Part shown: positions 1 through 64,000 of the stretch, one piece after another
How positions within the stretch are numbered: the stretch's first letter is position 1
Layout: every line of letters starts with the position of its first letter
From: Cyanidioschyzon merolae
Lineage: Eukaryota
Assembly: GCA_000091205.1 (NCBI GenBank)
Contig: AP006497.2
Direction: 5' to 3' (one strand)
Length of the DNA: 64,000 nucleotides
Made by a program: the position numbers and the translations under genes
Notes under the pieces: generated by a model
Told to the model about the DNA's origin: nothing
The model's database searches: none
What the model saw: only the letters and a program-made list of their open reading frames with translations

Positions 1-1011
1 GTTCGGGTTCTTGCTATTCGGCATGCCCAGGCCGTTAATCCGTTTTTCAAAGCCCGGATGGACGACCTCCGGTATTTTGACTCGCAGCCGACGGCCATCG
101 AGGTGCTTGAACTCGATCTCCGTCCCAGTCAGCGCATCCTTGAGCGGAACCTGCACATTGTAAATAAGGTCATTACCTGAGCGCTCAAAAAGCGGATGCG
201 GCTTCTGTTTCAGAATGAAGACCACATCAGCTGGAATCTCGTTAGGGTCGATTTCGTCGCCCTCTCGCTCGAAGCGGATTTTCGTACCGGCCTTGAAGCC
301 TGGTCGAATATCAATCGTAAGGATTTTCTCGACGGGAACAATTTGTCCGGACGAAGCGTCCCGTATTCGTTTCGTGAGCTTAATTTTCTTCTGAGTGCCA
401 CTGTACAGCTCCTCTAGGGTCAAAGCGAGGGGCACTTCATGATCGGGCGCCTTCTTTTGAGTTCGCCGAACGCCGCCAAAGCCGGAATCGAAAGGAGACG
501 CTCCGCCAAAGCGACTGCTTCCAGCACCGCCGCCAGTTCTCGATGAAAACGATGTGAACGGATCGTCTGCCGCAGCGCGACCGAAAAATTCGCGGAATAA
601 CTCTTCGGGATCCTGGAAACCAAAGCCTCCGAAGCCACCGGGCATGCCGGCGCCACCGGGCCCCGCTGAAGAAAAGAAGAAGGTCGTGCCGTTACCGCCG
701 CCGCCACCGCCCGCCCCTCCTGGAAAGCCGGCGAAGCCGCCAGGAAAACCGCCGGCGCCTGCACCACCGTTCTCGTGCATGCCGGCCTTGATGCCTTCTT
801 CACCAAATTTATCATATATTTCGCGTTTCCTAGGGTCTACGAGAACCTGGTACGCCTCGCTGATTTCTTTGAACTTTCGCGTAGCGAGCTCCTTGTTGTC
901 AGGGTTCTTGTCCGGGTGCCATTTCATTGCGAGGCGCCGGTACGCCCTTTTCAAGGCTGCCTCATCTGCATCCCGGGGAACGCCAAGAATTTTATAATAG
1001 TCGAGTCCCAT
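1..1011 (-). CDS. DnaJ/Hsp40 co-chaperone, class B-like (J domain, G/F-rich linker, C-terminal substrate-binding domain); 3' part runs off window start (partial)
   Basis: Manual minus-strand translation from ATG at 1011..1009: [73 protein letters not shown] (J domain with HPD), then a Gly/Phe-rich stretch ([13 protein letters not shown]...[18 protein letters not shown]), then ...[25 protein letters not shown] typical of the DnaJB C-terminal domain. It is absent from the supplied ORF track because the frame stays open at the window edge. The listed + ORF 554..997 (Pro-rich) is its antisense shadow. Confidence 0.85.
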
Positions 1012-1499
1012 TCCTCTTCACGACAGCAACTCCCTCGAAACGCTCGGGGCGTGCTTCCACGCGGGTTTACGTGTCTGTTGTGTGTAGCAAGCCAGAGGAT
1101 CTTGCAACACTCAATGGCCCGATTTCGCTATCCACATTGCCGCTTTCATCCGTTGATGCTCGAGGCACGCGCCTGGCCGGCCGCACGCTGATCGCTGGCG
1201 CGCGCGGAAGTCTCTGGAAGGCGGGGTCATATTTTTCCCTTAATGGACAGTTCCATCACATGCTGCGTGTCGCGTTGTACCCGCTACGGAGAACGTAGAT
1301 CATCTGCAGCGGGGATGTGACAAGCCGATCGCTGTGCCCTCATGAAGCTGGGTATGGACAGGCTCGCAATGCTTAGCGTTTTGGTATCTGCACTTGGGGA
1401 CGCAATCCATCAGAAGGCCTCTGGGTGATGCATAGAATGACTGGATGGTCTCTGGTTCAGTGAGTAGGAGGATTCGATCATCGCAGATCTCGAACGCCC

Positions 1500-2170
1500 A
1501 GCTTCCTATTCCTCTCTCGGGTGGAAATGCAGTACTGAACTGCTCGATCTGCTCTTACATTTCTTCATTCATTTCGGGCTTGTTTTGGGTGTACTGTCTC
1601 GATTTTCGAAGTACGATACGAGGGACTTGCGAGTTCGTACGTATTTTTAGGATTCTTGGACTTATTTTTGAGTGGCTCACTCGAATCTCTGCTGATGGAG
1701 CTCATTGCGTCTTAGGAATCAAGATGATTCACGTAATCGTAGAGCAAGTGTTCGTAAAATGACCAATGTCATTATCCATTGTATAGGAAGTATCCTCCAT
1801 TCTTCTCGTTTCTTTTGCGCACTGCATCCTCTAATCACACGTTGTATCCAAGTTTTAGACCTTTCTGCTTCGGGCCAACCTGTGGGCTCAACAATTTGCG
1901 CGTCTGGACTGACGACGAATACCACTCGTCGATCTCAAATGGCGGCATGTGTAGAAGCTCGTGCCAAAAGTTCGTTGAGCTTCTCGAGTCAAATATTCGA
2001 TTCCGTTCCAAACACAAATCTACCACGCTCTGTGAACATCGACGAAACTGTTTCGGCGGCAGCATGATACCTCTCGTGCGATATGCTCCAAGACATCCCG
2101 TTTCCTCTGTTCTTTTTCGATGGAAAAAGGTCCTGGAGTCGGACTTGAGGCATGACAACGATCGCTTTCG
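1500..2170 (+). repeat. Dispersed repeat family B, copy 1 (noncoding; contains the conserved ~60-nt core at 1745-1810)
   Basis: By-eye alignment to 14303-14835, 15233-15765 (inverted) and 27390-27860: shared blocks such as cgtaaaa..tgtcattatcca..ata.g...tcctcca, ctaatcacacgttgt/caaatcacgcgttct, ggactcggacttgag.cat..ca..gatcgctt. Boundaries are approximate. Confidence 0.55.
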
Positions 2171-3469
2171 TTGGAGTATGTGTGACCGCTTTGCACGAAC
2201 GCAGCGTCGATGCATCGAGAGTTTTCGATCTTTTCTCCACCGCTCTTTTCGCTTTCGGTTCTTGATTCGCCATGAATCAGCTCGGGTTCCGCCAACATCT
2301 GTCGAATGGTACAGCGTGCGCGTGCGTGTGCACCAAAAAGAGTACTCGCCGAGGATATTGCTCGCAAGAGTCACGCGATCGTAGGGCAGGGCACCGGGAG
2401 CGAAAACGATGGAGACTGCCCAAAGGAGCCTTCCGTAACCGTCAGCGACATGCGCCGGACCCTGAAGCCAGTCTGAACGCGGTGCAGGACGGCCCTCGGG
2501 CGAGCGGATCTGAAGTGCCTACAGAAGCCCTGGTTCACGTTCAAGTGTCACCGCTGCACAGCGCGCACCGAGGCTTTATGCATAGAGTATCAATATGCGA
2601 AACGAGGCGTGGATCGCAACCACCGTCTGAGCATGAAACGCGTCGGTAACAGCCGGAAGCATCGAATCCGAGAGTTTAACACTGCCGTCAACATCGTTTG
2701 ACTGCTGCCAATAGGGCCACAGGGACAAGAGAGACCTCTGTGTTTAGATCTAGAGGTAAGAGCGAGGGCAAGGAAGCAATTGCAGAAAATTCTCGCACTT
2801 TCTTGTATTGATGACATTGGGCAGAGACTCGAACTTTAGAGTGTACGCACGAGTTGGATACGCGGACTCTAGTCTGAAACGGATATATTCAGCGACTCGA
2901 ATGGCCTCTGAGTAAACGGGTCTATTGAAGCGATAGGAAATGGAACACTCCGGAAGGAACGTTACAGGTTCTGGTACTCGTGAAATATAGAAGAATTTGT
3001 GCGGCACACGAGCTCCGTTTCCTGATTAGCACCAAAGCTTCCGCATCCGAAAGCCTTACTGGTTGCTTCGCGATATCCGTCGCCCATGCAGAGATTCTGC
3101 CGCCTTCGGCCTCGTCGCTGGCAAAAAAGGAGCGGCTGTCAGGTCAGGTCCGTGTCATGGCCTCCACACAGAAGCGGAAGCAACCAGACCGCGGAACTGC
3201 TTTCCGTACTCGAGCTGGGCACGAGACGATGACCCCAGCTCTGCGCTTCGTATCCGACTGCAGGCATGCAACGCGTCCAGTCCATTCGTTGTATGCAATC
3301 GTTAGTTGCAGCCTCCTGGAAGCAGCAGATATTGATTCAATTGCGTGATCTGTATGTCCAACGCGAACTAGGCTTTATCAGAGTCGCATTCGCACGCATG
3401 TATCGCTCAGTTCTGCGTACTTCAAATCCAGTACGCAAATATGTGTCCGAAATATGCAGTCTCGCATTT

Positions 3470-5722
3470 CTACGCACCTATACTTCCCACAAATGCCGGT
3501 CCGAAAACCATTGTCAGTGTCGATAACATCTTGATCAGCACGTGCAGACTCGGTCCCGCTGTGTCCTTAAGCGGATCGCCGACCGTGTCTCCAGTGACAC
3601 TCGCCTTGTGTGCCTGGCTACCCTTGCCGCCGTAGTGCCCATCCTCGATGTACTTTTTCGCATTATCAGCCGCACCTCCAGCATTATTCATAAAGAGCGC
3701 CATAAGTATCCCAGCAATTGTGGCAACCATAAGGAGACCCGCCGCGCATTCAAGTCCTAGCAACGGGCGTCCGGTCATATTACCTATGAAGCGGAAGAGC
3801 ATCCCAATCATGATAGGAGCAAGAACCGGCAAGAGTCCCGGCAAAACCATTTGACGAAGCGCCGACGCTGCAACGAGCGCAACACAACGCTCATACTCTG
3901 GCTTCTCAGTGCCAGCCATAATGCCAGGATGGTCACGAAACTGCCGCCGAACTTCCGCAACGACGCCCTGTGCAGCGCGACCAACGGCAGTCATCGCCAG
4001 ACTCGAAAACAGAAACACCACTGCTGCACCTAAGAGACCAGCGACAAATACCTCCGGCTTCGCCAGGTCCACCGAATTGAACACCATCTTTTCCGGCAGC
4101 TGTGCACTCATTTCCTCCATAAAGGAGCTGAAGAGCAAGTAGCCCGCAAGCGCTGCGGAGCCGACGGCGAAGCCCTTGGTGAAAGCTTTGGTGCTGTTCC
4201 CCGCTGCATCGAGCCGATCGGTTATGCGACGAACGCTGGGGTCCGCTCCGCTCATCTCCGCGATGCCACCTGCATTATCAGCAACGGGCCCGAACACATC
4301 CATTGCCAGAACGATTCCCGCGGAGCTCAGCATGCCCATGGTGGCCACAGCAGTGCCGAAAATTCCAGCCGCGTTTCGATCCGGCATGCCAGACGTTGCA
4401 CCGAGCCAGTACGCACCAAGAATCGCAGCTGAAACGACGATGGCAGGCAACGCACTCGACTCGAGACCAACAGCGAGCATTCGTATCACATTCGTCCCGT
4501 GACCGTACTCTGAGGCTTCCGCAATGCTGCGCACAGGCCGAAACTTGGTATCCGTATAATACTCCGTTATGAGTACGTAAAGATAGGATACTGCCAGTCC
4601 AATCATCCCGCAGAGCGCGTAGTGCCACCAGGCACTTGGCGCCACATTTCCGACGCGCAAAAGCAGCCAGCATAGTACCCAAATGGAAATTGCTGCAAGC
4701 ACCATCGTCACACGAAAGCCTCTTTTCATGATCGACATTGGATCTTCAAGCCTCGTCTCGAAGGCATCGTCAGTCCTCAGCAAAGAACGCTCTTCGTCTC
4801 TCGCAACGCCGCTGCTCACACGAACGGTGACGCCGCCGAGAGCGCTACATACCAGTCCGACGGCATGCACGCAGAGCGGAAACAGAACGTACGCCGCTTG
4901 ACTAGCCCCGGACAAGTTCGCCGTTCTCGCGAGCGTGCCTCCGAGAATGCTCGCTCCAACTAGCTCCGCAGAGATCGACTCAAACAGGTCACAGGAGCGC
5001 CCGGAAGCGTCGCCGACGTTATCGCCTACCAAATCAGCGATGGTGGCTGGATTTCGCGGATCGTCCTCGGGAATACCTGTGTCAACTTTGCCGACCATAT
5101 CGGCCCCGACATCCGCAGCCTTGGTGTAGATGCCTCCCCCAAGCTGTGCGAAGAGCGCCACAAAGGAGGCTCCAAAAGCGTAACCCACGAACAGGACAGG
5201 GACCTGCGTTATGTCGCCAGCCGCCATCCCCGTCACAAGGGCGAACCAGTAGAGCAAGATGAAGCCCACCAAACAGTTGCTCAGTATGAGGAGACCCCCG
5301 AAGAGGCCACCTCGGAAACAAACCTTCATCGCTTCAGCATAGGACCTACTTGCAGCCGCTGCAACACGCACGTTCACCCGAACAGCCAAGTACATTGTCA
5401 GCACACCAGAGAGCGCCGAGAGCGTGCCACCAAGCAGAAAGGCTGCCGCGTTGAAGAAAGGTGAGGCTTGCGTCGTGCCGCCCGCACCCCCTGTGCCGAA
5501 AAAATAGATCACAAGCGCGAATATACCTGCTATGCTAGCTATCGTCGAATACTGCACCTTGAAAAATCCGGAGGCACCCTCTTGAATCGGACGCGCGACA
5601 TCGCGCATGGACTGCGGCCCTTCTGGACAGCCGATCAAGTACTCATACAGACGGTATGTAAAAATCAGTGTTCCAAACGCTATCACTGCTAAAACTGCCA
5701 AAATAAAACCCGCCGTAAACAT
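3470..5722 (-). CDS. H+-translocating inorganic pyrophosphatase (V-PPase)
   Basis: 750-aa ORF with hallmark V-PPase motifs GGIYTKAADVGADMVGKVD, PEDDPRNPATIADLVGDNVGD and DTVGDPLKDTAGPSLHVLIK; many TM segments. Confidence 0.95.
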   Translation of the reverse strand: MFTAGFILAVLAVIAFGTLIFTYRLYEYLIGCPEGPQSMRDVARPIQEGASGFFKVQYSTIASIAGIFALVIYFFGTGGAGGTTQASPFFNAAAFLLGGTLSALSGVLTMYLAVRVNVRVAAAASRSYAEAMKVCFRGGLFGGLLILSNCLVGFILLYWFALVTGMAAGDITQVPVLFVGYAFGASFVALFAQLGGGIYTKAADVGADMVGKVDTGIPEDDPRNPATIADLVGDNVGDASGRSCDLFESISAELVGASILGGTLARTANLSGASQAAYVLFPLCVHAVGLVCSALGGVTVRVSSGVARDEERSLLRTDDAFETRLEDPMSIMKRGFRVTMVLAAISIWVLCWLLLRVGNVAPSAWWHYALCGMIGLAVSYLYVLITEYYTDTKFRPVRSIAEASEYGHGTNVIRMLAVGLESSALPAIVVSAAILGAYWLGATSGMPDRNAAGIFGTAVATMGMLSSAGIVLAMDVFGPVADNAGGIAEMSGADPSVRRITDRLDAAGNSTKAFTKGFAVGSAALAGYLLFSSFMEEMSAQLPEKMVFNSVDLAKPEVFVAGLLGAAVVFLFSSLAMTAVGRAAQGVVAEVRRQFRDHPGIMAGTEKPEYERCVALVAASALRQMVLPGLLPVLAPIMIGMLFRFIGNMTGRPLLGLECAAGLLMVATIAGILMALFMNNAGGAADNAKKYIEDGHYGGKGSQAHKASVTGDTVGDPLKDTAGPSLHVLIKMLSTLTMVFGPAFVGSIGA

Positions 5723-6009
5723 TCTCGTTTCTATGTAGCAACTTGTCTGGGGAGAGCGTCACTTGAGCGCGCTAAGTACAGTTGCGCGTGTCTATGGGCT
5801 GCAACCTGCGGGACAAGCAGTAGCAGCAGTAGGAGCAGTACAAGCGATTTTATCCTATCAGAGATAGCTGCAAGAGCTGCATCGCAAAACAGCGCTGCGC
5901 GGGTGATCTGGGGCCGTGCGCTGCACATCGAGCGCAGCCAGTGCCTCGATCGCCATGCGCAGATGTTGGTTCCCAGAAGGTTTCCACTGGTATGGGATTC
6001 GATACTGCG

Positions 6010-6081
6010 GGATGGATGGATGGATGGATGGTTGGTTGGTTGGTTGGTTGGTTGGTTGGTTGGATGGATGGTTGGTTGGAT
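6010..6081. repeat. Microsatellite (TGGA/TGGT)n
   Basis: Direct reading: ggatggatggatggatggttggttggttggttggttggttggttggatggatggttggttggat. It generates the PTNQ/WLVG-repeat artefact ORFs listed at 5731-6213. Confidence 0.9.
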
Positions 6082-6838
6082 ATGGGCTTTTGGGAAAGCG
6101 TCGATTATTCTCCACTCTGCCTCCAAGTTCGATTTCTTATACTCTCTGTCGGGTGTAAGAGTCGTTATGTATGTTCTATCGTGCTCTTAACCTGCCTTGA
6201 GCACGGGCGATAGCACTTATGCCGCTAGAGCAGATGCTGAACGTAGACAGGAAGGTTTTGCCGTACTACTATGGGCGTTGGATCCAGGCTTGGTTCATCC
6301 GACATGGGGAGTGGATTCATTATGATTCGGGGAACTAGCAAGCTGCGCAGAGAGACGTGCTGCCTGCGGCAGCGATAAATGATATCCTAGCAGTCCACTG
6401 CGACCAGGGTAACGTCCAGACGCAGCCTAACTGCTCCCAAATCCCGGAATGAACTACGCTGCGGACGAGTCGCTCAGGTCTCACTAAAGTACCCGCCACT
6501 GCGAAGAGCATAACGTACTAGCCTTGTGGAGCCTTCCGGCTGGAAGGTAAACTTTCGACAATACGGAAAGTAGTTTTCCCTTTTGACGTTGACCTAAGAG
6601 GGAGAGAGAGATCGTTATATTGTTGCTAGCTAGTGGTTCGTTTCTATTTTTTTTCTACAACGCGGTCGATGCGCGCTCCTCCATATCTTGCAGGCATGAT
6701 TCACGATGCACATCTCACCGTTGAAAGGGAATGCGATGATGATCAATAGCCTGTTGTTCTGACTTACAAGTCGAATTTGCGTTGTGGTCGTAGCAAAGTA
6801 TAGTTTTTCAGTTCAATTGTGTTTCAACCCTCAAGCAA

Positions 6839-7306
6839 GTGTATTCAGGTGCTTTTTCGCAGTTTATAGCAGAAGTTTTCAAAGTGAATTCGTTATCCAA
6901 AACAAAATACAGTTATGGAAATGGAAGAGGAGGATCCTGGGCGGCCGCTGTCACCGGCTGCCCGACAAAACGAGAAACAGTGCCGAGCCCAGAGGAACAG
7001 ACGAAGAACAAGAAGCAGAACTGGGATTTCGTACGTCAGATGCAACTCGTGATGCGATACATCGACGAGAATATGGTGAAAGCCTTTCTTCGAGGCGATA
7101 CCAAGGATCCCCACAAGCAAAAGTTTCTAGAGGCCATCAGAAATCGTGTCGCGTCCCACTCCATGAGGATTATCAAGACTTCTTCAGGAATAGTGCATTT
7201 GGTGACGAAGATGTATCGCGACTTGACATATATGAAAACAGTCGAGGTTCCGGGAGAAAATTTCAACAAGGCCATTATCCGCCACTTGATACTTGGAACC
7301 AGGTAA
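6839..7306 (+). CDS. Hypothetical small protein (155 aa), no family recognised
   Basis: Only sizeable ORF in a 2.8 kb gap between the V-PPase and LSD1-like genes. Composition is protein-like (MRYIDENMVKAFLRGDTKDPHKQKFLEAIRNR...), but I could not match it to a known family and minus-strand ORFs overlap it. Confidence 0.3.
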   Translation: MYSGAFSQFIAEVFKVNSLSKTKYSYGNGRGGSWAAAVTGCPTKRETVPSPEEQTKNKKQNWDFVRQMQLVMRYIDENMVKAFLRGDTKDPHKQKFLEAIRNRVASHSMRIIKTSSGIVHLVTKMYRDLTYMKTVEVPGENFNKAIIRHLILGTR

Positions 7307-8510
7307 ACGTCGAGGCCAAACGATCGAGTACACACCCTACAGGAAAATCACGCCGAATACCGCTTCACCAGTACTCGAGACAGGGGTAATTCGGATATTG
7401 ACACTTGCGGGGCAATCAAGTGCATCATGAACCTGAAGAACCATATGACCATGAACCTCAAACGCTTCATGATACGCTACTTCGTTGCACTCTGCCCGGG
7501 TCTCGTTCGCAAAGGGATCTGGGGCGACATCGATGGCATCATGAACGATCGCCAGCATGAATAGGATATCGAATTCGTCGACCAGAAGACATCACCCAGG
7601 AGCACAACTGAAGCTTCTGTAATCCGCTCGGCTATTCATGAGCACCATGCTGTCTTGGGGCTGGCGAGTCCAGCAGAGAAGCTATCAGAAATGAAAAACG
7701 ATGTAAAAGGATACTATCCCCTCATCCTGTGCTATTTCATGTTCCTGAACCTCTAGCCGAAGAAAGCTTTCAAACCATCAGAAACATTCGACGACGGCAA
7801 CTCCACTGGAAACATAGCCGTTCGCAGCTGATTTTGCACCGAGTTGCGCGACGCGCTTGTCGCATGCACCCTGTAGCCGTCGCCTACGCATATGTTTATT
7901 TGCGAACGGCATTCAAATAGGTCACATGTCAATGAAAAGGTGCATTGCATGAACCGTGGATGCGCTGCCTTGCCGTTTGCTGGAAACTGCAGCAATCAAG
8001 AGGCACATCGATGAAAAGTTGCGATGCATGGTCCCAGACTCGCTGCCTTGCTGGCTGGCAGGAAACTCCAAAAAAAATCCCCACACGTCAGAGGCTAAGC
8101 AATCCAAACCACTCGAGTTTCGCGAGTCAAGAACGGCGCGATCCCTCTTGTAAACATATCCACATCCAAAAATCAAGTTCCAGGATGGGTCAGTTTAAAG
8201 CTTGGGCTCCAGCCATGGTAATAACGCAACCGTGTCATCCTCGATAGCAAGAACAGAATATTCCACTTATTTAACATGAAATATCAACAGCCAGTATAGA
8301 ATCGCTTCGCGTTCCATTATCGTGACGTATCCGCGAGCGTTTCCGATGGCATCGCATCGATATCCAGAAGCTTTGCTCTGGATGCGCGTCTTCCCCCAAA
8401 CACATACGACTGCAAACGCGCTGCGGGGCGTTCGCGAGCACTTGCGCAAGCCTAAGGAGATTTTGTTCGACCTTGATTTCAGTCAGGTGTCGGCTGCAAC
8501 AAGCTTCAGT

Positions 8511-10655
8511 TCAAAACATATCATTCGCGATGTCGCCATCGGTGCGTCGTCGTTTGCACCGCAGTCGATGTACAGCTGGCGTATCGGTGCTTCTGTGTGC
8601 CTTCTTGGTTTCATGAAAATGACAGAGAACTTCATATGCCGCCCGAATGCCGCTAAGATACGCACCACCTGCGGTGGTTGGATGTTTCCGGCTGGTATGC
8701 TCGCCGGCAAAGAACAGGCGTCCATCCACTGACTCCGCAGCTGTGTCATAGGCAGCGCCAGAGCTCCCCACCGGAACGTAAGAGTATGCACCTTGAGAAT
8801 ACTGATCTGATCTCCAACGCGTCACAACTGTCTCGAGCGGGTCAGGAGCTTCGGGAAAAGCCAATCGTAGTCGCTGCATAGCGGATGCCGTGATCGCATC
8901 ATCGCTCAGCATCTCCATGGAATCAGCGGCATCTGCGGGCAGCATACCCATGAGTGCAGGACATCCAATCAATGGCGTAAGGTCCCAGAACATATAGAAG
9001 CGTCCATCGTCGTGGGCCACCTCTTCAAGAGGGCATGCAACTCCGAACGAGCACAGCTTTGCGCTTTTTCGATCCGGATGCGTATGTGAAATCCAAAATG
9101 CACACGAAAAAAGGAGCACGATTTTGTTGAGGTTGCCATTGCCGACAGCGCGCAGGGCATCACGTTTCCAGACCGGCAACTCCGGGACAAAACGCAATAG
9201 TTTCGGGTCACGCAGAACACCGAGTGGTACAGCCAAAATGACGTAGTCTGCCAACTCGACACTGCCGTCACCACAAACAACCCGAACTGTGTCATTCATC
9301 CATTCAACTTTCTGCACTGGTCGCCTCAGCTGGATGTTCAAGCCGGTGGCTAGAGCCTGCACGACTTGGTCGAGTCCGCCCTCGACCATGCAGTGCTCAC
9401 CTTCAAATCCGAAAGGATCATCTTGGTCCCAGTGACAGAGGGAGAGTTTCTCGAGCGGTGCTGCGCATGCGTATTCCAAGTTGGATACGTGCCATCGGAC
9501 GATTGGCTGAAACTGATCAGGCTGCTGGTGGAGTTTCTGTTTCATGGCTTTTCGAAAAGCGTCTCCCAGAGATATACGATCAGCATCCCGGAGCTTCTGG
9601 CGCATTTTCACAGTCTCTTCAAGAATGCTGTTGTAGATGTCTTCGATTTTTGCGTCTAGCTCGGGGTCGAGAACCTCGTGAACACCAGCGAATATGGGAC
9701 AACTCGGGTCGACTTCGCGTAAATGCAGCCTCAACTGATACAATGCAATTAAACCAAGGGGATTCTGGCGGACTCCGGTGATGATCATGGCACCGAGATC
9801 CATAGACGCCTGCCCGAGCGAAGCTCTATGCGTCCAGATTCGACCACCAATCCGCGGACGGGCCTCCAACACCCGGACATCAAATGCTGGCTCGCATGCC
9901 CGCAAGTGCCGGGCAGCTGCAAGGCCTGCGATGCCTCCACCGATGACCAAAACTCTTGCAAGCGACTGGACACCATAGCTGGCGAGCTGTTGGAGAGGTA
10001 CGGCGCCAAAGAGGATCTTGCCTCTCCAGTGCAGGAAACGGAAACAAGCGCGAACGAGTTTGGTATATTCTGATGGTGTCTCCTGCTCAATATCCTCTGT
10101 GGATAGCCACTGCGTAGGATTACGCCACCACTTCCGAATGATATGATTTCGCACATCCAGAAAGAGGTCCGTGAGCGCTGATACATACTCGGGGAACTGG
10201 GCTGCCTCCTCAGGTTCGATCTCATTGACGGTGATGCCAGACCGCACCACAGCGGCAATATGTTCGCCTGGATTGAAGCAATCAAGCTTTGGCAAGTCAC
10301 TTTGCGTAGCTGTGTCCACCGCCTCTGCGAGCAACTTCTCGCAGGGCTCTAACCACTTTCGGTAGGTCTTCCCGAGAGCGTTTCCCGCATTCGTTGCCGT
10401 CCATGCCAGTCGCTGTTGCTGGGCTATCGGTTGAAAAGCCCGTTGCTGGTGCACCGTATGTATGCCTCCTCCAGCACGTACGCCCTCAAATAGCATAAAC
10501 AAGTCAATCTGGCGCCAGCCAACCCGAGGAGCCTTTAGTTCAGCGAAGCCCTTCTCGGTCCAATAGCTCGTCAGGGCTCGGTCGAAAGCTGCGCGGCCGA
10601 TCAGCCGACAAAGCGGGTCATCTGGTAGCGTCGACAAAACTGAGCAATCTTTCAT
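8511..10655 (-). CDS. LSD1/KDM1-type flavin amine-oxidase histone demethylase (SWIRM + FAD amine oxidase), with a possible ARID-like N-terminal region
   Basis: 714-aa ORF. Dinucleotide-binding motif VLVIGGGIAGLAAARHL...VRVLEARPRIGGRIWT and C-terminal FFAGEHTSRKHPTTAGGAYLSGIRAA are typical of polyamine/LSD1 amine oxidases. The preceding FLDVRNHIIRKWWRNPTQWLSTEDIEQ...YTKLVRACFRFLHWRGKILFG aligns to the LSD1 SWIRM domain. The N-terminal FDRALTSYWTEKGF...IDLFMLFEGVRAGGG resembles the ARID/BRIGHT core. Confidence 0.85.
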   Translation of the reverse strand: MKDCSVLSTLPDDPLCRLIGRAAFDRALTSYWTEKGFAELKAPRVGWRQIDLFMLFEGVRAGGGIHTVHQQRAFQPIAQQQRLAWTATNAGNALGKTYRKWLEPCEKLLAEAVDTATQSDLPKLDCFNPGEHIAAVVRSGITVNEIEPEEAAQFPEYVSALTDLFLDVRNHIIRKWWRNPTQWLSTEDIEQETPSEYTKLVRACFRFLHWRGKILFGAVPLQQLASYGVQSLARVLVIGGGIAGLAAARHLRACEPAFDVRVLEARPRIGGRIWTHRASLGQASMDLGAMIITGVRQNPLGLIALYQLRLHLREVDPSCPIFAGVHEVLDPELDAKIEDIYNSILEETVKMRQKLRDADRISLGDAFRKAMKQKLHQQPDQFQPIVRWHVSNLEYACAAPLEKLSLCHWDQDDPFGFEGEHCMVEGGLDQVVQALATGLNIQLRRPVQKVEWMNDTVRVVCGDGSVELADYVILAVPLGVLRDPKLLRFVPELPVWKRDALRAVGNGNLNKIVLLFSCAFWISHTHPDRKSAKLCSFGVACPLEEVAHDDGRFYMFWDLTPLIGCPALMGMLPADAADSMEMLSDDAITASAMQRLRLAFPEAPDPLETVVTRWRSDQYSQGAYSYVPVGSSGAAYDTAAESVDGRLFFAGEHTSRKHPTTAGGAYLSGIRAAYEVLCHFHETKKAHRSTDTPAVHRLRCKRRRTDGDIANDMF

Positions 10656-12161
10656 TTGTCTCTCTGTACTACCTTTGACCTAACACAAAGATCCTATTCC
10701 CTATGGAAGAGTCTTATGGACACACTTGCGCGGCATGCGCCACTCAGAAGCAAGTCTGCGCGACAAGCCGCGAGGCGAAAAATGCGCGGATCGATGCCGG
10801 AAGTGCAGCAACTTTTGGCGATCCGCTTGGGAGACAAAGACAGAGAGAGAGAACGAGCCGCGAAGCAGCGCAACCATCCCGAATACGATGTGATGGGTAT
10901 ATGTCGCTGCTCACCACTGCTGCATCAGCATACCAAGGAGCTTTACCCGCTCAAGCAGGGGATGCGCTTCAGCGATGCACAGTGCCTCCAACGCTGCGGA
11001 GTGCATCTTGCAATCGATGCCATACCTGTTTATCTAGCATTCTGGAATACAGCAGGCAGTATGCACCTACAGCAATCAAATATTCGTTCCAGTAGTGCGG
11101 CTCGAGTCCTATGGAAATGCTGTAAGCGCACGCACACTTTTCTTCCATGTGAATAAGCCACGCCATGAGACCAGCGCTCATTGGACGTTCCGGTTCCCGA
11201 ACAGGGGCATCTCTTGTCGAAGATCATGGAATTGCGCTCGGGCGTTTATCGCGCACACTCAAGCTTCATGGACATCGAATGTACCAATCATCCGATAACG
11301 TCGAGCCAACAACCGCAGGGGAATGGTGGAGCTGCTCTGTCTTCCTACGGCGTCTGCAAGGATCCAACAGGCGCGTTGGTTAGACAAGGTACACTGCAGT
11401 GTGTTTGAACGAACCATGATCCGCAAATGAATTGTCAAGTCTGACGTTCGCGGAATCTTCAGGTCTGAAGCAGACTCTTGTTTGTTTCCCTGCATGCCGG
11501 AACCAATCGTGAACTCGAAGGGTCCCGGTTCGATGCATCGATCCTAAGCTATCATCATTGTCATCTCGTCCGCCGTGGTGACACGCTCACGGCACGTACC
11601 TATGCTCATTTTGTTTTCAGCGACGTGCTCGCTGTATAAGCGCCGTCTAGAAACTTGCGTCTGGCGTGGAAGGCTTCCCTGACGTGAAGCGCTCCCAGAG
11701 GCACACCTATACCGTACAGATTAAGAATTCGACTCGCGCAAGCATGCAGCTCCATTGTTCATAGGAAATGCTTCGCTCGGATGCATCTTCACCTACCCGA
11801 GGTTGAAAAGCGTCGCAGCATTTTACGAGACATGCGCTTTCATGAGTAAGTTTCTTCAGCGCCAGAACGTACGAAGCCAACACTAGTTCGCCCGTGTTGC
11901 TTACCTTGATGTCCATGTTTCCGCCGCAACGTAACTGTCGCCTAAGAGGTCGTATCGCACCAATTATCAAGAATTGGAAGATGTCCAACCGAGGCTTTCG
12001 ATTTTGCACCCGCATGAAGGCTGGTTGCACAGAACACTGCTCCAAGCCGATGAAAGGTGCTGAACAGCGGGACATAATCAACAATTTCGCTCCCGAAGAG
12101 CCAACCACTTCACACAGAAGACTGCTCCATGTTCGTGACAGGTGCATACAAGCGGAAAAAA

Positions 12162-14282
12162 TCAGTGATTTCGCTCTTGTAGAGCCAACAGCATCCCGTA
12201 ACGGCTGTTCGATTCACGAAGAAGCTCCTCATGTGTGCCGTATTCGACAATCTCGCCATTCTCCATAACCGCAATGCGATCAGCATCTCGAACGCTTGAG
12301 AGACGATGAGCAATAAAAATAGTGGTTCGTGGGTACGCGCTTGATGCGAATAGCTCACGAAGACTCGAAAGAATATGAGTTTCATTTTCGGCATCGAGAG
12401 CGCTGTATGCTTCGTCGAGTATGAGAACACCCGGCTCGCGGTAAAGCGCCCTAGCGATAGCAAGGCGCTGCCGTTGCCCACCCGACAGATTTGAGCCACC
12501 TTCTCCAACCAGCGTTTCGTACCCTGCAGGCAGATCCTTCACAATGAAATCGTGTGCTTTTGCTAATTGGCAACAATATTCAACTTTCATGGGGTCCATT
12601 GGCAAGCCAAACGCAACGTTCTCCGCTACTGAGAAATTCAACATCGGTGCGTCCTGGGGCACCACGCAAACCTGTCGGCGAACATAGTCAAGCGGCATGG
12701 ATCGGATATCGACACCGTCCAGGTACACGAAACCGCGCTGTGGATCACACATGCGGCTCAATACAGCAATCAATGTTGATTTGCCGGCACCGCTTCCGCC
12801 AACGATGGCTACGCGCTCGCCTGGATGAACAGTCATCGTGACGCCACGCAGCACATATTCCGAATCTGGTGCATAGCGGAACCATACGTTCCGTACTTGG
12901 ATTTTTGATGCGGCTGGTTTGGGAATACTGGAGGTCTCTATTTGAGTACGCTTTTTGGGACGCAGGTTGATAACACGAAACACTCGTCTTGCCGACTCCT
13001 CGCCTTCTTTCACACTCCCCAGACCAGAGGCTATCCCTTGCACTGGCTCTATGAGAAATGCCACAGCGGCGATGAAGGAAACGAGCTCTTTCGGCTCGAG
13101 ATAACCCCAACTGATACAAAGTGCGCTTGCATAGAGCATTGTCAGGACTGTTATAGCGTAGCAAACAGATATAGCAGGTACAATCCCGGCTCGAATAAAA
13201 TGCATGCGGTTCTTTGCGAGAAGGAGCTCTTTCGCGAATGCTTCCAGTTTTGACGCAGCAAAATCCTGTGCTAAATACAACTGCAGGAGTTGCCGATTCC
13301 GAAAAGAGTCTGCAGTCGCTGCAGCGTACCGAGCGAACAGCTTCTGCGCCTGTCTTACATACTGGTCCAGTCTTCGTTCAAGAATCGCATAGACGACAGC
13401 CATGAGCGGTGCGGTACATAATATACACAGTGTCAAGGGCAGAGAAACATACAACATATAAGCAAGCATCACGACGAATTGGAGCACGCTGGGCGCAAGC
13501 GAGCGGAGAACGAGAAGCATGGCACTACCTACCCGCTCTATCTCCATGGTGGCTTGCATGGAAGCTTCACCAGAGTCTAGGGCGCCCTCCTCTAGACCGA
13601 AATCAAGGGCGGACGCAACATAACGCGCCCTGAGCGCGTCTTCGACAAAGTTGCATGTTCGGGATAGCCATACATCCTGACCAAACTGAGATGCTACCCG
13701 CAAAAGGAGCGCAACGCTGCAGCCGACCGCTAGTTGGCCCACGTTTGCCAACGAGCCGGCAGCCACGGCCGAGCTTAGACGCCCGAAGAGGCGAATAAGC
13801 CACAAAAGGGACGAACTCGACATAAGGGTGCATAGTCCCGAGAAAACAACCTCCTTTGTGTGTGTCCTGATCAAGCTAGCGAAAACCTGAGCCAATTGCC
13901 ACCGACCAAGGCTTTGAATACCTGCCCCAATAGCCGAGTCGCGGGAGATGCTTTGAAGTTGTGTCACACTGAGCTTTCGCAAGCGCTTTCTAGGAACGGC
14001 TACCACTTTCGGAGCCCTCCGTCCCAGAAAGCAAACGACAGGAGACACCAGATATCGCGACTGCTGACAGAGCTGATCGTTGCCACCATAGAACGCAACA
14101 CTACTCCATAAACTTGGAACGATGAAAGCTAGCGAGCGGCATTCTTGGACAAGGTGCCTTCCCCTTGCCATAGCTTTTGGACTACACCGTTGCTGCTGGC
14201 GTCTTCGACAGGGCGCACTGCGGGGCCACTGACCCGCACGGGCTCGACCGTCGAGATGGACGTGCTGCCGGGGTCGTCCCAA
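12162..14282 (-). CDS. ABC transporter, B-family half-transporter (TMD-NBD; ATM1/ABCB-like); long N-terminal extension, true start may be internal
   Basis: 706-aa ORF with Walker A GGSGAGKST, ABC signature LSGGQRQRLAIARAL, Walker B ILILDEAYSALD, H-loop IAHRL, and an N-terminal six-helix TMD region. Confidence 0.9.
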   Translation of the reverse strand: MGRPRQHVHLDGRARAGQWPRSAPCRRRQQQRCSPKAMARGRHLVQECRSLAFIVPSLWSSVAFYGGNDQLCQQSRYLVSPVVCFLGRRAPKVVAVPRKRLRKLSVTQLQSISRDSAIGAGIQSLGRWQLAQVFASLIRTHTKEVVFSGLCTLMSSSSLLWLIRLFGRLSSAVAAGSLANVGQLAVGCSVALLLRVASQFGQDVWLSRTCNFVEDALRARYVASALDFGLEEGALDSGEASMQATMEIERVGSAMLLVLRSLAPSVLQFVVMLAYMLYVSLPLTLCILCTAPLMAVVYAILERRLDQYVRQAQKLFARYAAATADSFRNRQLLQLYLAQDFAASKLEAFAKELLLAKNRMHFIRAGIVPAISVCYAITVLTMLYASALCISWGYLEPKELVSFIAAVAFLIEPVQGIASGLGSVKEGEESARRVFRVINLRPKKRTQIETSSIPKPAASKIQVRNVWFRYAPDSEYVLRGVTMTVHPGERVAIVGGSGAGKSTLIAVLSRMCDPQRGFVYLDGVDIRSMPLDYVRRQVCVVPQDAPMLNFSVAENVAFGLPMDPMKVEYCCQLAKAHDFIVKDLPAGYETLVGEGGSNLSGGQRQRLAIARALYREPGVLILDEAYSALDAENETHILSSLRELFASSAYPRTTIFIAHRLSSVRDADRIAVMENGEIVEYGTHEELLRESNSRYGMLLALQERNH

Positions 14283-14302
14283 CCTGCGCTAAACGCTCAC
14301 TC

Positions 14303-14835
14303 GTGTCATATTAACATGGAATACCGGACTGGTAGCTCCGTGCCTGCCTTTCTGTCTCTTTCCGGACCTTTTTTGGATGTACATCCTAGACATTCAAGGT
14401 GCAGCGACGGGGGATTACGGATTCATGCACAGTATCAGAGTTCGTGGTCGTCGTTTCAGAGCGGCTTTTTCGAGCTTTTGCCGCTGGAATCCGTTCCGCT
14501 ACGGGGTAGAAGATGACCCGCTGCGCCCTTGAGTAACGGTTCGTAAAACAAGCCGTGTCATTATCCACTGCATACGTAGAATCCTCCACTGTTCTCATTT
14601 CCGTACCTGCAGCATGCTAAAATCATACATGCTTAAAGTATTCGATCCGTTCGATTCATGGTGGTCCATGGGCGCAGCAATTCGCGCCTTTAGATAAACA
14701 ATGAAAAATGCGACTTCATTGCCGGACGACTTGTTAACAAGCCCATGCCAGAAGCTCATTGAAAATATCAAATGAAATAATTGATTCATTTGAAAATATA
14801 GATCGTTGTCTCTTTGTCATCATCGACGAAACGCA
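14303..14835 (+). repeat. Repeat family B, left arm of an inverted pair (mate at 15233-15765; symmetry centre ~15034; spacer ~400 bp)
   Basis: Identical ORF pairs in inverted orientation in the ORF track (14386..14598- = 15470..15682+; 14595..14789- = 15279..15473+; tail of 14145..14516+ = 15552..15851-), all obeying x <-> 30068-x. Reverse complements at the arm ends match by eye. Confidence 0.8.
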
Positions 14836-15232
14836 ATTCGACACTAGCATAACGTTTGTTACGGGTTTTTCTTCCAGGATATCTCGCTCAACTGTTTGCG
14901 CGGAAAAGATTCTTGGACTTTGGGCATCGGAGCAATGGCTTCTAACTGAGCATGCGTTATCAACTTGCATAAAGGGAGCGAAGACGGATCGAATTTTTTC
15001 GACGTGATCATCATCCTGAATACTCCTTCTGGAACATGTTTCATCATAAACAATACAGTATGACGCAAATTCTCTACTTAATGGCGATACTTGCGCTCGC
15101 GCCCGCGAGGGATGGATTACTCGCCTTGGATTTCTCTTAGAACTAGCCCATGATCGTAGGATTCGGCTACGAGCACGGAAACGGCGGAGGACATGAAGCG
15201 AAGCCTTCTGGACCCGTCAGGAGCATCTACCA

Positions 15233-15765
15233 AGCCTTTCGTCGATAATTACAAAGAGACAACGATCTATATTTTCAAATGAATCAATTATTTCATTTGA
15301 TATTTTCAATGAGCTTCTGGCATGGGCTTGTTAACAAGTCGTCCGGCAATGAAGTCGCATTTTTCATTGTTTATCTAAAGGCGCGAATTGCTGCGCCCAT
15401 GGACCACCATGAATCGAACGGATCGAATACTTTAAGCATGTATGATTTTAGCATGCTGCAGGTACGGAAATGAGAACAGTGGAGGATTCTACGTATGCAG
15501 TGGATAATGACACGGCTTGTTTTACGAACCGTTACTCAAGGGCGCAGCGGGTCATCTTCTACCCCGTAGCGGAACGGATTCCAGCGGCAAAAGCTCGAAA
15601 AAGCCGCTCTGAAACGACGACCACGAACTCTGATACTGTGCATGAATCCGTAATCCCCCGTCGCTGCACCTTGAATGTCTAGGATGTACATCCAAAAAAG
15701 GTCCGGAAAGAGACAGAAAGGCAGGCACGGAGCTACCAGTCCGGTATTCCATGTTAATATGACAC
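15233..15765 (-). repeat. Repeat family B, right arm of the inverted pair
   Basis: See left arm; reverse-complement identity to 14303-14835. Confidence 0.8.
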
Positions 15766-16453
15766 GGGAGTACCAGCAGGCTATGGAAAGAACAAAGCGG
15801 CCCTAGTGCTTGGGCCCAGCATAGTCTGCCTTCGCGACAACAGCAAACCATCTCGCACGAACACGTATCGAGCCGTCACCTTCATGCTTAGCGCACTGAG
15901 TGATTTCCAGGCAATCTACTGACAGAATCGATGCAAGTCGGCTAGAACGGCGAATGGGTGAAATTACCATCAATGGATGCGCGTGACGCATGCCACTTAT
16001 CCAACAGGTATCTTTTTGAAACTTCCATAATCTATAGCAGACTTGCACCAGCGCAGGGAACGACGAAGGCTCTCCGACGGCTTTCGAGGTGCTGTTGCCT
16101 GGACGCGGTAGGTGCATGCCGGTTCGCATCCTGCTAACCAAACTTCCGGATCAGAAGCGATCCAGCATTAGAGACACGACACAGCTCCGAACACATCTGT
16201 GATGCATCACAGCGTCTGCACCTGTTCACAGCCCATGATCAGCTTCCGCTGAGAGACTCACCACTCGGTGACAGGTAGCTAATGCATTCGTCCGATGCAT
16301 CTTGCGATCACGTGTACGACGCGGTTTTGGAATCTCTCTAGAGGTCCGCAGCACTGCAAAACACGCTCCGTGCAGGTTCAACACGGCACTGCTGACCATT
16401 TTTCTTGTGGAATTTCGTGAACGCAAGCTTGTAGGCGCAGCCCGGCCGCTCTA

Positions 16454-17119
16454 TCATTCCCTCAGCATCTCAACCGTGAAGCATACTGCAGCTGAGACGG
16501 TGCCCACAACAGCACTTGCTGCGAGAAAATAGCCAGCACTCCCGGGGCGCAGTTGAGCTCCATTCGAAGACGAGTGCAGCGCAAGCCGATTCCTCAAAGC
16601 GATGAATAGCCACTTCATCCAGAGCGTCGAGATCCCGCTGGCTGTTCCAGCTGCGGCTGCTATCAGGCGCGGATTCCGTAGCTGTTCAACCGTAGAGAGT
16701 TTCTCTAAAACATGCCCAGAGGAGTGATCGAGGATCTTATCCGTCCAGATCGCGCTCTGGCGGTCCAGGAAACAGTATATTCCATAATACTGGGCAGTGA
16801 AGACGCCAAATTCCGCTGCACGTCCGATCGCACTGACAAAAATCATACTCATATACAAGTGTGACGGGTACGCAAAAGGTCTCGGTACTCGAAACTGCCA
16901 TAGGTGTCTCCAGTCGAGAGCCTTTCCCCACGCCGTGTTCGTGCAGTCCCGCACGCTGTTGTCCACGTGGGCAGTATCAGAGCGGTGGGAGCCCCAGACT
17001 CGGTGTACCCCAACAATGGCGCCCCAAGCGAGGCCCAGAGGAACGCCTTTCAGCGCTCCGTCGAGTACCTGAGAGGTACAAGACCAGTCTGGTTTGCGAG
17101 TCCTTACTGGCTCCGCCAT
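16454..17119 (-). CDS. Hypothetical four-helix membrane protein (Tim17/Tim22/PXMP4-like size and topology, family not confirmed)
   Basis: 221-aa ORF with four hydrophobic segments (GLAWGAIVGV..., MSMIFVSAIGRAAEFGVF..., LIAAAAGTASGISTLWMKWLFIAL, YFLAASAVVGTVSAAVCF). No motif match I can assert. The region is GC-rich with overlapping ORFs on both strands. Confidence 0.35.
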   Translation of the reverse strand: MAEPVRTRKPDWSCTSQVLDGALKGVPLGLAWGAIVGVHRVWGSHRSDTAHVDNSVRDCTNTAWGKALDWRHLWQFRVPRPFAYPSHLYMSMIFVSAIGRAAEFGVFTAQYYGIYCFLDRQSAIWTDKILDHSSGHVLEKLSTVEQLRNPRLIAAAAGTASGISTLWMKWLFIALRNRLALHSSSNGAQLRPGSAGYFLAASAVVGTVSAAVCFTVEMLRE

Positions 17120-17435
17120 GGGACCCGATCAGAGACCAACACCCGCAGCAAAACTGCCATTGCAGTCTCGGCCTGTGAGCCACAAAAAGCAAACGGTGCT
17201 GAGCGTTTCGCTGCCCTTATGCAACAGAGACGTCACCGCTACCCCTTTAGCCTCGCAGGTTGCTCTCTGGTAGATACCCACTCAAACGTACTAGGCCGCA
17301 GCTTGCTCACGAAACCAGTGAAGCGTCCTGCATCGCGCAGGTACCTGCTTCTGACAAGCGCTCGACGCGAAAAATTTTCATGCGTTGCTTGATGGACGAG
17401 GACGTTGCTGAGACAGTCTCTGCCAGTGGAGCCGG

Positions 17436-20054
17436 GTGCGTTCTCGGGGATTTCGGGGCGTTTGGGGAAGATCGTACCAAGTTTTGGGAATGCCACAGCC
17501 ATCCGAGTTAAGTAAACTTGGAAAGGGCAGCTGCCAGCCAAAGCCCCCCGCGGGACTTGCGTTTGTGGCCTTGGGACTGGACGCTAGACGCATAGTAAGA
17601 GCGCTGGTACACTGCGGCTACCGCGAACCCACTCCAATCCAGCGCAAAGTGATACCTCTGATTTTGTCTGGAAGGGATGTGGTTGCCATGGCCCGCACCG
17701 GTTCTGGAAAGACAGCTGCCTTCTTAGTGCCGCTGATCCAGCGCATAGCGCTCCATCCGACGCAGTGCGTCGGTGTCCGCGGGCTCGTGCTATCACCCAC
17801 GAGAGAGCTGGCTCTACAGACCTTCAAGTTTTTATGCGAATATGCAAAATATGCAAGGTTGCGGGCAGCGCTTCTCATCGGCGGAGAGTCACTGGAAGCA
17901 CAGTTCGCCGCACTTGCGCAAAATCCCGAGGTTTTGGTCGCGACTCCTGGTCGCCTGCTGCAGGTGCTTGACCAAGTTCCTCACTTTTCTTTGAAGCTAT
18001 TGGAAATAATCGTTCTCGACGAGGCCGATCGCTTGTGGGAAGGCAATTTGGCCAGTGAATCGAGGCGAATACTCGACATGCTGCGGGGTACACCGCAGGT
18101 TGAGAACGTGTCGGGCCTGAACGTTGCTGCTCAGACACAGAAAGTGCTGGTATCGGCGACATTACCAAAAGATCTCGCAAACTTTTCGCAGATGGTCCTC
18201 TCATCGCCTGCATTTGTGCGGCTTGATGAGGAAAAATTGCTCTCCGAAGCTGTGGAGACCGGCTATATTTTCTGCAGGCAGGAAGAAAAGATCGCTGCTC
18301 TGATCCATGTACTGCGCACGCTCTTAGCGTCCAGCAAACGGATTTTAGTATTTTTTGCCACGAAACATCATGCGGCATATGCACATAGGCTCTTATCTAG
18401 GTATGAAAATTGGCCAGTCGCTTGTATTCACGGTGGGATGGACCAAATATGCAGAAAGAGGACCCTAGAGGAGTTCAGAAAGAAGGAACAAGTCTCACTT
18501 TTCGTGACAGATGTGGCAGCGCGCGGGCTCGATTTACCACAGCTGGACGTGGTGATCAATTTCCATTTCCCACCAAGCCCGAAACTATTTGTGCACCGCT
18601 GTGGACGAGTCGGTAGACGCGGACGCAAAGGGTGGTGCTGGTCTCTCGTGTCGACAGATGAAGTACCATATATGCTCGACGTGTGGTTGTTCGCCAACGA
18701 CGGGAAATCTTTTGCCTTCCGAGAATCCAGTGAAGAGTGCCCCGTGGATGTCGGTAACCGCGGGTACGTGCGGGACCTTAGATCCCAGAACGTCGGTCGC
18801 GTGTCCTCTGCCATTTGCCAAAGTATTGCAGAGCGTATACAGAGGGCCGAAATGGAAGATGCAGAGCTGCAATCGCTCCATCAGAGTTGCGTCCGTGCCT
18901 ATGATCTGTACCGAAGAACGAGGATCAAAGCATCCGGAAGCTCTGTTGTGCGTGCACGACATCTTCGTAATGAGTACTGGAGCCACGTGTCGATTCACCC
19001 GATTTTTTCCTCTGCGACTGCTCAAGAGGAAACGCCTGCACAGGAGCAGGCTGGGAGAGTGGTCCAAGTTCCAAACAGTGACGGCCCGGAGACAAAACGA
19101 AGCGAAGTGCTCCGGGATATTCACTGCTGGCGACCACGTGCGCCCGTTTGTAACGTGCAGCAGACAATATCCGGCCATCACGCATTGCTTCGCACTGCCT
19201 CAGGTCCGGGACCTCGTCTTAATGAAACTATCTGCCGGGAGACTGAGGCCAATGATACAACCACGGCGCCTAGCAGTACCGCTGCTTTGGACGAAGCAGC
19301 CGCGATTTCTGTGGACTGTGGACAGAGCGATGCCTCGTCCGCTGATCGAATAGAATCGAACACAAGAGAGAAGCCTCGCCAGCGGAAGCGTGCTCGTGAG
19401 GCGCTGCTGCAGCGGGAGCACACGTTCGCCGTTCCAGCAGAACCTCCTGCCTCGACAGTTACGGATCGGATCCGGGCGGCCTTTCTGCAGCTGGATCAGA
19501 GTACGGACGTCGATCCGAAGAAAAATGACAACAGTGCTAGTGGCGTTGGAGGATTGGGAGCATCTGTTTCTCGCCGATCATCCAGCCTACAATGGGACTT
19601 CCGTCGTAAGAAATTCATTCGAACAACGTCACAGAATGGAAATATCAACGATATTCGGGTTCGGCGAAGACTGCGTCGAAAGTTTTCAGAGGAGAAGAAA
19701 CAAAAGAATGCCACCCGAGATACCGTTACAGCCTATGAAAGATGGACACAGAAAACACAAGCCTACATTCAGCAAACAGGAGCTTTGCCTAGATCATCCA
19801 TATCAACGCTAGCGCTCCAGACTGTGCGCAAACCTGATTATCGCAGCAAGCAGAAAAAGAGCTCGCGGTGGCGTTCGCGACATGCTCCACTTGGGCTTCA
19901 TATCGACACAGAAGTGATGCCGAGCTCCGCGCAGATGATCTCAAACCGAGCTGTAACGCGCTCTCTTCCTGAAATTCGGAAGCATAGGAAACGCAAGGCC
20001 GTGATTCAACATATTCAGCGAAAGATCGGGAAACCAAGCCGTTCGAGAAAGTAG
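17436..20054 (+). CDS. DEAD-box ATP-dependent RNA helicase, DDX54/Dbp10-like (ribosome biogenesis)
   Basis: 872 aa. Q-motif/motif I region TPIQRKVIPLILSGRDVVAMARTGSGKTAAFLVPL (nearly identical to DDX54/Dbp10), PTRELALQ, TPGRLL, VLDEADRLW (DEAD box), SAT, HRCGRVGRRGRKG (motif VI), and a basic low-complexity C-terminal tail. Confidence 0.9.
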   Translation: MRSRGFRGVWGRSYQVLGMPQPSELSKLGKGSCQPKPPAGLAFVALGLDARRIVRALVHCGYREPTPIQRKVIPLILSGRDVVAMARTGSGKTAAFLVPLIQRIALHPTQCVGVRGLVLSPTRELALQTFKFLCEYAKYARLRAALLIGGESLEAQFAALAQNPEVLVATPGRLLQVLDQVPHFSLKLLEIIVLDEADRLWEGNLASESRRILDMLRGTPQVENVSGLNVAAQTQKVLVSATLPKDLANFSQMVLSSPAFVRLDEEKLLSEAVETGYIFCRQEEKIAALIHVLRTLLASSKRILVFFATKHHAAYAHRLLSRYENWPVACIHGGMDQICRKRTLEEFRKKEQVSLFVTDVAARGLDLPQLDVVINFHFPPSPKLFVHRCGRVGRRGRKGWCWSLVSTDEVPYMLDVWLFANDGKSFAFRESSEECPVDVGNRGYVRDLRSQNVGRVSSAICQSIAERIQRAEMEDAELQSLHQSCVRAYDLYRRTRIKASGSSVVRARHLRNEYWSHVSIHPIFSSATAQEETPAQEQAGRVVQVPNSDGPETKRSEVLRDIHCWRPRAPVCNVQQTISGHHALLRTASGPGPRLNETICRETEANDTTTAPSSTAALDEAAAISVDCGQSDASSADRIESNTREKPRQRKRAREALLQREHTFAVPAEPPASTVTDRIRAAFLQLDQSTDVDPKKNDNSASGVGGLGASVSRRSSSLQWDFRRKKFIRTTSQNGNINDIRVRRRLRRKFSEEKKQKNATRDTVTAYERWTQKTQAYIQQTGALPRSSISTLALQTVRKPDYRSKQKKSSRWRSRHAPLGLHIDTEVMPSSAQMISNRAVTRSLPEIRKHRKRKAVIQHIQRKIGKPSRSRK

Positions 20055-20515
20055 GGAGCGCATCCTGCGACAGCATGGACGAAACTGCAGATCAGAACAT
20101 GCCGGGAACGTCTTTCCCAGCAATGAAACTTTAGAGCATAGATGCCATACATGCACCACTTAGATAGCCTGCGGCAAATCCGATGTGGCAGTCTGCCCCT
20201 GAAAGCACATGAATGGAGCCAACCTGTTTGCGGGCGGACTGGGATATTCCGCAGACGAATCCCCGGAATTTTTCCACGTTGCCTAGTGCCGCAATGCCAC
20301 AAGGCGGGTGTGTCTGAGCGGAGCTCGATGCATGAATTGTGACGCTGCAGCTAGTGACTTGGATGGAATACGTTAATCTGCCCGGATAATGCCATCTACC
20401 GTTCATGTTTGCATCGATTCGATCCTTGGATATCCTTGCAGACCGCAAACCTGTATCCGCCATAAAGCTCATGTTTTGGTCATCCTGAGACCTCTCCGCG
20501 ACTGCCGTCAGCGCA

Positions 20516-22051
20516 CTAGAACGATCCTCTCCCCAGCGACTGCAGTAAGCTCATGGCTCCGTCCTTGTTTTCCCCAATGATCAGTATCGTCACGAAGATA
20601 ACGGCAAGCAGCACGCCTACGAGTAACTCTCTTTCAGAACCCGATTCCCTGGATTGCCCGGCTTGGTTTAAATTACGCAACTTTCGAATGATACACATGA
20701 CTTCATCATCGCCTGGTTGTCTGTTTTCGTACTGCGTTTGATCAAGGGTCCCAACTTTGGTGTACACAATTTTGGACCTTTCTTGCATGGCTCGTTGCCA
20801 GCTGGCTGGGTGCAGCCTGGTCGGCGAGCATGCGAAAACATTCCAGTTTTCACCAAATGAACGTATGAGCACACCGTGCTCTACAGCGATGAGATCCGGC
20901 CGCAAAATCTCCACAATTGGCTCCATGAAGAAGCCGATCTGGAAACTATACAGAAACTGCCGTCTCCTGTCAATTTCGCGGATCGACAACGTGACATTAT
21001 CAGCCTGATCCTCGAGGTATGGATTCAAGAGAATCCAGATAACTTGAAAGTCGCGTCCTGGTCCATGTGATGAGACAACATCCAGCGCCTGCATCTGTTG
21101 CTGGATCAGGTTTTCAAGCCGCGGGATCGCCGAGTCACCGCGAAGATTTCTTGGTTCAACGATGATGATGAAACCTCTCCACGTCGCTGATTTCTTGGAC
21201 AGAAGCTCACTAGCGTCCCATGTAGCATTTGCAGACTCCTCTCCAAAACAAGAAAACTTTGCCGATGCCTCTCCGCAAGGCGTGACGTCGCCCAGTTCAT
21301 CGAAAAGACTTTTGGCCGCGTTCGCCTTACCTGCTGAAGAAAACACCAGTCTTACTTCGTTCAACTCATCACCTATTGAATAAAAATTCGTGGCGGTCAA
21401 TTTTTGGGCAAATGCGTAGGTCAAAGCGAAAAGAAGCGTTTCCGAGTACGGCACCGTTGTTTCAAGTTTCTCGTTAATGCCAGGCAGAGCAACGACACAC
21501 CTCAGACGTGTGCAACCGGCATTAACAGCCTTGAGGATCGAGTCACTGAGTGTTTCAACTGTGTTCTCCAGGTCCAACGGAGGCTGCGCATCCGTAGAGA
21601 GTACAGAGGAACCCAGCAGCCCACGAGCACCCGAAGCGCCTTGCGACCCGTCCAGCCCCTGAAACGCAGTAGTCTTGTGGGCCAAGCCTGGTGCCCCGCG
21701 ACGCTGTTTGTCTGCGAACGGCGCTCTTCGTGGGAACACAACCCGGTGCTCTGGTCTGTGTCCACGAGCTCCAGCGAGTCTTCGCCTGAGCCTCCTGAAC
21801 GAGACAAAGGTTGGGTTGAAACTGGTACAGTCTACACTGAGGCTAGAAAGGAAGCATGATGCACCAGCTTGCACGTGACTGTACCCGTTTACGAGCATAG
21901 ACACAGCCGGTTCGGATTCTGAACCCTTGGAGATTCTTGTGTACTTGCGGCATCTCGGGGAAACGGGATCGATGAGCTTGCGGCAGAGGCAGTTTTGCAC
22001 AGATGGAAATAATTGTATCAATAGGCACATGAACCAAAAGAATTCGCACAC
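20516..22051 (-). CDS. Hypothetical protein with C-terminal TM anchor (true start probably internal; N-terminus Arg/Ser-rich, transit-peptide-like)
   Basis: 511-aa uninterrupted ORF in GC-rich DNA. Hydrophobic C-terminal segment LLVGVLLAVIFVTILIIG. No family recognised with confidence. Confidence 0.5.
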   Translation of the reverse strand: MCEFFWFMCLLIQLFPSVQNCLCRKLIDPVSPRCRKYTRISKGSESEPAVSMLVNGYSHVQAGASCFLSSLSVDCTSFNPTFVSFRRLRRRLAGARGHRPEHRVVFPRRAPFADKQRRGAPGLAHKTTAFQGLDGSQGASGARGLLGSSVLSTDAQPPLDLENTVETLSDSILKAVNAGCTRLRCVVALPGINEKLETTVPYSETLLFALTYAFAQKLTATNFYSIGDELNEVRLVFSSAGKANAAKSLFDELGDVTPCGEASAKFSCFGEESANATWDASELLSKKSATWRGFIIIVEPRNLRGDSAIPRLENLIQQQMQALDVVSSHGPGRDFQVIWILLNPYLEDQADNVTLSIREIDRRRQFLYSFQIGFFMEPIVEILRPDLIAVEHGVLIRSFGENWNVFACSPTRLHPASWQRAMQERSKIVYTKVGTLDQTQYENRQPGDDEVMCIIRKLRNLNQAGQSRESGSERELLVGVLLAVIFVTILIIGENKDGAMSLLQSLGRGSF

Positions 22052-22059
22052 GCGTCCGC

Positions 22060-23607
22060 TTGACTAGAAACGCCTCGCTTTATTACGCTTGGCTTTCAAG
22101 ACGTTGCCCGGTGTGCTTTGAACACTTCTTCGCAATGCCAGTCAAGCATTTGTCTCTTGAGGCTCGAAAGCGCAAGCCCGAGAAGCGGAGCGCTCTCTGG
22201 CACCAGAAACCGCTGCCACAGCAACTTGCCGGGGAAGTCCAACCGGTTCGTGCCAGACCACGTCGCAAGAGCCTTGACGGCGCTCAGCGCGAGGCACGCT
22301 CTCCAGGTCATTCGAGTTCCGACTCCGATGAACTTCGAGATGTTGAACAACTTAAGGGATCTTTGGCGTTCGATCTATTTCAAGGTGATTCAAGCCACAA
22401 CCGGGAAACTCGGGCGTTACAACTTGCGACGGAGCAACTACTTGAAACTGATTATGATCTGGACGAAGCGGCACTCGTGTGGGGAGCCACGGAACCTGGA
22501 CGCCCTAAACGTCGGCGCGCTTCCAGTAATTTAGGTGAGATCGAGTTCGAGTCAGACTTCTCAAAGTCTGAGGAGTCGTCGCTATCAGGGTCCAGTGACA
22601 CTTTTTCGGATTCTGCCGTTGAAGATAGTATTGTCCACTCAGAAGATTCCACTGCACTTCTACAAATGACGGAGGAAGAACGGGACGCGCTTAGATCATT
22701 TGAACTTTCGCGTGCTGATCCGTCTGCAACAATCAACTTGGCGGACTTGGTTGCAGCAAAGCTCCGTGAGGGCGCCGCCGCATCCCCTGGTGGCCTCCCC
22801 GGTGCTGGGAGCGCAACGGGCGCGCCAGAGAGCCAAAGTCGAGAGGCTAGATTTCGTCAACTTTACGAATCTGTAGGTGAAGTGATGCATCGATACAAAT
22901 CCGGCAAGGTTCCAAAAGCGTTCAAGCTCATGCCGGCTCTGAGGGACTGGTACGACGCGATGTGGCTGACCCGGCCAGAGCAATGGTCGCCTCAAGCTCT
23001 TTTCGTCGCTACGAAGGCATTCGCGTCGAACTTGGACCAAGCAGCAGCTCAAAAGTTTTATACCTCTGTTTTGCTGCCGAGGTGTCGCGAAGACATTTCT
23101 GCAAGAGGCAAATTGAATGTACACTTATTTCAAGCCTTGCGAAAAGCGACGTACAAACCGCAGGCTTTTTACAAGGGCCTAATCTTTCCATTGATCGATA
23201 ATGAGTGCTCACTACGAGAAGCAGCGGTTTTTGGTGCTGTCTTGAATCGTTGTCACATTCCGGCCCTACATTCGGCGGCTGCGTTACTCTATCTGTCCCA
23301 GAAGCCGTATTCTGGACCCGTCGCACTCTTTATTAGAGTGCTTTTAGACAAAAACTATGCGCTCCCCCGCCGCGTCATCGAAGCATTGTTGAAGCACTTC
23401 CTTCGGACTCGAGGGGACTGCCGCGATTACCCTGTACTCTGGCACCAGAGCCTGCTCGCCTTCGTGCAATACTTTAAGTCAGATCTTTCTGCAGCGCAGG
23501 TGGAGTCCCTTCGTTCGTTGCTTCGGGAAAAGCGGCACCATTCAATTACACCTGCGATTCACCACGAAATTCAGAGCATTGTCCAGCAGAGAGACGGGGA
23601 GATTTGA
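22060..23607 (+). CDS. BYSL: Bystin (Enp1/BYSL family, 40S pre-ribosome factor); likely start at Met 22135 (MPVKHLSLEARKRKPEK)
   Basis: C-terminal two-thirds aligns closely with human bystin: KAFKLMPALRDWYDAMWLTRPEQWSPQALFVATKAFASNL / FYTSVLLPRCREDI / GLIFPL...LREAAVFGAVLNRCHIPALHSAAALLYLSQ / LFIRVLLDKNYALPRRVIEALLKHFL / YPVLWHQSLLAFVQYFKSDL. Confidence 0.9.
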   Translation: MTRNASLYYAWLSRRCPVCFEHFFAMPVKHLSLEARKRKPEKRSALWHQKPLPQQLAGEVQPVRARPRRKSLDGAQREARSPGHSSSDSDELRDVEQLKGSLAFDLFQGDSSHNRETRALQLATEQLLETDYDLDEAALVWGATEPGRPKRRRASSNLGEIEFESDFSKSEESSLSGSSDTFSDSAVEDSIVHSEDSTALLQMTEEERDALRSFELSRADPSATINLADLVAAKLREGAAASPGGLPGAGSATGAPESQSREARFRQLYESVGEVMHRYKSGKVPKAFKLMPALRDWYDAMWLTRPEQWSPQALFVATKAFASNLDQAAAQKFYTSVLLPRCREDISARGKLNVHLFQALRKATYKPQAFYKGLIFPLIDNECSLREAAVFGAVLNRCHIPALHSAAALLYLSQKPYSGPVALFIRVLLDKNYALPRRVIEALLKHFLRTRGDCRDYPVLWHQSLLAFVQYFKSDLSAAQVESLRSLLREKRHHSITPAIHHEIQSIVQQRDGEI

Positions 23608-24392
23608 GCTGACCACAAGCGAAGAGCGAACTCACTCTGGCGTTGGCAGCTCGAGAAGCGTCTCCGAGAGTCAGCAGGTACGCCATCAGGCACGTGAGCT
23701 ACCGCGTTGCTGCTGTGACGAGTCGTCACTGCAAGCGCTTTATTCGACCGTGGTTCTGCTACATTTCAGATACACAAGCCCATGGCCTGCTCCAGATTAC
23801 CAATTCAAGCCCGAACGCGGACGGCAGCGTCTGCATATCCTGATGCGGCAACGTGCCAGGAACTCTAGATATTCGGACCCAAGCATGCCACCTGAAGTGG
23901 GAGCTTGCCTGGCACCATGCTAGAGAGCGCCGCATCTTCGGGAACAAATTCGCCTTGTTCCCGTGGCGACATGATTGCGCAGAGTGCGTACCACAATAAC
24001 GCTCGCGAGGACGGCTCTGCTGAGTGACCAGTGTACTGCTCGGAGACTGGTATTTGGCTCAATGTGCTTTGACAAGGAAATTCACACCGCTTGGAATGAA
24101 TTTGATGCGAGATGGCTCGCTGGAATGCGCGGTCTAACTCACGTGACTTTCTGAAAAATCGAGTCGTTCAAATAGGCTTGTATATGGCGAGAGCGCGAAT
24201 CGCGAACCAAGAATCTAGGCTTCTGTGTCGAGTTTCGTGTAAAAGATTCACTTACGCTGGATCGAGAGCCCACGATCCTCGCCTCACAAACGCGTACCGT
24301 TTCTCGGCGAGCGCCTCTCGTTCCGTCGCTTCGCTCTACATCCGAGGACGGTTGCCTGCGAGGTCTCGACGTCGCAAGCAGTGCTCTTTCAT

Positions 24393-25610
24393 TCATAAGT
24401 CGCGGAAATCCGTTGACGTTCGATGCATTTCCTCTATTGTCCACGATCGAATCTGCTTCAGAAACATGCTGGGCGAGTTTTCGTTCCTCCATAACTCATT
24501 TGACATTCCTAGCGAGCGTCCGGCCCACACGCGGTGCACAGGAGTAATCACTCGAGTTGCGGAGACGAGGAAAACCTCAGACCATTGCGCACGCTCCTCA
24601 ACTAGAGGAGGTTTCTCGAGTCGAAGTGGAACGTTGTGCGCTTCGCAGACCCTAAGGACTAGCTCCCGCATGTGACCGTGTAGTACGTCATTCACGGCAG
24701 TAGCAACATACCCCTCTTTGTAAATGAAAAAAATATTGCTCACAAGGCCTTCAAGAATGATCAGCGACGTAGATGCTCTCCGCACAATTACAAGCTCAAT
24801 AGAGTCGGCGTGTTCTCGAAGTTCCTCGCATCGCTTGCGATCACGAACCCAGCCACTGTACTTAATGCTAGGATTGGACCGTTCTATTCCTAAATGGAAC
24901 TCAACCTCCGCGTGCTTGGATACCACTTCGTGCTCTACTGTTGGTGGAGCAAGTTCAGAGCAGCGCACGAATACGGGTACAGTTTCATGCAGGTTACAAC
25001 ACGCTTTGGAATCGCTGGTTCTCGCGGAAAAGACTTTATTTCCATCGACGCATGGAATGTAGATAATAATCAGAGCCTCTGCCGCCTCGCCGTTTCCACC
25101 CTGTTTACGCTGATAGACGAGGGCCCACTGGTGAAGTGCAGTTCTTATACTATCCCTCAGTTTCTTGGTGGAAAAAAGGGAAAACCGACAGCTCGCGGCT
25201 TCTGTATCCTCTAAAAGGGGCTGTAGCGGTGCTCTGCCAGCGTCCTGAACCAAAGCTGCAAGCGTTCGCTGCAAGCGTTGAACGTGGAAAGCATAGCACA
25301 CAATGCTTCTGCCTCCGTTCACGGTACGCGCCGCAGTGTACGCACCCTGCGGGAGTTCGAGTAGAAACGCTGCCGGCGAATAACTGTGCAAAAGCTTCCA
25401 TACAACAGCGGCGTGCTCCGCGGGTTGCACACCAAGCTGCTCTAGTGCACTCTTGAGAACATAGACGGCTCCCGAGTCTGAAGTGGTCAGAGCGAGCGCG
25501 CTTGAGACTGCAACGCCGTTAATGACCAGTACCGTTGCGGACTCATCGAACGCCACCTCGCCCATTCGACAGACCCCCAGAGCTTTCGAAATAGTGAGTA
25601 GTGGCGACAC
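24393..25610 (-). CDS. Aminotransferase class IV family protein (branched-chain/D-amino-acid aminotransferase or aminodeoxychorismate lyase-like)
   Basis: 405 aa. C-terminal region ELVIVRRASTSLIILEGLVSNIFFIYKEGYVATAVNDVLHGHMRELVLRVCEAHNVPL resembles the class IV PLP fold (E-G-x-x-x-N-[IL]-F motif). Confidence 0.7.
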   Translation of the reverse strand: MSPLLTISKALGVCRMGEVAFDESATVLVINGVAVSSALALTTSDSGAVYVLKSALEQLGVQPAEHAAVVWKLLHSYSPAAFLLELPQGAYTAARTVNGGRSIVCYAFHVQRLQRTLAALVQDAGRAPLQPLLEDTEAASCRFSLFSTKKLRDSIRTALHQWALVYQRKQGGNGEAAEALIIIYIPCVDGNKVFSARTSDSKACCNLHETVPVFVRCSELAPPTVEHEVVSKHAEVEFHLGIERSNPSIKYSGWVRDRKRCEELREHADSIELVIVRRASTSLIILEGLVSNIFFIYKEGYVATAVNDVLHGHMRELVLRVCEAHNVPLRLEKPPLVEERAQWSEVFLVSATRVITPVHRVWAGRSLGMSNELWRNENSPSMFLKQIRSWTIEEMHRTSTDFRDL

Positions 25611-25689
25611 CTATTTAATCTCAGAATAAGTTTCCGCCATATCGTCAACAGACAAGAAGATAAACTGGGTCTAGTGCATCGCATGTACC

Positions 25690-27090
25690 GAAAATGGGGC
25701 GTCCCGTTTCAGACTTTCAATTCAATTCTATTCCACCTTTGCTGCGATTTATTGGAGGAGGTCAAAATCGCTTTGCAATGTATATATCCTAGACGAATTG
25801 CTTGCAGGACGCATTCATTACTGTGCAGTGCAAGGAGGACAGCTTCCTTCTTCAGGCCAGTCATAACACAGCACTCAGATGCTTGCGGAACATTGAAAGA
25901 AACAAGTATATGCGCTGCGCATCAAAAACCGGTATTCTCAAAGAGTGCTTGCGATCGATTGTAGAAAACGGCCTGTTTATCACCTTACGGGAAGCAAAAG
26001 CAACGATAGCAGCCATCATGAGCGCCTCTCTTTCTCAACAGCTTGTTCATGTGGTCCTAAAAACATTCGGATACAGTCGAAGAAAACGAGACTTAGTTCA
26101 CGCACGAGAGTCTTCTACCGAAATCGCAACGACTGTGTTCCTGGAACCTCGAGGTCGATGTGAAGCACCAGGACGTTGGTTTGTTTTTCTGACAGTCGAA
26201 GAGACTTGCGTCGGAGGAAAAGGTCGGAGCGTGTGCGGGTTTTTGCGGTTCAGGGAGCTCGTTATCTGCACGATGGAACTCGAAGAGATCGAGGATATCA
26301 TCATAGGCTCTTACTGCAGTAGATTCATTCTGCGGCATAAGTTTCGCTGGTACAGAAGGCTCACATAATAGCAACAACCATCTCATCGAATCATTGAAGA
26401 TTTTTCCCTGACGCTTGGCGGCTTCTGTCCATTGGACAACATGCATTTCATCAAGTCATTTGCGTTCGAGCTTTTCCGATTTCATCGACATAGAGATGCT
26501 TTCCATACCCCCGTACGCTCCTTGGTTGAAACCAATCCAAGGAGCGTTTTCTGTTGTAAAAAGTAATGATAGCTCCGCTGGGCGGATCGTTGATGCCTTC
26601 AGCTCACAGTAACACACCGGGGCACATATCGTCTTTCTTCCGCAAGTGCTCCTTCCTCCGGGAAGGTCATCATCTGAGGCTATTCAGAATTGCGTTCATT
26701 TTAAAAAAAATAAATGGATGAGCCTGTGTGTACGTTTCAGAGGTTCAATATGGAATGAAGGCGGCGAAGCGTATCCTCGACAGAAAAGCAGAGAGAGCTG
26801 ACAGAGCAGCAAATGGCACAGAGGGCACGGGTCCGTGATCTCCTTTCATTGATGAGTTTATGCAGCGGCAAGAAACGCGTCGAGATCGTGAACGCAGACT
26901 TTGACTCTGCTATCAACATCAGAAGATGTGCATTGATGAAAACGAGACCCGCAGAGCTGACGCGATCCAACGATGTAGGGGAGCTTCTAAAAGCCGAAGT
27001 GTACAAGCAGAAACTGAAGCCGATACCAGGGGCCAGTCAAAAAACGCTGGGAGGCGCTTTGAGTGGATACTAATTTACCCTCAGTGGTCG
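25690..27090 (+). mobile_element. Repeat/transposon family A, copy L1 (non-autonomous; relics of DDE transposase C-terminus at ~26415-26612 and TnpB/Fanzor-like RuvC-III tail at ~26813-27073)
   Basis: Three collinear blocks are shared with copies at 39133-40423(-), 43664-44953(+) and 52880-53408(+, partial). Module A: FSTACSCGPKNIRIQS...FYRNRNDCVPGTSRS versus FSTACSCSPHNTRIQS...FHRNRNDSVHGTPRS. DDE-like tail: MLSIPPYAPWLKPIQGAFSVVK (compare Tc1/mariner L-PPYSPDLNPIE-W). TnpB-like tail: LCSGKKRVEIVNADFDSAINIRRCAL (compare RuvC-III D-x-NAA-x-NI). The 3' terminus ...ccctcagtggtcg is homologous to ...ctccatggt[tc]g in the other copies. Confidence 0.7.
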
Positions 27091-27389
27091 CGAAACTTTT
27101 TTTCTTGTACTGACATGTCGTCTATTAACGAAGTTTTCCGTAAAGCACGGATGGATACCGATTTCGCAGGGCTCTATCTTTTGCATGCGAGTCTGATCTC
27201 CTCTGCTTCATACGTGTCAGCGTCAAAATAGAACACTGAACAGCTCGCTCTTATCTCGCTTCTCGAATTTTTCCCGAACTTTGCTATGTGCACAGCATCG
27301 AAAGTCGAAGCACATCAAGAAATACTTTCAGTCTCTCACGTAGGTTTAGAATGCTCTATTGTCATTTCAGAGTGGTTCCTGCCAAACCT

Positions 27390-27860
27390 AGGTACTGGAA
27401 CACGTTATGCCATCCTCATTGATATGGGCAGTGGCGCACTTGAACAAGCGCCCGTAAAATAACCTATGTCATTATCCAGTTCATACGTTCAAGCTTCCTC
27501 TCTTCTCCTTCCCCAGCTTTATGATGCTCAAATCACGCGTTCTCCACGTTTTCATTCTTTTTGTTTGAATGCAACTCATAGATGCTGCTAGATGCGCCCT
27601 CTATTGAGGACGAGAAGAACCCGACGCTTTCCCTTGACGGCTTGTTCGCAAGCTCATTCTCATAGATCATGGAACTTGTTATTCCAAATAATCGATTTCA
27701 TGTAGAAGACAAATCCTCTTTTCTTTGTGACCGTCGATGCGGGAGCATTCGTCATCAGAGTGATTTCTCTCTCTGGATACTCTCCATGGTTCCCATCTCT
27801 TCTGTTTGCATGTAGATGCTTCTTGGACTCGGACTTGAGTCATCGCAGTGATCGCTTCCA
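27390..27860 (+). repeat. Repeat family B copy (contains conserved ~60-nt core at 27455-27515), immediately downstream of family A copy L1
   Basis: Alignment by eye to 1500-2170 and the 14303/15765 inverted pair (cccgtaaaataacctatgtcattatccagttcatacg...; caaatcacgcgttctcc; ggactcggacttgagtcatcgcagtgatcgcttcc). Confidence 0.55.
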
Positions 27861-29200
27861 GTAGAAATTGAGTCATCACTATACAGGAAAGGGACTTAAA
27901 CGGATCAAAATCTCTCTACTTGTTCTCCAGAGTGGAGCCCCCGTTACTTTGCTCGCCATGGACAACGTCACGGTCCACACAGACTGTATCGAACGAAGCA
28001 GCATGCGCCCGCGCATGCGACGGGTAAAGTGCTCGCCTTTGAGATCCCGAAGAACAAGCCCGTGATCGTGGGAGACTCCACCGGCCATGCTAGCCAAAGA
28101 GCGCATCGAGGGAAGCCTTCTTCAGCAGTCAAGCGCGTACGCCGAGCGATGAAGCAAACTTTTTCGTGCCGCAGGGCGGCCTTCGGAGCTGGAATTGTGG
28201 CAGACATACATGAACATCCGACCCCGACCATGTTTCACCGCTTCGAAGGGCGCGCCGACGCAGTTCACAAAGAAGCAGAAAATTGGCAAGCGAAGCGCAA
28301 ATCGCTGCCACAGGCCGCGGGCACATATCATCGACAACGGTCGGGAGCTGCTGAATCTGGACTTGAACGTCGCAATCAGCATCCTTTGGCTGGTCAAAAC
28401 GGAGCTGGAAGGACACAGGAGACAGATGTATAGAAAGCCGGAGTAAAGATAGAGGAAAAGGAAGCAGTCGCGGTGTGAGCTCTGCAAGCTGCTCTTGACG
28501 ACAGTGGGAAGAGATCTGAACTTTATCTTGTACTTACGAGTCAAGTCAGTTGTCAACTTCCGTATTATTTTGATGTTGGTGTAGCGGAATAACGAGGGTA
28601 CTCGATCCTGAGCGTTTCCGCCTCGCAACGGTTCAAATGTGGTTCCAACACGGCTCTCAGAAAAGAGGGCGTCTCCAACGAAACCGAGGACGCAAGGAAA
28701 TTCCGGATTTTTCTCCATACCGCAAAGGCATTCGAGCGTGCATCGGGCATGCATCCTCACTGTAATGTGATGCGCCTACGTTCTTTGATCGGGGGCTCCT
28801 GCAGGCCTCCGGAGCACTAGCTGCACTCGAACCAGAACTGCTATTTCCATGGTCCAAAAATTTCCAGTTTCCTCTACGAGCCCCATATATACGTATTCCG
28901 AGATCGTTTACGATGTACGCACAGCGCGGACCTCATCGCTGTATACAGAGGAGGCGCTGCGACCATACGTCCCGCACCGTAACCCCAAATCAAGCATCCA
29001 GCCGGAAACGCCGCCTTGAAAGCCAGCCCGGGGAAGAAAGATCTATCAGATCCCGCCTCGCGCACGTTGATCGCATCCGAAGCCACCTACAGGACGCTTC
29101 CGTTGACAACACATCGGCGTGCATAGTCCTTGTACAGCTTATTCTGTAAATGTCCAGTATTTTCACGTCATCGGCTTGATTGCGAGTCTATGTTCTGAGG

Positions 29201-29246
29201 CTGCGGCGGCTGCGGCGGCTGCGGCGGCTGCGGTGGCTGCGGAAGC
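29201..29246. repeat. Microsatellite (GCGGCT)n, ~120 bp upstream of the likely VDAC start
   Basis: Direct reading: ctgcggcggctgcggcggctgcggcggctgcggtggctgcggaagc. Confidence 0.9.
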
Positions 29247-29366
29247 ATCTTTCAGGTGCCAATTGGCGCGCACTCGGCAGGAATCGACAACGAAGTATCG
29301 GATTTAAAAGCAGTTGTCTTCAAAAAAGAGCGGGGAAACAAGTTCGGGCGTGACCATTTCAAGATC

Positions 29367-30284
29367 ATGGTGATCAAGCTATTCTCAAAGCTTGGAGAGA
29401 ACTCGAAGAAGATTTTGAACGATGATTTTGTTTTCCAGCCGAAACTCACTGTGAAAAGCACGACACAGAACGGTGTAACGTACTCTGTGAACGGTGTGCA
29501 GACGCCGAACGGAAACATTGAGGCGGACTTTGGGACGAAATTCAAATTAGAGCCTGCGAACCTCGGATCCATTATATCCGGTGGTGCTGCAACAAACACA
29601 ATCTCTCTGAAGCTTTTCACCACCGGTGCAGTGAGTGCAGAAACCGTGCTCGACGACGTTGCAAATGTCAGCGGTCTGAAGGCGACCCTGTCGGGCACCG
29701 TGCGTGACGCTTCCAACTTTGTCGCTCTCACTTCCGAGTACGTCGGGCACATACTTGCGATTTCAGCTGGTGTCAATGTGTTCGGTACCACGGCGGCGAC
29801 GAGTTCAGGTGACACATCGTCACCGAGCACTGCGCTTTTCAACGGCTCCCTTGTTTTGGGCGCTGAAGGCATATATGTCGGCGGCGAGCTCGAGTACAAT
29901 GCGAGCAATGCAGCCATAAGCAAATACAATGCGGCGATCAGTTACTGCGATAAGGGTGAGAGCGAGCTGCTTCTTGCCCTCACGGACAAAGCTCAGTGTA
30001 TTCGTGCTTGCTATGCTCACGCTATTTCAAAAAGATTGAGCGTCGCCGCAGAAATCAGCTATAGAAGAGCGACGGATGCCAGGCTTTTGACTGTAGGATT
30101 CAAATACGGAATTGACGAGCTTTCATCGGTCAAAGCTAAGGTAGATTCTGCAGGCGAACTTTGTATGGCCTACATCCAAGAAATTCGGCCGAGGACGACT
30201 TTAGTGCTTGCCTCCAGATTGAACGTGAACCAGTTGGACAAAGGAGGCCATCGGGTCGGGTTGTCTTTGACATACGATGCCTAG
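29367..30284 (+). CDS. VDAC: Mitochondrial outer-membrane porin (VDAC); ORF opens at 29256 but the likely initiator is Met at 29367 (MVIKLFSKLGENSKKILNDDFVF)
   Basis: The C-terminus LASRLNVNQLDKGGHRVGLSLTYDA matches the VDAC C-terminus (..[21 protein letters not shown]). The beta-strand-rich alternating pattern throughout and the N-terminal helix region resemble the VDAC N-terminus. Confidence 0.85.
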   Translation: MVIKLFSKLGENSKKILNDDFVFQPKLTVKSTTQNGVTYSVNGVQTPNGNIEADFGTKFKLEPANLGSIISGGAATNTISLKLFTTGAVSAETVLDDVANVSGLKATLSGTVRDASNFVALTSEYVGHILAISAGVNVFGTTAATSSGDTSSPSTALFNGSLVLGAEGIYVGGELEYNASNAAISKYNAAISYCDKGESELLLALTDKAQCIRACYAHAISKRLSVAAEISYRRATDARLLTVGFKYGIDELSSVKAKVDSAGELCMAYIQEIRPRTTLVLASRLNVNQLDKGGHRVGLSLTYDA

Positions 30285-32769
30285 GTCTGCTGTTGTTGCC
30301 GCTTCTGGCTAATTTGCGGTTCGTAAGCCGTCTTTAAGCGACTTAATCCGATACAGGACGGTCCAGTTGGCAAATCATGGTCAACAGAGCTTTTCGAAAG
30401 AATTGGTAAAGTTTTGCGTGGGCATCTCTGATTTTTCGCCAAGCGAAACACGTACAGCGAGCAAATACCGATCGTCGAACGGAGTATATTTGACCTTTAG
30501 ACTTCATCTGGGAACGCACAAGAGCTGGACGCTTTTGCGGGTGTTTGATGGAGGCGCTGTTTTGCAAGCCGCGGAGAGTTATGCTCTTGTGGTTACCGAG
30601 TCATTTTCCTCTTCGGGCCGTAAAGTCAATTTGCGGACAAGAATGGGAACGCACTCCCTTAATACATCGAAGAACTTTTGCACTTTCTGCAGGTATGCAT
30701 CTAGAGCTTTGGAGAGACCTTTGTTGGGGCTTCGGGCGTTTGGTGGATCGGTCGTGGCACGTATATTTTGCTTTTATCTTTTTTGGAACACCGAACGCTG
30801 TCCAACCTTTGGAACGAACTGCTTTTACAGCACGATATGTTTCGTTCGTATTGAAATTGCATATCTCCAAGGAAGCATAGCCCCATCTATTGTTGGACTA
30901 AAAATGCACAGAAATATTGCTCAAATTTTGTTGCGTAGAATAAGAGAATCTGATGGGATGCATCCGGGATCGCCACGGCTGCCGTTTATAGACTCTCGAG
31001 ACAAAAATCAAGCCCATGGTTTCTGGGGAAAAAGCCAGCATTTTAGCGAAAATTCCTCGCAAGACGAGAACCGAAAAATCTCTGCAGGATACGCACCTCC
31101 TGAGTGTGCTAGGCATCTGCTCAATAAAGCTCTTGGACAAATCCTATCCTGGATGCGCACCTGAGAGCTCTTTGCAGCGAATTCAGGAGATCAAACAAGC
31201 AATTCACTAATTCTGGAATTTTTGCACCATACCAAGTCTCGATGTGTCGCAGGAGTGCAAACGCTTGGACAACATCAGAGTAAACTCGGATGTCCTATTC
31301 TACATAGTTTTGCATACCCGAAACATTGATCATCCATGCTGCCAATCGTTGGATGATGCCAGCGATCAACGAACTCTGACGTACAACGCGTGCGCGCAAC
31401 ACGCGAAGGGCGTTTGTCGGCCGATACGAACGTTTCCGAAATGGCAAAATTTAGGTGGCACCTCGGGCAATCTGAATAAATATGCACGAGACTTGTCGCC
31501 TTTTGCTTTTAGAAGGCTGCGCTGACGGCCTCTACTGGTGCCACGTGACTTGCAGTGCAATGCCGGGCACCAAAGCGAAAATATGCATTCCAGTGTTCGC
31601 TGGAGCATACGGAAGTGAAATTTGCAGATTTGAGCGAGCGTTTCCTTGAGACCTGCACGAACTCTGCAAATTTGACGCAGGCAACTTGAAGAATGGATAC
31701 AGCGCGGCCTACCGCGATATCTCTTTGCAACCATAATAGGATAAAAAGGAAAGAGTCTACTTGCGTAACTCACACAGGTGTTCTAAAGACTGTGTCTCTT
31801 CACATTGCCATCAACATTAGCGGGTTTTGGCTTTTTCTTTGACTGTGTCCCTAATTTCTCCCCTCTTTCCGGTATTGAATTCGCCGGATGCTCATTGGCC
31901 ACCAGCCCTTTTGTCAGAAGTCGAAGGACGCAAATGACAGAGTTCATGTCCCGATCTCGCTGCTCCCTGCTGTTTTTGACGACTTTCCTGCACAGACGCA
32001 AGTTGCAATCTACTTATCGCTTGCCATTTTCATCATCTTCTTCCACCAGCTCTGCATGTCAGTCGCAGCGGCGACACTCGACTGTAGTCAGGTGTTCATG
32101 CCTTTCCACCCAACCACATCCTTCGAGTGCCAACTTGTAGCGCGTGAACATTTGTTTCATCGCATGGTACATGCCCTTTTCAGTTAAAGAGGGCTCGCCC
32201 CGGTGCATTCCTCTGTTTCCGCGCCCGGTGACATTCCCCTACGAATGCTGACTTCCTGTAGGCAATCTCCACGAAGAGGACACTGTCAGCTGCAAGCGCA
32301 GGTGCACACTGTCCTACTCTATAAAGGATTTGTGGGATGCGATACTTTCTGTGATGAAACAAGCACCGAAAGTACAACCCAAGCTGCAAAATTTTTGATT
32401 CATCTGTGCTCCCTCCGTGCGAAGCTGTGATGCACTCACTGCAAGAGGGATTAGCTGCGATGAATGAGTTCCGAGTACAAGACCATTTTCAGGCAACTTG
32501 AAGAGACGGGCACCTGCTGGAGCTTGTCACGTGTGAGGCGTCATGCTGGCCCCGAATGCCGTTTCGTCGATAGCCACAAAGAAATGAGATTTTTTTCTTT
32601 CGGGCGTAATCGATTTTTTGACCTGGCAAGCTCAGGGAACTTTCGGCATGATTTTGTAGACAATTCATCAAGGGACGACGTCGAGTATTTTTCCTCCTCA
32701 AGCGTTCAGCACGATCAGCTCCACCCACAATAACCCTAGAAACAGAAAGATCCAAAACCTGAAGAAGGC

Positions 32770-33080
32770 GTGATTTGAGCATATTATACGCACGGCACCG
32801 GGCTGAATGGAGGCATGCATACATGAACGTTAAAATGACTTTGGTTACTTTTCGAAAGCTTTCTTGAGTGCGTCGCGTATCAGCCTCATCCCGGTAACGT
32901 AACAGATATCTGCGCCAACAAGTCGAAGAAGCCACTCTGAAAACGCGGTCCAGATCCCTAAAAGTTCATCAGAATTCGTAATCCCTTATTGCTACAATGC
33001 GCATATCGAGTCTGTGCATGTAAGAAAAATTTGGAGAAATCGAAAAGCCGAGACACAGCGAGCAGTTCAGTGTTCAGTTT
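32770..33080 (-). repeat. Repeat family C, copy 1 (homolog of 56050-56370; carries a start-less remnant of the conserved small ORF)
   Basis: Alignment by eye: gtgatttgagca...gctttcttgagtgcgtcgcgtatcagcc versus catgatttgagca...gcttgtttgacagcgtcgagaatcagct, and gaaaagccgagacacagcgagcagttca versus gaaagacaagagaagaccgagcagttca. Minus-strand translation: ...ELLGIWTAFSEWLLRLVGADICYVTGMRLIRDALKKAFEK*. Confidence 0.5.
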
Positions 33081-33612
33081 TAATCTTACACGGGTATGGT
33101 GAGATTTTTTCTCGCTGCCCGACGAGTATTCATGAATCTCCTCATCTGTTGCGCGAAGCAGTGAACTGGAAGTTACACGGACTACGGGATAGAGCAAAAT
33201 CCTTTCTGTAGCTCAACAAAACAACAACGTAGCTCCGAAACCCCAGAGTTCTTCACAGATATTTTCATCTCAGACCTAAGCCTGCGCTATGTACTGAAGG
33301 CATGTACCCGGAAACAGCGCTGCCAGCGAAGTCTAGTGTCTCAAGTTGCACCGTCGCTCGCGTCGACTTTTCCAGTCAAGAACGGGCAACAGCTGTCTAG
33401 GAGGCGCGCAACGTATGCATTTTCTGGGTTCGCACACCGGAGACAGTGCCTACTCGGCTTCAAGACGCGAACTGATCGTTGAATGCTCGTTTCTACCCAG
33501 TACTATTCACTATCTATCTCTCTTAACTTGACCGGTGCCACAAAAAGTGCGAGGACACTCTCTGTGCAGCTTACAGTTACGCCAGACACTGCTCCGCGTT
33601 CCAAAAAAGCTG

Positions 33613-33700
33613 TGGTGCTGCGCGGGCTCGAACCGCGGACCTTCGTGTGGCAGCTATCTGCTTATCAGCACGATGCGATAACCATCTTCGCCACAGCACC
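33613..33700 (-). tRNA. tRNA gene with a ~14-nt intron in the anticodon loop; predicted anticodon GAU (Ile) if loop is C-U-GAU-A-A; followed by oligo-T Pol III terminator
   Basis: Reverse complement reads GGTGCTG-TG-GCGA-AGATGGTTA-TCGC-A-TCGTG-[CTGATAAGCAGATAGCTGCCA]-CACGA-AGGTC-CGCGG-TTCGAGC-CCGCG-CAGCACC-A then CAGCTTTTTT. It has a 7-bp acceptor stem, a 4-bp D stem, a 5-bp anticodon stem enclosing 21 nt (7-nt loop plus 14-nt intron), a T-arm with TTCGAGC loop and a discriminator A. Anticodon assignment is tentative. Confidence 0.6.
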
Positions 33701-33840
33701 TTCACTAGATCGCTTACAGCAATGGCGCCAGCGACGTAAGTTGGATTCAGGAGACCAAAAATTCTATATAAATCCCATGGCTTGGATGCGCATCTGGATT
33801 AGATCGCTGCTTCGTGATTTAGACGCCGAAGCGCTACAAC

Positions 33841-35745
33841 TTGGCGAATGCTTATAGTATAGAGCTTTGGCGGGGCTATCGTACCAGCTCAAAGCGGTTG
33901 GACTCTTTTGCTATTCTTCACATGCGGCGTGAGAACGCTTTCAGAGCGCTAGCTCTCTGCATAGCGCTCTGTATTCTAACGATAATTATTTGGGACCAGT
34001 ACTGGAACGTCCTGCTGCGACATGGCTACGGTACTACCTGGTTCCGGCGGCGTGCGGAACCGCATGAGCGCGCGCCGCATTCGCTCCAGGAAAACGACGA
34101 ATCCGTGGTTGAGCTTGAGGAATACGCGAGTCTCGGAGAACTGCTTTCAGCTGCAACGTGTACTTCGAATTCAGACTGCACCTATGGCCTAGTGTGTGTG
34201 AACGCCACTTGCACAGGGTGCTCTAGCACAGAACAGTGCAGCAATATTCAGCTTGACTGCGATGCCAACTCCAACAGATGTGTGCATAAGCCTCTCTCTA
34301 GATTTACTTGGCGCGATGGCCTTACTTTCGGTCTAATATTTGTTATCGCAGGGTTATCGAGCACAGGGGGCGTAGGAGGCGGCTTTTTATTCGTGCCTGT
34401 ACTCGTGCTACTCACTGGCTTTCAAGCAAGGCGCGCTGCTGCACTATCCCAAGCACTCGTAACTGGCGGCTCGGGTGCTAATGCCTTCTATGGTTTAATC
34501 ACACGCCACCCGTTTCGAGAACGCCCGCGAATCGACTATTACGTTGTGACTGTGTTCATGGCGACGATCCTCTGTGGGACGAGTGTTGGCGTCATCCTGA
34601 ATATACTCTTCCCGAATTTCTTCACGCTCTTCATGCTCGCGGTCCTCGTTGCGTACGTGTTTTACATTAGCATCAAGAAAGCCATTCAACTGTGGAAAGA
34701 TGAAAGAGCTGCATCGCGGAATGTTCGGGCCCAAGACCAAGGCGCCGATGCGGCTGCATCGAACGATGTGAACGCAGATGGCTCTTACGACGCATCGTGC
34801 CGTGGAACTGAGGCAGAGCATTGCACCGATGAAAGTTTCTCTATCCACAGTGACCAAATTGTAGACATGCAGGATACCGGTCACGAGCGTACATTTTCAG
34901 TCAAGTCCGAGTCAGTTCATTCTACCGAGGGCAATGAAGGCATGCGCACCTGGGCTTTCGGGCGCCTCTGGACCAGACTCATAGGTTTCTTTGATCCGAC
35001 ACTTCAATTCCACAGCGCAGACGAAATTATGAAGTATGAAAGTCGTCAGTATCCGCTCGGATCGCTTGTATATGTGCTCGCTATCTTTGCGTTTCTTGTC
35101 GTCTTGTCGGTATTCCGAGGTGGAGGCTCGAGCCGAGTGTCTGTGATAGGTGTGGAAAACTGCAGCGCAATTTTTATATTGCTATATATTGTTCAGGAAA
35201 TTGGACTTCTCTGTTTCTCGGTCGCCGCAGGTTTTCGTAATTTGCGCATGCATCTGGTCAAGTTACGTGTCGGTTATGAGTTTTACGAGCGCGACATGGA
35301 ATGGACGCGCAACAGAATTTTGTGGATTGCTCCGCTCATGATCTTTCTTGGAGCCGTTGGTGCATGGGTCGGCGCTGGTGGCTCTTTCATGTCGACTCCG
35401 ATTTTAATTGCTGGAGTCGGAATGGATCCGCTCGTGGTGCAAGCAACTGCGGGGTTCATGAACTTCGTGGCGGCTTTTTCCAGCGCGATTCAGTACTATG
35501 TGAATCATGAGCTACCGCTGGACTATGGCCTCGCGCTCGGGGGCACCGCTTTCCTTGGATCACTGTCTTTCGTTGTCTTTTTCAATAGGCTCGTGTACAA
35601 ATTCAAACTCCAAGCTATTCTTGTGTTTATCATGGCAGGGGTCATGTTCGGGGCCGCAGTTCTCAATATCTACGCGGGAGCGTTAGAGCTCAAAACAACA
35701 CTCAACCAAGGAAAGCCGTTCCCCTTCGGGAACATATGTGGGTGA
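33841..35745 (+). CDS. TauE/SafE (sulfite exporter-type) family membrane protein with N-terminal signal anchor and Cys-rich extracytoplasmic domain
   Basis: 634 aa. Two TauE/SafE-like repeats with Gly-rich helix starts (GGVGGGFLFVPVLVLLTG..., GAGGSFMSTPILIAGVGMDPLVVQATAGFMNFVAAFSSAIQYY) and many TM helices. The N-terminal domain has spaced Cys (CTSNSDCTYGLVCVNATCTGCSSTEQCSNIQLDCDANSNRC). Confidence 0.8.
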   Translation: MANAYSIELWRGYRTSSKRLDSFAILHMRRENAFRALALCIALCILTIIIWDQYWNVLLRHGYGTTWFRRRAEPHERAPHSLQENDESVVELEEYASLGELLSAATCTSNSDCTYGLVCVNATCTGCSSTEQCSNIQLDCDANSNRCVHKPLSRFTWRDGLTFGLIFVIAGLSSTGGVGGGFLFVPVLVLLTGFQARRAAALSQALVTGGSGANAFYGLITRHPFRERPRIDYYVVTVFMATILCGTSVGVILNILFPNFFTLFMLAVLVAYVFYISIKKAIQLWKDERAASRNVRAQDQGADAAASNDVNADGSYDASCRGTEAEHCTDESFSIHSDQIVDMQDTGHERTFSVKSESVHSTEGNEGMRTWAFGRLWTRLIGFFDPTLQFHSADEIMKYESRQYPLGSLVYVLAIFAFLVVLSVFRGGGSSRVSVIGVENCSAIFILLYIVQEIGLLCFSVAAGFRNLRMHLVKLRVGYEFYERDMEWTRNRILWIAPLMIFLGAVGAWVGAGGSFMSTPILIAGVGMDPLVVQATAGFMNFVAAFSSAIQYYVNHELPLDYGLALGGTAFLGSLSFVVFFNRLVYKFKLQAILVFIMAGVMFGAAVLNIYAGALELKTTLNQGKPFPFGNICG

Positions 35746-35936
35746 TTTTCGAAACGAATTCGTACTGATTGGAGAGATACCGGCGTCGATGCAGGCGGAG
35801 ACATCTGCGACTCTCGTCGCAGCACGCTCTTATCTGGAACTCGACTCGCTGGCAAATGCCGTTCATCACGGAAGCCTAATGGTTGCGATCAAAAAGGCAC
35901 GATATGCGCTGCATATGCCGATATTCGGAGGCGAGA

Positions 35937-37322
35937 TTAACAGTGGTGCTTATTTTTGCTGAGTCTATGCAAATACGAGCACGTGATGCGATGTCCAAAG
36001 TCGGTGACAGAGTCAACGAATGCTTTTTCCTCTTTTAGCGGGAAAAAGCGGCATGAAAACAATCTGAATGAAGTAAGCGCCACTATATCAAGGGCGCTTT
36101 CGGAGATGGAAATGAGCCCTATGTCTCGAATCTTACCAGGCCGGCAGCGCTCCTCAGCGGATTCGACAGCCAGCCGGTCGATGACTTTGAAACTAGATTC
36201 TCCATCAGAATTCGAGATGCACTGAATAAGAAGAATTTCACCTCTGCTCGTTCCAAGAAAAGCGTACCGATTCCCTGAATTTGCGCCATACTCACGGACA
36301 AAGTAGACGCAGCTGATCAGAGCATCCGTAAGTTTTTCCGATGAGACAGCAGTGCCCGAGTTAAGGTCATACATTTCGAGAATACTGCGCCCTGCGAAGA
36401 AAAAGACAGCAGATTCCGGACACCATTCCACGCTTTCGGGCCGGAAACCGAGCCGGAATCGAAGCTCAGGAAATGCGAGGCTCTTGATGCTCTCGCGTCC
36501 ATTGGAGGTATTTCTCGGTCGACATCCTCTGTTTCGCTTTGATTCTAGCAACTTCTCCAAACTCCATAAAGTCAATTGCGGTCTTTCATCCAGCGTGAAA
36601 AACTGGGCTTTGTTTCTTGTCATAACGATATGGGTTATCGGCCATTTCCCAAGCGAAAGCGTTTTCTTTAAGAACCACTTTCTGAACGGCTGGCCTGTAC
36701 AAAGCCAAACTGCTAGTTTGCCTCTCGTTTTGCCCCCAGCCGCGAGCAGAAAAGTCCGGTCATGAAGCCGAACGAAAGCCAGATCGTTGACGCATTCTGT
36801 CTGGCTATCGAAAGTCTCAAGCAAAACGCTTCGGGAAACGTCTAGAAACGCAACTTCACCGTTAGAAGCCCCGAACGCAGCGAAAACTGCCGCTTCACCA
36901 GCATCTGCAGCACTATAGACAGCGACTTTACGAACGGAAGCGCTGAGCACGACCGATCCAAACGCTTTTATAACAGTTATAGGACTATTTTCGCTAGACA
37001 ACGAGCACTGTTGATGCTTTTCGCTGTCAACAGAGGCGAACTTTTCGCCGGGCAATATATTTTGAGCAAAGTTGAGCTTCGCAATACCTCCAGAGTACGT
37101 TCCTATAAAGGCCTCTGCTACTGTTATCCTAGAACTTGTTTCCGAGGTCCGCCCAGCGGCCTCCATAAGGAAGCAACAACCGAATACCCCGTGCCAACTC
37201 AGCACATCTGCTGGCAGGTCGGCGTCGACAGCGGCTTCGACATCAGCGACGATTTGCGCGCTGAAGTTTCTTGGTTGAGGTCGACCCATGGATTCGAAAC
37301 TGGGGCGTGAGCTGAGAATCAA
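35937..37322 (-). CDS. Hypothetical protein, probably WD40/beta-propeller-like; start uncertain (M1 at 37322 or M12 at 37289)
   Basis: 461-aa uninterrupted ORF. Repeated beta-strand-like blocks (GEVAFLDVS, KLAVWLCT, ILEMYDLNSG, ILLIQCIS) suggest a propeller, but the family is unconfirmed. Confidence 0.55.
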   Translation of the reverse strand: MILSSRPSFESMGRPQPRNFSAQIVADVEAAVDADLPADVLSWHGVFGCCFLMEAAGRTSETSSRITVAEAFIGTYSGGIAKLNFAQNILPGEKFASVDSEKHQQCSLSSENSPITVIKAFGSVVLSASVRKVAVYSAADAGEAAVFAAFGASNGEVAFLDVSRSVLLETFDSQTECVNDLAFVRLHDRTFLLAAGGKTRGKLAVWLCTGQPFRKWFLKKTLSLGKWPITHIVMTRNKAQFFTLDERPQLTLWSLEKLLESKRNRGCRPRNTSNGRESIKSLAFPELRFRLGFRPESVEWCPESAVFFFAGRSILEMYDLNSGTAVSSEKLTDALISCVYFVREYGANSGNRYAFLGTSRGEILLIQCISNSDGESSFKVIDRLAVESAEERCRPGKIRDIGLISISESALDIVALTSFRLFSCRFFPLKEEKAFVDSVTDFGHRITCSYLHRLSKNKHHC

Positions 37323-37623
37323 ACTAGGCGTTGCGCTTCGTACTGCGAAAGATCTTGACTACTATGAGAAAGAGCTTGTGACGCTCCGAATGAGGATAGA
37401 AGAGGAAAGGAAAAACGGTTCGGATTGCTTGCGCCAACTGCAGGACGTTTTTAGTGAGACGGAGGCTATGATCCCGGACGCACGGTTCCGGCTTCAACGA
37501 GCTACCCAGGAGCTTGAAGTGGCACTAAATAAGGCCAGTTTTGCTGGTGCAGCTGATGAATCCGACACGAGCCGGGCGGAAGTCTTGTTACAAGAACTGA
37601 GAACGAAGCAGCTTGTCCGCTGA
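37288..37623 (+). CDS. TBCA: Tubulin-folding cofactor A (TBCA)
   Basis: 111 aa; aligns along its length with TBCA: RELRIKLGVALRTAKDLDYYEKELVTLRMRIEEERKNGSD..LRQLQDVFSETEAMIPDARFRLQRATQELEVAL versus human RQIKIKTGVVKRLVKEKVMYEKEAKQQEEKIEKMRAEDGENYDIKKQAEILQESRMMIPDCQRRLEAAYLDLQRIL. Confidence 0.8.
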   Translation: MDSKLGRELRIKLGVALRTAKDLDYYEKELVTLRMRIEEERKNGSDCLRQLQDVFSETEAMIPDARFRLQRATQELEVALNKASFAGAADESDTSRAEVLLQELRTKQLVR

Positions 37624-37874
37624 GATGTTTCGAGTACTAGAACGTGCGATACCCCCGACGTCAAGATAGATTTTCACACCGTATCAAAGTGCTCATTTGT
37701 TAGAGCTTGCCTGGATTCATTTTTATTCAAGGTAAACACGGAACCGTTTCGAATAGAACATGTGTGTCGAGTTGATTTTCTGTAAGTCGACTTGGGTTGC
37801 AGAGTTTGAAATAGGCATGAAACAGCGTAAGTCTAAGGGTATTCTTATGGGAGATTCTAAATGGCTGCTGCAAT

Positions 37875-38711
37875 CTAAAATGGAATGGGTTTCCCCAATC
37901 GCCAAAAATGCGGATAGCGAGAAGAGCAGCGCTCCCTTACGATGCGATGCTGAAGCTCAGCCAGTTGAAGGATATCTTTTGCTGCAGCGGAGGGTTCGCG
38001 CTGACCTCCAAGTGGATTCATGTTCGACTTCACGTCACCGGGGCAAATTGCATCTATTCGAATATGCGATGGCGCCGTCCGAGCTTGTAAAAGAGTTAGC
38101 CGGTTTAACAAAGCCTTTGACAGCCGATACGCAGGTTCGTCACCGTGGACGACTGCATATGGCTGAAGACCGGCCTGATCAACTCGCTCGACCACTGCGT
38201 GCATAAAATCGGTCAGCTCATCATAACTCTCCAACTGCTCGATAGCCCTGCGCCAGTATGAATTAAAGAAGCACAGTTCCCCGTCACCTGAGCTCACATT
38301 TATGACTGAACAGGGCTCAGGGTAGTGCCTCATGTCCAGATAGTGAAAAACCTCGTAGAGTCGCTGCGGAAACACGACATTGACAGAGAAAGTTTCCAAA
38401 AGTGTAAAGGCGTCCCAGTTTTTCGGGCATATGGCAGCAATATTTACTACGAGCTGAATGCGCGGAAACTTCTCCCAGGCAGACACTAGCAACGAAAGTT
38501 TGGAGTGAAAATCCTCTGAGGTTGCGGAACGAGCATCAAGTTCAAACAAGAATAGGTTTTGCGGACAGGGACCCCGCGTCGACTCCAGTGTCTTCCTTTG
38601 TCGCGTTAAACCGAGTACGATCCAGCCCTCGCGCAGTAAGTTGTTTACGGTTGACCATCCGATAGAGCCCCCGCAGCCTGTCACTAACGCGACTCTTGGT
38701 TGTGAGTCCAT
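37875..38711 (-). CDS. Short-chain dehydrogenase/reductase (SDR) family protein
   Basis: 278 aa. N-terminal Rossmann motif ALVTGCGGSIGWST, NIAAI (NNAG-like), and catalytic YxxxK (YRLSKALLN). Confidence 0.85.
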   Translation of the reverse strand: MDSQPRVALVTGCGGSIGWSTVNNLLREGWIVLGLTRQRKTLESTRGPCPQNLFLFELDARSATSEDFHSKLSLLVSAWEKFPRIQLVVNIAAICPKNWDAFTLLETFSVNVVFPQRLYEVFHYLDMRHYPEPCSVINVSSGDGELCFFNSYWRRAIEQLESYDELTDFMHAVVERVDQAGLQPYAVVHGDEPAYRLSKALLNRLTLLQARTAPSHIRIDAICPGDVKSNMNPLGGQREPSAAAKDILQLAELQHRIVRERCSSRYPHFWRLGKPIPF

Positions 38712-39132
38712 CAGAGCTGCCCTGACACGAAAACACTACTGCGAGCGGAACGCTCGGAAAGCTCTTTGTGGACGCCCTCCAGAGTAGACACTCAAAAATA
38801 CGTCCAAGTCACAACCACGACGTCGTACGGACTAGACAAAAGAGGGCTCAAATGAAAATAAACATGCAGCCACTACAGTTTCTAAAGCTTTTCAACGACC
38901 AGACGAAATACACTGCGCTCTTATCTGTGCGAGGCGACTGGATGGTCGCTGTACACAGACAGTGCTCTCACAGAATTTTTTGACACCAATTTGTCGGAGG
39001 ATTAGTTGAATCAGCAGAGCCTTTCGCAGCGATGGAGACACCCTGATGACATCTAAGCAACTCTGGTGTGCGGGTATTGTAGTCAAGTCGAGTGTAGCTT
39101 CCATTTATACTCAGTAAAATAAAAACATTCTA

Positions 39133-40423
39133 CGACCATGGAGGGTATCGTGATACCCGCTACCAGATGCCTCCTAATCTCTTTTGACCTGCCGCCTGCT
39201 ATCAGTCTCATCCTCTCATTGTAAACGTCAAACCGGATGGGCTGCCTCACAAAATTCGCTCGCGTCAGCTCCTCCGGTCTCGTCTTCAGTACCCCACATT
39301 GTCTGGTATTGATGGCGGCATTGAAATCACGGTTAATGAACTCCGTGCGTTTGTTCCCTCTTGTGGAGCTCACTATTGGTAGAATTACTCGAACTCGTGC
39401 TTTCTGTGCCATTACAGTCTCGTCGTGCTCCCGCGGGACGAACACCTTTGTCTCACCTGCCTCCGCTCTTTTTATTCCACGTGATTTGCTCTTATTCGCT
39501 CGATGGTTGGCGATAAGAGGATTTTTTCGTTTTTTTCCGGCAGTCGGTGATGACGGGCCTCCAGGAGGATCGACTTCCCTGTCAATGCCTTCCCCACTGA
39601 TTGTTTTATTCTAAAAAATGGACACGCTTCTTTATGCTTTTATACGAAGATCTTCCCGAGAAAGAGGCACTGGTATAAGAAAGAGGAATCGTGCCCAGGC
39701 GTTACCATGCTGAAAGCTTCAGAGGTTCGCCCAGTGGAGCGACCATTACGTTCCACAATAGAAAACACTCGTACGATGGGGTTGAACCTCGGGCAGTGCG
39801 AAGGAGTAAAAAGCAGCTCTAGCCCTACAGAATCGGTAAAAGCTGGAACGCAAATGGAATGGTGCAATGTCATGTTGTCCAACTGAAAAACGTCGCCAGA
39901 GGTTAGGGAAAAGTCTCCGACGATTCGTCGAAGTGGCTGCTGTGTTATAAGTATTCTCTACGAGCGAAACTGAGGCCGCCAACACTATCTACTACAGCTA
40001 GAACAGATGATGGTGTCGTCTTTCTCTTGGAGATCCATCGTACACGCCTTGGGCTCCTTCTCCGCGAATACGCATATACGCCCCAACGGTTTCGTCCGAA
40101 GTTAGTCTCATCGACCGAAAAGACAAACCGATGTCCCTCTGCTTAATACCGGTCGCGCCGTTCCGGGAATTCGGTGGTTGCGATGTCCGTGGAAGATGGC
40201 GGAGCCTGAAACTGAAAAATTTTTGGGACTACATCCGAATTTTTTCAGGACAACACGCAAAAGCTGTTGAAAAAAGAGACGCTCGAGGCGGCTACCATCG
40301 ACACTTTTGCTCCCCATACCGTGACCAATGAGTCAGTTTCCACGATCGACCGCAAGCAGTCTTTTAGTATTTTGGTGTTTGGCGCAGAGCCCATGTTCTT
40401 GGTTCTTTCAGTGTTTCGTAATT
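39133..40423 (-). mobile_element. Repeat/transposon family A, copy L2 (minus orientation); its 5' region continues into the left arm of the 40424-43663 palindrome
   Basis: TnpB-like tail ORF 39083..39445(-) (...SSTRGNKRTEFINRDFNAAINTRQCGVLKTRPEELTRANFV...). DDE-like tail ORF 39640..39882(-) (...GLELLFTPSHCPRFNPIVRVFSIVERNGRSTGRTSEAFS). Module A ORF 40108..40317(-) (...IFHGHRNHRIPGTARP). 3' terminus cgaccatgg at 39133-39141 (rc ccatggtcg). Confidence 0.7.
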
Positions 40424-41691
40424 ATCTGAGTACTGTCGTATGACTCACCTCAAGGACGAATGCAAGTCCTCTTTGCACTGCGCGGTCAAGAATGTATTCA
40501 TAGGAAATTCGCCTACGATCTAAACGGTACATCGCAAAGTTAGTTCGGTCGTCTGCAATACACTGTGTAGAACCACGCATTTACACTCAATGGGAGTGGC
40601 CCAGAACAGAGTTGAAAGAATAACCAAGACGCAACTTGGCGCCAGCAAATTTGGCACGCATTGTTTTCCAAGCGACTTCAGTCTTGTGCTGTCACTGGCT
40701 GTTGCCTTAATGAGGTTGATGGTATCGAAACCTCGTATATATATTAGCGCGCTTATTTTGGGAGTCATTGTCGTTGCAGTGGCCCTGCGCAGCTTGTCAA
40801 AGTTCTCCCATTCCACTCTAGTCTCGAGAGGGAACAGAGGGCTAGAGTTACACGCTTTTTATAACGTTTTCTGGAACTCAGGGACGCCACGTATAGCGCA
40901 AGAGCAACTATCCTGGCTCGAATCAAGCGGAATCAAAATCGATGCTCTGCACGTGTTCGCTTTCGGGACTAACCTGTCAGGGTTGGAAAGAATCGAGAAG
41001 TGGACAAGTGCACCAGTCGTATACGAGCAGTTGAGCCCGATCGGGAACGAGGAAGTTACGCTTGCGGCTCTACACAGGTTCTGCACAGTTGCGGAACTGA
41101 AAGGCAAAAGTGTCTTCGTTTTATACTTCCATCCAAAGGGTTCGTTTCATCCGAGCATTCGAAATGAAAAGTATCGACAAGCCGTTGGGCATTATGTGCT
41201 GCGAAAGCCCCAGGGTTGCCTGAGCGCCATGGCGCTTCAATCATGCGACGCTTGTAGTCTCCGCTTCTCAGAGTATCCGCACGCTCATTTTCCTGGGAAT
41301 ATGTGGTGGGCAAACTGTAGTTATATCTCCATGCTGTATGCGCCGGATATTCCGAGAACAGAGCTCAAGTCTGCAAAGCTTCCGGAATATTGCATAGGGC
41401 TCGGTCGGTTTGCTAGTGAACACTGGATTGGTTCGCACCCTCAACTAAGACCATGCGACTGCTTCCCCGTCACTGAGGACGCATTTTACTGGTATGGGTT
41501 CTCGGGTCTCGATGGTGTCCACCGTCTGATGAACAGTACGATGGACTGCAGGCGGGGGCCGCGTCCGAATATAATTGAGATTGCGCGAAAAAAAGGATAC
41601 GATGTCGAGCTTAACCTACGCTGCCGTGAAGTTTCGGCCGCAGGCGACAGACGCGCCTATGGCTTTGAAACTACGTCGAGCTAAGGCTCGC
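40424..41691 (+). repeat. Left arm of a large inverted repeat (1268 bp, apparently 100% identical to 42396-43663 in reverse complement); contains gene copy 40590..41684
   Basis: ORF track shows identical 364-aa proteins at 40590..41684(+) and 42403..43497(-) and identical 98-aa ORFs at 40520..40816(-) / 43271..43567(+); all coordinates obey x <-> 84087-x. Arm ends were located by eye at 40424/43663 (outer) and 41691/42396 (inner). The ~704-bp spacer 41692-42395 is unique. Confidence 0.9.
40590..41684 (+). CDS. Hypothetical type-II membrane protein (N-terminal signal anchor + ~295-aa lumenal/extracytoplasmic domain); copy 1 of 2 identical genes
   Basis: 364 aa. TM segment ISALILGVIVVAVALRSL near the N-terminus. 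Conserved-looking blocks (HVFAFGTNLSG, VFVLYFHPKGSFHPS, HFPGNMWWANCSYISMLYAPD, CDCFPVTEDAFYWYGF) reminiscent of Golgi glycosyltransferase-like proteins, family not identified. Confidence 0.7.
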   Translation: MGVAQNRVERITKTQLGASKFGTHCFPSDFSLVLSLAVALMRLMVSKPRIYISALILGVIVVAVALRSLSKFSHSTLVSRGNRGLELHAFYNVFWNSGTPRIAQEQLSWLESSGIKIDALHVFAFGTNLSGLERIEKWTSAPVVYEQLSPIGNEEVTLAALHRFCTVAELKGKSVFVLYFHPKGSFHPSIRNEKYRQAVGHYVLRKPQGCLSAMALQSCDACSLRFSEYPHAHFPGNMWWANCSYISMLYAPDIPRTELKSAKLPEYCIGLGRFASEHWIGSHPQLRPCDCFPVTEDAFYWYGFSGLDGVHRLMNSTMDCRRGPRPNIIEIARKKGYDVELNLRCREVSAAGDRRAYGFETTSS

Positions 41692-42395
41692 AATGGACAC
41701 GGTATAGAAAAATCAAACCGGTTTTGAAAATTGCGATCCGGTGCGCCGCTCGAATTATTCATCGACATTCGATTTTATGCTCAGTCGGAGTGCCGTTTTA
41801 CTCCTGTATTCTCTAAAACCTTGGTACGCTCGCTACGGGAAGTCTTTAATGCGTTTCTGGCGTGCAAGTCTTATTTCCTGGGGAGTAATTCCATTCCGAC
41901 ATCACTTAGACACACGCCTATTTTGCATCTTCGGATCACTCAAGACATCCACACGGGTCTCGTCCGTTCGCTACGGTGGCCTGCTCCGGTCTTCTTTTAC
42001 TGGAATAGGGCTGTTTTCCTCCATTAAAAATACTTTCCGCATGGATCCTCTGAGATATATATTCAAGGCTTTAAAACCCCACTTGGTAGTTGACAGGTTC
42101 AGTTTATGATACTCTCACTAGCGAGATTTCACACTCGGAAGCTGTTTCCTTCAAAGAGAACACTGGCTGCACCTTACGAGAGTGGGGCTTAGTCGCGCAA
42201 CAGCACTATGATTTGAAGCTCACCAACGTAGGGAAAGGCTGTAGCGCGCACTGTCAGCGCGACATAATTCCAAAACCTTACTCTTTTCGAACGCTTTGCT
42301 GGTTCCGAAAATATGAATTGCCCCATTCGAGTACGATCCCAACAACTGCTTTTGCACTTCAAAATACCTGAAGACGCAACTGCGCCGCATCCATT

Positions 42396-43663
42396 GCGAG
42401 CCTTAGCTCGACGTAGTTTCAAAGCCATAGGCGCGTCTGTCGCCTGCGGCCGAAACTTCACGGCAGCGTAGGTTAAGCTCGACATCGTATCCTTTTTTTC
42501 GCGCAATCTCAATTATATTCGGACGCGGCCCCCGCCTGCAGTCCATCGTACTGTTCATCAGACGGTGGACACCATCGAGACCCGAGAACCCATACCAGTA
42601 AAATGCGTCCTCAGTGACGGGGAAGCAGTCGCATGGTCTTAGTTGAGGGTGCGAACCAATCCAGTGTTCACTAGCAAACCGACCGAGCCCTATGCAATAT
42701 TCCGGAAGCTTTGCAGACTTGAGCTCTGTTCTCGGAATATCCGGCGCATACAGCATGGAGATATAACTACAGTTTGCCCACCACATATTCCCAGGAAAAT
42801 GAGCGTGCGGATACTCTGAGAAGCGGAGACTACAAGCGTCGCATGATTGAAGCGCCATGGCGCTCAGGCAACCCTGGGGCTTTCGCAGCACATAATGCCC
42901 AACGGCTTGTCGATACTTTTCATTTCGAATGCTCGGATGAAACGAACCCTTTGGATGGAAGTATAAAACGAAGACACTTTTGCCTTTCAGTTCCGCAACT
43001 GTGCAGAACCTGTGTAGAGCCGCAAGCGTAACTTCCTCGTTCCCGATCGGGCTCAACTGCTCGTATACGACTGGTGCACTTGTCCACTTCTCGATTCTTT
43101 CCAACCCTGACAGGTTAGTCCCGAAAGCGAACACGTGCAGAGCATCGATTTTGATTCCGCTTGATTCGAGCCAGGATAGTTGCTCTTGCGCTATACGTGG
43201 CGTCCCTGAGTTCCAGAAAACGTTATAAAAAGCGTGTAACTCTAGCCCTCTGTTCCCTCTCGAGACTAGAGTGGAATGGGAGAACTTTGACAAGCTGCGC
43301 AGGGCCACTGCAACGACAATGACTCCCAAAATAAGCGCGCTAATATATATACGAGGTTTCGATACCATCAACCTCATTAAGGCAACAGCCAGTGACAGCA
43401 CAAGACTGAAGTCGCTTGGAAAACAATGCGTGCCAAATTTGCTGGCGCCAAGTTGCGTCTTGGTTATTCTTTCAACTCTGTTCTGGGCCACTCCCATTGA
43501 GTGTAAATGCGTGGTTCTACACAGTGTATTGCAGACGACCGAACTAACTTTGCGATGTACCGTTTAGATCGTAGGCGAATTTCCTATGAATACATTCTTG
43601 ACCGCGCAGTGCAAAGAGGACTTGCATTCGTCCTTGAGGTGAGTCATACGACAGTACTCAGAT
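42396..43663 (-). repeat. Right arm of the large inverted repeat (mate of 40424-41691)
   Basis: See left arm. Confidence 0.9.
42403..43497 (-). CDS. Hypothetical type-II membrane protein, copy 2 (identical to 40590..41684)
   Basis: Identical 364-aa translation in the ORF track. Confidence 0.7.
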   Translation of the reverse strand: MGVAQNRVERITKTQLGASKFGTHCFPSDFSLVLSLAVALMRLMVSKPRIYISALILGVIVVAVALRSLSKFSHSTLVSRGNRGLELHAFYNVFWNSGTPRIAQEQLSWLESSGIKIDALHVFAFGTNLSGLERIEKWTSAPVVYEQLSPIGNEEVTLAALHRFCTVAELKGKSVFVLYFHPKGSFHPSIRNEKYRQAVGHYVLRKPQGCLSAMALQSCDACSLRFSEYPHAHFPGNMWWANCSYISMLYAPDIPRTELKSAKLPEYCIGLGRFASEHWIGSHPQLRPCDCFPVTEDAFYWYGFSGLDGVHRLMNSTMDCRRGPRPNIIEIARKKGYDVELNLRCREVSAAGDRRAYGFETTSS

Positions 43664-44953
43664 GGTTGAACAATACTGGAAGAAATAGGGATATGCGTCC
43701 AGCGCAGTAAACCGATATTCTCGAAGACTGCCCGCTGTCAATGCTAGAAAACGACCCGTTGATTACCATACGGAATGCAGAAAGCGACGATAGTAGCCGC
43801 CACGAGTATCCCTGTTTCTCAACAGCGTGTTCGTGTAGTCCTCATAACACCAGGATTCAGTCGCAAAAAAGTCCGATTTACGTCACGGCCATCTTCCACC
43901 GAAATCGCAATGACAGCGTGCACGGAACGCCGCGATCGATATGAAGCAAAGGGATGTCGGTTTGTTTCAGTCGATGAAACTTCTTTGGTACGACACCCTA
44001 GGGGCGTCTATTGGTAATATGCGGAGAGGAAGCCCGTTGTTTGTACGATCGAACTCAAAGAGAATGAAGATATCTTTTTTTCTAGCTTCAATGGATTCAT
44101 TCGGTGGCCTCGGTTTTGCTCGTGGTGATGGCTCGTACAAGAGCACAAATCAATTCGGTGAATCATTGAAGAATTTCCCCTGACGTCTGGTGACGTCCAT
44201 CTATTGAAAAATGTGACATTGCACCATTCCCCTTGGGGGCGAGCTTTTGCCGATTCTATCAGGGAAGAGCTGCTTTTCATTGCTCCGTGCTCTACGTGTT
44301 CCAAACTATTCGAAAGAGTGTTTCCTATCGTGAAACGTAATGATCGCTCCACTGGCCGAGTCGCTGAAGCGTTCAGCGCACGGTGACTCCGGGGTGCATT
44401 CGGTTATTCTTGCGCAAGTGCTTCTCCGTCAGAGAAGGCCCTAACCTAAGGGCATGAGGAAGTGCTTTCATTTTCAAAAATAAAAAATCCAAGGGAAAGT
44501 TATGGAAATGGAACTCAAGTATCCTAGAAGCCCGATGTCGCCGGCAGCGTGAAAAATCGAAAAAATTCTTTCCTCGCTGACCATCGAGCGAAGAAGAGCA
44601 AGATATGAGGAGAAAGAAGAGGGAGATATGAGAGAAAAAGTATTTTCCCGACGGGAAAATCGCTAGACTGTAGTGACACCGAGGGCAAGAGTTCGAGGAC
44701 GCCTTCCACTGGTGTGTTCAAGCAGAGGCAAGAAACGCATGGAGTTCGCGACCCGAGACTTCGACGCCGCCATCAATATTAGGAGATGTGCGGTGCTGAA
44801 GAGGAGACCTGAGGAGCTGACGCGAGCGAACTTTGTGGGGCAGCCCCTCAAGCTCGAAGTGGACACGGAGAAGCTGAAACCGATAGCGAGGGTCGGTCAA
44901 AAAATGGCTCGGAGGCGTCTGCGGATGGGTAGATATATTTATCCTCCATGGTT
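43664..44953 (+). mobile_element. Repeat/transposon family A, copy L3 (plus orientation); its 5' region continues into the right arm of the palindrome
   Basis: Module A ORF 43741..43944 (FSTACSCSPHNTRIQS...FHRNRNDSVHGTPRS). DDE-like tail 44204..44386 (ELLFIAPCSTCSKLFERVFPIVKRNDRSTGRVAEAFSAR). TnpB-like tail 44673..44957 (VCSSRGKKRMEFATRDFDAAINIRRCAVLKRRPEELTRANFVGQPLKLEV). 3' terminus ...atcctccatggtt at ~44953. Confidence 0.7.
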
Positions 44954-45892
44954 ATGAAATGCTTATTGTTTCAGTGACCGTTATGTGTACAATGCCGAGA
45001 ATATCATTGTCGGCTCTTTCTGGCAATGCGTTGCAGTTGAGTCAATCATACTGAACAACTACTACCCGTCGTAAAATAATGGAGAGAGCATATCTTTATC
45101 TTACAAGCAGAATCCAATGGATAGAACGAAAAACTCTAGAATAGGTCGAGCAATGCTGCATCTTTCGTTGCTTCCGAGTTGCTGCGAATGAGCTGTTTGT
45201 CGGCTCTTTGCATCACTGCAGATTCTCTGCAGCCGTCACGCCCGTCTGAGCCGAGTATTGACGTAGAGCAGCTATATTATCGACGAACCAGTCAAGGTTT
45301 TCGGTACTGGAAAATATCTTTTGCTACTTCGAGCGATCGGATGCACTCTGTTTGAAGAGCCTCACAGGTGGCTTTCCAGGATTTTCTTCTGAATGGCTCT
45401 CGGTTTCATTGTAGACTGACGCGTGACCGGACTCTAGCTATCCGAACCAATCGACTCTACGTGGGTATTTCAAACTTCAAATCTAAACTCGAAGAAGCTA
45501 AAAACATGCCAAAGAAAAACGTGACACTTGGTCAGGTCAGCTGAGTACCTGATCCCTTTGAGCGCACAGTTTTCTACAAGACCATCTCCAGAACCCAATT
45601 TTGTTGCTCAAAAAAACCCACTTTTTGGTTAAGAAGCTGCGAGCTTGACTGCAGACTGTATCGACGAACTGAGGAACTCTCACTTGTACAGCATGATAGC
45701 GCACAGCTTTCGATGCGCAGCGCTTTGAGCAGCCTAGAGCCGAGTGGATAGCCAGAAGCATGATGATTGCACGTTGCATCGCGCAATGATATTGGTAAAA
45801 TATTTGCTCTGTCTTTGTTCGTATAGTTTTGTTGTGGTCTAGTTTGTTTAATTCACCTGTATAAGAAAGCGTACGGATAGTTTCCGCAGTGG

Positions 45893-48148
45893 ATGGAAGC
45901 ATACCTCTCAGCACCTTCACGACCGAGTGTGACGCTTTCTGAATTCTCTGGTCGCCGGGTTTGCCAGACGAAACGGAACGATTCTCTTCTGGGCGCTCGG
46001 GGGAGGTTTGCACCGGGCACGTGGGAGCGCGTAGTGCTCGGGCGTCGCGGTGGTTCCCGTACAGTCAGTCGTTTGCCTCAAGTGCGTGCAACAGCTACTG
46101 CTGGGGTATCGCTAGTGAAGCCAAAGCAGACGGGGAACGCGTTCGCTGACCTCTGCATCAACAGCATTCGTTTCCTGGCTGTCGACGCCGTAGAGAAGGC
46201 GAACTCTGGACACCCTGGAGCGCCCATGGGTCAGGCCCCGCTCGCGTTTACTCTTTGGGACAAGTATCTGCGCTTTAACCCCAAGAATCCGAACTGGGTC
46301 AATCGCGATCGTTTTGTGCTAAGCTGTGGTCATGGGTCTATGCTTCAGTATGCTCTGCTTTACCTTTATGGATACGATCAACCAACAATGGACGATATCA
46401 AAACTTTCTGTGAATTTGGTTCTTGCGCTACGAGTCACCCCGAGAACTTTCTTCTTCCTGGCGTTGAAGTGACCACAGGGCCTCTGGGCTCTGGCGTGGC
46501 ACAGGCTGTTGGTCTCGCTATCGCCGAAGCGCACCTCGGAGCAATGTTCAACACCCCAGAGGAGAAGCTGATTGACCATTACACCTACTTCATTATGAGT
46601 GATGGATGCATGCAAGAAGGAGTAGCTGCAGAGGCCGCATCTTTGGCAGGCCATTTGGGACTGGGGAAACTAATCGGGTTTTTCGATGATAACAAGATAA
46701 CTTACGATGGACCAACAGACCTTGCGTTTAGTGAGGATGTCGTATCTAGATTCAAATCGTATAACTGGCAGGTAATTAGCATTGCAGATGGAAACACAGA
46801 CATCGACAACATCTCGAAAGCAATCGAGGAGGCGCAAAAAGATCTGACACGACCATCACTAATCATAGTTCCGACAACAATTGGTTTTGGCTCACCAAAA
46901 CACGCGAACAAAAGGACAGCACATGGAGAACCTTTCGGATCTGACGAAGTCAAGGCAACGCGGGAGAATCTTGGATGGAAATATGCTCCTTTCGAGGTCC
47001 CAGAGGAGGTGCTGAAACATTGTCGCCGCAAGATCCAAGAGGGGGCACGTCTTGAACAGGAATGGAATGAGCTCTTGCAGCGGTACAAGAGTAAGCACCC
47101 AGAACAGGCTGCACTATTCGAGCGGATGGTGATTCGCAAGGAGAAGAGCCCTGGTTGGGAAAAGGCCCTCAAGGATTGTGCGGCAAAGACAGGCTCCATG
47201 GCTACGAGGCAAGTCTCCGGCGCAATGCTCAATGCGCTCGCTGCGGTGATGCCGGAGATCATCGGGGGATCTGCAGACCTGGCCCCTTCGAACAACACGC
47301 TCCTGAAGGGCTTTGGCGATTTCTCTCGTAACAACTACAAAGCCAAGAATATGCGCTTCGGTGTCCGCGAGGCAGCGATGACTGCGATCACCGCGGGCAT
47401 CAAGCTCCACAACACTGGACTGTTTCCCTACTGCGCGACTTTTCTGATATTCACCGATTACGCCCGGGGCATGCTCCGCCTTGCTGCCCTCTCCGAGGCG
47501 GGAATCACGTTCATTACAACGCACGACTCCGTCGCCTTAGGCGAGGATGGCCCCACGCACCAGCCCATCGAGCATCTGGCTAGCCTGCGAGCTATGCCGA
47601 ATGTGTACACGTTCCGTCCGTGCGATGCGAACGAGTGCGCAGCTGGCTATGCGCTCTCGATCCGGCATGATGACAAAGTCGTTCTGTTGGCGCTCACGCG
47701 ACAGAAGACGAACAAGCTCGAGACATCCTCATACGATGGTGCCCTGCGCGGAGCGTACGTGGTTTCGGATAATAGCCCTGCGGGCAAGCACCCGGATGTG
47801 ATCCTTATCGGAACAGGCTCCGAGGTGGACGTCGTCGTGGAGGCCGCCGATCAACTACGAACTAGCGATGCTTTGAATGTGCGCGTGGTGTCGATGCCCT
47901 GCATGGAGCTCTTTGAGGACCAGGATGCAGCTTATCAAGAGTCTGTGCTTCCTGCTGCCGTGCCTCGCAGCCGGAGGGTCGTATGTGAGGCTGCCTCAAG
48001 CTTCGGCTGGTCGAAGTATGCGGATCACTTTGTGTGCATCGATCGCTTCGGAGCGTCCGGCAAAGGGCCTGACCTGATGAAGTACTTTGGGATCACGCCG
48101 TCGAACGTAGCGAAGAAGGCGCGAGAGGCTGCAGGAAAAGGCGTTTGA
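45893..48148 (+). CDS. Transketolase, copy 1 (with ~75-aa N-terminal presequence); central block diverged, including Tyr in place of the conserved His of the LLHL motif
   Basis: 751 aa with standard TK blocks ([82 protein letters not shown]). Ends are nucleotide-identical to copy 2, but 46325-46943 differs: SCGHGSMLQYALLYL, SHPE, MSDGCMQEG, YDGPT. Confidence 0.95.
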   Translation: MEAYLSAPSRPSVTLSEFSGRRVCQTKRNDSLLGARGRFAPGTWERVVLGRRGGSRTVSRLPQVRATATAGVSLVKPKQTGNAFADLCINSIRFLAVDAVEKANSGHPGAPMGQAPLAFTLWDKYLRFNPKNPNWVNRDRFVLSCGHGSMLQYALLYLYGYDQPTMDDIKTFCEFGSCATSHPENFLLPGVEVTTGPLGSGVAQAVGLAIAEAHLGAMFNTPEEKLIDHYTYFIMSDGCMQEGVAAEAASLAGHLGLGKLIGFFDDNKITYDGPTDLAFSEDVVSRFKSYNWQVISIADGNTDIDNISKAIEEAQKDLTRPSLIIVPTTIGFGSPKHANKRTAHGEPFGSDEVKATRENLGWKYAPFEVPEEVLKHCRRKIQEGARLEQEWNELLQRYKSKHPEQAALFERMVIRKEKSPGWEKALKDCAAKTGSMATRQVSGAMLNALAAVMPEIIGGSADLAPSNNTLLKGFGDFSRNNYKAKNMRFGVREAAMTAITAGIKLHNTGLFPYCATFLIFTDYARGMLRLAALSEAGITFITTHDSVALGEDGPTHQPIEHLASLRAMPNVYTFRPCDANECAAGYALSIRHDDKVVLLALTRQKTNKLETSSYDGALRGAYVVSDNSPAGKHPDVILIGTGSEVDVVVEAADQLRTSDALNVRVVSMPCMELFEDQDAAYQESVLPAAVPRSRRVVCEAASSFGWSKYADHFVCIDRFGASGKGPDLMKYFGITPSNVAKKAREAAGKGV

Positions 48149-48447
48149 GGACGCCGCGGAAGCAGCGGTTCTGTGCCGGGCAAAGATTTTCAAGCGGCGT
48201 TTGCTGCGGCAACGCTCTGCGGAATGGGAACGCTTTGGAAGAGAGTATTCTTGCAGGGTCTAAACACGGCTGTAGTATCCCGCGTGATCACGTTGGGCCT
48301 CATCGTTCTCGTTCGCAAATGCGTTCCGTAGAACGTGCTGTTCTCTAGGGTAACAACGGCTGGGTACGCGGCAGCTGCATCGCCTCTGGGCTGGAGCGGG
48401 TCCTGCGGTTTTGAACCGTTGTCCACCTCGAAGGTTTTCTCCCGCCG

Positions 48448-48963
48448 ATGGCGTCCGGGTTGGAGCACCTCCAACGGGCGCTCTGGAGACGGGGCCTTCC
48501 GTGCTTCAGCCTTGACTGGCTCACGCAAGCACACGAACGTTACCCAGACGTTGAAGAACTCGTAACGTTTGCTCTGGAAACAGTCGACTTTGAGGACCGG
48601 CGCGTCGTCGAGAGAGGCAGCCTTCCTGCGGAGGCACAGCCAGCGCTGCTCTCCAAGGAAGACGGCGTGGTCGTTCCCATACGCGGGGAGCTTCTCGTTT
48701 TTCAGGTGCTGGACGTTGCGGACGTCAGCGCCGCTGAGGAAAAAGCGGATCTTCCAAGCGGGCCCGAGCGCACTCTGAAGCTTCTGCTGACGGACGGTCG
48801 CCTCGAGTTGGCCGCTATCGAGGACGCTCCGATACCGGACCTCGGAACGAGTCTCCCTCGTTGCACGAAAGTCTGTGTGCGGAAACCTATGCTGCTGCAC
48901 GGGTTGCTGGTGCTGCGTCCCGAGAACACGTCCGTAGTGAGGCCTCGGCCGAGCTGCATATAG
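48448..48963 (+). CDS. RMI1-like OB-fold protein (RecQ-mediated genome instability protein 1 N-terminal domain-like), copy 1
   Basis: 171 aa. TLKLLLTDGRLELAAIEDAPIPDLGTSLPRCTKVCVRKPMLLHGLLVLRPENTSVV aligns with the RMI1 N-terminal OB fold (human [59 protein letters not shown]). The 400-aa Arg-rich minus ORF 48190..49392 is its antisense artefact. Confidence 0.6.
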   Translation: MASGLEHLQRALWRRGLPCFSLDWLTQAHERYPDVEELVTFALETVDFEDRRVVERGSLPAEAQPALLSKEDGVVVPIRGELLVFQVLDVADVSAAEEKADLPSGPERTLKLLLTDGRLELAAIEDAPIPDLGTSLPRCTKVCVRKPMLLHGLLVLRPENTSVVRPRPSCI

Positions 48964-49640
48964 AAGGAGTGGCTGCGGCTGCCGCTTGGGCGTATCGCAA
49001 ACGAGTTCTTGGTGATGCATCGGGCGAGCAGCTGCCGCGTCCAGCTCGAGTGTCGGACCGAATATCGCCTGTTTGATGATGTATCTGCGTGGAGCTTTCG
49101 AGATGGATACGCTTGTACGAAAAATGATCGTAGGTGTGGCATGCCTGCATGCTCGAGACACCGGCAGGATGCGTTCTACGACTGTGCCTCGGAGGCTCGT
49201 GCAGAACGCTGCCGAGACGTGCACACTGGCGCTGTGGCGCTTTCGGGCTACGGAAGTCTGGAAAGAGCGTTCTCCAAGCTTTGCACAACGCCTATGCCGG
49301 TACCTGCAAGACCACGCTGTGTCGTGAGGCACCCCTGGTTCCCATGGGTCATGCTTCAGAGCGCGAGTGAAGCGCCGCGGATGCTGCTCCATAGCAGAAT
49401 AGGTGCGGTGCTAGATCGAACTAGCGGCCTGATCTAATATGCACGCTGGTGCGTGAAAGTCTTCCATGCACATTTTGGGATATGGAATCGAGTGCGTAGC
49501 AGAAGATTGCGCAAGACTGTTTCGATGCATGCGAGTGCGCACGCTGTGACGCAGCAGGGGATTTGCGAGCCTCGGCTGGCAGGGCCCCCAGCCGGCGTCC
49601 ACGAGGGAATAGCTGAGCTGTCCCGTCTGTGTGTGGCGTT

Positions 49641-49646
49641 CGCAGT

Positions 49647-49685
<39 letters not shown>

Positions 49686-49695
49686 GCGCTCGACT
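49641..49695. repeat. Microsatellite (CAG/CAA)n; length variant of the one in duplicate copy (63941-63990)
   Basis: gcagtagcagcaacagcaacagcaacagcaacagcaacagcagcg; copy 2 has an extra gta-gca unit. It generates the poly-Leu/poly-Cys artefact ORFs on the minus strand. Confidence 0.9.
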
Positions 49696-50714
49696 CCAGA
49701 GCAAGCGCTCACTGAAGAAACGCCACCGGGTAGGGCATCTATGCAGCGAACCATAATCCTCAGAGCGAAGTCTGGAGACTGGTGTGTGGAACACGGTGGA
49801 TCTGGTGCGGAATGATATCTGCTTCCGTAAATGCCGATTGGAATCGAGACATTTAGGGATCCCCTATAAGATTCAAGGATCCTGCGCTACTGAAGAACAA
49901 CTTGCGGGGACTCACCGAGGATCCATCGTCGTGTCCGAACGATCGCGGCGAAGGATGCAAACGCATGATCTCCCCAGTCACGCATAATGCCACGGACGGA
50001 AGGTGCATAAGATATTTCGATTCCAGTTCTATTCGTGCACGCATGAGCTCCCTAGTCACGCATAATGCCACGGAGTAAAAGTACACAACGTATCTAGATT
50101 CCGGTTTACTTCTTGCGCTTCTTGTTCATACTGTTGCAAGGCGAAATCGTCGGTGTTCGCAGTTATTCACGGGTATAACGCCGAAATTTGCGATACCCTG
50201 ACGCTTACCGGTGGGCGGGAGCCCTCCTGTGGACACACTCGGCGATACTCGGTGCATGGGCTGTAGATCACAGGCGGACGATCGTTAAAGGTCGCTGTGA
50301 TTTTAGTGTTGCCCATACCTCTACGCGTGGAAGTCATCCCCAGAGGGCGGCTCTCGAGCGCGCTGCCCTCGGTGACTCGGAGCGGCGCATGGTCTCCGCA
50401 CTGGTAGCGATGATGCAGGAGCATCACTCGAGCGCAACCTGTGTACGCCCCTCTCGGGCACCAGTCTGCGTAAATCTACCAGAAAAATATTCGATCGTCT
50501 CTGCCGTAGGTGTCTTGCTCGACAGTGCGGTCAGCGCGGTGCATTGGATGCGCGGAGCTGCCCCTGGGATGGTCCGCTTGGTTTCGGGTTGTGCGCGGGT
50601 CTTCCAGTGACCCCTCGCGTCCACAGAAGCATCAGGCCGGTGTCACGTAGAGCGCTCCAGTTGCTGCGAGCCTGTGGATCCTGCACTAGCCGAGCACCGA
50701 CTGGGCGCTCAAGG

Positions 50715-53036
50715 TTACAGCGGGGATCGTCCAGTGTCTGTATCACGGTGGTAGTCGAAGGGCTCATTGAAAACGCATCCAACTTGACCCCGTAGATATC
50801 TCTCCATGAGATCCCTGGTTGAAGCGTTGAACTCTTCCGAAATGGGGCGGCCGAAGTAGCGGCTTTCGTTCAGCTGCTTTCGGACACGCTTTGCGAGCAC
50901 CTTTCCGAGTTCGACGCCCCACTGGTCGAATGAATTGATGTCCCAGATGAAACCCTGGACTGCCGTGCGATGCTCATAGAGCGCGAGCAACTGGCCAGTG
51001 GCGTACGGATCCAGCCTCTGCAGCAGCAGCGTCAGACTCGGCCTGTTGCCAGTCGTCACGAGATGCGGAATCAGCCATTCGGGGCGGCCCTCTGCACGAC
51101 ACTCCGCCGCTGTTTTGCCGTACGCCAGAGCATCTGGCTGGGCGAAAAAGTTCGCCATGAGCTCGTCTGCATTGCTGACCGGCTCACCCTCGATGCACAG
51201 CGGGTACTGGGACTCGATGAAGCCAATAAAATCGCAGGGTACCGTCTGCCCCATATGCAGCAGCTGGAAAAACGAGTGCTGGCCGTTGGTGCCGGGCTCT
51301 CCAAAGTCGATCTCACCGACCGCGTAGTCGACGTCGTCGCCGCGCAGCGTCACGTGCTTACCGTTGCTCTCCATGTCAACCTGCTGGATATGAGCGGGGA
51401 ACTTGAGAAGCGCCTCTGCGTAAGGATGCAGCGCCCGGCTCTTGTAGCCGAGAAAAGACAGGTTCCAGACGCCGAGAAGCCCCATGATCACCGGCAAGTT
51501 CCCCGCCAGCGGACTAGCAACGTCGTAAAAGTTCGCATCAACAGAGCGCGCGCCCTCTAGAAATCGCAGGAACGTGGGGAAGCCGTACTGAATCGAGAGC
51601 GGCAGCGCTCCGACCGCAGAGCACACGGAATACCTACCCCCGACCCAGTCCCAAAACTCAAAAGTGTTCCGCGGGTCGATCCCGAACTTCTCCACCATCG
51701 GCACGTTGCTGCTGCAGGCAACCATGTGGAGCCGCACGACCTCATCCGAGCGCCCCATTTCGGACCAGAGCCATTCGCGCATCGCCCGTGCATTCAGAAG
51801 CGTCTCCGCGGTTGTGAACGACTTGCTCACGATCACTATCAGCGTCTCCTCCGCCGACAGATCCTGCGTGCAGCGCTTGATATCCACAGGATCCACGTTG
51901 CTGAGAAAATGAAGGTGCCGCCCCCGCGCCGCCTCAAACGCCTCCGGATCCGTCCGAAACGCCTCGTGCACAAAGTCTGGCCCCAGATACGAGCCGCCAA
52001 TCCCCACAGCGATGACGCTGCGAAGCGGCTTCCCCGTGGCGCCGCGATGCTCCCCGCTGCGCACCCGCTCGCTGAACTCACGCACGTGATCGAGCACCCG
52101 CCACACGTCACGAACAACGTCCGTACCGTCGACAACAAGGCTTGCGTTCCGCTCCGCGCGAAGCGCCGTATGCAGCACGGCGCGCCGCTCGGTCACGTTT
52201 ATGTGCGCGCCGGACTGCATCGCGCGGATCTTATCCACCAAACGCGCACGACGCGCTAGCGCGAAAAGTAGCTCAATCGTATCCTTCGTCACCCGCTGCC
52301 GCGAGTAGTCGAGGTAGATCCCGTCATACTCAGCGCGCAGAGAACGCACGCGATCGACGTCCTGCATCAGCTCCCGCAGGTGCAAACGATCGATCTCAGA
52401 TGCATGCTCCACCAGCCGTCTCCACTCGGCAGTCTCCGAGATGAGGACGTAGTCGGTCGGCACCGGCAGTGGTGGCGGCGTTTCCGAAGGAAGCCGCCTC
52501 CCAACGGTGTAGCTCCCGCGAACGTCCCCCGCTGTGCAACGCGGAAACGCACGTCTCCGCAAAAGCCCAGCAGACCCGTGGTGCGGGTACAGCGCCCTGG
52601 ATCGGCGCGATCCAGCTACCCCACCCCGAAGCGGCCACCCAGGCACGACAAAGGCGCTCATCAGGCGAACACTCTCCCAGCAAGCAAAGACCAGGTGCAC
52701 ACTATTGCGCACTGCACCGCGCAGCGAGCTTTCAACTGGCGTCCGCTTCTTGGGCGATTCGCCTCCGGCACGCGCGGCAGGCGGGTGCAGCTGCGAGGGC
52801 GCGGCCAACGGATCAGCGACTCGTTGATAGACTTTCACCTGAATTGCGTTCCATACGCAGGTGCGTGCCATCAACTGCTCTTTCGCCGCTGATGAGAGAC
52901 GCGTTCCGCGTGCGTGCCTTAGCAGAAATAAAAAATCTAGGGGAAGGTATGGGCATGGAAGTCGGAGATCAAAGGCGGTCGCCATGGCCGGCTTCTTGAG
53001 GGAAAGGACGAAAGAAATCCTGGTCTCGCCGACCAT
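50715..53036 (-). CDS. PGI: Glucose-6-phosphate isomerase (PGI); ORF has a ~190-aa N-terminal extension, and the real start is probably an internal Met (<=52870) because the extreme 5' end overlaps TE copy L4
   Basis: Mature part has canonical PGI blocks: [55 protein letters not shown], and the isomerase signature ...[10 protein letters not shown]. Confidence 0.9.
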
Positions 53037-53408
53037 GGAGCGAAGAAGCGCAAGTGACGAAGAAGAAGAGAGGCACAGGGGCGGCAGGCGAGAAGAGGGG
53101 TTCGCCCGATGAGACTGCGACGAGACTGTACTGGGAGAGGGGGCACGAGATCGAGGAACTCTCGCAATATCGAGTTCATGCAGAGGAAATATAGAGATGG
53201 AGTTCGTGACCTGGGACCTCTATGCCGCCATCAATATCAGGGAATGTGCGGTTCTGGAGACGAGGCCCGCAGAGCCGACGCGATCCAGCATTGTGGGGCA
53301 GCCCCTGAGGCTTGAAGTGCACAAGGCGAAGCTGCAGCCGATGGCAGGGGCTGGTCAGGAACTGCTGGGAGGCGTCTGGGACTGGATATATATTTACCTA
53401 CCATGGTT
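52880..53408 (+). mobile_element. Repeat/transposon family A, copy L4 (5'-truncated; retains the A-rich internal segment and the TnpB-like tail)
   Basis: agcagaaataaaaaatctaggggaaggtatgggcatggaag...ccatggagcgaagaagcgcaag aligns with L3 ttttcaaaaataaaaaatccaagggaaagttatggaaatggaac...ccatcgagcgaagaagagcaag. TnpB-like tail [41 protein letters not shown]. 3' end ...tacctaccatggttg at ~53408. Confidence 0.65.
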
Positions 53409-56049
53409 GTGGATTATTGCGCGTGAGGCAGCGCGATATTTCTTCCACCTCGTTGATTGGGCGCTTCTCCCAGCGCGCATACATTCACACCGACGCATTC
53501 GATCACGCACCATTCTCTTCCTCGCCACCCTTCGTTCCCGGTACAATACTTTTCACAAAACGTGTAGATTATTACGAAATTCATTGCGGCACTTTGCACT
53601 GTCGCGGGCATATCGTACAGGACTTTCTGCTGAGTGCGATAACGCCTCCAAGGCTTCTAAGACATCATTGCGTTTGGCCTGCACGTTTCTGGATTATTCG
53701 CCCAGTCATTACTCTCTGCTGAGATAAAGATGAGACGTATGTTAGTAGGTCTTACAGCTGTTGGTTGAAGTCCGATGGTTCACCAACGATTCCTCCAGTG
53801 CGTCGTCGTTTACCACAGGCAGGCGGACTCCTCCTCGAGCCTCAACGAAGCGCTGGTGTATGGAGTCTCTTTCCCTGGCTTCAGGCCGACGCACTGTGCA
53901 TAGCGGAGAAGATTCACGAGGACATGCTTCTGCATTGCTTGATGTTCCACCGTGTCTTACCTCATCTGAGCAGAGGAGCGTTTGGGCTCTCAGTGGGCCG
54001 TGTACCGTGCAAGACGCCCGCGTTTGATGATTTTGGATGCAGCTACGTCATTGGTCTCGAAGGAGGACGCTACGTCTTGTCGTGATGGTGCGAATTCTTT
54101 GTTCCTTCTTTATTTCTTTCCCATACGCATCTATCTTTGCTTTCATTGACTTGTCGCTCCTCCTCCCGTTTTTGCGTTCCTTCGAAGCTTCGGGCCAAGA
54201 GCGCACAATTTCTTCCATGCACTCCAGGCAGTCGATAAGCTCCTCTTCTGCTTTGATGCTCTTCGTGTTGTGCATCAGAAGCATCTACGCCGCCTGTACG
54301 GAGGCGCCCCACTCAATCAAATTGGAAAAAAGCCTCATATCGAGGTGCTGGTAGGAGCGACTTAAAGATTCGATTGGAAAAGTAGAAAATTTCTTCCCTT
54401 CAGGGACACGGTACAGCACCCCAAATGCAGAAGCATCATCCCTTTCTTTTGCTGGTTACTCACAGGCGACAGCTGAATCATTTCTTTGGCGTATTCGTCT
54501 CGGAAAAGCATTCGACGGAGGTTTACAATGCTCCCTCTCTTTCCAGTCGATGGGCTTCGACGAAACGCCGATAACGAAGAGCTCCTTCATGTCGCCCGGA
54601 CTTGAGACCGACTCGTGGTTTTTTCGTTTCAACATCAACGAATACATCACCCGAGGGTGGAAGTGAACGCTGACGTGTTTCAGGCTCGCCGTGCATACTT
54701 TTCGTCCCAAGTGCCTCTTTGTTTTTCTGGAACGCTTTGAGTCTCGCAACGAGTGAAATCCTCGGCATCCGCAAATTTGTTCAGCTGAAAGACCGAAGAG
54801 CGTTCGGCGTCGATGAAAGCTCAGAGCGAGAGAGGAGTACTCGGCATGTACTCTGGAAGAGTGAGGGCATAGAAGGCGGTCGGTGTCAATAGTCTCTCAA
54901 AGAAATTCATCACTTTCACAAGGTCCTTGAAGTGAGGAATGTCCGCAGTCTTGTGCGAAAGGCAAGCATGTTGCTGGAGCTTGCTGAAAGAAATGCATAT
55001 TTACATGCGCAGGATGTGTGCTCCGGCAAGAGCAAGCACGCTCAGATGAATCCCTTTATGAGTGTAGCGTCGCAAAGTAGCGACACGCAAAGCTCCTCGT
55101 TCGCGTAGCTGCCCGAGCGTTGAGGTTCGTACAGCAAGGCGATCCGTCGAAAGGTGGCGACGTTCTCTGGGACGGGTATGCACCTCTGTTCGAAATGCTC
55201 TAGGATTTCTTTTTAGTCCTTAAACAGCTGTTTCCCTCTCTCACATGGTGTGGTTGGGCTGTGTGCCTCTGTTGACGAACCAGCAATTTATTGTCATTCT
55301 CAATTCATCTTTCAACTTTTTCCCTCACGTCTCTTCAGAAATCCGCCAACCTAAAACTTGGAAACCTTGTGCGAAACAAACCCTGGCAGGCCGGGCGGTT
55401 TCAATTGCGGCCTCTAAAGCGACGAGCACCAGTTCGTATTGAGGACAATCCAAGGTATTGACATGTGCATCCGCTTCCCCAGGTCAGTGCCTCGCGGAAC
55501 CGGAAGACGTTCTTCATTTGGCGAAACTATGGAAAATAAGTTCGAATGCATAAAATGATCCATCCTCTGGTCTCTACTCATTACCAACGGAAAAGTATTT
55601 GTGGAACGCGATTTTTCCACGAAGAAGAATATACTGGGGCGAAAATCCGGGTTTGAGGACGAGTTGAGAAATTTCGATATTTGCAAGCTCCCTTCTTGTG
55701 AAGATCTGATGCGCTCTTCGTGGAAAGCGATCGCTGGGATGACTGACGTCCGAGTCTTAGATACTTTTCTCTCCAAACAGAGGAGGTCGGAGCCTCTGAG
55801 AGCTTCTCTCGATTTTGGTACTATGCTGCTATCGAATGCCGTTTCATCGATGGCAGGACGGAGTAGGGGACCCTCCTTTTGAACAGAATCTATTGTATTA
55901 CCCTAGATGGTCAGTTACGTTCTAGAGTGATCTTGTCAACGAGTCTCCAACGAGCAGCCTCGAGTAATTTTTGTCGTCAACCCAGCAGTAAGCGAGACCT
56001 GCTGCGCCCACGACTTGTCTTGAAACATAAAGATAGAAAACTTGAAACA

Positions 56050-56370
56050 TGCATGATTTGAGCACCCAACTCGTAAGGAAGGAGGAAGAAAGGAGGCTTA
56101 TAAATACAAAATCGATCATGATACCGGGTATTTTACAATTGCTTGTTTGACAGCGTCGAGAATCAGCTTGATTTCAGTGACGCATGGAACTCCAGCGGCA
56201 GACTGTCGAAAGAGCCGCTCAGAAATGCCAACCGAGTGTTCTAAAATTAAGTATGAAACCATATGCCCTTATGGCTGATAGTCGAACGTTGACGCTGTAC
56301 ATCTAGAAAGAGTGCATAAAAACGAAAGACAAGAGAAGACCGAGCAGTTCATTATTCCATTGTGTTCGGC
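56050..56370 (-). repeat. Repeat family C, copy 2; contains an intact 48-aa small ORF (56116..56262, minus)
   Basis: See the 32770-33080 entry for the alignment. Minus-strand ORF: MVSYLILEHSVGISERLFRQSAAGVPCVTEIKLILDAVKQAIVKYPVS*. Confidence 0.5.
56116..56262 (-). CDS. Conserved small ORF (48 aa) within repeat family C; function unknown, could equally be a terminal exon or a pseudo-ORF
   Basis: Peptide aligns without gaps to the copy-1 remnant with mostly conservative replacements (GVPCVTEIKLILDAVKQAI versus ADICYVTGMRLIRDALKKAF), although nucleotide identity is only ~60-65%. Confidence 0.3.
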   Translation of the reverse strand: MVSYLILEHSVGISERLFRQSAAGVPCVTEIKLILDAVKQAIVKYPVS

Positions 56371-56893
56371 ATTGGCGGAGGCACAAGCATTCGCTCCACA
56401 GTGGCAAATCTCGAGCGAGTGCGTTTCTGGAGTTCTTCCACAGGCAAAAAGACCCGACCGCGTGTAACAATTTCCTCTGCTAGAAATAATCGATTACGTG
56501 CGTGGACTCCTCGGTGACCCTGCAGCAGTCGAATTTCTGCGTGCTTCGTGCGTATCGGCGCCCAAAACGCCCTTAGGCTGTGACTGGGCTGGACACGCTA
56601 AGGACTGACACGGGAGCCAGAGGCTGGGATCCAGCCTGGGCAGTTTGGGTTTGCTGGTCGCGTGGAATTATAAGCAGTGTAAATCACTTGTTCGGACTGA
56701 GGTGAGTGCCTTAAGTAACTTGGCTGTTTGCTGAACCAGCTCTCGTGCGTGCTGTTGGCGACTTTGGCTGGGTTGCACAAGCTTGGTGCCCAAGTTCGTA
56801 GCCCCCAAACGCCAGGTTCGAAGTGCACATTGGCCACGGTCTCGGCTTGTTTACTGACTTTGCGCTCTATGAAACCCGCAGTAGCTCAACAGG

Positions 56894-57787
56894 ATGGTCC
56901 GAGGCGAAGCCAGCTCCAGCAGCATGCCACGCGCTTTGAGCATCGCAGGCTCGGACTCGGGAGGCGGTGCCGGCATCCAAGCCGATCTGAAGACTTTTGA
57001 AGCCCTCGGCGTGTACGGCATGACCGTTATCACAGCGATCACGGCCCAGAATACGGTTGGAGTGCAGGCCGTGGAGGGTGTGTCTCCCGCTTTGGTTCGC
57101 GCCCAGTTACAGAGCGTTCTGAGCGACATCGGCGTTGACGCCATAAAGACTGGTATGCTTTTGGACTGCGGCACCATCAACGTGGTGGCAGATACCATAG
57201 AGAGCAGCGAACCAGCTGCCATGGCGCCTCTGGTCGTCGACCCAGTCATGGTGGCAAAGAGCGGCGACCGCTTGCTTGCCGCCGATGCAGTAGCGGCCTT
57301 GAAGACTCGTCTTGCACCGCTGGCAACGGTTCTAACGCCAAACATCCCCGAGGCCGAACAGCTGCTAGGTAGGCGCCTCACAATCGATAGCATGGATTCA
57401 ATGCGACGTGCACTTGTCGAGCTCATGGAGGAGTTGCCTGAAACGCGCGCAGTTCTTCTCAAGGGCGGCCACCTAGACTCCACTGGCAACGTCTGTGTTG
57501 ACCTGTTTAGCGATCGCGTACACGGCGGTCTAACTGAGCTTACACTTTCAAGACTTAGCTCGAGGAACAGTCACGGAACGGGCTGCACCACTGCATCGGC
57601 GATAGCTGCTGGCCTCGCTAAGGGCTACCCCTTGCTTAAAGCAGTTTACCTGAGCAAGCGATATGTGCACGGGTGCATTGAGCATGCCTTGCCGTTGGGC
57701 GCTGGGTGTGGTCCGCTCTTCCACGCACACCTTCAGGCAGCAGATGGTGCTCTCGATGCTAAGCTGAAGGAGCTTATCGGAGACTGA
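56894..57787 (+). CDS. Hydroxymethylpyrimidine/phosphomethylpyrimidine kinase (ThiD-type, thiamine biosynthesis)
   Basis: 297 aa. ALSIAGSDSGGGAGIQADLKTFEALGVYGMTVITAITAQNTVGV is the ThiD N-terminal signature. A ribokinase-family fold (GG motif, DPVMVAKSGD) continues throughout. Confidence 0.9.
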   Translation: MVRGEASSSSMPRALSIAGSDSGGGAGIQADLKTFEALGVYGMTVITAITAQNTVGVQAVEGVSPALVRAQLQSVLSDIGVDAIKTGMLLDCGTINVVADTIESSEPAAMAPLVVDPVMVAKSGDRLLAADAVAALKTRLAPLATVLTPNIPEAEQLLGRRLTIDSMDSMRRALVELMEELPETRAVLLKGGHLDSTGNVCVDLFSDRVHGGLTELTLSRLSSRNSHGTGCTTASAIAAGLAKGYPLLKAVYLSKRYVHGCIEHALPLGAGCGPLFHAHLQAADGALDAKLKELIGD

Positions 57788-58293
57788 GGCGACATCCCAG
57801 CAATCTTTCTGATTGGACTCAGAAGGATTGCCTCGGGCGCTGCAGCTACTTGCCGCGGTAAAGTAAACAGGAGAGAACAACCGTCCTTTCATGGAGCATC
57901 CACGGTGACCGGCCGCAAAGTGTGGGAGTGACTTGTCAGCGTCCCAAAGGTATGAAGGCCTCTTGCGGCTTTAGGCCACGAGTGATCCTCTATAGGCACC
58001 GACAGAAGAACCAACCCTGGACAGGGAGCACTTCATCGAGTTCGCTATTCGAGCAGTCCATTCCTTGCGGGTTTCAGGGTTCTGAATCGCGCGAGGCCCC
58101 CACCGCCCGGTTGCCTCCGACAAGAACCGCTCGCAGCACTGAGGGCCACCCGCGTATTGTTCGTGCTGTAGCGCGTCCCGAGAAGCTCCAGATCCAGCAC
58201 ACAGATGGGGGCATAGAGCGCATGCGCCTCATTCGTGTCATATCCTCGCCTGGAGAATATCTGTACGACACGAACCAGACAGAGCGTGATGTT

Positions 58294-58761
58294 CTACCGG
58301 CCGGTGCTCCCGAAACCCTTGCAGCCGCGTTGCGTTTCCTCCAGCTCGGCCACCTCCACAACTGGTGGTGTCTCGATCCGTTCCAGAATAAGCTGAGCAA
58401 TCCGCATCCCAACTTCGACCTGGAAGCATTCCTCGCCCAGGTTGAAAATCACAACACCGAGGTTCCCGCGGTAGTCCTGATCCACTACTCCAGCGCCGAG
58501 ATCGATACCGTGCTTCAGAGCCAGCCCGCTACGAGGTGCAACACGGCCATACGTGCCGACAGGTACGGCAACTGCTAGGTCAGTGCGGACGAGCGCGCGG
58601 CCTCCTGGTGGAATCTCGACGCTCTCAGCGGCAAAGAGGTCGTAGCCCGCCGCGTGCTCTGAAGACCGGAGAGGCAACGTAGCGCACTCACTCAATCGTT
58701 TCACACGTAATGCACCAGACTCTTGATTGCTTTCCGTTTGGCACATGGTGAACCTCTTCAC
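58294..58761 (-). CDS. DUT: dUTP pyrophosphatase (dUTPase)
   Basis: 155 aa with all five dUTPase motifs: AAGYDLFA, GRVAPRSGLALKHGIDLGAGVVDQDYRGNLGVVIFN, RIAQLILERI, RGCKGFGSTG. Confidence 0.9.
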   Translation of the reverse strand: MKRFTMCQTESNQESGALRVKRLSECATLPLRSSEHAAGYDLFAAESVEIPPGGRALVRTDLAVAVPVGTYGRVAPRSGLALKHGIDLGAGVVDQDYRGNLGVVIFNLGEECFQVEVGMRIAQLILERIETPPVVEVAELEETQRGCKGFGSTGR

Positions 58762-60192
58762 GCACTAGCAGCGAAGCAGTAGTACGGAAATGCAAATTCC
58801 CGCCAGATATGTTACCGATGCGCGAGCGCATATGGCCAGATTCATGGGTGGCGCGCGCTCAAGCCACACGAGACCATGTTTGCGTGCCGCGCGCGCAAAA
58901 TGCTACGAACAGCGTCCTAGTCAGCTGTATACTGCGCGGGAAATCATCCCTCAAATAGCTGCCTGAGTCGCGTCCAGTGAACGAGTCGGGAGCATGCTAT
59001 CTTGTGGTCTCGCAGCGCGGGAACGCTAGAGCCGCTGCTGGTGGGGCTGTATACGCTGACGCAGTTATTTAGGTGCGCTATTGTCTAATCGAATGTGGAT
59101 CCCACCGGCTGCACACAAGCACCTGAGGACGAGAGGAGCACCTGCCGTATCCGTTTGAGTACGCATATGTTCCAACAGCGTGAGAATGATCGCACGAAAG
59201 GGAATGGTCGCCAGATTGTGCTAATGACGAGCTGTCTCCGAGTGCTGAGCCTGCCTCGTGCGCCCACTGTAAATCTCTGTTTGCCGCCGGCGCGCCTGAG
59301 GCAACCGCTAGGTGCAGACGTAATGGCCTCGTGATTCCTTGTGGGCATCATCTCGAGGACGCAGGCGGTTTCATACTATTTGCATTCGTTTCCGAGTGCG
59401 CTCCTAGGCGTTTAAACACGGCACTGGCAGGTTGCGCTCTGCGCGAGGCGCCGCTGCAGTTCGTGCTGGCTCGAACGGGCTCGTTTCTTTCTCGCGCAAC
59501 GTGTGGCTACTGCAATTTGTGATTTGTAATTGCTTATTGCTGCATGAAGCCGCGTCCGAGGCATACTCTATGGAACTCGAGCCCGAGCACCGAGAGGATT
59601 GGTGCAAAACTCGAGCGAGCTTAGCAGATTTCGAGCTATACCTTCGTGGCGATGTTTGATGAGGGGACCTGGCATACGTTCCCGCAGCATCAGCTTCTTG
59701 CATAAATGTCCAATGGTTTGAGCATGCAATATCGCCTGTTATCTTTTTATTCTGAAGCAGCACGCGGCGATTGATTGTTGAGTTCACATCGGAGCAATTT
59801 AGGCGCTTGCCTCGTATTTGCGCCGGCTTGCATCTATTTTCAGAAAGTTGGCTTCTTGGGACCCTATAGCATCTGTACAACCGACTCCGCATCAAGTGGT
59901 TTCAGTTTTTTCCCATTGTGAGGAAAACATGCTTGCATTGGATCCGTTTCGGTAATGCATGCCCGGAGGCGCACCTGATGATGCAGCCGCGATTAGCTCT
60001 CGTGCGTTGCGGTCGTTGGCAGGATGCGTATCAACGTGTGATGTTCAAGTTGATCCTTAGTTGTACATAAAATTCTAATTCAGGTCAGCGCAATCGACAA
60101 CCATGCGTTTCGCACGCGTTGACGACGACGACATCAAACATTCATAAGTTTTTGGGGAACGACTTTCAAGAAGCTTACCTTTCTGCAAAATA

Positions 60193-62448
60193 ATGCTCGC
60201 ATACCTCTCAGCACCTTCACGACCGAGTGTGACGCTTTCTGAATTCTCTGGTCGCCGGGTTTGCCAGACGAAACGGAACGATTCTCTTCTGGGCGCTCGG
60301 GGGAGGTTTGCACCGGGCACGTGGGAGCGCGTAGTGCTCGGGCGTCGCGGTGGTTCCCGTACAGTCAGTCGTTTGCCTCAAGTGCGTGCAACAGCTACTG
60401 CTGGGGTATCGCTAGTGAAGCCAAAGCAGACGGGGAACGCGTTCGCTGACCTCTGCATCAACAGCATTCGTTTCCTGGCTGTCGACGCCGTAGAGAAGGC
60501 GAACTCTGGACACCCTGGAGCGCCCATGGGTCAGGCCCCGCTCGCGTTTACTCTTTGGGACAAGTATCTGCGCTTTAACCCCAAGAATCCGAACTGGGTC
60601 AATCGCGATCGTTTTGTGCTAAGCAGCGGCCACGGGTCAATGCTATTATATGCTTTGCTTCACCTCTATGGGTATGATCGTCCAACAATAGAAGATATCA
60701 AACAGTTTCGGCAGCTTGGTGCGGTAACCGCGGGTCACCCCGAGAACTTTCTTCTTCCTGGCGTTGAAGTGACCACAGGGCCTCTGGGCTCTGGTGTGGC
60801 ACAGGCTGTTGGTCTCGCTATCGCCGAAGCGCACCTCGGAGCAATGTTCAACACCCCACAGGAGAAGCTGATTGACCATTACACTTACTTTATCATGGGT
60901 GACGGATGTGCGCAGGAAGGTGTTGCCTCCGAGGCATCGTCTCTTGCAGGGCATTTACGACTGGGGAAGCTGATCGGTTTCTATGATGATAACAAAATAA
61001 CGATTGACGGGCACACTGATCTTTCATTCAGCGAGGATGTGGGTGCACGCTATGAGGCGTACGGTTGGCAGGTCCTGAGGGTTCCCAACGGTAATGAGGA
61101 TCTCGGAGCAATTGAGCAGGCCATCCTCACAGCAAAAAGCGATACAACGCGTCCATCACTGATAATTGTCTCGACTATTATTGGCTTTGGATCCCCTCAC
61201 AAAGCAGACACGCATGATGTTCACGGAGCTGCCCTCGGTGCCGACGAAGTCAAGGCAACGCGGGAGAATCTTGGATGGAAATATGCTCCTTTCGAGGTCC
61301 CAGAGGAGGTGCTGAAACATTGTCGCCGCAAGATCCAAGAGGGGGCACGTCTTGAACAGGAATGGAATGAGCTCTTGCAGCGGTACAAGAGTAAGCACCC
61401 AGAACAGGCTGCACTATTCGAGCGGATGGTGATTCGCAAGGAGAAGAGCCCTGGTTGGGAAAAGGCCCTCAAGGATTGTGCGGCAAAGACAGGCTCCATG
61501 GCTACGAGGCAAGTCTCCGGCGCAATGCTCAATGCGCTCGCTGCGGTGATGCCGGAGATCATCGGGGGATCTGCAGACCTGGCCCCTTCGAACAACACGC
61601 TCCTGAAGGGCTTTGGCGATTTCTCTCGTAACAACTACAAAGCCAAGAATATGCGCTTCGGTGTCCGCGAGGCAGCGATGACTGCGATCACCGCGGGCAT
61701 CAAGCTCCACAACACTGGACTGTTTCCCTACTGCGCGACTTTTCTGATATTCACCGATTACGCCCGGGGCATGCTCCGCCTTGCTGCCCTCTCCGAGGCG
61801 GGAATCACGTTCATTACAACGCACGACTCCGTCGCCTTAGGCGAGGATGGCCCCACGCACCAGCCCATCGAGCATCTGGCTAGCCTGCGAGCTATGCCGA
61901 ATGTGTACACGTTCCGTCCGTGCGATGCGAACGAGTGCGCAGCTGGCTATGCGCTCTCGATCCGGCATGATGACAAAGTCGTTCTGTTGGCGCTCACGCG
62001 ACAGAAGACGAACAAGCTCGAGACATCCTCATACGATGGTGCCCTGCGCGGAGCGTACGTGGTTTCGGATAATAGCCCTGCGGGCAAGCACCCGGATGTG
62101 ATCCTTATCGGAACAGGCTCCGAGGTGGACGTCGTCGTGGAGGCCGCCGATCAACTACGAACTAGCGATGCTTTGAATGTGCGCGTGGTGTCGATGCCCT
62201 GCATGGAGCTCTTTGAGGACCAGGATGCAGCTTATCAAGAGTCTGTGCTTCCTGCTGCCGTGCCTCGCAGCCGGAGGGTCGTATGTGAGGCTGCCTCAAG
62301 CTTCGGCTGGTCGAAGTATGCGGATCACTTTGTGTGCATCGATCGCTTCGGAGCGTCCGGCAAAGGGCCTGACCTGATGAAGTACTTTGGGATCACGCCG
62401 TCGAACGTAGCGAAGAAGGCGCGAGAGGCTGCAGGAAAAGGCGTTTGA
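60193..62448 (+). CDS. Transketolase, copy 2 (canonical active-site residues; same N-terminal presequence as copy 1)
   Basis: 751 aa. The central block matches canonical TK (yeast TKL1-like): [111 protein letters not shown]. Confidence 0.95.
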
Positions 62449-63952
62449 GGACGCCGCGGAAGCAGCGGTTCTGTGCCGGGCAAAGATTTTCAAGCGGCGT
62501 TTGCTGCGGCAACGCTCTGCGGAATGGGAACGCTTTGGAAGAGAGTATTCTTGCAGGGTCTAAACACGGCTGTAGTATCCCGCGTGATCACGTTGGGCCT
62601 CATCGTTCTCGTTCGCAAATGCGTTCCGTAGAACGTGCTGTTCTCTAGGGTAACAACGGCTGGGTACGCGGCAGCTGCATCGCCTCTGGGCTGGAGCGGG
62701 TCCTGCGGTTTTGAACCGTTGTCCACCTCGAAGGTTTTCTCCCGCCGATGGCGTCCGGGTTGGAGCACCTCCAACGGGCGCTCTGGAGACGGGGCCTTCC
62801 GTGCTTCAGCCTTGACTGGCTCACGCAAGCACACGAACGTTACCCAGACGTTGAAGAACTCGTAACGTTTGCTCTGGAAACAGTCGACTTTGAGGACCGG
62901 CGCGTCGTCGAGAGAGGCAGCCTTCCTGCGGAGGCACAGCCAGCGCTGCTCTCCAAGGAAGACGGCGTGGTCGTTCCCATACGCGGGGAGCTTCTCGTTT
63001 TTCAGGTGCTGGACGTTGCGGACGTCAGCGCCGCTGAGGAAAAAGCGGATCTTCCAAGCGGGCCCGAGCGCACTCTGAAGCTTCTGCTGACGGACGGTCG
63101 CCTCGAGTTGGCCGCTATCGAGGACGCTCCGATACCGGACCTCGGAACGAGTCTCCCTCGTTGCACGAAAGTCTGTGTGCGGAAACCTATGCTGCTGCAC
63201 GGGTTGCTGGTGCTGCGTCCCGAGAACACGTCCGTAGTGAGGCCTCGGCCGAGCTGCATATAGAAGGAGTGGCTGCGGCTGCCGCTTGGGCGTATCGCAA
63301 ACGAGTTCTTGGTGATGCATCGGGCGAGCAGCTGCCGCGTCCAGCTCGAGTGTCGGACCGAATATCGCCTGTTTGATGATGTATCTGCGTGGAGCTTTCG
63401 AGATGGATACGCTTGTACGAAAAATGATCGTAGGTGTGGCATGCCTGCATGCTCGAGACACCGGCAGGATGCGTTCTACGACTGTGCCTCGGAGGCTCGT
63501 GCAGAACGCTGCCGAGACGTGCACACTGGCGCTGTGGCGCTTTCGGGCTACGGAAGTCTGGAAAGAGCGTTCTCCAAGCTTTGCACAACGCCTATGCCGG
63601 TACCTGCAAGACCACGCTGTGTCGTGAGGCACCCCTGGTTCCCATGGGTCATGCTTCAGAGCGCGAGTGAAGCGCCGCGGATGCTGCTCCATAGCAGAAT
63701 AGGTGCGGTGCTAGATCGAACTAGCGGCCTGATCTAATATGCACGCTGGTGCGTGAAAGTCTTCCATGCACATTTTGGGATATGGAATCGAGTGCGTAGC
63801 AGAAGATTGCGCAAGACTGTTTCGATGCATGCGAGTGCGCACGCTGTGACGCAGCAGGGGATTTGCGAGCCTCGGCTGGCAGGGCCCCCAGCCGGCGTCC
63901 ACGAGGGAATAGCTGAGCTGTCCCGTCTGTGTGTGGCGTTCGCAGTAGCAGT

Positions 63953-63985
<33 letters not shown>

Positions 63986-64000
63986 GCGCTCGACTCCAGA
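60199..64000 (+). repeat. Segmental duplication unit 2 (mate of 45899-49700); truncated by the window end
   Basis: See unit 1. Confidence 0.9.
62748..63263 (+). CDS. RMI1-like OB-fold protein, copy 2 (identical to 48448..48963)
   Basis: Identical 171-aa translation at +14300 offset. Confidence 0.6.
   Translation: MASGLEHLQRALWRRGLPCFSLDWLTQAHERYPDVEELVTFALETVDFEDRRVVERGSLPAEAQPALLSKEDGVVVPIRGELLVFQVLDVADVSAAEEKADLPSGPERTLKLLLTDGRLELAAIEDAPIPDLGTSLPRCTKVCVRKPMLLHGLLVLRPENTSVVRPRPSCI

What the first reader, a model, noticed from the sequence alone, without database searches (positions are those of the whole stretch)
14303..15765. Second palindromic structure: two inverted copies of repeat family B (~530-bp arms, ~400-bp spacer) in a gene-free gap
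The arms are exact reverse complements by eye and belong to a family with further copies at ~1500-2170 and ~27390-27860. An inverted pair with a short spacer can form a long hairpin. That is a candidate fold-back (MITE-like) element or hairpin-RNA source, and a potential fragile or recombinogenic site. It lies between the ABC transporter and the DDX54-like gene, with the possible Tim17-like gene at 16454-17119 nearby.
Basis: seen in the sequence. Interest (0 to 1): 0.55.

Follow-up and report, generated by a model that had tools for sequence, protein, structure and literature searches.

The report
Inverted partial repeat dimer, arms homogenised
A real 1.5-kb palindrome upstream of an ABC-transporter gene in the red alga Cyanidioschyzon merolae is built from one old, non-coding dispersed repeat plus an inverted copy of its first 533 bases. 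The two arms seem to be kept identical by gene conversion, and it is not a mobile fold-back element or a likely hairpin-RNA gene.

Summary
Arms 14302-14834 and 15234-15766 are 530/533 complementary, with a 399-nt spacer. The outer 516 nt are perfect, and all 3 mismatches lie in the innermost 17 nt.

The window is chromosome 15 of C. merolae 10D. "Family B" is a ~1.33-kb non-coding dispersed repeat with five loci in the window, about 58% identical to each other in a star-like pattern. The palindrome is unit positions 1-934 (left arm plus the whole spacer) followed by an inverted copy of positions 1-533. Both outer ends fall on the family's sharp terminus.

Nine metagenome contigs from five or more samples show both flank-arm junctions, so it is not an assembly artefact. 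Wild strains differ from 10D at 6-7 arm sites. They carry the same variants on left-flank and right-flank arms, and one site is seen on both arms of a single contig. That indicates concerted evolution by arm-to-arm gene conversion.

Syntenic loci in Cyanidiococcus and another cyanidiophyte lack family B, and their intergenic region is about 1.4 kb shorter.

No target-site duplication and no second palindromic copy were found. The arm 25-mer occurs only at this locus, and published work reports that the host lacks RNAi. MITE and hairpin-RNA readings are therefore unsupported.

The origin is inferred, not shown: fold-back copying, or two insertions. Interest is modest.

The parts
14302..14834 (+). 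Left arm. It corresponds to family-B unit positions 1-533. Its outer end is the family's sharp terminus, 131 bp upstream of the ABC-transporter ATG.
14835..15233 (+). Spacer. It is not a separate sequence but the continuation of the left B copy (unit positions ~534-934). It aligns to the other B copies at about 59%.
15234..15766 (-). Right arm. It is an inverted copy of unit positions 1-533, and its outer end (15766) is again the family terminus.
14302..14817 (.). Perfect core of the left arm, 516 nt, 100% complementary to 15251-15766.
15251..15766 (.). Perfect core of the right arm, 516 nt.
14818..14834 (.). Imperfect inner edge of the left arm (CATCATCGACGAAACGC). It matches the reverse complement of 15234-15250 at 14 of 17 positions, with a 10-nt perfect core ATCGACGAAA. 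This is either a candidate fold-back priming microhomology or an unconverted edge.
15234..15250 (.). Imperfect inner edge of the right arm (GCCTTTCGTCGATAATT).
1525..2854 (+). Full-length family-B unit (~1.33 kb). Its position-1 end lies 498 bp upstream of the DnaJ gene ATG (~1027, minus strand).
27213..28541 (+). Full-length family-B unit. Its position-1 end abuts repeat family A (25750-27114), which lies upstream of an aminotransferase gene.
31782..33092 (-). Full-length family-B unit. Its position-1 end (33092) lies 830 bp upstream of the TauE-family gene ATG (33922).
55582..56361 (-). Truncated family-B unit (positions 1 to ~780). Its position-1 end lies 533 bp upstream of the ThiD ATG (56894).
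12162..14171 (-). ABC transporter gene (669 aa), the neighbour on the left.
16454..17119 (-). Its 3' end faces the right arm, 687 bp away.

Best explanation
The structure is an inverted partial dimer of a lineage-specific, non-coding dispersed repeat (family B; unit ~1.33 kb). One B copy truncated at unit position ~934 (14302-15235) is joined to an inverted copy of its own first 533 nt (15766-15234).

Shown: the element is old. It is as diverged from the other B copies (~58%) as they are from each other. It is absent from the syntenic locus of sister lineages and present in all sampled C. merolae-like wild strains. Its arms are kept identical within a genome while diverging between strains, which means arm-to-arm gene conversion, as in sex-chromosome palindromes but in miniature.

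Inferred: the inverted arm arose by fold-back (snap-back) copying. A 3' end at about unit position 950 annealed to the 10-17-nt inverted microhomology at unit 517-533 and was extended back to the element's terminus. This most simply happened during or soon after the insertion that brought B here, which would explain why copying stopped exactly at the element end.

The palindrome is not itself mobile. It probably has no RNA-silencing role. Its main consequence is structural: a recombinogenic inverted repeat that forms most of the upstream region of the ABC-transporter gene.
For: Structure: searches give the arms, the 516-nt perfect core and the 3 mismatches confined to the inner 17 nt. Searches show that left arm plus spacer equals unit 1-934, that the right arm equals unit 1-533 inverted, and that both outer ends sit within ~3 bp of where family homology begins.

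Family B is non-coding and decaying neutrally. There is no 3-periodicity. tblastx shows no frame preference. Stop codons are depleted in all six frames, so the long ORFs carry no coding signal; I attribute this to TpA depletion, which was not measured. Protein-level similarity between copies is nil. Conservation is uniform along the unit. Pairwise identities are star-like at 57-60%, with a transition fraction of ~0.49.

Lineage-specific insertion: nhmmer finds no B in the syntenic Cyanidiococcus locus (L010) or the second cyanidiophyte locus (L011). The gap from the 221-aa gene stop to the ABC ATG is 918 bp in L010 versus 2282 bp here, and the difference is close to the 1465-bp structure.

Not an artefact: the left flank-arm junction is seen in L001-L004, L006, L008, L009, L012 and L013, and the right flank-arm junction in L005 and L007. 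L001 runs from the left flank through arm and spacer into 157 nt of the right arm.

Concerted evolution: the 10D arms are 516/516 identical. Wild strains differ from 10D at unit positions 206, 225, 232, 287, 288, (354) and 398. Those variants are found on left-flank arms (L001, L002) and on a right-flank arm (L005). L001 carries 14699 C>T and its mirror 15369 G>A in one contig.

Context: the other palindrome in the window has ~70%-identical outer arms and 100%-identical inner arms, which points to homogenisation of old inverted duplicates in this genome.

Fold-back origin: there is a 10-nt perfect core within a 14/17 inverted match exactly at the inner junction, followed by a perfect arm. The right arm is the only B end not co-oriented with a downstream gene, so it looks like a by-product rather than a normal insertion.
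Against: The origin step is not demonstrated. Gene conversion erases age information, so a fold-back event cannot be separated from two independent insertions that were later homogenised.

The inner 17-nt segment is also compatible with an unconverted edge of a second B copy: it matches the family consensus at 13 of 17 positions (my reading).

A post-insertion fold-back would not be expected to stop exactly at the element terminus.

The transposition mechanism of B is unknown. No poly(A), no reverse-transcriptase ORF, no terminal inverted repeats and no detectable target-site duplication were found.

Evidence for concerted evolution rests on short-read metagenome contigs, in which identical arms are collapsed. 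Only one variant site (unit 398) is physically seen on both arms of a single contig.

A genome-wide census of family B could not be done.
Confidence: 0.55

Rival explanations
1. Two independent family-B insertions landed head-to-head in the same intergenic region during the family's burst. One was truncated at unit ~934 and the other at ~533. Gene conversion has since homogenised the whole stretch of shared homology.
For: Both outer arm ends coincide with the family terminus. The inner 17 nt is homologous but diverged (14/17), as expected at the edge of a conversion tract. Palindrome 1 shows that an old inverted duplicate can be partly homogenised, with 70% outer and 100% inner identity. Concerted evolution is demonstrated.
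Against: Two truncated copies would have to abut exactly, with no intervening sequence. The right arm is the only B end that is not upstream of, and co-oriented with, a gene. Two copies would have had to insert within 1.5 kb of each other and start converting before they diverged.
Confidence: 0.25
2. A later replication- or repair-based inverted duplication (fold-back after a double-strand break, or template switching) acted on a resident single B copy and was unrelated to transposition. The outer boundary coincides with the B terminus by chance.
For: There is a microhomology patch at the inner junction followed by a perfect arm. The arm sequence is unique to this locus. The rest of unit 935-1330 is missing, as expected if a break occurred there.
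Against: The coincidence of the duplication end with the family terminus to within ~3 bp is roughly a 1% event. The model also needs a second, precise rejoining to the right flank.
Confidence: 0.12
3. It is a mobile fold-back or MITE-like transposon with 533-nt terminal inverted repeats.
For: Long terminal inverted repeats are present, and the arm ends are sharp.
Against: No target-site duplication. The four other family members have no inverted arm. The arm 25-mer is found only at this locus among metagenome contigs. The spacer is ordinary B sequence. At 1465 bp the structure is large for a MITE. One published survey found no MITEs in C. merolae (PMC3964958, abstract).
Confidence: 0.03
4. It is a functional hairpin-RNA or regulatory locus. 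Transcription through the palindrome gives a long double-stranded RNA, or the invertible spacer acts as a switch for the adjacent ABC-transporter promoter.
For: The predicted hairpin is very stable. The left arm ends 131 bp from the ABC ATG. Assemblies disagree about spacer orientation.
Against: C. merolae is reported to lack RNAi machinery (PMC11376382). There is no Rfam match. Family B shows uniform neutral-like decay with no conserved core. The orientation disagreement can be explained by assembler ambiguity, because the arms are longer than typical short reads.
Confidence: 0.04
5. It is an assembly artefact of the reference genome, with only one arm really present.
For: None found. Palindromes are a known source of misassembly in general.
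Against: Independent metagenome assemblies from several samples contain the left flank-arm junction and the right flank-arm junction. One contig spans arm, spacer and the start of the second arm. The reference was finished to completion (PMC1955436).
Confidence: 0.01

Closest known systems
Sex-chromosome-type palindromes with arm-to-arm gene conversion (for example the human Y palindromes P1-P8; from my own knowledge)
   Same: Inverted arms are essentially identical within a genome. There is a non-duplicated spacer. Arms diverge between lineages but not within a genome. Spacer inversion by recombination between arms is expected.
   Different: About 1,000-fold smaller (0.5-kb arms). The arms are a decayed non-coding repeat and carry no genes. 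The structure sits in a compact unicellular algal genome. Evidence for conversion comes from only a few sites.
Fold-back (snap-back) inverted duplications primed at short inverted microhomology (for example Tetrahymena rDNA palindrome formation and fold-back inversions after double-strand breaks; from my own knowledge)
   Same: A short imperfect inverted repeat (10-nt perfect core, 14/17 overall) lies exactly at the inner junction and is followed by a perfect arm. The loop equals the sequence between the two microhomologies.
   Different: Copying stopped precisely at the repeat-element terminus instead of running on. The product is a small interstitial palindrome, not a chromosome-scale inversion-duplication.
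Fold-back transposons and MITEs
   Same: Long terminal inverted repeats flank a short middle segment.
   Different: No target-site duplication, a single locus, relatives that are not palindromic, and arms that are not made of subrepeats.
5'-inverted or rearranged non-LTR retrotransposon insertions (twin priming in L1; from my own knowledge)
   Same: All six B ends keep the same terminus, while three of the six are truncated at the other end. This resembles the 5' truncation seen in retroposons. Non-LTR retrotransposons are reported in C. merolae (PMC1955436).
   Different: Twin priming inverts a different part of the element rather than duplicating the same part. B has no poly(A), no reverse-transcriptase ORF and no visible target-site duplication.
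The 253-copy 'novel interspersed repetitive element' of C. merolae (Nozaki et al. 2007, PMC1955436)
   Same: It is a dispersed, lineage-specific repeat found in intergenic regions of the same genome.
   Different: That element averages 3.2 kb and carries a truncated ORF weakly similar to WSSV WSV486. Family B is 1.33 kb and shows no coding signal. Identity between the two could not be tested.

Membership tests
MITE / fold-back transposon | Terminal inverted repeats | tested here: met
   533-nt arms, with a 516-nt perfect core
MITE / fold-back transposon | Target-site duplication flanking the element | tested here: not met
   The flanks are ...CGCTCACT | arms | GGAGTACC..., with no direct repeat. 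The terminal CG belongs to the family consensus CGTGTCA.
MITE / fold-back transposon | Multiple dispersed copies with the same inverted-repeat architecture | tested here: not met
   The other four B loci have no inverted arm. The arm 25-mer hits only this locus among metagenome contigs. The full 10D genome was not searchable.
MITE / fold-back transposon | Small size (usually under 800 bp) | tested here: not met
   The structure is 1465 bp.
Hairpin-RNA (endo-siRNA) locus | Long inverted repeat able to form double-stranded RNA | tested here: met
   The predicted hairpin has MFE -759.7 kcal/mol with DNA parameters.
Hairpin-RNA (endo-siRNA) locus | Host has Dicer/Argonaute machinery | tested here: not met
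   From the literature only: C. merolae 'lacks RNA interference machinery' (PMC11376382, abstract).
Hairpin-RNA (endo-siRNA) locus | Transcription and small RNAs from the arms | not testable with these tools
   No expression data were available.
Palindrome evolving by arm-to-arm gene conversion | Arm-to-arm identity far above that of other family members and above between-strain identity | tested here: met
   516/516 identical within 10D, against 6-7 differences between 10D and wild strains and ~58% identity to other B copies.
Palindrome evolving by arm-to-arm gene conversion | The same lineage-specific substitutions on both arms | tested here: met
   The unit-398 variant is on both arms of contig L001. 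The variants at 206, 225, 232, 287, 288 and 398 occur on left-flank arms (L001, L002) and on a right-flank arm (L005). Caveat: these are short-read assemblies from different samples.
Palindrome evolving by arm-to-arm gene conversion | Spacer inversion polymorphism caused by crossover between arms | tested here: inconclusive
   L005 and L008 join the flanks to a flipped middle segment, while L001 and 10D are unflipped. The arms (516 nt) are probably longer than the sequencing reads (read lengths were not checked), so assembler ambiguity cannot be excluded.
Fold-back inverted duplication primed at microhomology | Short inverted microhomology at the inner junction, followed by perfect arms | tested here: met
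   A 14/17 match with a 10-nt perfect core at 14818-14834 / 15234-15250, then 516 perfect nt.
Fold-back inverted duplication primed at microhomology | Outer end of the duplication at an arbitrary position | tested here: not met
   The outer end coincides with the family-B terminus to within ~3 bp. This fits only if copying ran to the physical end of an inserting element.
Non-LTR retroposon (non-autonomous), as the class of family B | Constant 3' terminus with variable 5' truncation | tested here: inconclusive
   All six B ends keep unit position 1. Three are full length and three are truncated (934, ~780, 533). The sample is too small to be significant.
Non-LTR retroposon (non-autonomous), as the class of family B | Poly(A) or simple-repeat tail, and target-site duplications | tested here: not met
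   There is no A-rich or simple-repeat tail at either terminus. TRF reported no tandem array across the palindromic copy and its flanks (13500-17500); the other B termini were not scanned. Target-site duplications would no longer be detectable at this level of divergence.
Non-LTR retroposon (non-autonomous), as the class of family B | 3' end shared with an autonomous LINE of the host | not testable with these tools
C. merolae 'WSV486-like' interspersed repetitive element (Nozaki 2007) | Size of ~3.2 kb with a truncated ORF similar to WSSV WSV486 | tested here: inconclusive
   The B unit is 1.33 kb and shows no coding signal.

The most novel reading that the evidence does not exclude
C. merolae's 'simple' nuclear genome may contain a class of small palindromes built from decayed dispersed repeats. 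These would be actively homogenised by gene conversion, and their middle segment would flip between two orientations in natural populations. At this locus the invertible segment lies directly upstream of an ABC-transporter gene, so it could act as a eukaryotic DNA-inversion switch. Alternatively, the structure could record a retroposon family that creates snap-back palindromes at insertion.
Probability: 0.08. Interest if true: 0.6.

Novelty: new member of a known kind. Interest (0 to 1): 0.3.

Why it matters
The result shows that even the very repeat-poor, 'simplest' nuclear genome of a free-living eukaryote carries old, unclassified dispersed repeats. It also shows small palindromes whose arms evolve in concert. 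That is a compact, genetically tractable setting (C. merolae has efficient homologous recombination; from my own knowledge) for studying arm-to-arm gene conversion and inverted-repeat stability. Practically, it warns that short-read assemblies of cyanidiophyte genomes break at this locus, that the long ORFs in such repeats are spurious, and that the ABC-transporter upstream region consists largely of repeat sequence.

Tried and rejected
Coding potential of family B was tested five ways: tblastx between copies, 3-periodicity of conservation, ORFs in a five-copy consensus, stop-codon counts against shuffles and tblastn with the 172-aa called ORF. There is no coding signal. The long ORFs reflect depletion of stop codons in all frames.

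Scans for known features found nothing inside the structure: Pfam on B ORFs, Rfam on 13.5-17.5 kb at E<=1 and tandem repeats. The tRNA scan of the whole window found no tRNA in or near it; its single, dubious call lies at 33612-33700.

I tested whether the 364-aa ORF of the other palindrome was the high-copy repeat ORF that could give a genome-wide sample. It is a conserved low-copy gene (PF27674, 5 hits), so that route to a census failed.

Exact-protein look-ups for the 221-aa gene, the DDX54-like gene and the 10D ABC protein found nothing. The 10D chromosome itself could not be fetched.

The intergenic region does not align between C. merolae and Cyanidiococcus, so an exact empty site could not be defined.

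A GC-biased gene-conversion signature in the arms was weak or absent: arm GC is 0.46 versus 0.44-0.45 in the other copies.

Target-site duplications were looked for by eye at both outer ends and not found.

The Ns in contig L008 at the variable arm sites turned out to mark sample polymorphism across the whole contig, not differences between arms. The odd tail of L008 looks like a contig-end chimera.

Literature searches found no description of nuclear palindromes in C. merolae.

Full report
**Observation.** The repeat finder on 13000-17500 returns a single inverted pair: arms 14302-14834 and 15234-15766, 533 nt, 99% complementary, 399 nt apart. A base-by-base comparison finds only three mismatches (14818, 14821, 14832), all within the innermost 17 nt. 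So 14302-14817 and 15251-15766 form a perfect 516-nt inverted repeat. Outside the arms complementarity drops at once to chance level (10 of 29 positions). As single-stranded DNA the region folds into one hairpin with MFE -759.7 kcal/mol.

**Source of the window.** Exact matches of three encoded proteins identify the sequence as Cyanidioschyzon merolae 10D, on a 902,900-bp record. That length is chromosome 15 (PMC1955436, Table 1). The neighbours are an ABC transporter (12162-14171, minus strand), a 221-aa gene of unknown family (16454-17119, minus strand) and a DEAD-box helicase (from 17490, plus strand).

**What family B is.**
- Sensitive blastn and a profile search show that the unit is about 1.33 kb, not about 0.5 kb.
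- Full copies lie at 1525-2854 (+), 27213-28541 (+) and 33092-31782 (-).
- Truncated copies lie at 14302-15235 (+; unit 1-934) and 56361-55582 (-; unit 1 to ~780).
- The right arm is a sixth, inverted fragment (unit 1-533).
- The palindrome's 'spacer' is therefore just the continuation of the left copy.
- Homology among copies begins sharply within ~3 bp of 14302 (consensus ...CGTGTCA...), so both outer arm ends sit on the family terminus.

**Family B is non-coding.**
- Conservation shows no 3-periodicity.
- tblastx hits occur in all frames with similar scores.
- Stop codons are depleted in all six frames relative to shuffles, which explains the long spurious ORFs. I attribute this to TpA depletion, which was not measured.
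- Protein-level similarity between copies is negligible.
- Pairwise identities are all 57-60% (JC distance ~0.6), in a star-like pattern. There are only ~12 indel events per 1.35 kb, the transition fraction is ~0.49, and conservation is uniform along the unit.
- This is the pattern expected from one transposition burst followed by neutral decay.
- No Rfam match or tandem array lies in or around the structure. The tRNA scan of the whole window gave one dubious call, at 33612-33700, outside any B copy.

**Lineage specificity.** Syntenic loci were fetched through ABC-transporter orthologues. These are Cyanidiococcus yangmingshanensis (L010) and another cyanidiophyte metagenome contig (L011). Both keep the gene order helicase / 221-aa gene / ABC / amine oxidase / H+-PPase. 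Neither has a family-B hit. The gap between the 221-aa gene stop and the ABC ATG is 918 bp in L010, against 2282 bp in the window. The excess is close to the 1465-bp structure. The intergenic DNA itself cannot be aligned between species.

**Not an artefact.**
- Metagenome contigs about 99.3-99.7% identical to the window end in or cross the arms.
- The left flank-arm junction appears in L001-L004, L006, L008, L009, L012 and L013.
- The right flank-arm junction appears in L005 and L007.
- L001 runs from the left flank through the arm and spacer into 157 nt of the right arm, in the window's orientation.
- The arm 25-mer occurs only in contigs from this locus. No other young copy is visible in those genomes.

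**Concerted evolution.**
- Relative to 10D, wild strains differ in the arm at unit positions 206, 225, 232, 287, 288 and 398 (plus 354 in some). That is about 1.2%, similar to the spacer at 4/399.
- These variants occur on arms attached to the left flank (L001, L002) and on an arm attached to the right flank (L005).
- In the single contig L001, the change 14699 C>T is mirrored by 15369 G>A on the other arm.
- 10D carries the alternative bases on both arms, which are 516/516 identical.
- Arms that differ between strains yet are identical within a genome imply arm-to-arm gene conversion.
- Caveat: short-read assemblers collapse identical arms, and only one site is seen on both arms of one contig.
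- The Ns in L008 at these sites mark strain mixture across the whole contig, not differences between arms.
- Homogenisation of duplicates seems general in this window. The larger palindrome at 39111-44977 has ~70%-identical outer arms and 100%-identical inner arms. A 14.3-kb-spaced direct duplication is a mosaic of 92% and 99.9% identity.

**Spacer orientation.** L005 and L008 join the flanks to the middle segment in the flipped orientation, and the three inner-edge marker bases are swapped accordingly. L001 and the 10D reference are unflipped. This could be real flip-flop inversion by crossover between the arms. It could equally be arbitrary path choice by assemblers, if the 516-nt perfect arms exceed read length (read lengths were not checked). 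I leave this open.

**Origin (inferred).** Three facts constrain it.
- Both outer ends are the element's terminus.
- The inner junction is a 17-nt imperfect inverted match (14/17, with a 10-nt perfect core ATCGACGAAA), followed by a perfect arm.
- The right arm is the only B end that is not upstream of, and co-oriented with, a gene. The other five are, if unit position 1 is read as the 3' end: DnaJ at 498 bp, ABC at 131 bp, the aminotransferase via family A, TauE at 830 bp and ThiD at 533 bp.

My preferred reading is fold-back copying. A 3' end near unit 950 annealed to the microhomology at unit 517-533 and was extended back to the end of the element. This is most easily explained if it happened while the element was being inserted, which accounts for the stop at the terminus. 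The main rival is two head-to-head insertions that were later homogenised. It explains the outer ends equally well, and it reads the 17-nt edge as unconverted B sequence. A later break-induced fold-back is possible, but it needs a ~1% coincidence at the outer boundary. Gene conversion has erased the information needed to date the event. It predates the ~1% divergence among sampled strains and postdates the B insertion.

A mobile fold-back or MITE element is not supported: there is no target-site duplication, no other palindromic copy, and only a single locus. A hairpin-RNA source is unlikely to function, because C. merolae is reported to lack RNAi machinery (PMC11376382). 'Recombinogenic site' is supported in the form of gene conversion. 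With a ~400-nt spacer, hairpin or cruciform extrusion should be much less frequent than for a true palindrome (from my own knowledge), so marked fragility is not expected.

**Comparison and novelty.** The closest analogues are palindromes that evolve by arm-to-arm conversion, and fold-back inverted duplications. This case is a very small, non-genic example built from a decayed repeat. Published descriptions of C. merolae repeats mention 26 non-LTR elements, 8 class II elements and a 253-copy 3.2-kb element with a WSV486-like ORF (PMC1955436). Ensembl masks 28% of the genome, mostly as unclassified repeats (PMC11050394). I found no description of family B or of nuclear palindromes in this alga. 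Whether B is part of the published 253-copy element could not be tested. I rate this a new member of a known kind, of modest interest.

Noticed in passing
window 39111-44977: A larger palindrome. The outer arms (39111-40424 / 43663-44977) are about 70% identical. The inner arms (about 40425-41702 / 42385-43662) are 100% identical, around a 682-nt spacer. Each inner arm carries an intact 364-aa gene (40590-41684 +, 42403-43497 -) of Pfam family PF27674, with orthologues in Cyanidiococcus. The sharp step from 70% to 100% suggests an old inverted duplication that has been partly homogenised.
   Followed up: partly
window 45899-49700 and 60199-64000 (runs off the window end): A direct duplication spaced 14.3 kb apart, carrying a transketolase gene and a 400-aa ORF. 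Identity is mosaic: 92% over 45899-46701 and 99.9% over 46943-49700.
   Followed up: partly
window 25750-27114; 39111-40560; 43527-44978; 52910-53411: A second non-coding dispersed family ('A', ~1.4 kb, ~64-72% identical between copies). One copy abuts family B at 27114/27213. The others form the outer arms of the larger palindrome.
   Followed up: partly
window 1525, 14302, 27213, 33092, 56361 (unit position-1 ends of family B): Every primary B copy lies upstream of the next gene, with the same end facing that gene's 5' end: DnaJ 498 bp, ABC 131 bp, the aminotransferase via family A, TauE 830 bp, ThiD 533 bp. This could reflect insertion preference, selection on orientation, or promoter co-option. 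Five loci are too few for a firm statistic.
   Followed up: partly
L005 (Ga0080006) and L008 (JGI24721J44947) versus L001 and window 14818-15250: Metagenome assemblies disagree on the orientation of the 433-nt middle segment of the palindrome. The cause is either real flip-flop isomers or assembler ambiguity.
   Followed up: partly
window 16454-17119 (minus strand): The 'Tim17-like' ORF is a real gene: a syntenic gene of the same 221-aa length is called in Cyanidiococcus and in a second cyanidiophyte, and its coding end aligns to both loci at 66-69% DNA identity. It has no significant Pfam match (best is Romo1 at E=0.5). Exactly this protein sequence is not on record in the gene-position index.
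   Followed up: partly
family-B copies, all six frames: Stop codons are about half as frequent as in mononucleotide shuffles in every frame, probably through TpA depletion (not measured). This produces 150-290-codon open frames in non-coding repeat DNA, and metagenome gene callers annotate them as genes (for example a 172-aa call at 2036-2554).
   Followed up: yes
window 49961-50116: Two tandem copies of a 78-nt unit, 78% identical.
   Followed up: no
window 33612-33700 (minus strand): ARAGORN reports a dubious tRNA-like structure with an undetermined anticodon, between a B copy and the TauE-family gene.
   Followed up: no

What the first reader, a model, noticed from the sequence alone, without database searches (positions are those of the whole stretch)
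39133..44953. ~5.8 kb palindrome: two inverted units (TE module + 364-aa membrane-protein gene); inner 1.27 kb arms identical, outer parts ~70-75% identical
Two units are arranged tail-to-tail: L2 (39133-41691) and L3 (42396-44953). Each unit is [TnpB-like tail <- DDE-like tail <- module A] followed, on the opposite strand, by a 364-aa type-II membrane-protein gene. The inner arms (40424-41691 / 42396-43663) look 100% identical over 1268 bp and include both gene copies. Family-A homology between L3 and the independent copy L1 runs straight through the 43663 identity boundary. That boundary is therefore inside the repeat unit and looks like a gene-conversion tract edge, not an insertion edge. 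Either intra-palindrome gene conversion is homogenising the gene-bearing arms (as in sex-chromosome palindromes), or there was a very recent inverted duplication on top of older TE copies. The gene-X stop (41684) lies 7 bp from the inner arm edge (41691), which suggests the gene sits at the terminus of the mobile unit. L1 retains ~60 nt resembling the gene-X 5' end, so the full-length family-A element may originally have carried gene X as a passenger.
Basis: partly seen in the sequence, partly recalled or inferred. Interest (0 to 1): 0.8.

Follow-up and report, generated by a model that had tools for sequence, protein, structure and literature searches.

The report
Gene-bearing palindrome kept identical by conversion

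Summary
The window has a perfect inverted repeat, 40424-41697 / 42390-43663 (1274 bp), with a 692-bp spacer and 70.9%-identical outer arms. The window matches C. merolae 10D chromosome 15; the two genes are CMO119C and CMO120C.

Gene X is a conserved host gene (DUF8361, GT-A fold, membrane-anchored). It sits at its ancestral position between a short-chain dehydrogenase gene and transketolase, and is single-copy in relatives that lack the transposon. It is not a transposon passenger.

The outer arms are decayed copies of one transposon: a Tc1/IS630-like DDE transposase relic plus an internally deleted CMe-1A Fanzor1.

About 25 independent environmental contigs show both copies. In those strains identity starts about 195 bp further in, at the transposon end. 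Their arms also run 500 bp further toward the centre, leaving a 192-bp core.

So the 10D outer boundary is a private L3-to-L2 gene-conversion tract. The 10D inner boundary is a 500-bp deletion between AATGGA repeats.

SNPs shared by both copies confirm ongoing conversion. How the palindrome arose is unresolved.

This is a new member of a known kind, of moderate interest.

The parts
39129..39600 (-). L2 outer part: relic of an internally deleted CMe-1A Fanzor1 (TnpB-like) gene. It keeps the first ~55 codons and the last ~90 codons, including the RuvC-III motif NRDFNAAIN.
   Evidence: The CMe-1A consensus (Bao & Jurka 2013, supplement) aligns at positions 898-969. tblastn of the CMe-1 Fanzor1 protein matches aa 640-726 to 39421-39164 (E 3e-22) and aa 1-55 to 39586-39410.
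39601..40619 (-). L2 relic of a Tc1/IS630-like DDE transposase gene. Its 5' end faces gene X.
   Evidence: Pfam DDE_3 matches 39640-39882 with E 2.3e-7, 31.2 bits against a cut-off of 28.6. tblastn with the L1/L3 pseudo-ORFs covers 39964-40580. L1 homology extends to about 40619.
40424..41697 (+). Left arm of the perfect inverted repeat in this assembly.
   Evidence: Exact reverse complement of 42390-43663, 1274 of 1274 bases.
40437..40615 (.). Gene-conversion patch private to this assembly (10D): L3-type sequence sitting in the L2 copy.
   Evidence: Nine L2-side contigs from different samples differ here by 38-41 substitutions plus a 22-bp and a 1-bp indel. In the 1712 bp of flank to the left they are 99.6-99.9% identical to the window.
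40710..41684 (+). Gene X copy 1 (derived orientation). The probable true CDS is 324 aa starting at M41; it is annotated as 364 aa from 40590. DUF8361, N-terminal membrane helix, GT-A fold.
41698..41889 (.). 192-bp unique centre of the palindrome, as seen in wild strains.
   Evidence: In contigs L022, L025 and L010 this segment is flanked by 94-98 nt perfect or near-perfect inverted repeats within a single contig.
41890..42389 (.). 500-bp segment that is single-copy here but belongs to both arms in wild strains. Its left-hand copy is deleted in 10D.
   Evidence: None of the wild contigs, L2-side or L3-side, shows the 10D arm-to-41698 junction: every contig that reads past the arm end continues into rc(41890-42389), and those that reach its end then join 41698 onward or, in L012, read on through 41889 as the window does. 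The deletion junction is flanked by direct AATGGA repeats: GCAATGGA|CACGG vs GGAATGGA|CACGG.
42390..43663 (-). Right arm of the perfect inverted repeat.
42403..43377 (-). Gene X copy 2, in the ancestral orientation relative to the SDR and transketolase neighbours. Annotated to 43497.
   Evidence: Synteny with Cyanidiococcus yangmingshanensis and a second relative: TKT(-) geneX(+) SDR(+) TBCA(-) WD(+).
43468..44460 (+). L3 relic of the Tc1/IS630-like transposase gene, 5' end facing gene X.
   Evidence: Homology to L1 and L2.
44460..44957 (+). L3 relic of the internally deleted CMe-1A Fanzor1.
   Evidence: CMe-1A positions 869-969 and 2840-3084 align at 77-79%. Fanzor1 aa 646-730 match with E 3e-22.
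25713..27079 (+). L1: unlinked copy of the same composite transposon (transposase relic plus Fanzor1 tail). It carries no gene X.
52910..53413 (+). L4: solo copy of the deleted-Fanzor1 part.

Best explanation
This is a small gene-bearing palindrome on Cyanidioschyzon merolae 10D chromosome 15, annotated as CMO119C and CMO120C. A conserved host gene has been duplicated in inverted orientation at its ancestral locus. The gene encodes a DUF8361 protein with an N-terminal membrane anchor and a GT-A fold, so it is probably a glycosyltransferase-like enzyme. Each copy abuts the 5' end of a long-dead copy of one composite transposon: a Tc1/IS630-like DDE transposase plus an internally deleted CMe-1A Fanzor1.

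The two gene-bearing arms are homogenised by intrachromosomal, arm-to-arm gene conversion.

In wild strains the identical arms are about 1.58 kb. They run from the transposon 5' end through the gene and 500 bp of 3' flank, around a 192-bp centre.

The 10D lineage then acquired two private changes:
1. A conversion tract, L3 to L2, that pushed the identity boundary about 195 bp outward into the transposon, to 40424.
2. A 500-bp deletion between direct AATGGA repeats at the inner end of the left arm. This created the 41697 edge and the 692-bp spacer.

Shown: the anatomy, the host-gene status, the strain-specific boundaries, the polarity of the patch, and the polymorphisms shared between the copies.

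Inferred: that these two changes are real in 10D rather than flaws of the reference; the enzymatic function; and the origin. For the origin I favour (about 50%) a duplication younger than the two transposon copies and bounded by their ends, over an old co-duplication of transposon plus gene (about 30%).
For: 1. The structure is real.
- Perfect 1274-bp arms.
- L3-side junctions appear in L001, L007, L010-L013 and L016. L2-side junctions appear in L008/L023, L017, L019, L022, L024 and L025 (L2 outer flank present) and in L018, L020 and L027 (assigned by their L2-type sequence at arm positions 14-192). All come from different JGI, ENA or Logan samples.

2. Gene X is a host gene.
- Orthologues are single-copy, in the order TKT, geneX, SDR, TBCA, WD, in Cyanidiococcus and a second relative.
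- No transposon homology was found at those loci.
- The family has 2689 distant relatives at E <= 1e-3.
- GT-A fold.

3. A conversion tract is seen directly.
- The 10D L2 flank differs from wild L2 flanks by 5 substitutions and 1 indel in 1712 bp.
- The next 179 bp then carry 38 substitutions and 25 gap positions, and at every one of them 10D has the L3 state.

4. Concerted evolution.
- Wild L2-type and L3-type contigs show no fixed difference over about 1.58 kb.
- Arm position 202 is C in both 10D arms and A in every wild contig of both types that covers it.
- Position 239 is C on L3-type contigs (L015, L016) and on an L2-type contig (L019), only 47 bp from the nearest diagnostic site.
- Position 356 is A on L3-type contigs (L010-L014) and on an L2-type contig (L027).

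5. The inner edge is a deletion.
- None of the wild contigs shows the 10D arm-to-41698 junction; every one that reads past the arm end carries part or all of rc(41890-42389) after the arm.
- Single contigs show the 192-bp centre flanked by perfect inverted repeats.

6. Transposon identity: and Bao & Jurka 2013 (PMC3627910).

7. The same window holds two more near-identical duplications. Homogenised or recent repeats are therefore not exceptional here.
Against: - The two 10D-specific features (the patch and the 500-bp deletion) are seen only in the reference sequence. Look-ups of ORFs spanning those junctions found nothing. Long palindromes are prone to rearrangement in E. coli clones (my own knowledge).
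- Short-read contigs cannot phase sites deep inside 1.6-kb identical arms. Only the shared SNPs near the diagnostic region (positions 202, 239 and perhaps 356) are securely linked to a copy, and no L2-type and L3-type contig come from the same sample.
- The converted patch shows no GC bias (15 vs 15).
- The long-term conversion rate and the age of the duplication are not determined.
Confidence: 0.8

Rival explanations
1. The palindrome is real, but the 10D-specific details are artefacts of the Sanger/BAC-era reference. Under this view the identity reaching 40424 and the missing left-hand 500 bp arose from rearrangement of a 1.8-kb-arm palindrome in E. coli clones, or from mis-assignment of reads between the arms.
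For: All nine L2-side wild contigs disagree with the window at exactly these two places. No independent record of the two junction-spanning ORFs was found. The deletion lies between short direct repeats, which is also the typical signature of clone instability (my own knowledge).
Against: Both junctions must exist in at least one physical clone or read to have been assembled: only 13 bp are shared at 40424-40436 and 6-8 bp at the deletion. The annotated 10D proteins CMO119C and CMO120C are both 364 aa, which requires the L3-type upstream sequence in both copies. The 10D genome was finished to completion (my own knowledge: Nozaki et al. 2007). A 192-bp spacer makes a palindrome fairly stable in E. 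coli (my own knowledge).
Confidence: 0.12
2. A recent inverted duplication alone explains the identity: the arms are identical only because they are young, and no gene conversion is needed.
For: In wild strains the step from about 70% to 100% identity sits at the transposon 5' end. The transposon copies L1-L4 are roughly equidistant at 66-74%. This fits a duplication laid on top of older, independent transposon copies.
Against: The duplication predates the split between 10D and the wild lineages, whose flanks differ by 0.1-0.4%. About ten arm differences would be expected in that time, yet none is fixed. Lineage-specific and polymorphic sites are shared by both copies (positions 202, 239, 356). 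10D carries a 179-bp block of L3 states inside an L2 context. Conversion is therefore needed in addition.
Confidence: 0.05
3. Old co-duplication: a transposon-plus-gene unit was duplicated once, long ago. The transposon parts decayed to 70% identity while conversion, helped by selection on the gene, kept the rest identical.
For: L2 and L3 share the same composite structure and the same junction with the gene's upstream sequence. L3 vs wild L2 (70.4%) is marginally closer than either is to L1 (66-68%).
Against: It requires the wild-type identity step to coincide by chance with the transposon 5' end, to within about 5-20 bp in 1.4 kb. It also requires the outer limit of homology to coincide with the transposon 3' end. 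L2 and L3 are no closer to each other than to the unlinked copies L1 and L4 in the Fanzor tail (72% vs 70-74%).
Confidence: 0.3
4. The unit is a mobile element, either a composite transposon or a transposon carrying gene X as a passenger, that inserted here twice.
For: Inverted transposon copies flank the gene pair. The gene's annotated 5' end overlaps transposon-like sequence.
Against: Gene X lies at its syntenic position in relatives where no relic of this transposon could be detected. L1 and L4 lack gene X. All transposon ORFs are decayed. The overlap concerns only a spurious N-terminal extension that is absent from orthologues.
Confidence: 0.03

Closest known systems
Human Y-chromosome (MSY) palindromes P1-P8 maintained by arm-to-arm gene conversion (e.g. 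P6, PMC3723533; original description recalled from my own knowledge)
   Same: Inverted arms surround a unique spacer and carry genes. Arm identity is far higher than the age of the structure would allow. The outer boundaries are sharp. Conversion tracts and variants shared between arms are visible when lineages are compared. The chromosome is haploid, so the other arm is the only available partner.
   Different: The arms here are 1.3-1.8 kb rather than 9 kb to 1.45 Mb, with one gene per arm. The organism is a unicellular red alga and the chromosome is an ordinary one. The arms are bounded by transposon relics. No GC bias was detected in the one tract examined.
Long near-perfect inverted repeats holding convergent or divergent paralogous gene pairs in Caenorhabditis elegans (Zhao et al. 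2007, PMC1803023; found, abstract only)
   Same: Kilobase-scale inverted gene pairs with short spacers, conserved as structures and thought to be actively homogenised.
   Different: Different lineage. Here the evidence comes from natural strain variation within one species, and the repeat edges coincide with transposon ends.
CMe-1A, the Fanzor1 (eukaryotic TnpB-like) element of C. merolae (Bao & Jurka 2013, PMC3627910)
   Same: The outermost ~0.45 kb of each unit aligns to the CMe-1A consensus at 77-79% and encodes the Fanzor1 C-terminal tail with the RD-NAA-N motif. Divergence is of the same order as the ~80% identity to consensus reported for the ~150 genomic copies.
   Different: The copies here are internal-deletion derivatives (consensus ~869-969 joined to ~2840-3084). 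They are fused downstream of a Tc1/IS630-like DDE_3 transposase relic, whereas the paper described CMe-1A as unclassified, without TIRs or TSDs.
Inverted-repeat-mediated fold-back or template-switch formation of palindromic duplications, as described in yeast and in tumour amplicons (my own knowledge)
   Same: Two inverted dispersed repeats (here transposon copies) sit exactly at the outer ends of a new inverted duplication, and a non-homologous or microhomology joint sits near the centre.
   Different: Nothing about the formation event was observed here. It is only an inference from where the boundaries lie.
GT-A fold glycosyltransferases (e.g. mannosylglycerate synthase 2bo4, hyaluronan and heparosan synthases)
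   Different: Sequence identity is 5-11%. There is no conserved DXD motif: the equivalent position carries an invariant Y-x-H-x-K-G. The family is an uncharacterised DUF (PF27674).

Membership tests
Palindrome homogenised by arm-to-arm gene conversion | Two inverted arms separated by a unique spacer | tested here: met
   1274-bp exact arms with a 692-bp spacer. In wild strains the arms are about 1.58-1.77 kb with a 192-bp spacer.
Palindrome homogenised by arm-to-arm gene conversion | The duplication is older than the lineage splits, yet the arms carry no fixed differences | tested here: met
   Both copies are present in 10D and in all wild lineages sampled. The flanks differ by 0.1-0.4%, and no fixed L2-vs-L3 difference is seen inside the shared arm.
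Palindrome homogenised by arm-to-arm gene conversion | Lineage-specific or polymorphic variants present on both arms | tested here: met
   Position 202: C on both arms in 10D, A on both types in wild contigs. Position 239: C on L3-type L015/L016 and on L2-type L019. Position 356: A on L3-type L010-L014 and on L2-type L027. Caveat: the contigs come from different samples, and phasing of position 356 is less secure.
Palindrome homogenised by arm-to-arm gene conversion | A discrete tract in which one arm has taken on the other arm's states | tested here: met
   At 40437-40615, 38 substitutions and two indels all switch to the L3 state in 10D, inside an otherwise L2-type context.
Palindrome homogenised by arm-to-arm gene conversion | GC-biased conversion | tested here: inconclusive
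   15 AT-to-GC against 15 GC-to-AT changes in the single tract. One event cannot show a bias.
CMe-1A / Fanzor1 element | Nucleotide and protein similarity to the published consensus, including the C-terminal RuvC RD motif | tested here: met
   77-79% nucleotide identity. tblastn E 3e-22, with NRDFNAAIN (L2) and TRDFDAAIN (L3).
CMe-1A / Fanzor1 element | Intact Fanzor1 ORF (734 aa) | tested here: not met
   Only about 55 N-terminal and about 90 C-terminal codons remain, with frame breaks.
Tc1/mariner-IS630 (DDE_3) transposon | DDE_3 transposase domain | tested here: met
   PF13358, E 2.3e-7, 31.2 bits against a gathering score of 28.6, on 39640-39882. This covers the C-terminal third only. The N-terminal ORFs give no Pfam hit.
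Tc1/mariner-IS630 (DDE_3) transposon | Terminal inverted repeats and a TA target-site duplication | tested here: inconclusive
   No convincing TIR was seen by eye in the aligned ends, and no formal search was made. The copies are about 30% diverged, and only three copies with a 5' end are available.
Transposon-carried passenger gene / composite transposon | The gene travels with the element and is absent from the syntenic site in relatives | tested here: not met
   Gene X is at the syntenic site in relatives where no relic of this transposon was detected. L1 and L4 have no gene X.
GT-A fold glycosyltransferase | Rossmann-like GT-A fold | tested here: met
GT-A fold glycosyltransferase | DXD metal/nucleotide-sugar binding motif | tested here: not met
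   In the 59-sequence alignment the invariant residues after strand 4 are Y139, H141, K143 and G144. There is no conserved acidic pair.
GT-A fold glycosyltransferase | Glycosyl-transfer activity | not testable with these tools
   Needs biochemistry.
DUF8361 (PF27674) | A Pfam hit on record for the protein and its homologues | tested here: met
   Precomputed PF27674 hits for the window protein and for P0001-P0005. The local Pfam copy predates this family, so it gave no hit.

The most novel reading that the evidence does not exclude
The palindrome was built by the transposon ends. In wild strains the identical arms begin within about 5-20 bp of the 5' termini of two old, mutually diverged, inverted copies of a Tc1/Fanzor1 element, and homology stops at their 3' termini. 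One reading is this: a break at the 5' end of the downstream transposon copy, possibly cut by the family's transposase or its Fanzor nuclease while still active, invaded the inverted upstream copy. It then primed synthesis outward, copying the neighbouring host gene plus 500 bp, and was sealed by end-joining at the 192-bp centre. That would be a transposon-end-primed route to inverted gene duplication, after which ordinary arm-to-arm conversion took over.
Probability: 0.2. Interest if true: 0.6.

Novelty: new member of a known kind. Interest (0 to 1): 0.35.

Why it matters
C. merolae has one of the smallest and least redundant nuclear genomes of any free-living eukaryote, and it is haploid. 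This locus shows that arm-to-arm gene conversion operates there and can be dated and oriented with natural strain variation: a private 179-bp-minimum tract, shared SNPs, and a microhomology deletion.

It corrects the annotation of CMO119C and CMO120C. The first 40 codons are transposon-derived, and the true protein is probably 324 aa.

It warns that the reference may differ from wild strains, or be wrong, at this palindrome.

It links the previously unclassified CMe-1A Fanzor1 family to a Tc1/IS630-type transposase.

It assigns a GT-A fold to a large DUF family.

None of these overturns current understanding.

Tried and rejected
Searches that gave nothing:
- Pfam on gene X: no hit, because the local copy predates DUF8361.
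- AlphaFold2 with only 5 sequences: pLDDT 53.6, discarded and replaced by a 59-sequence alignment.
- The afdb50 fold library was unavailable.
- PDB sequence-profile search: chance hits only.
- Word-indexed homologue search with the 188-aa L1 transposase pseudo-ORF: nothing.
- Pfam on the N-terminal transposon ORFs: nothing.
- BLASTP of the Fanzor tail against a Cas12f-like ORF on L006: nothing.
- nhmmer with a transposon profile against the orthologous loci of relatives: nothing. One weak tblastn hit in L003 12904-13014 (E 8e-4) was not pursued.
- tRNA and Rfam scans of 38.5-45.9 kb: nothing.
- Literature search for CMO119C/CMO120C: no paper.
- Look-ups of two ORFs that span the 10D-specific junctions: not on record, which is uninformative.

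Ideas considered and rejected:
- Fold-back assembly artefact of the whole palindrome: independent contigs support both sides.
- Purifying selection as the cause of identity: the non-coding 5' and 3' flanks and synonymous sites are also identical.
- Composite transposon or passenger gene: contradicted by synteny.

Ambiguous evidence set aside:
- The orientation of the 192-bp centre in the contigs was not used as evidence for flip-flop inversion, because assemblers cannot phase across the arms.
- L021 and L026 have anomalous starts and were not used.

Full report
**1. Observation**

The feature is there as described. The repeat finder reports arms 40305-41702 / 42385-43782 at 97%, plus four outer pairs at 72-77%. 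Base-by-base comparison gives an exact reverse-complement run 40424-41697 vs 42390-43663, 1274 bp with no mismatch. Ungapped identity falls to background within 120 bp on the outer side and at once on the inner side. A global alignment of the outer parts, 39133-40423 vs 43664-44953, gives 905/1276 = 70.9% identity, uniform along the length. No homology extends beyond the outer edges. The two 364-aa ORFs are identical. A self-BLAST of the window finds the further copies L1 (25771-26714, 26814-27056) and L4 (52910-53413). L1 homology crosses the identity boundary by 116 bp.

**2. Source and the gene**

The 364-aa protein is identical to the proteins CMO119C and CMO120C (BAM81491/BAM81492) of Cyanidioschyzon merolae 10D, on a 902,900-bp record. 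The window is therefore eukaryotic: a cyanidialean red alga.

Close homologues exist only in Cyanidiophyceae and all carry PF27674/DUF8361. In Cyanidiococcus yangmingshanensis (L002) and a second relative (L003-L005) the gene is single-copy, in the order TKT(-) geneX(+) SDR(+) TBCA(-) WD(+). The window has WD(-) TBCA(+) SDR(-) [geneX +][geneX -] TKT(+). The minus-strand copy therefore keeps the ancestral orientation, and the gene is a resident host gene. A more distant relative has an independent tandem direct pair, 67% identical.

Orthologues start at the residue aligned with M41. Wild L2 copies lack the upstream ATG and are called as 324 or 321 aa.

**3. The outer arms**

The 80-aa ORF at 39640-39882 passes Pfam DDE_3.

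The 'TnpB-like tail' is the C-terminus of the Fanzor1 protein of CMe-1A. This is the C. merolae element described by Bao & Jurka (PMC3627910) as having about 150 copies, each about 80% identical to the consensus. The consensus aligns at positions 869-969 and 2840-3084, and tblastn with the protein gives E about 3e-22 in L2 and L3, 3e-27 in L1 and 8e-16 in L4.

'Module A' is the N-terminal part of the same decayed transposase gene.

L1, L2 and L3 are thus copies of one composite element of about 1.4 kb. L4 is a solo deleted-Fanzor part. Pairwise identities are star-like at 66-74%. No trace of the element was found at the orthologous loci of relatives.

**4. Independent assemblies**

Look-ups of gene X variants and one metagenome scan returned about 25 contigs from different JGI, ENA and Logan samples.

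L3-side contigs (L001, L007, L010-L013, L016) match the window's right flank and arm at 99.3-99.96%.

L2-side contigs (L008/L023, L017, L019, L022, L024, L025, and by diagnostic sequence L018, L020, L027) match the left flank at 99.6-99.9%. Arm positions 14-192 (window 40437-40615) then carry 38-41 substitutions, a 22-bp indel and a 1-bp indel. After that they are identical to the L3-type arm.

At every one of those sites the 10D left arm has the L3 state. This is a discrete L3-to-L2 conversion tract private to the 10D sequence. Its outer end lies in the 13 identical bases at 40424-40436.

**5. Where identity starts in the wild**

The last L2/L3 diagnostic site is arm position 192 (40615 / 43472). 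Homology of the unlinked copy L1 to wild L2 continues ungapped to L1 25713, which corresponds to L3 43468 (64% over 56 nt; 9 of 1000 shuffles reach the score). Beyond that point the flanks are unrelated.

So in wild strains the step from about 70% to 100% coincides with the transposon's 5' end. The first ~30 nt of the annotated 364-aa ORF are transposon sequence. The 22-bp indel is absent from both L1 and wild L2, so it is an insertion in L3 that conversion copied into the 10D L2 copy.

**6. The inner edge**

No wild contig, on either side, shows the 10D arm-to-41698 junction: every contig that reads past the arm end continues into rc(41890-42389). Those that reach the end of this segment then join 41698 onward, except L012, which reads on through 41889 as the window does. 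Within single contigs, the 192 bp at 41698-41889 are flanked by perfect inverted repeats.

The wild palindrome therefore has arms 500 bp longer and a 192-bp centre. The window lacks the left-hand 500 bp. The missing segment is bounded by direct repeats, GCAATGGA / GGAATGGA, which indicates a microhomology deletion.

**7. Concerted evolution**

Over the shared ~1.58 kb I found no fixed L2-vs-L3 difference. Position 202 is C on both 10D arms and A on every wild contig of both types that covers it. Position 239 is C on two L3-type contigs and one L2-type contig, and it is only 47 bp from a diagnostic site. Position 356 (V67M) is A on five L3-type contigs and one L2-type contig. Position 1557 behaves the same way but cannot be phased.

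Together with the private tract, this shows conversion acting repeatedly.

**8. Origin (inference)**

Both limits of L2/L3 transposon homology are transposon ends. The transposon copies are no closer to each other than to unlinked copies. The identical arms start at the transposon end.

The simplest reading is that the two transposon copies were older, independent insertions in inverted orientation, and that the gene plus 500 bp was copied from one transposon end to the other by a fold-back or break-induced event. The alternative is an ancient co-duplication with conversion confined to the non-transposon part, which needs a positional coincidence.

I cannot decide between them. A genome-wide tree of the transposon family, or an intermediate strain, would.

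**9. Caveats**

- The two 10D-specific features rest on the reference alone. Junction-ORF look-ups were empty, and a cloning artefact is possible.
- Short-read contigs cannot phase across the arms. For that reason the two observed orientations of the 192-bp centre (L012 vs L010 and L011) are not evidence for inversion isomers.
- L021 and L026 have anomalous starts.
- L001 crosses both arm boundaries in a single contig, which is unexplained.

**10. Comparison and verdict**

Functionally this is the same phenomenon as Y-chromosome palindromes (PMC3723533) and the C. elegans inverted gene pairs (PMC1803023), in miniature and in a haploid red alga. The transposon relics belong to a published Fanzor1 family. 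No paper mentions the two genes.

It is a real, nicely resolved, but ordinary kind of structure: a new member of a known kind, interest about 0.35.

Noticed in passing
window 45899-49700 and 60199-64000: A direct duplication of transketolase plus the RMI1-like gene, 14.3 kb apart and running to the window end. Identity is mosaic: 100% for 45962-46261, 53-99% for 46262-46943 (inside the transketolase CDS), then 100% for at least 2.75 kb (46944-49700). It looks like gene conversion, or a recent duplication, around a retained diverged block.
   Followed up: partly
window 14302-14834 and 15234-15766: A second inverted repeat: 533-bp arms, 99.4% identical, 399-bp spacer, next to an ABC-transporter-like gene. 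No convincing gene lies in the arms.
   Followed up: partly
window 6074-7751: A large fragment of the CMe-1A Fanzor1 element (consensus positions 43-1743, 79% identity), with Fanzor1 residues 19-279 still readable at 64% identity.
   Followed up: no
window 25713-27079, 39129-40619, 43468-44957: In three copies the CMe-1 Fanzor1 remnant sits directly downstream of a Tc1/IS630-like DDE_3 transposase remnant, in the same orientation. Bao & Jurka 2013 left CMe-1A unclassified (no TIR or TSD). This arrangement suggests that the family descends from a mariner-type element carrying Fanzor1, as in their PUl-1.
   Followed up: partly
window 40590-40709 and 43378-43497: The first 40 codons of the annotated 364-aa proteins CMO119C/CMO120C are absent from orthologues, absent from wild L2 copies, and partly transposon-derived. 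The CDS probably starts at M41 (324 aa).
   Followed up: yes
L006 8535-10969 (ENA ERZ1300892 contig): A more distant cyanidialean relative carries two DUF8361 genes in direct tandem, 67% identical. This is an independent duplication of the same gene next to transketolase. The same contig has a 98-aa Cas12f1-like_TNB (TnpB/Fanzor) ORF at 287-583.
   Followed up: partly
L010 and L011 vs L012 (L3-side contigs), centre = window 41698-41889: The 192-bp centre appears in both orientations relative to the same flank in different samples. This could be flip-flop inversion isomers or assembler ambiguity across the identical arms.
   Followed up: no
L021 begins with a displaced 50-bp piece of the arm. 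L001 (Logan SRR29605866) starts with an Illumina adapter and spans both arm boundaries in one contig, so it may be a transcript contig.
   Followed up: no
proteins P0017-P0165 (relatives of gene X): DUF8361 is a large family: 2689 cluster representatives at E <= 1e-3. Many members are multidomain proteins of up to 1379 aa, one fused to a Methyltransf_24 domain (a weak CBM_5_12 match in another fell below Pfam's cut-off). All share invariant Q, Y-x-H-x-K-G, R, G-N, R, E and D residues on a GT-A fold that lacks DXD.
   Followed up: partly

Follow-up and report, generated by a model that had tools for sequence, protein, structure and literature searches.

The window analysed here, a stretch of 64,000 nucleotides, belongs to a 902,900-bp chromosome record of the hot-spring red alga Cyanidioschyzon merolae 10D, which, from the naming scheme behind the locus-tag prefix CMO, we take to be chromosome 15. 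It contains two genes coding for transketolase (TK) in tandem, CMO121C for type A and CMO128C for type B, to which the tags were assigned via the gene order and tables of BLAST top hits (supplementary tables, PMC13353863). Each TK gene is followed by an RMI1-like gene, and genes for glucose-6-phosphate isomerase (PGI), the phosphomethylpyrimidine kinase ThiD and a dUTPase have been identified in the same region (Table 1).

The domains Transketolase_N, Transket_pyr and Transketolase_C were found full-length in both TK proteins, with Transketolase_N scoring 450 bits in type A and 488 bits in type B, and the best relatives with a solved structure are the TKs from maize and Chlamydomonas (E ~1e-232). 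By domains and motifs, both copies are predicted to be transketolases (EC 2.2.1.1) of the plastid/cyanobacterial type. The N-terminal 144 residues, which may represent a plastid transit peptide, are the same in both proteins except for residue 2, and the Pyr and C-terminal domains are identical. The DNA upstream of the two genes is wholly different, since the homology begins at the start codon. On a metagenome contig (L001), the type B protein is encoded together with the upstream DNA of copy 2.

Table 1. Features of the tandem transketolase locus in the window.
Feature	Position	Strand	Remarks
Direct repeat unit 1 (TK type A, RMI1-like, PGI)	45899..53418		~7,520 bp; matches unit 2 to the window limit
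Direct repeat unit 2	60199..64000		cut by the window end; expected to ~67718
Transketolase type A, 751 aa, BAM81493, CMO121C	45893..48148	+	all Pfam TK domains; translation = P0121
Transketolase type B, 751 aa, BAM81498, CMO128C	60193..62448	+	Pfam match; exact protein = BAM81498
Divergent sub-block 1, codons 145-181	46325..46435 (TK-A), 60625-60735 (TK-B)	+	36 nt differences
Homogenised island, codons 182-235	46436..46597 (TK-A), 60736-60897 (TK-B)	+	5 differences
Divergent core, codons 236-350	46598..46942 (TK-A), 60898-61242 (TK-B)	+	135 differences
RMI1-like gene, 171 aa	48448..48963 (copy 1), 62748-63263 (copy 2)	+	Pfam RMI1_N_C, E = 9.4e-11
Hexanucleotide microsatellite	49643..49682		holds the sole two differences outside the TK block
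Glucose-6-phosphate isomerase copy 1, CMO124C	50715..53036	-	Pfam PGI; annotated 648-aa model starts at 52661
Phosphomethylpyrimidine kinase ThiD, CMO125C	56894..57787	+	single copy, spacer
dUTPase, CMO126C	58297..58746	-	single copy, spacer

Extent and identity of the repeat units

When 45899-49700 and 60199-64000 were compared without gaps at an offset of 14,300, 178 of 3,802 nucleotides were mismatched. All but two of these mismatches (176) lie within 46325-46942, where 28% of 618 nt are affected, and the remaining two are located at about 49652 and 49654. Outside this block, 3,182 positions are identical in both units, noncoding DNA included, and no difference at all was found in TK codons 3-144 and 351-751 and in the RMI1-like gene. 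The left edge of the repeat is sharp: the identity between the units is about 25% as far as 45898 and jumps to 100% at 45899. The pairwise alignment thereby bears out an earlier note on this DNA, which had described tandem units with a 14.3-kb period and identical flanks; the divergent block, for which about a quarter of differing positions had been given, was likewise recovered, with its end corrected from 46943 to 46942. The microsatellite, which was thought to differ by one unit, has the same length in both copies and contains two substitutions instead (GCAGCAACA versus GCAGTAGCA).

The repeat unit, estimated before at 3.8 kb or more, is in fact about 7.5 kb long and consists of TK, the RMI1-like gene and PGI. 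Its right end in unit 1 was placed where ENA contig L006, which is 99.7% identical, departs towards an ABC transporter. Unit 2 continues via a second, identical PGI, as seen from BAM81499 and BAM81500 and from contigs L004 and L006; this part past 64000 was rebuilt from protein accessions and contigs of related strains, not from 10D DNA. The second PGI (BAM81500, CMO363C) follows TK copy 2 past the window end and equals BAM81495 over the shared length. PGI is therefore part of the repeat unit, and of the three genes formerly placed between the units, only ThiD and dUTPase form the spacer.

The mosaic block and its counterpart in Cyanidiococcus

In C. merolae, the divergent block comprises codons 145-350 and is itself a patchwork, in which two divergent parts enclose a near-identical island. 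This island had been noticed before and was confirmed for codons 182-235, with only 5 differences within C. merolae versus 36 between species at a pS of about 0.8. For the core, which contains the SDG/GDG thiamine-diphosphate motif, the DDN metal site and the HG loop, pS between type A and type B within C. merolae is saturated at 0.86. As synonymous sites are saturated in most comparisons, so that dS is not estimable, selection is given here as pN and pS.

Cyanidiococcus yangmingshanensis, which belongs to the sister genus, likewise has two TK genes in tandem and shows the same mosaic, and in both genera the type A block is located in the upstream gene and the type B block in the downstream gene. 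In two assemblies, the order of genes is TK-A, RMI1, PGI, ThiD, dUTPase, TK-B, RMI1, PGI, ThiD and ABC transporter, and the published gene list of a third Cyanidiococcus strain shows the same order. The RMI1-like orthologue occupies the same position as in C. merolae, and in both genera the repeats are bordered upstream by the same DUF8361 gene and downstream by an ABC transporter of the same kind. The repeat period in Cyanidiococcus is 10,067 bp, and the copies have 2 mismatches outside the TK block in about 8.8 kb versus 138 inside. The two genera also share the left boundary at the start codon of TK, the homology starting 1 nt before the ATG in Cyanidiococcus and at codon 3 in C. merolae. 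In sub-block 1 of Cyanidiococcus, divergence is left in codons 171-181 only. The core which is always divergent across both genera consists of codons 171-181 and 236-347, in the thiamine-diphosphate-binding (PP) domain of TK; the divergent segment as a whole measures 530-620 bp and accounts for 48-60 amino-acid differences between the types.

Neighbour-joining trees with 1,000 bootstraps were calculated for the TKs of C. merolae (Cm) and Cyanidiococcus (Cy). The core (residues 236-350) grouped by type, with 100% for (CmA,CyA) and 97% for (CmB,CyB). The flanks grouped by species, with 100% each for (CmA,CmB) and (CyA,CyB), and so did the island (90% and 86%). Between species, pS was 0.74-0.86 in flanks and island; in the core, a pS of 0.76-0.86 separated the two types within each species. 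TK flank differences between the copies amounted to 0 in C. merolae and to 0-2 per flank segment in Cyanidiococcus. Because the core groups by type and the flanks by species, despite saturated synonymous sites between the species, the duplication is old and its flanks have evolved in concert. The conflict between the trees supports the earlier note in its reading of the mosaic as gene conversion between paralogues and, of the two histories that it offered, in the first, an old pair that is homogenised while one segment escapes. The role of conversion is inferred from such sequence patterns and not from direct sight of an event.

Copy number differs among relatives: an orthogroup table lists two TKs for Cyanidiococcus and one each for Cyanidium caldarium and Galdieria partita (PMC13353863). 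In addition, TK and PGI occur at one locus only, in the same genomic surroundings, in a relative known from a metagenome (L009).

Properties of the two transketolase types

Between C. merolae and Cyanidiococcus, the type A core has a pN of 0.157 and a pS of 0.813 (pN/pS ~0.19), and the type B core a pN of 0.064 and a pS of 0.751. These values indicate that purifying selection acts on both cores. The dN between species is 0.176 for the type A core, 0.067 for the type B core and 0.064 for the C-terminal flank, the type A core evolving about 2.6 times faster than that of type B. The open reading frames of both types are intact in both genera.

At 23 positions, fixed differences between type A and type B are conserved across the genera. 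For 14 of these 23, type A has the derived state at a site that is conserved in 116 homologues. Changes of type A at sites invariant in all 116 homologues are R173C, G181S, G236S and Y264F, and further derived changes include Q174E, T179A, A346E and A347P; the invariant I271 is also lost in type A, to Y in C. merolae and to F in Cyanidiococcus. The catalytic and cofactor residues that were checked, His147, His182, Asp237, Asn267 and His344, are kept in both types. By motif (the His of SxGH, the His of GHPE, the Asp of GDG, the Asn of DDN and the His of HG), they presumably correspond to yeast H69, H103, D157, N187 and H263. A pair of cysteines specific for type A, Cys173 and Cys178, adjoins the catalytic His182.

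Transcripts of both genes and both proteins were detected in Cyanidiococcus. For TK-A, about 260-320 TPM and protein intensities of 4e6 to 1.5e7 were obtained, and for TK-B about 570-720 TPM and 1.5e8 to 2.2e8, which makes the type A protein 14-36 times less abundant; these values refer to Cyanidiococcus and not to C. merolae, the protein data come from one replicate, and outside the block the mapping of reads is ambiguous. Of the two, type B represents the canonical form and is the more abundant one, and type A is a faster-evolving variant changed near the active site. By their residue pattern, the two TKs may differ in function.

Origin of the mosaic and its significance

The locus is most probably the product of an old tandem duplication in which gene conversion has homogenised the copies but not the active-site core, which would be kept by selection. 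The duplication of a block of TK, RMI1-like gene and PGI would have arisen in the common ancestor of Cyanidioschyzon and Cyanidiococcus, later than the split from the lineages with a single TK-PGI locus, and the original block probably also contained ThiD and dUTPase, as that of Cyanidiococcus still does. An alternative timing, with the duplication before the split from the single-copy outgroup and a subsequent loss, is possible, because the placement of this outgroup relative to types A and B has a bootstrap of 19-46% only. Interlocus conversion between the direct repeats would keep the units near-identical in each species, at coding, synonymous and noncoding positions alike. One segment of the PP domain has retained two old versions, types A and B, and short conversion tracts would still homogenise the conserved island in the middle of the block. 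The two cores may be functionally different isozymes, so that selection would remove converted alleles, and their high divergence probably also hampers the formation of heteroduplexes.

In the homogenised flanks, GC3 reaches 0.65, compared with 0.375 in the type A core and 0.467 in the type B core (Fisher p = 3e-9 and 8e-5), and the single-copy relative L009 has no GC3 dip in the matching region; this pattern looks like a signature of GC-biased conversion. In a natural strain (contig L005), the type A block has 4 synonymous changes relative to 10D, 3 of which are the type B nucleotide, and ongoing micro-conversion in the type A block is possible. Contig L005 combines the copy-2 junction with a type A block, and contig L010 combines proximal copy-1 upstream DNA with a type B block. 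Such recombinant configurations point either to chimeric assembly through the identical stretch of 426 bp or to genuine structural variation. Gene targeting is reported to have been achieved in C. merolae (PMC3764038), and this capacity for recombination is in favour of conversion at the locus.

The same history could also have left the core to persist neutrally, in that a divergence of about 25-30% would lead to heteroduplex rejection by mismatch repair, with the type A core being relaxed and partly redundant. Recombination falls steeply as sequence divergence rises, and the faster evolution of the type A core, the loss of several otherwise invariant residues and the scarcity of the type A protein would all be in line with this. 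However, the pN/pS of the type A orthologues was obtained with saturated pS, so that the true ratio is lower still; the type A reading frame is intact in both genera and its protein expressed, and the 23 type-specific residues are conserved. Conversion also works inside the block, at the island and at Cyanidiococcus codons 145-170, so that the region is not inaccessible, and the initial divergence would still need to be explained. Neutral persistence is thus considered unlikely, although the data would fit either selection or mere sequence divergence as the protector of the core, and we infer selection. Far less probable is the second history in the earlier note, a recent segmental duplication, one TK copy of which then received a patch from a divergent third TK paralogue through ectopic conversion. 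The perfectly identical flanks and the sharp repeat boundary look young and the block edges are abrupt, but the same A/B blocks lie at the same positions in Cyanidiococcus, which would require two parallel imports, and the nearest relative of the type A block is the orthologous type A block of the other genus. For C. merolae, the orthogroup table gives no TK other than CMO121C and CMO128C (PMC13353863), and no third TK of C. merolae was found among the best 120 homologues. The type A block alone as query gave short partial proteins with at most 64% identity and missed the query's own protein, so that this search is uninformative on donors; metagenome scans with type A peptide patterns and a type-A-specific DNA pattern gave no match.

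It is barely credible that the duplication is an assembly artefact, arising from the expansion of one TK locus or from two haplotypes set in tandem, a case in which the earlier note would have had to be given up. The exact flank identity and an offset as round as 14,300 arouse suspicion, and metagenome contigs break or wrap at the repeat. However, BAM81493 and BAM81498 are separate entries in the finished 10D annotation, the genome was published as 100% complete, and allelic haplotypes were rejected, 10D being a haploid clone (PMC13353863). Independent metagenome contigs span the left junction of copy 2 and the right junction: L001, L004 and L007 link copy-2-specific upstream DNA or sequence to the type B block, and in L006 unit 2 runs on into a right flank of its own. 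The same structure is seen in three Cyanidiococcus genome data sets (the two assemblies and the published gene list), and the two TKs gave separate protein intensities. That one copy was hypermutated in a targeted way, by repeat-induced point mutation or a diversity-generating retroelement, has next to no probability. Such a process would suit a divergence limited to one segment of the duplicated sequence and a type A core richer in A+T, but the changes comprise 86 transitions and 90 transversions of all substitution classes, without an adenine-specific or C-to-T-only pattern, 102 of the 176 fall on third codon positions, and the block has a conserved orthologue in another genus.

With the old, conversion-homogenised pair as the preferred reading, a neofunctionalisation of type A TK (CMO121C) is conceivable but rather doubtful. 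Remodelled first- and second-shell residues and the Cys173/Cys178 pair might alter substrate preference, cofactor affinity or redox control. Type A might also act mainly in a heterodimer with type B, which is thinkable because the Pyr and C-terminal domains are identical; conversion outside the core would then keep the subunits compatible. A link to the missing transaldolase might exist, C. merolae being reported to lack this enzyme (PMC4586181).

The TK pair is a new example of a known phenomenon, conversion-homogenised duplicates with a divergent island. Literature searches on transketolase, gene conversion or the locus tags in C. merolae or Cyanidiococcus yielded no account of the TK mosaic. 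In the human red/green opsin array (OPN1LW/OPN1MW), tandem duplicates are likewise near-identical in coding and noncoding DNA, and a short functional region resists homogenisation; the opsin genes, whose functional sites are known, were duplicated far more recently, whereas synonymous sites of the algal island are saturated and the pattern is present in two genera. The human TK paralogues TKTL1 and TKTL2 show changes in the N-terminal PP domain, in the vicinity of the cofactor site. TKTL1, however, has a deletion, is dispersed and has fully diverged, while no indel occurs in type A, which has retained the catalytic residues that were checked and matches type B exactly outside the core. How neofunctionalisation may proceed under gene conversion has reportedly been treated in theory by Teshima and Innan. 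A trans-specific tandem pair homogenised by conversion is also known for ATP1A1 of Leptodactylus frogs, in which selection keeps a small functional set of 12 scattered substitutions distinct and toxin resistance was demonstrated (Mohammadi et al., bioRxiv 10.1101/2020.08.04.234435). In contrast, the algal TKs keep a contiguous segment of putative functional importance, and the homogenised region of 7.5-9.5 kb includes neighbouring genes and noncoding DNA. For the tkt paralogues of Vibrionales, from the same enzyme family, recurrent conversion over long periods is described in the excerpted text of PMC6053082, which tabulates the complex to which each such gene product belongs; these genes are bacterial, and the excerpt mentions neither a preserved divergent active-site segment nor co-converted neighbours.

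For work on C. merolae, the pair implies that short-read RNA-seq, proteomics and qPCR cannot distinguish CMO121C from CMO128C outside the block of about 600 bp, and that gene targeting at either TK locus can recombine with the other copy. One expression study of central carbon metabolism gives transketolase as a single TKT entry. The locus represents concerted evolution of a multi-gene block over a divergence that saturates synonymous sites, with a probable signature of GC-biased conversion. Since C. merolae serves as a minimal model eukaryote and very few of its genes are duplicated, it is notable that two copies of a central-carbon enzyme have been retained. As conversion has erased all neutral divergence, the locus can be viewed as a clean experiment of nature, in which the differences that are left mark the region likeliest to separate the isozymes, and the 23 type-specific positions around the cofactor and substrate site are the candidates for the difference between them.

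The tandem units and their genes

An ungapped comparison of 45899-49700 with 60199-64000 (constant offset, 14,300 nt) identified 178 mismatches in 3,802 positions, of which 176 lie within 46325-46942. This bears out an earlier note on this sequence, which described near-identical repeat units with a diverged patch inside transketolase (TK). The remaining two mismatches are located in a hexanucleotide microsatellite near 49652, which the same note had described as differing by one unit; however, the two copies (GCAGCAACA and GCAGTAGCA) are of equal length and differ by two substitutions only. In a sliding-window comparison, identity is about 25% through 45898 and 100% from 45899 on, at the left edge of the repeat. 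Inside the diverged block it is mostly 46%-82%, with a stretch of 98-100% at 46451-46550.

Within codons 145-350, the two TK genes differ at 59 synonymous and 60 non-synonymous codons; outside this range they differ only at codon 2, which lies at the edge of the repeat. The substitutions in the block comprise 86 transitions and 90 transversions, with 102/176 at third codon positions, which identifies both versions of the block as long-diverged coding sequences. The substitution spectrum and the third-position excess also ruled out a one-sided mutator as the origin of the block.

Both 751-aa ORFs are full-length transketolases. Their products equal BAM81493 (copy 1) and BAM81498 (copy 2), two Cyanidioschyzon merolae 10D proteins with the annotation transketolase. 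PGI had been placed between the units; however, a second, identical PGI (BAM81500) follows BAM81499, so that the duplication takes in PGI (BAM81495 and BAM81500). The ENA metagenome contig L006 (99.7% identical) tracks the unit sequence to 53418 and then enters an ABC transporter, which gives a unit length of about 7,520 bp. The 6,780-bp spacer between the units contains single-copy ThiD and dUTPase.

Features of the TK repeat and other repeats in the window (locus tags CMO121C-CMO363C were assigned to BAM accessions via gene order and published tables)
Feature	Protein	Locus tag	Position	Strand
Inverted repeat, 533-nt arms, 99% complementary, 399-nt spacer			14302-14834, 15234-15766	
Inverted repeat, 286 nt, 72% complementary			39164-39449, 44636-44921	
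Inverted duplication, 1,398-nt arms, 97% complementary			40305-41702, 42385-43782	
364-aa ORF			40590-41684	+
364-aa ORF			42403-43497	-
Transketolase, copy 1 (type A)	BAM81493	CMO121C	45893-48148	+
Hypothetical 400-aa protein	BAM81494	CMO122C	48190-49392	-
RMI1-like 171-aa ORF			48448-48963	+
PGI	BAM81495	CMO124C	50715-53036	-
ThiD	BAM81496	CMO125C		
dUTPase	BAM81497	CMO126C		
Transketolase, copy 2 (type B)	BAM81498	CMO128C	60193-62448	+
400-aa protein, same as BAM81494	BAM81499	CMO361C	62490-63692	antisense
RMI1-like 171-aa ORF			62748-63263	+
PGI, identical to window ORF	BAM81500	CMO363C		

The two identical PGI genes are annotated differently, with 648 aa (BAM81495) versus 773 aa (BAM81500), and one or both of these models must have a wrong start codon. 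Downstream of each TK, the reference annotation calls an antisense 400-aa ORF without a family match. On the plus strand, the 171-aa ORF has a match to the RMI1 N-terminal OB-fold domain, and it is this gene that Cyanidiococcus conserves; the strand of the annotated 400-aa model is probably incorrect. The end of the metagenome contig L001 aligns to about 49961-50074 two times, with the matches shifted against each other; this points to a short local repeat at the contig's end.

The inverted duplication directly adjoining the TK repeat encodes two 100% identical 364-aa proteins, for which no Pfam match was found; their Cyanidiococcus orthologue (69%) is the DUF8361 gene that precedes the type-A TK. 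They are another duplicate pair kept identical. The weaker 286-nt repeat flanks this DUF8361 palindrome on both sides and may be the decayed outer portion of an older, larger palindrome. A second inverted repeat, with 533-nt arms, is located further upstream in the window.

Age of the duplication and conflicting trees

In Cyanidiococcus yangmingshanensis, from the sister genus, two assemblies contain the order TK, RMI1, PGI, ThiD, dUTPase, TK, RMI1, PGI, ThiD, followed by an ABC transporter, with a repeat period of 10,067 bp; a published gene list for a third Cyanidiococcus strain has the same order plus a second dUTPase. Comparing the two units of one assembly gave 2 mismatches in about 8.8 kb outside the TK block and 138 within it. 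As in C. merolae, the upstream TK carries the type-A block, marked by SDG for GDG, FDDN for YDDN and HGEP for HGAA, and the downstream TK is type B. Unit homology begins at codon 3 in C. merolae and 1 nt ahead of the ATG in Cyanidiococcus, and an orthologous DUF8361 gene lies upstream of TK-A in both.

A more distant relative (metagenome contig L009, TK 69% identical) has just one TK-PGI pair, in the corresponding neighbourhood. Also on this red-alga-like contig, an ORF of 98 aa at 16252-16548 (-) contains a Cas12f1-like/TnpB zinc-finger domain (PF07282). TK, PGI, ThiD and dUTPase are clustered in C. merolae (45893-58746), in the Cyanidiococcus assemblies (L002, L003) and in single-copy L009, and gene numbering suggests that TK is next to PGI also in Cyanidium caldarium and Galdieria partita. 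TK is a thiamine-diphosphate enzyme, and its place beside a gene of the thiamine pathway (ThiD, a thiamine precursor kinase) may be more than chance.

Neighbour-joining trees (1,000 bootstraps) were calculated per TK region for the type-A and type-B proteins of C. merolae (CmA, CmB) and C. yangmingshanensis (CyA, CyB). The core (aa 236-350) groups by type, as (CmA,CyA) and (CmB,CyB), with bootstraps of 100% and 97%, whereas the flanks (aa 86-144 and 351-751) group by species, as (CmA,CmB) and (CyA,CyB), with 100% each. The island inside the block (aa 182-235) is also grouped by species (90%, 86%). By the Nei-Gojobori method, between-genus pS is saturated in flanks and island (0.74-0.86); core pS for type A versus B within one species is equally saturated (0.86 and 0.76). 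By the core grouping and the saturated A/B divergence, the duplication and the A/B split are older than the separation of Cyanidioschyzon and Cyanidiococcus. Within species, the flanks differ at only 0 to 2 positions per segment despite saturation between the genera, which implies that they have been homogenised repeatedly since. Protein-level constraint as the cause of this likeness was ruled out by the identity at silent and noncoding sites.

The reading of an old duplicate pair under homogenisation with one segment escaping, the first of two alternatives in the earlier note, was thus correct. Its other alternative, a third TK paralogue as donor, finds no support in the published orthogroup table, which lists one TK each for Cyanidium caldarium and Galdieria partita, two for Cyanidiococcus, and for C. 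merolae CMO121C and CMO128C, with no third paralogue.

Further traces are consistent with conversion. The block spans codons 145-350 in C. merolae versus 171-347 in Cyanidiococcus, where the type-A gene has type-B states across codons 145-170; unequal limits would be expected if the conversion tracts had arisen independently. GC3 reaches 0.65 in the homogenised flanks, compared with 0.375 for the type-A and 0.467 for the type-B core (Fisher p = 3e-9 and 8e-5), and no GC3 dip was found in the matching region of single-copy L009. This pattern fits GC-biased conversion confined to the flanks.

Constraint and expression of the two core versions

The type-B core evolves at the pace of the remaining protein (dN 0.067 versus 0.064 in the C-terminal flank), and the type-A core about 2.6 times faster (dN 0.176). 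However, type-A pN (0.157) is far under pS (0.813), so that this core is also constrained. At 14 of 23 fixed A/B differences, type A is derived at sites conserved among 116 homologues. R173C, G181S, G236S and Y264F affect sites invariant in 116/116; other derived states at conserved sites include Q174E, T179A, A346E and A347P, and in type A the invariant I271 has become Y (C. merolae) or F (Cyanidiococcus). Judged by motif and the yeast and E. coli literature, type-A changes presumably adjoin the catalytic His of GHPE, with others in the GDG diphosphate motif; one is taken to correspond in position to E. coli Ile189, and others to follow directly on His-Gly in the HG loop. Both types keep the catalytic His residues as well as the GDG Asp and the DDN Asn. 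In either genus, type A has also gained the cysteine pair Cys173/Cys178.

In Cyanidiococcus, type A reaches about 260-320 TPM at the transcript level and 4e6 to 1.5e7 in protein intensity, compared with about 570-720 TPM and 1.5e8 to 2.2e8 for type B; the intensities come from a single replicate. By these data, type B is the major form.

Homogenisation and retention of two types

An assembly or haplotype artefact was excluded: three metagenome contigs (L001, L004, L007) each independently link copy-2-specific upstream DNA or sequence with the type-B block, and 10D is a haploid clone (PMC13353863). Two contigs show swapped combinations. L005 (JGI 3300054705) has a type-A block downstream of the copy-2 left junction, and L010 (JGI 3300050389) runs from unrelated, purine-rich sequence through 68 bp of the DNA upstream of copy 1 into a type-B block. 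These are either real structural variants or assembly chimeras; chimeric short-read assembly is likely, because a 426-bp identical stretch separates junction from block. The L005 type-A block differs from 10D by four synonymous changes, three of them to the type-B nucleotide, which suggests micro-conversion or shared polymorphism.

The sequence comparisons show an ancient tandem duplication at the TK-RMI1-PGI locus, of which 7.5-9.5 kb appear to be under ongoing homogenisation. The active-site core retains two trans-specific versions, each constrained and, in Cyanidiococcus, expressed. The homogeniser would be non-crossover interlocus gene conversion, because unequal crossing-over would alter copy number and could not keep two types. 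The two isozymes are presumably not equivalent, so that selection would eliminate any conversion event in which the core is overwritten, and the high divergence of the core probably gives mechanical protection besides. The homology starts only at the start codon, so the upstream DNA of the two TK genes necessarily differs. The N-terminal 144 residues, shared by both proteins except for residue 2, are read as a plastid transit peptide, so that a division of labour between TK-A and TK-B should concern catalysis or regulation, and expression, but not localisation.

The same pattern is present in the human red and green opsin genes. It was also described for the tandem ATP1A1 paralogues of Leptodactylus frogs (bioRxiv 10.1101/2020.08.04.234435), and for tkt paralogues in Vibrionales concerted evolution has been reported (PMC6053082). 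No description of the TK mosaic of C. merolae or Cyanidiococcus was found in the literature searched. The mosaic is a further, unusually clean case of an already known pattern, and points to a candidate transketolase isozyme pair in a model alga.

What the first reader, a model, noticed from the sequence alone, without database searches (positions are those of the whole stretch)
46325..46943. Transketolase copy 1 has substitutions at conserved cofactor/active-site motifs (LLHL->LLYL, GHPE->SHPE, IDGHT->YDGPT), copy 2 is canonical
In the diverged block, copy 2 reads [19 protein letters not shown]...AGHPE...MGDGCAQEG...IDGHT...HGAALGAD, essentially as yeast TKL1 or E. coli TktA. Copy 1 reads SCGHGSMLQYALLYLYGYD...TSHPE...MSDGCMQEG...YDGPT...HGEPFGSD. 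The His of the LLHL motif is, from my recollection of TK structures, the TPP-site His69 of yeast TKL1 / His66 of E. coli TktA. Replacing it with Tyr suggests altered catalysis (neofunctionalised or regulatory paralogue). The rest of the protein and the presequence are kept identical to the functional copy. Both copies share an identical ~75-aa Ser/Arg/Thr-rich presequence, consistent with organelle (plastid) targeting.
Basis: partly seen in the sequence, partly recalled or inferred. Interest (0 to 1): 0.6.

Follow-up and report, generated by a model that had tools for sequence, protein, structure and literature searches.

The report
Variant transketolase cassette spared by gene conversion
Two tandem plastid transketolase genes of the red alga Cyanidioschyzon merolae are kept identical by gene conversion except for a 0.6-kb cassette near the cofactor site; the same two cassette versions occur in a sister genus, so the odd copy is probably a working, selected enzyme variant rather than a broken gene.

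Summary
The window is C. merolae 10D. TK copy 1 (45893-48148) and copy 2 (60193-62448) lie exactly 14,300 nt apart. They are 100% identical from codon 3 to nt 46324 and from 46943 to the window end, and only 71.6% identical in 46325-46942.

The LLHL histidine is yeast His79, not His69, and Tyr there is the majority state in relatives. All catalytic and cofactor-ligand residues are intact in copy 1.

Copy 1 does replace residues invariant in 236 other TKs. These are R94C (the salt-bridge partner of Asp477), G102S (next to His103) and I191Y (a thiazolium contact), plus Q95E, P101T and near-invariant Y184F. It also carries H→P at the site of the E. coli stabilising mutation H192P.

Cyanidiococcus has the same tandem layout and the same two cassette types. 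Cassettes group by type (bootstrap 100/96%) and flanks by species (100/100%). Synonymous sites in the cassette are saturated, and type 1 has pN/pS of about 0.18.

Best reading: an old duplication homogenised by gene conversion, with selection preserving a divergent cassette that encodes a TK isozyme with a remodelled cofactor loop and acceptor pocket. This is a new variant of a known kind, of moderate interest.

The parts
45893..48148 (+). Transketolase copy 1 (type-1 cassette), 751 aa; BAM81493 / XP_005537529
   Evidence: ORF. Pfam Transketolase_N, Transket_pyr and Transketolase_C. 100% match to the C. merolae 10D protein. AF2 model versus maize TK 1ITZ: target-normalised TM 0.97, rmsd 1.4 A.
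60193..62448 (+). Transketolase copy 2 (type-2, canonical cassette), 751 aa; BAM81498 / XP_005537534
   Evidence: An independent metagenome contig, L001, reproduces it with its own upstream at 99.7% identity.
45893..46129 (+). Presequence (codons 1-79), putative plastid transit peptide; identical in both copies except codon 2
   Evidence: Solved TKs align only from residue 80-89. Residues 1-73 have pLDDT below 50. Composition read from the sequence: 12 Arg, 15 Ser+Thr, 4 acidic.
45899..46324 (+). 5' homogenised tract (426 nt), 100% identical to 60199-60624; the repeat starts at codon 3
46325..46433 (+). Diverged sub-block A (codons 145-181). Contains Y157 (the LLYL Tyr), C173 (yeast R94C) at 46409-46411 and S181 (G102S) at 46433-46435.
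46434..46584 (+). Homogenised middle stretch; only 2 differences (46495, 46559)
46585..46942 (+). Diverged sub-block B (codons 231-350). Contains S236 (G156S) at 46598-46600, F264 (Y184F) at 46682-46684, Y271 (I191Y) at 46703-46705, P274 (the E. coli H192 position) at 46712-46714, and the HGEPFG motif.
60625..61242 (+). Counterpart cassette in copy 2 (canonical FRQLG..GHPE, GDG, IDGHT, HGAALG)
46943..49700 (+). 3' homogenised tract, identical to 61243-64000 (runs to the window end). Covers the rest of TK (Pyr and C-terminal domains) and the RMI1_N gene.
   Evidence: The only irregularity is the (CAGCAA)n microsatellite at 49649-49683.
48448..48963 (+). RMI1_N-like gene inside the repeat unit
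   Evidence: Pfam PF08585. Same position in Cyanidiococcus.
50715..53036 (-). Glucose-6-phosphate isomerase gene inside repeat unit 1
   Evidence: Pfam PGI, E = 3e-183. Duplicated together with TK in Cyanidiococcus.
56894..57787 (+). ThiD-like phosphomethylpyrimidine kinase gene between the TK copies
   Evidence: Pfam Phos_pyr_kin, E = 1e-88. Same position in Cyanidiococcus.
58294..58761 (-). dUTPase-like gene upstream of copy 2
   Evidence: ORF. A dUTPase lies at the same place in L002 and L005.

Best explanation
An ancestral tandem segmental duplication (TK, RMI1_N, PGI, ThiD-like kinase) arose before Cyanidioschyzon and Cyanidiococcus split. In each species it is still being homogenised by interlocus gene conversion or unequal recombination, so the two units are essentially identical.

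The one exception is a roughly 0.6-kb cassette in the ThDP-diphosphate (PP) domain of TK. Two ancient versions persist there because selection removes conversion events that erase either one. Type 2 is a canonical plastid TK. Type 1 keeps every catalytic and cofactor-ligand residue but has a rebuilt PP-domain half of the active site:
- Cys replaces the universal Arg94 that salt-bridges Asp477 of the partner subunit.
- Ser replaces Gly102, next to His103.
- Tyr (C. merolae) or Phe (Cyanidiococcus) replaces Ile191 on the thiazolium ring.
- Pro occupies the position of the E. coli stabilising mutation H192P.
- SDG replaces GDG.

Inferred steps, not shown: type 1 is a catalytically competent isozyme. 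Its cofactor-binding loop is more rigid and holds ThDP more tightly, giving better stability in a thermo-acidophile, probably at some cost in turnover. Its acceptor pocket is altered. Because the Pyr and C-terminal domains are identical, the two subunits can probably form homo- and heterodimers, and each active site takes the character of the subunit that contributes its PP domain.
For: Layout and identity:
- Exact 14,300-nt repeat with 100% identical flanks and a 71.6%-identical cassette.
- Cyanidiococcus (two independent assemblies) has the same gene order, DUF8361 / TK type 1 / RMI1_N / PGI / ThiD / dUTPase / TK type 2, a 9.4-kb unit about 100% identical within species, and the same 5' repeat boundary at the TK start codon.

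Age and phylogeny:
- The cassette groups by type (NJ bootstrap 100/96%) and the flanks by species (100/100%).
- Cassette synonymous sites are saturated between the copies (pS 0.87), so the divergence is old.

Constraint:
- Type 1 has dN 0.165 and pN/pS 0.18 between genera, against dN 0.063 for type 2 and 0.23-0.28 across types.
- Type 1 evolves faster by the relative-rate test (33 versus 12 unique changes, p = 0.002).
- At population level, an environmental type-1 copy differs from 10D by synonymous changes only.

Signs of ongoing homogenisation:
- CDS nt 1914 is T in both 10D copies and G in environmental type-1 and type-2 copies.
- GC3 is 0.39-0.48 in the cassette and 0.67 in the converted flanks (Fisher p = 1e-9 and 2e-5). 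The same holds in Cyanidiococcus, while a single-copy relative is flat.

Function:
- All catalytic residues are kept, and the AF2 model superposes on maize TK at TM 0.97.
- R94, G102 and an aliphatic residue at 191 are invariant in 236 other TKs. Only 2 intact prokaryotic TKs among the genomes of 185,579 species matched a Cys-at-94 pattern.
- E. coli R91 salt-bridges D469 of the other monomer (PMC5073344, PMC3657141).
- Ile191/I189 contacts the thiazolium ring. I189H rigidifies the cofactor loop (8-fold higher kinetic stability, 40-fold lower kcat). H192P raises Tm by about 4 C (PMC4601599, PMC5286519).
- The natural SDG Ser of M. tuberculosis TK hydrogen-bonds the diphosphate without loss of activity, and human Gln189 hinders ThDP dissociation (PMC3352088).
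Against: - No expression, localisation or activity data for either copy were found.
- The direction of the functional change rests on analogy with E. coli, human and mycobacterial enzymes, not on this protein.
- Loss of the universal Arg94-Asp477 salt bridge and a bulky aromatic on the thiazolium could severely reduce activity; I189H cost 95% of specific activity in E. coli.
- dS is saturated, so a true dN/dS cannot be estimated, and only two genera carry type 1.
- Two metagenome contigs (L005, L006) pair each cassette with the other copy's upstream region. If these are real rather than assembly cross-overs, the cassette-promoter link is not fixed.
- The 3' end of the C. merolae repeat lies beyond the window.
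Confidence: 0.65

Rival explanations
1. Redox-switched isozyme. The new active-site Cys173 (yeast position 94), alone or together with Cys178 (position 99, in FCEFGSC), makes type 1 a thiol- or disulfide-regulated Calvin-cycle TK that is switched by thioredoxin, glutathionylation or oxidative stress. This is compatible with the evolutionary part of the best explanation and differs only in what the cassette is for.
For: R94C is fixed in both genera at a position that is Arg in 236/236 other TKs. The residue sits in the active site next to Asp477 and His30. Type 1 has a C-x4-C spacing, and the enzyme is plastid-targeted.
Against: Cys178 is also present in Cyanidiococcus type 2 and in a few other TKs. 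No structural or biochemical evidence shows that the two thiols can bond. Most other type-specific changes (I191Y/F, H194P, G156S, Y184F) point to the cofactor loop rather than to redox chemistry.
Confidence: 0.15
2. Catalytically crippled, regulatory subunit (pseudoenzyme-like). Type 1 has little activity of its own and acts by forming heterodimers with type 2 or by binding ThDP or substrates.
For: It lacks the universal Arg94-Asp477 salt bridge and has an aromatic residue on the thiazolium. E. coli I189H lost 95% of specific activity. Identical Pyr and C-terminal domains would allow heterodimers. Type 1 evolves 2.5-5 times faster.
Against: Every catalytic, metal and cofactor ligand is retained. 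Purifying selection acts on the cassette in two genera. In a dimer each active site is built independently, so a dead PP domain would only halve activity.
Confidence: 0.1
3. Relaxed constraint. Copy 1 is a redundant duplicate drifting toward a pseudogene, and the cassette is simply the part that gene conversion has not yet repaired.
For: Copy 1 has the most deviations at conserved columns of any TK compared (22 of 110), a faster rate and the lowest GC3.
Against: The ORF is intact in C. merolae, in an environmental strain and in two Cyanidiococcus strains. The same derived residues (C94, E95, A100, T101, S102, S156, F184, P194, E265, P266) are shared across genera whose synonymous sites are saturated. 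pN/pS is 0.18. Conversion has swept everything around and even between the two sub-blocks yet spared them in both lineages.
Confidence: 0.05
4. Foreign or artefactual origin. Either the cassette was imported by horizontal transfer or introgression into a recent duplicate, or it is an assembly artefact.
For: The flanks are perfectly identical while the cassette is sharply bounded. Metagenome contigs show mixed contexts.
Against: The nearest relative of the C. merolae type-1 cassette is the Cyanidiococcus type-1 cassette (76.5-81% aa), followed by the local type 2. Outside these algae the best match is 64% or less. The layout is reproduced in the finished 10D genome, in two independent Cyanidiococcus assemblies and in metagenome contigs. 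The 5' boundary and gene order are shared between genera.
Confidence: 0.03

Closest known systems
Canonical plastid/cyanobacterial-type transketolase (maize 1ITZ, Chlamydomonas 5ND5)
   Same: Three-domain TK fold (target-normalised TM 0.97, rmsd 1.4-1.5 A, 52-53% identity). All catalytic and cofactor residues are present. There is an N-terminal targeting extension.
   Different: Copy 1 replaces R94, Q95, P101, G102 and I191, which are invariant in 236 relatives, and near-invariant T100 (one Ala) and Y184 (one Phe). Copy 2 does not.
Mycobacterium tuberculosis transketolase (natural SDG motif) and human TKT (Gln189)
   Same: SDG in place of GDG, with the Ser hydroxyl able to hydrogen-bond the diphosphate. 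A non-aliphatic residue at the Ile191 position, which in human TKT hinders ThDP dissociation (PMC3352088).
   Different: Those enzymes keep the Arg94 equivalent. They are single, diverged orthologues, not a cassette variant beside a canonical twin.
Engineered E. coli TK cofactor-loop variants H192P and I189H
   Same: Type 1 has Pro at the H192 position and a bulky ring at I189. In E. coli these changes rigidify cofactor loop 185-192 and raise thermal stability (PMC5286519).
   Different: The algal changes are natural and fixed for a long time, use Tyr or Phe rather than His, and are combined with R94C and G102S. Their effect has not been measured here.
Partial concerted evolution of tandem paralogues (interlocus gene conversion with a selected divergent island)
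   Same: Paralogues are identical within species, orthologues are diverged, and gene segments give discordant trees. This is a known phenomenon. Relevant abstracts seen in searches are PMC4132178, PMC1855330 and PMC6053082.
   Different: Here the homogenised unit is at least 9-14 kb including intergenic DNA. The island is only about 0.6 kb, split into two sub-blocks, and is retained in two genera. It maps onto one half of an enzyme active site. No description of this case was found in the literature.

Membership tests
Transketolase (EC 2.2.1.1; Pfam PF00456 + PF02779 + PF02780/PF22613) | Three-domain PP / Pyr / C-terminal architecture and fold | tested here: met
   Pfam E = 5e-135, 4e-45 and 5e-36. 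AF2 model pTM 0.85. Foldseek versus 1ITZ: TM 0.97.
Transketolase (EC 2.2.1.1; Pfam PF00456 + PF02779 + PF02780/PF22613) | ThDP-binding motif GDG...N with metal ligands Asp157, Asn187 and the Ile189 carbonyl | tested here: met
   Copy 1 has SDG...DDNKI. Asp, Asn and Ile are kept. SDG is a natural, active variant: 49/120 relatives and M. tuberculosis TK.
Transketolase (EC 2.2.1.1; Pfam PF00456 + PF02779 + PF02780/PF22613) | Catalytic and substrate residues His30, His69, His103, His263, His469, His481, Glu418, Asp382, Asp477, Arg359, Ser386, Arg528 | tested here: met
   All are present in both copies and in both Cyanidiococcus copies. Numbering was checked against 1GPU.
Transketolase (EC 2.2.1.1; Pfam PF00456 + PF02779 + PF02780/PF22613) | Invariant active-site Arg94 (E. 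coli R91), which salt-bridges Asp477 of the partner subunit | tested here: not met
   Copy 1 and Cyanidiococcus type 1 have Cys. Arg occurs in 236/236 other TKs and in copy 2. The role of the residue is taken from PMC5073344 and PMC3657141.
Transketolase (EC 2.2.1.1; Pfam PF00456 + PF02779 + PF02780/PF22613) | Aliphatic residue (Ile or Leu) at position 191 packing on the thiazolium ring | tested here: not met
   Tyr in C. merolae type 1 and Phe in Cyanidiococcus type 1. Only Ile or Leu occur in 236 others.
Transketolase (EC 2.2.1.1; Pfam PF00456 + PF02779 + PF02780/PF22613) | Ketol-transfer activity; dimer with two shared active sites | not testable with these tools
   Requires recombinant protein assays and a structure.
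Concerted evolution by interlocus gene conversion | Paralogues more alike within a species than orthologues between species | tested here: met
   Flanks are 100% and 99.8% identical within species and 89% between species. Flank bootstrap by species is 100/100%.
Concerted evolution by interlocus gene conversion | Segment-wise phylogenetic discordance (an unconverted island that predates speciation) | tested here: met
   The cassette groups by type, 100/96%. Cassette pS between the copies is 0.87.
Concerted evolution by interlocus gene conversion | Flank polymorphisms shared by both paralogues within strains; GC-biased signature in converted tracts | tested here: met
   CDS nt 1914 is T/T in 10D and G in environmental type-1 and type-2 copies; this is a single site. 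GC3 is 0.67 in flanks and 0.39-0.48 in the cassette. Suggestive, not proof.
Processed or decaying pseudogene | Stop codons, frameshifts, or dN/dS near 1 | tested here: not met
   Intact 751-codon ORFs in four genomes or strains. pN/pS is 0.18 for type 1.
Plastid transit peptide (rhodophyte type) | N-terminal extension absent from mature TKs, hydroxylated and basic, poor in acidic residues, with an aromatic residue near the N-terminus | tested here: met
   Alignments to solved TKs start at residue 80-89. Residues 1-73 have pLDDT below 50. The extension has 12 Arg, 15 Ser+Thr and 4 Asp+Glu in 79 aa. The N-terminus reads MLAY/MEAY, against MLAF in relatives. Import itself was not tested. The N-terminal aromatic rule is from my own knowledge.

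The most novel reading that the evidence does not exclude
The type-1 cassette turns a Calvin-cycle/pentose-phosphate transketolase into a conditionally active isozyme, switched by temperature or redox state. A thiol replaces the universal active-site Arg94, and a rigidified cofactor loop holds ThDP tightly. Selection has shielded this 0.6-kb cassette from otherwise complete gene conversion since before the Cyanidioschyzon/Cyanidiococcus split. In effect it would be a genomic version of mutually exclusive exons, giving two active-site chemistries on one shared protein scaffold, including hybrid heterodimers.
Probability: 0.15. Interest if true: 0.7.

Novelty: new variant of a known kind. Interest (0 to 1): 0.5.

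Why it matters
Transketolase is one of the most conserved enzymes of central carbon metabolism and a major target of biocatalyst engineering. A natural, long-maintained variant that replaces three positions invariant in 236 relatives (Arg94, Gly102, Ile191) while keeping all catalytic residues is a ready-made experiment. It shows what these residues are for, and it overlaps with laboratory mutations that stabilise the cofactor loop.

For evolutionary genetics it is a clean, quantifiable case of selection holding a tiny island against gene conversion inside a tandem repeat of at least 9-14 kb that is otherwise perfectly homogenised. It occurs in two genera of a genetically tractable alga where cassette swaps by homologous recombination are feasible.

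For annotation, the two genes are currently both labelled simply 'transketolase'. Short-read expression studies will confuse them unless reads are mapped to the 619-nt cassette.

Tried and rejected
- Exact-sequence lookup of copy 1 in the assembly index: not on record. Only copy 2 was found, in a JGI contig.
- Homologue search with the type-1 cassette alone: it returned only short TK fragments at 64% identity or less. No further type-1 members and no foreign donor were found.
- Metagenome-wide scan for the FCEFG..C..SHPE coding motif: one hit, a chance match in a bacterial contig with no TK. That collection evidently lacks the samples that hold L005.
- Prokaryote-genome scan for Cys at position 94 in TK context: 8 hits, of which only 2 are intact TKs and 1 is a degraded TK. 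This gives no informative subfamily.
- Upstream-region conservation between species, to test the orthology of the two promoters: no alignment scored above shuffled controls. Orthology was instead supported by gene order.
- Literature searches by organism plus enzyme, by accession numbers and by locus-tag prefix: no paper discusses the two copies.
- Idea that ORF remnants 44673-44954 and 53197-53724 are TnpB/Fanzor-like: no Pfam hit and no similarity to the TnpB-like fragment in L004. They match only each other.
- A true dN/dS for the cassette: not obtainable because pS is 0.7-0.87 (saturated). pN/pS and dN comparisons were used instead.
- Whether the duplication predates the lineage of P0004, a single-copy, mosaic TK: unresolved, with bootstrap 32-34%.
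Full report
**Identity of the locus.** The window is nuclear DNA of the red alga Cyanidioschyzon merolae 10D. The ORF at 45893-48148 is 100% identical to BAM81493/XP_005537529 and the ORF at 60193-62448 to BAM81498/XP_005537534. Both are annotated 'transketolase' on a 902,900-bp chromosome. Both have the full Transketolase_N / Transket_pyr / Transketolase_C architecture. No other TK-like sequence is present in the window.

**Checking the observation.** The two genes are exactly 14,300 nt apart. At that offset the sequences behave as follows:
- They are unrelated upstream of the ATG.
- They differ at all three bases of codon 2.
- They are 100% identical over 45899-46324.
- They are 71.6% identical in nt (71.0% in aa) over 46325-46943, with the last mismatch at 46942.
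- They are 100% identical from 46943 to the end of the window, 2,757 nt that include the next gene.

The diverged region is really two sub-blocks, codons 145-181 and 231-350, separated by a homogenised stretch with 2 differences.

**Mapping the substitutions.**

*Numbering and background.* I verified yeast TKL1 numbering against PDB 1GPU. I then aligned yeast, the four cyanidialean sequences and 116 further TKs, and checked a second, more diverse set of 120 TK fragments.

His69 lies in SNGH, which is SCGH in copy 1 and is retained. Tyr at position 79 is the majority state (83/116 and 55/120). It also occurs in Cyanidiococcus copy 2, in Galdieria and in cyanobacteria.

*Ordinary variants.* SDG for GDG is common (49/120). 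It is the natural state of the active M. tuberculosis enzyme, where the Ser hydroxyl hydrogen-bonds the diphosphate (PMC3352088). HGEP is also common (Glu 39/120, Pro 74/120).

*Catalytic residues.* Every catalytic, metal-binding, cofactor-binding and phosphate-binding residue listed for yeast and L. salivarius TK (PMC4601599) is intact in both copies.

- R94C: Arg in 236/236 others.
- Q95E: never Glu in 236.
- T100A: one other case.
- P101T: Thr absent in 236.
- G102S: Gly in 236/236; the residue next to His103.
- Y184F: one other case.
- I191Y: only Ile or Leu in 236/236.

*What these residues do.* E. coli R91, which equals yeast R94, salt-bridges Asp469 (yeast Asp477) of the other monomer inside the active site (PMC5073344, PMC3657141). 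Ile191/I189 packs on the thiazolium ring and forms part of the hydrophobic substrate pocket. The His-to-Pro change in IDGHT to YDGPT is the same as E. coli H192P, which raises Tm by about 4 C. I189H in the same loop gives 8-fold higher kinetic stability but 40-fold lower kcat (PMC5286519). Human TKT has Gln at this position, which is thought to hinder ThDP dissociation.

*Rarity of Cys at position 94.* A pattern scan of one genome from each of 185,579 prokaryotic species found only two intact TKs with Cys at position 94 in this sequence context.

*Structure prediction.* An AlphaFold2 model of copy 1 is confident over the mature enzyme. pLDDT dips at the cofactor loop 271-280, as expected for an apo TK. 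The model superposes on maize TK with TM 0.97 and rmsd 1.4 A.

**Evolutionary context, the main new finding.**

*Same layout in the sister genus.* Cyanidiococcus yangmingshanensis carries both cassette types. P0002 is type 1 (FCEFGSCATSHPE, SDGCMQEG, FDGPT, HGEPLG) and P0003 is type 2. The two proteins are identical to each other outside the cassette. In two independent assemblies they lie in tandem in the same gene order as in C. merolae: DUF8361-like, TK type 1, RMI1_N, PGI, ThiD-like kinase, dUTPase, TK type 2, RMI1_N, PGI, ThiD-like. The repeated unit of 9,411 nt is about 100% identical within the species except for the TK cassette, and the repeat starts at the TK start codon as in C. merolae.

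*Discordant trees.* Neighbour-joining bootstraps group the cassette by type (100% and 96%) and the flanks by species (100% and 100%).

*Substitution rates.*
- Within the cassette, synonymous sites between the two C. merolae copies are saturated (pS 0.87, pN 0.23).
- Between genera, dN is 0.165 for type 1, 0.063 for type 2 and 0.23-0.28 across types.
- The flanks have zero differences within C. merolae and dN 0.065 between genera.
- Type 1 therefore evolves faster, which the relative-rate test confirms (33 versus 12 unique changes with the single-copy relative as outgroup, p = 0.002). It is still constrained (pN/pS 0.18).

*Population data.* An environmental type-1 copy differs from 10D only at synonymous sites.

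*Signs of ongoing homogenisation.* CDS position 1914 is T in both 10D copies but G in environmental type-1 and type-2 copies. GC3 is 0.67 in the homogenised TK flanks and 0.39/0.48 in the cassette (Fisher p = 1e-9 and 2e-5). The same contrast appears in Cyanidiococcus, and the profile is flat in a single-copy relative. Other genes in the repeat also have higher GC3 (0.62-0.72) than genes outside it (0.53-0.60). This is what GC-biased gene conversion would produce.

*Timing and mechanism.* A recent paper dates the split of Cyanidium from the Cyanidiococcus+Cyanidioschyzon ancestor at about 0.3 Gyr and documents a sexual cycle in the class (PMC13353863). That gives a plausible setting for recombination. 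The split between the two genera is younger than 0.3 Gyr, but it is old enough for synonymous sites to be saturated.

*Single-copy relative.* A more distant relative known only from an ENA metagenome (P0004, 71% identity) has a single TK next to PGI with a mosaic cassette: SCGH, MLQ, MDDIK and SDG, but a canonical FRQLG..GHPE, IDGD and HGAALG. Whether the duplication predates that lineage is unresolved.

**Interpretation.** The data fit an old tandem duplication that is continuously homogenised, with selection preserving two versions of one cassette in the PP domain. TK active sites are formed by the PP domain of one subunit and the Pyr domain of the other. The Pyr and C-terminal domains of the two paralogues are identical. 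The cassette alone therefore decides the character of each active site, and heterodimers with one site of each kind are plausible (inference).

Three type-1 changes have experimentally characterised analogues, all affecting cofactor binding or loop rigidity. These are Ser in SDG, the bulky residue at 191, and Pro at the H192 position. Two others, R94C and G102S, lie at the donor/acceptor pocket.

My best mechanistic guess is a competent isozyme with tighter, more heat-stable ThDP binding and an altered acceptor pocket. This would be useful in organisms living at 42-50 C and low pH. The guess is inference by analogy; no activity or expression data exist.

**Alternatives considered.**
- A thiol/redox switch created by Cys173, with Cys178 five residues later.
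- A weakly active regulatory subunit.
- Simple decay of a redundant copy. This is contradicted by cross-genus conservation and intact ORFs.
- Foreign or artefactual origin. This is contradicted by phylogeny, by matches of 64% or less outside these algae, and by independent assemblies.

**Comparison with what is known.** Both genes are members of the transketolase family by architecture, fold, ThDP motif and catalytic residues. Copy 1 fails two family-wide invariants, Arg94 and the aliphatic residue at 191, so it is best called a variant TK rather than a typical one. Partial concerted evolution with a selected island is a known phenomenon. I found no description of this particular case or of a natural R94C/G102S/I191Y transketolase. 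I rate it a new variant of a known kind with moderate interest (0.5).

**Caveats.**
- The 3' end of the C. merolae repeat lies outside the window.
- dS saturation prevents a formal dN/dS estimate.
- Only two genera carry type 1.
- Two metagenome contigs pair each cassette with the other copy's upstream region (L005, L006). The most likely cause is assembler cross-over within the 426-nt identical 5' tract, because the type order is conserved in three finished or independent assemblies. A real recombinant arrangement cannot be excluded.

Noticed in passing
window 56894-57787 (+); L002 17087-17998: A ThiD-like phosphomethylpyrimidine kinase, a thiamine-biosynthesis enzyme (Pfam Phos_pyr_kin, E = 1e-88), lies between the two ThDP-dependent transketolase genes. 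In Cyanidiococcus it sits inside the duplicated unit together with TK and PGI. This may be coincidental linkage of a cofactor-synthesis gene with a cofactor user.
   Followed up: partly
window 40305-41702 and 42385-43782: A 1,398-nt inverted repeat (97% complementary, 682 nt apart) just upstream of TK copy 1. It carries two identical 364-aa ORFs that are 69% identical to the DUF8361 gene in the same position in Cyanidiococcus. This is a second local duplication, here in inverted orientation.
   Followed up: partly
L005 (JGI 3300054705) 7860-10115; L006 (JGI 3300050389) 194-2449: Two metagenome contigs combine copy 2's upstream region and Leu codon 2 with the type-1 cassette (L005), and copy 1's upstream region and Glu codon 2 with the type-2 cassette (L006). 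This is probably assembler cross-over in the 426-nt identical tract. If real, cassettes and promoters recombine in nature.
   Followed up: partly
window 47806 and 62106 (CDS nt 1914); L001, L005, L006: A synonymous flank site is T in both 10D copies and G in all three environmental copies, whichever cassette type they carry. This is a polymorphism shared by the paralogues, as expected under ongoing homogenisation.
   Followed up: yes
window 46325-46942 versus the rest of the TK CDS; also RMI1_N 48448-48963 and PGI 50715-53036: GC3 drops to 0.39 (copy 1) and 0.48 (copy 2) in the unconverted cassette, against 0.67 in the converted flanks. Genes inside the repeat have GC3 of 0.62-0.72 and genes outside it 0.53-0.60. 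This is compatible with GC-biased gene conversion.
   Followed up: yes
window 44673-44954 (+) and 53197-53724 (+); inverted repeat arms 39164-39449 / 44636-44921: Short ORF remnants of a dispersed repeat (53% aa identity to each other, shared motif D..AAINIR.CAVL) lie about 0.9 kb upstream of TK copy 1 and between PGI and ThiD. They have no Pfam hit and no similarity to the TnpB-like fragment near the TK of the single-copy relative (L004). Their nature is unknown, possibly a mobile-element relic.
   Followed up: partly
window codon 494 of both TK copies (47372-47374 and 61672-61674): Both cassette types, Cyanidiococcus and the single-copy relative read REAAM where 114/116 TKs read REH(A/G)M, that is Ala after the catalytic Glu418. 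E. coli has Phe there. About ten other clade-specific changes occur at otherwise conserved flank positions, so the whole clade's TK is unusually diverged.
   Followed up: partly
window 48190-49392 (-) and 62490-63692 (-): A 400-aa ORF antisense to the RMI1_N gene has no Pfam hit and is duplicated with the repeat. It is probably a spurious ORF. JGI calls a 236-aa product on this strand.
   Followed up: no
window 49649-49683 and 63955-63983: A (CAGCAA)n microsatellite in the repeat unit is reported with 5.8 copies in one unit and 4.8 in the other. It is the only irregularity seen in the otherwise identical 3' tract; the second array lies near the window end.
   Followed up: no
window 14302-14834 and 15234-15766: A further 533-nt inverted repeat, 99% complementary with arms 399 nt apart, unrelated to the TK locus.
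   Followed up: no
L011 3946-4019 (Microbulbifer variabilis); L014 5675-5748 (Niveibacterium MAG): These are the only intact prokaryotic TKs found with Cys at the Arg94 position (FCQLHSKTPGHPE). The Microbulbifer gene also reads ISDDG where other TKs read ISIDG. They could be sequencing errors or rare natural variants.
   Followed up: no
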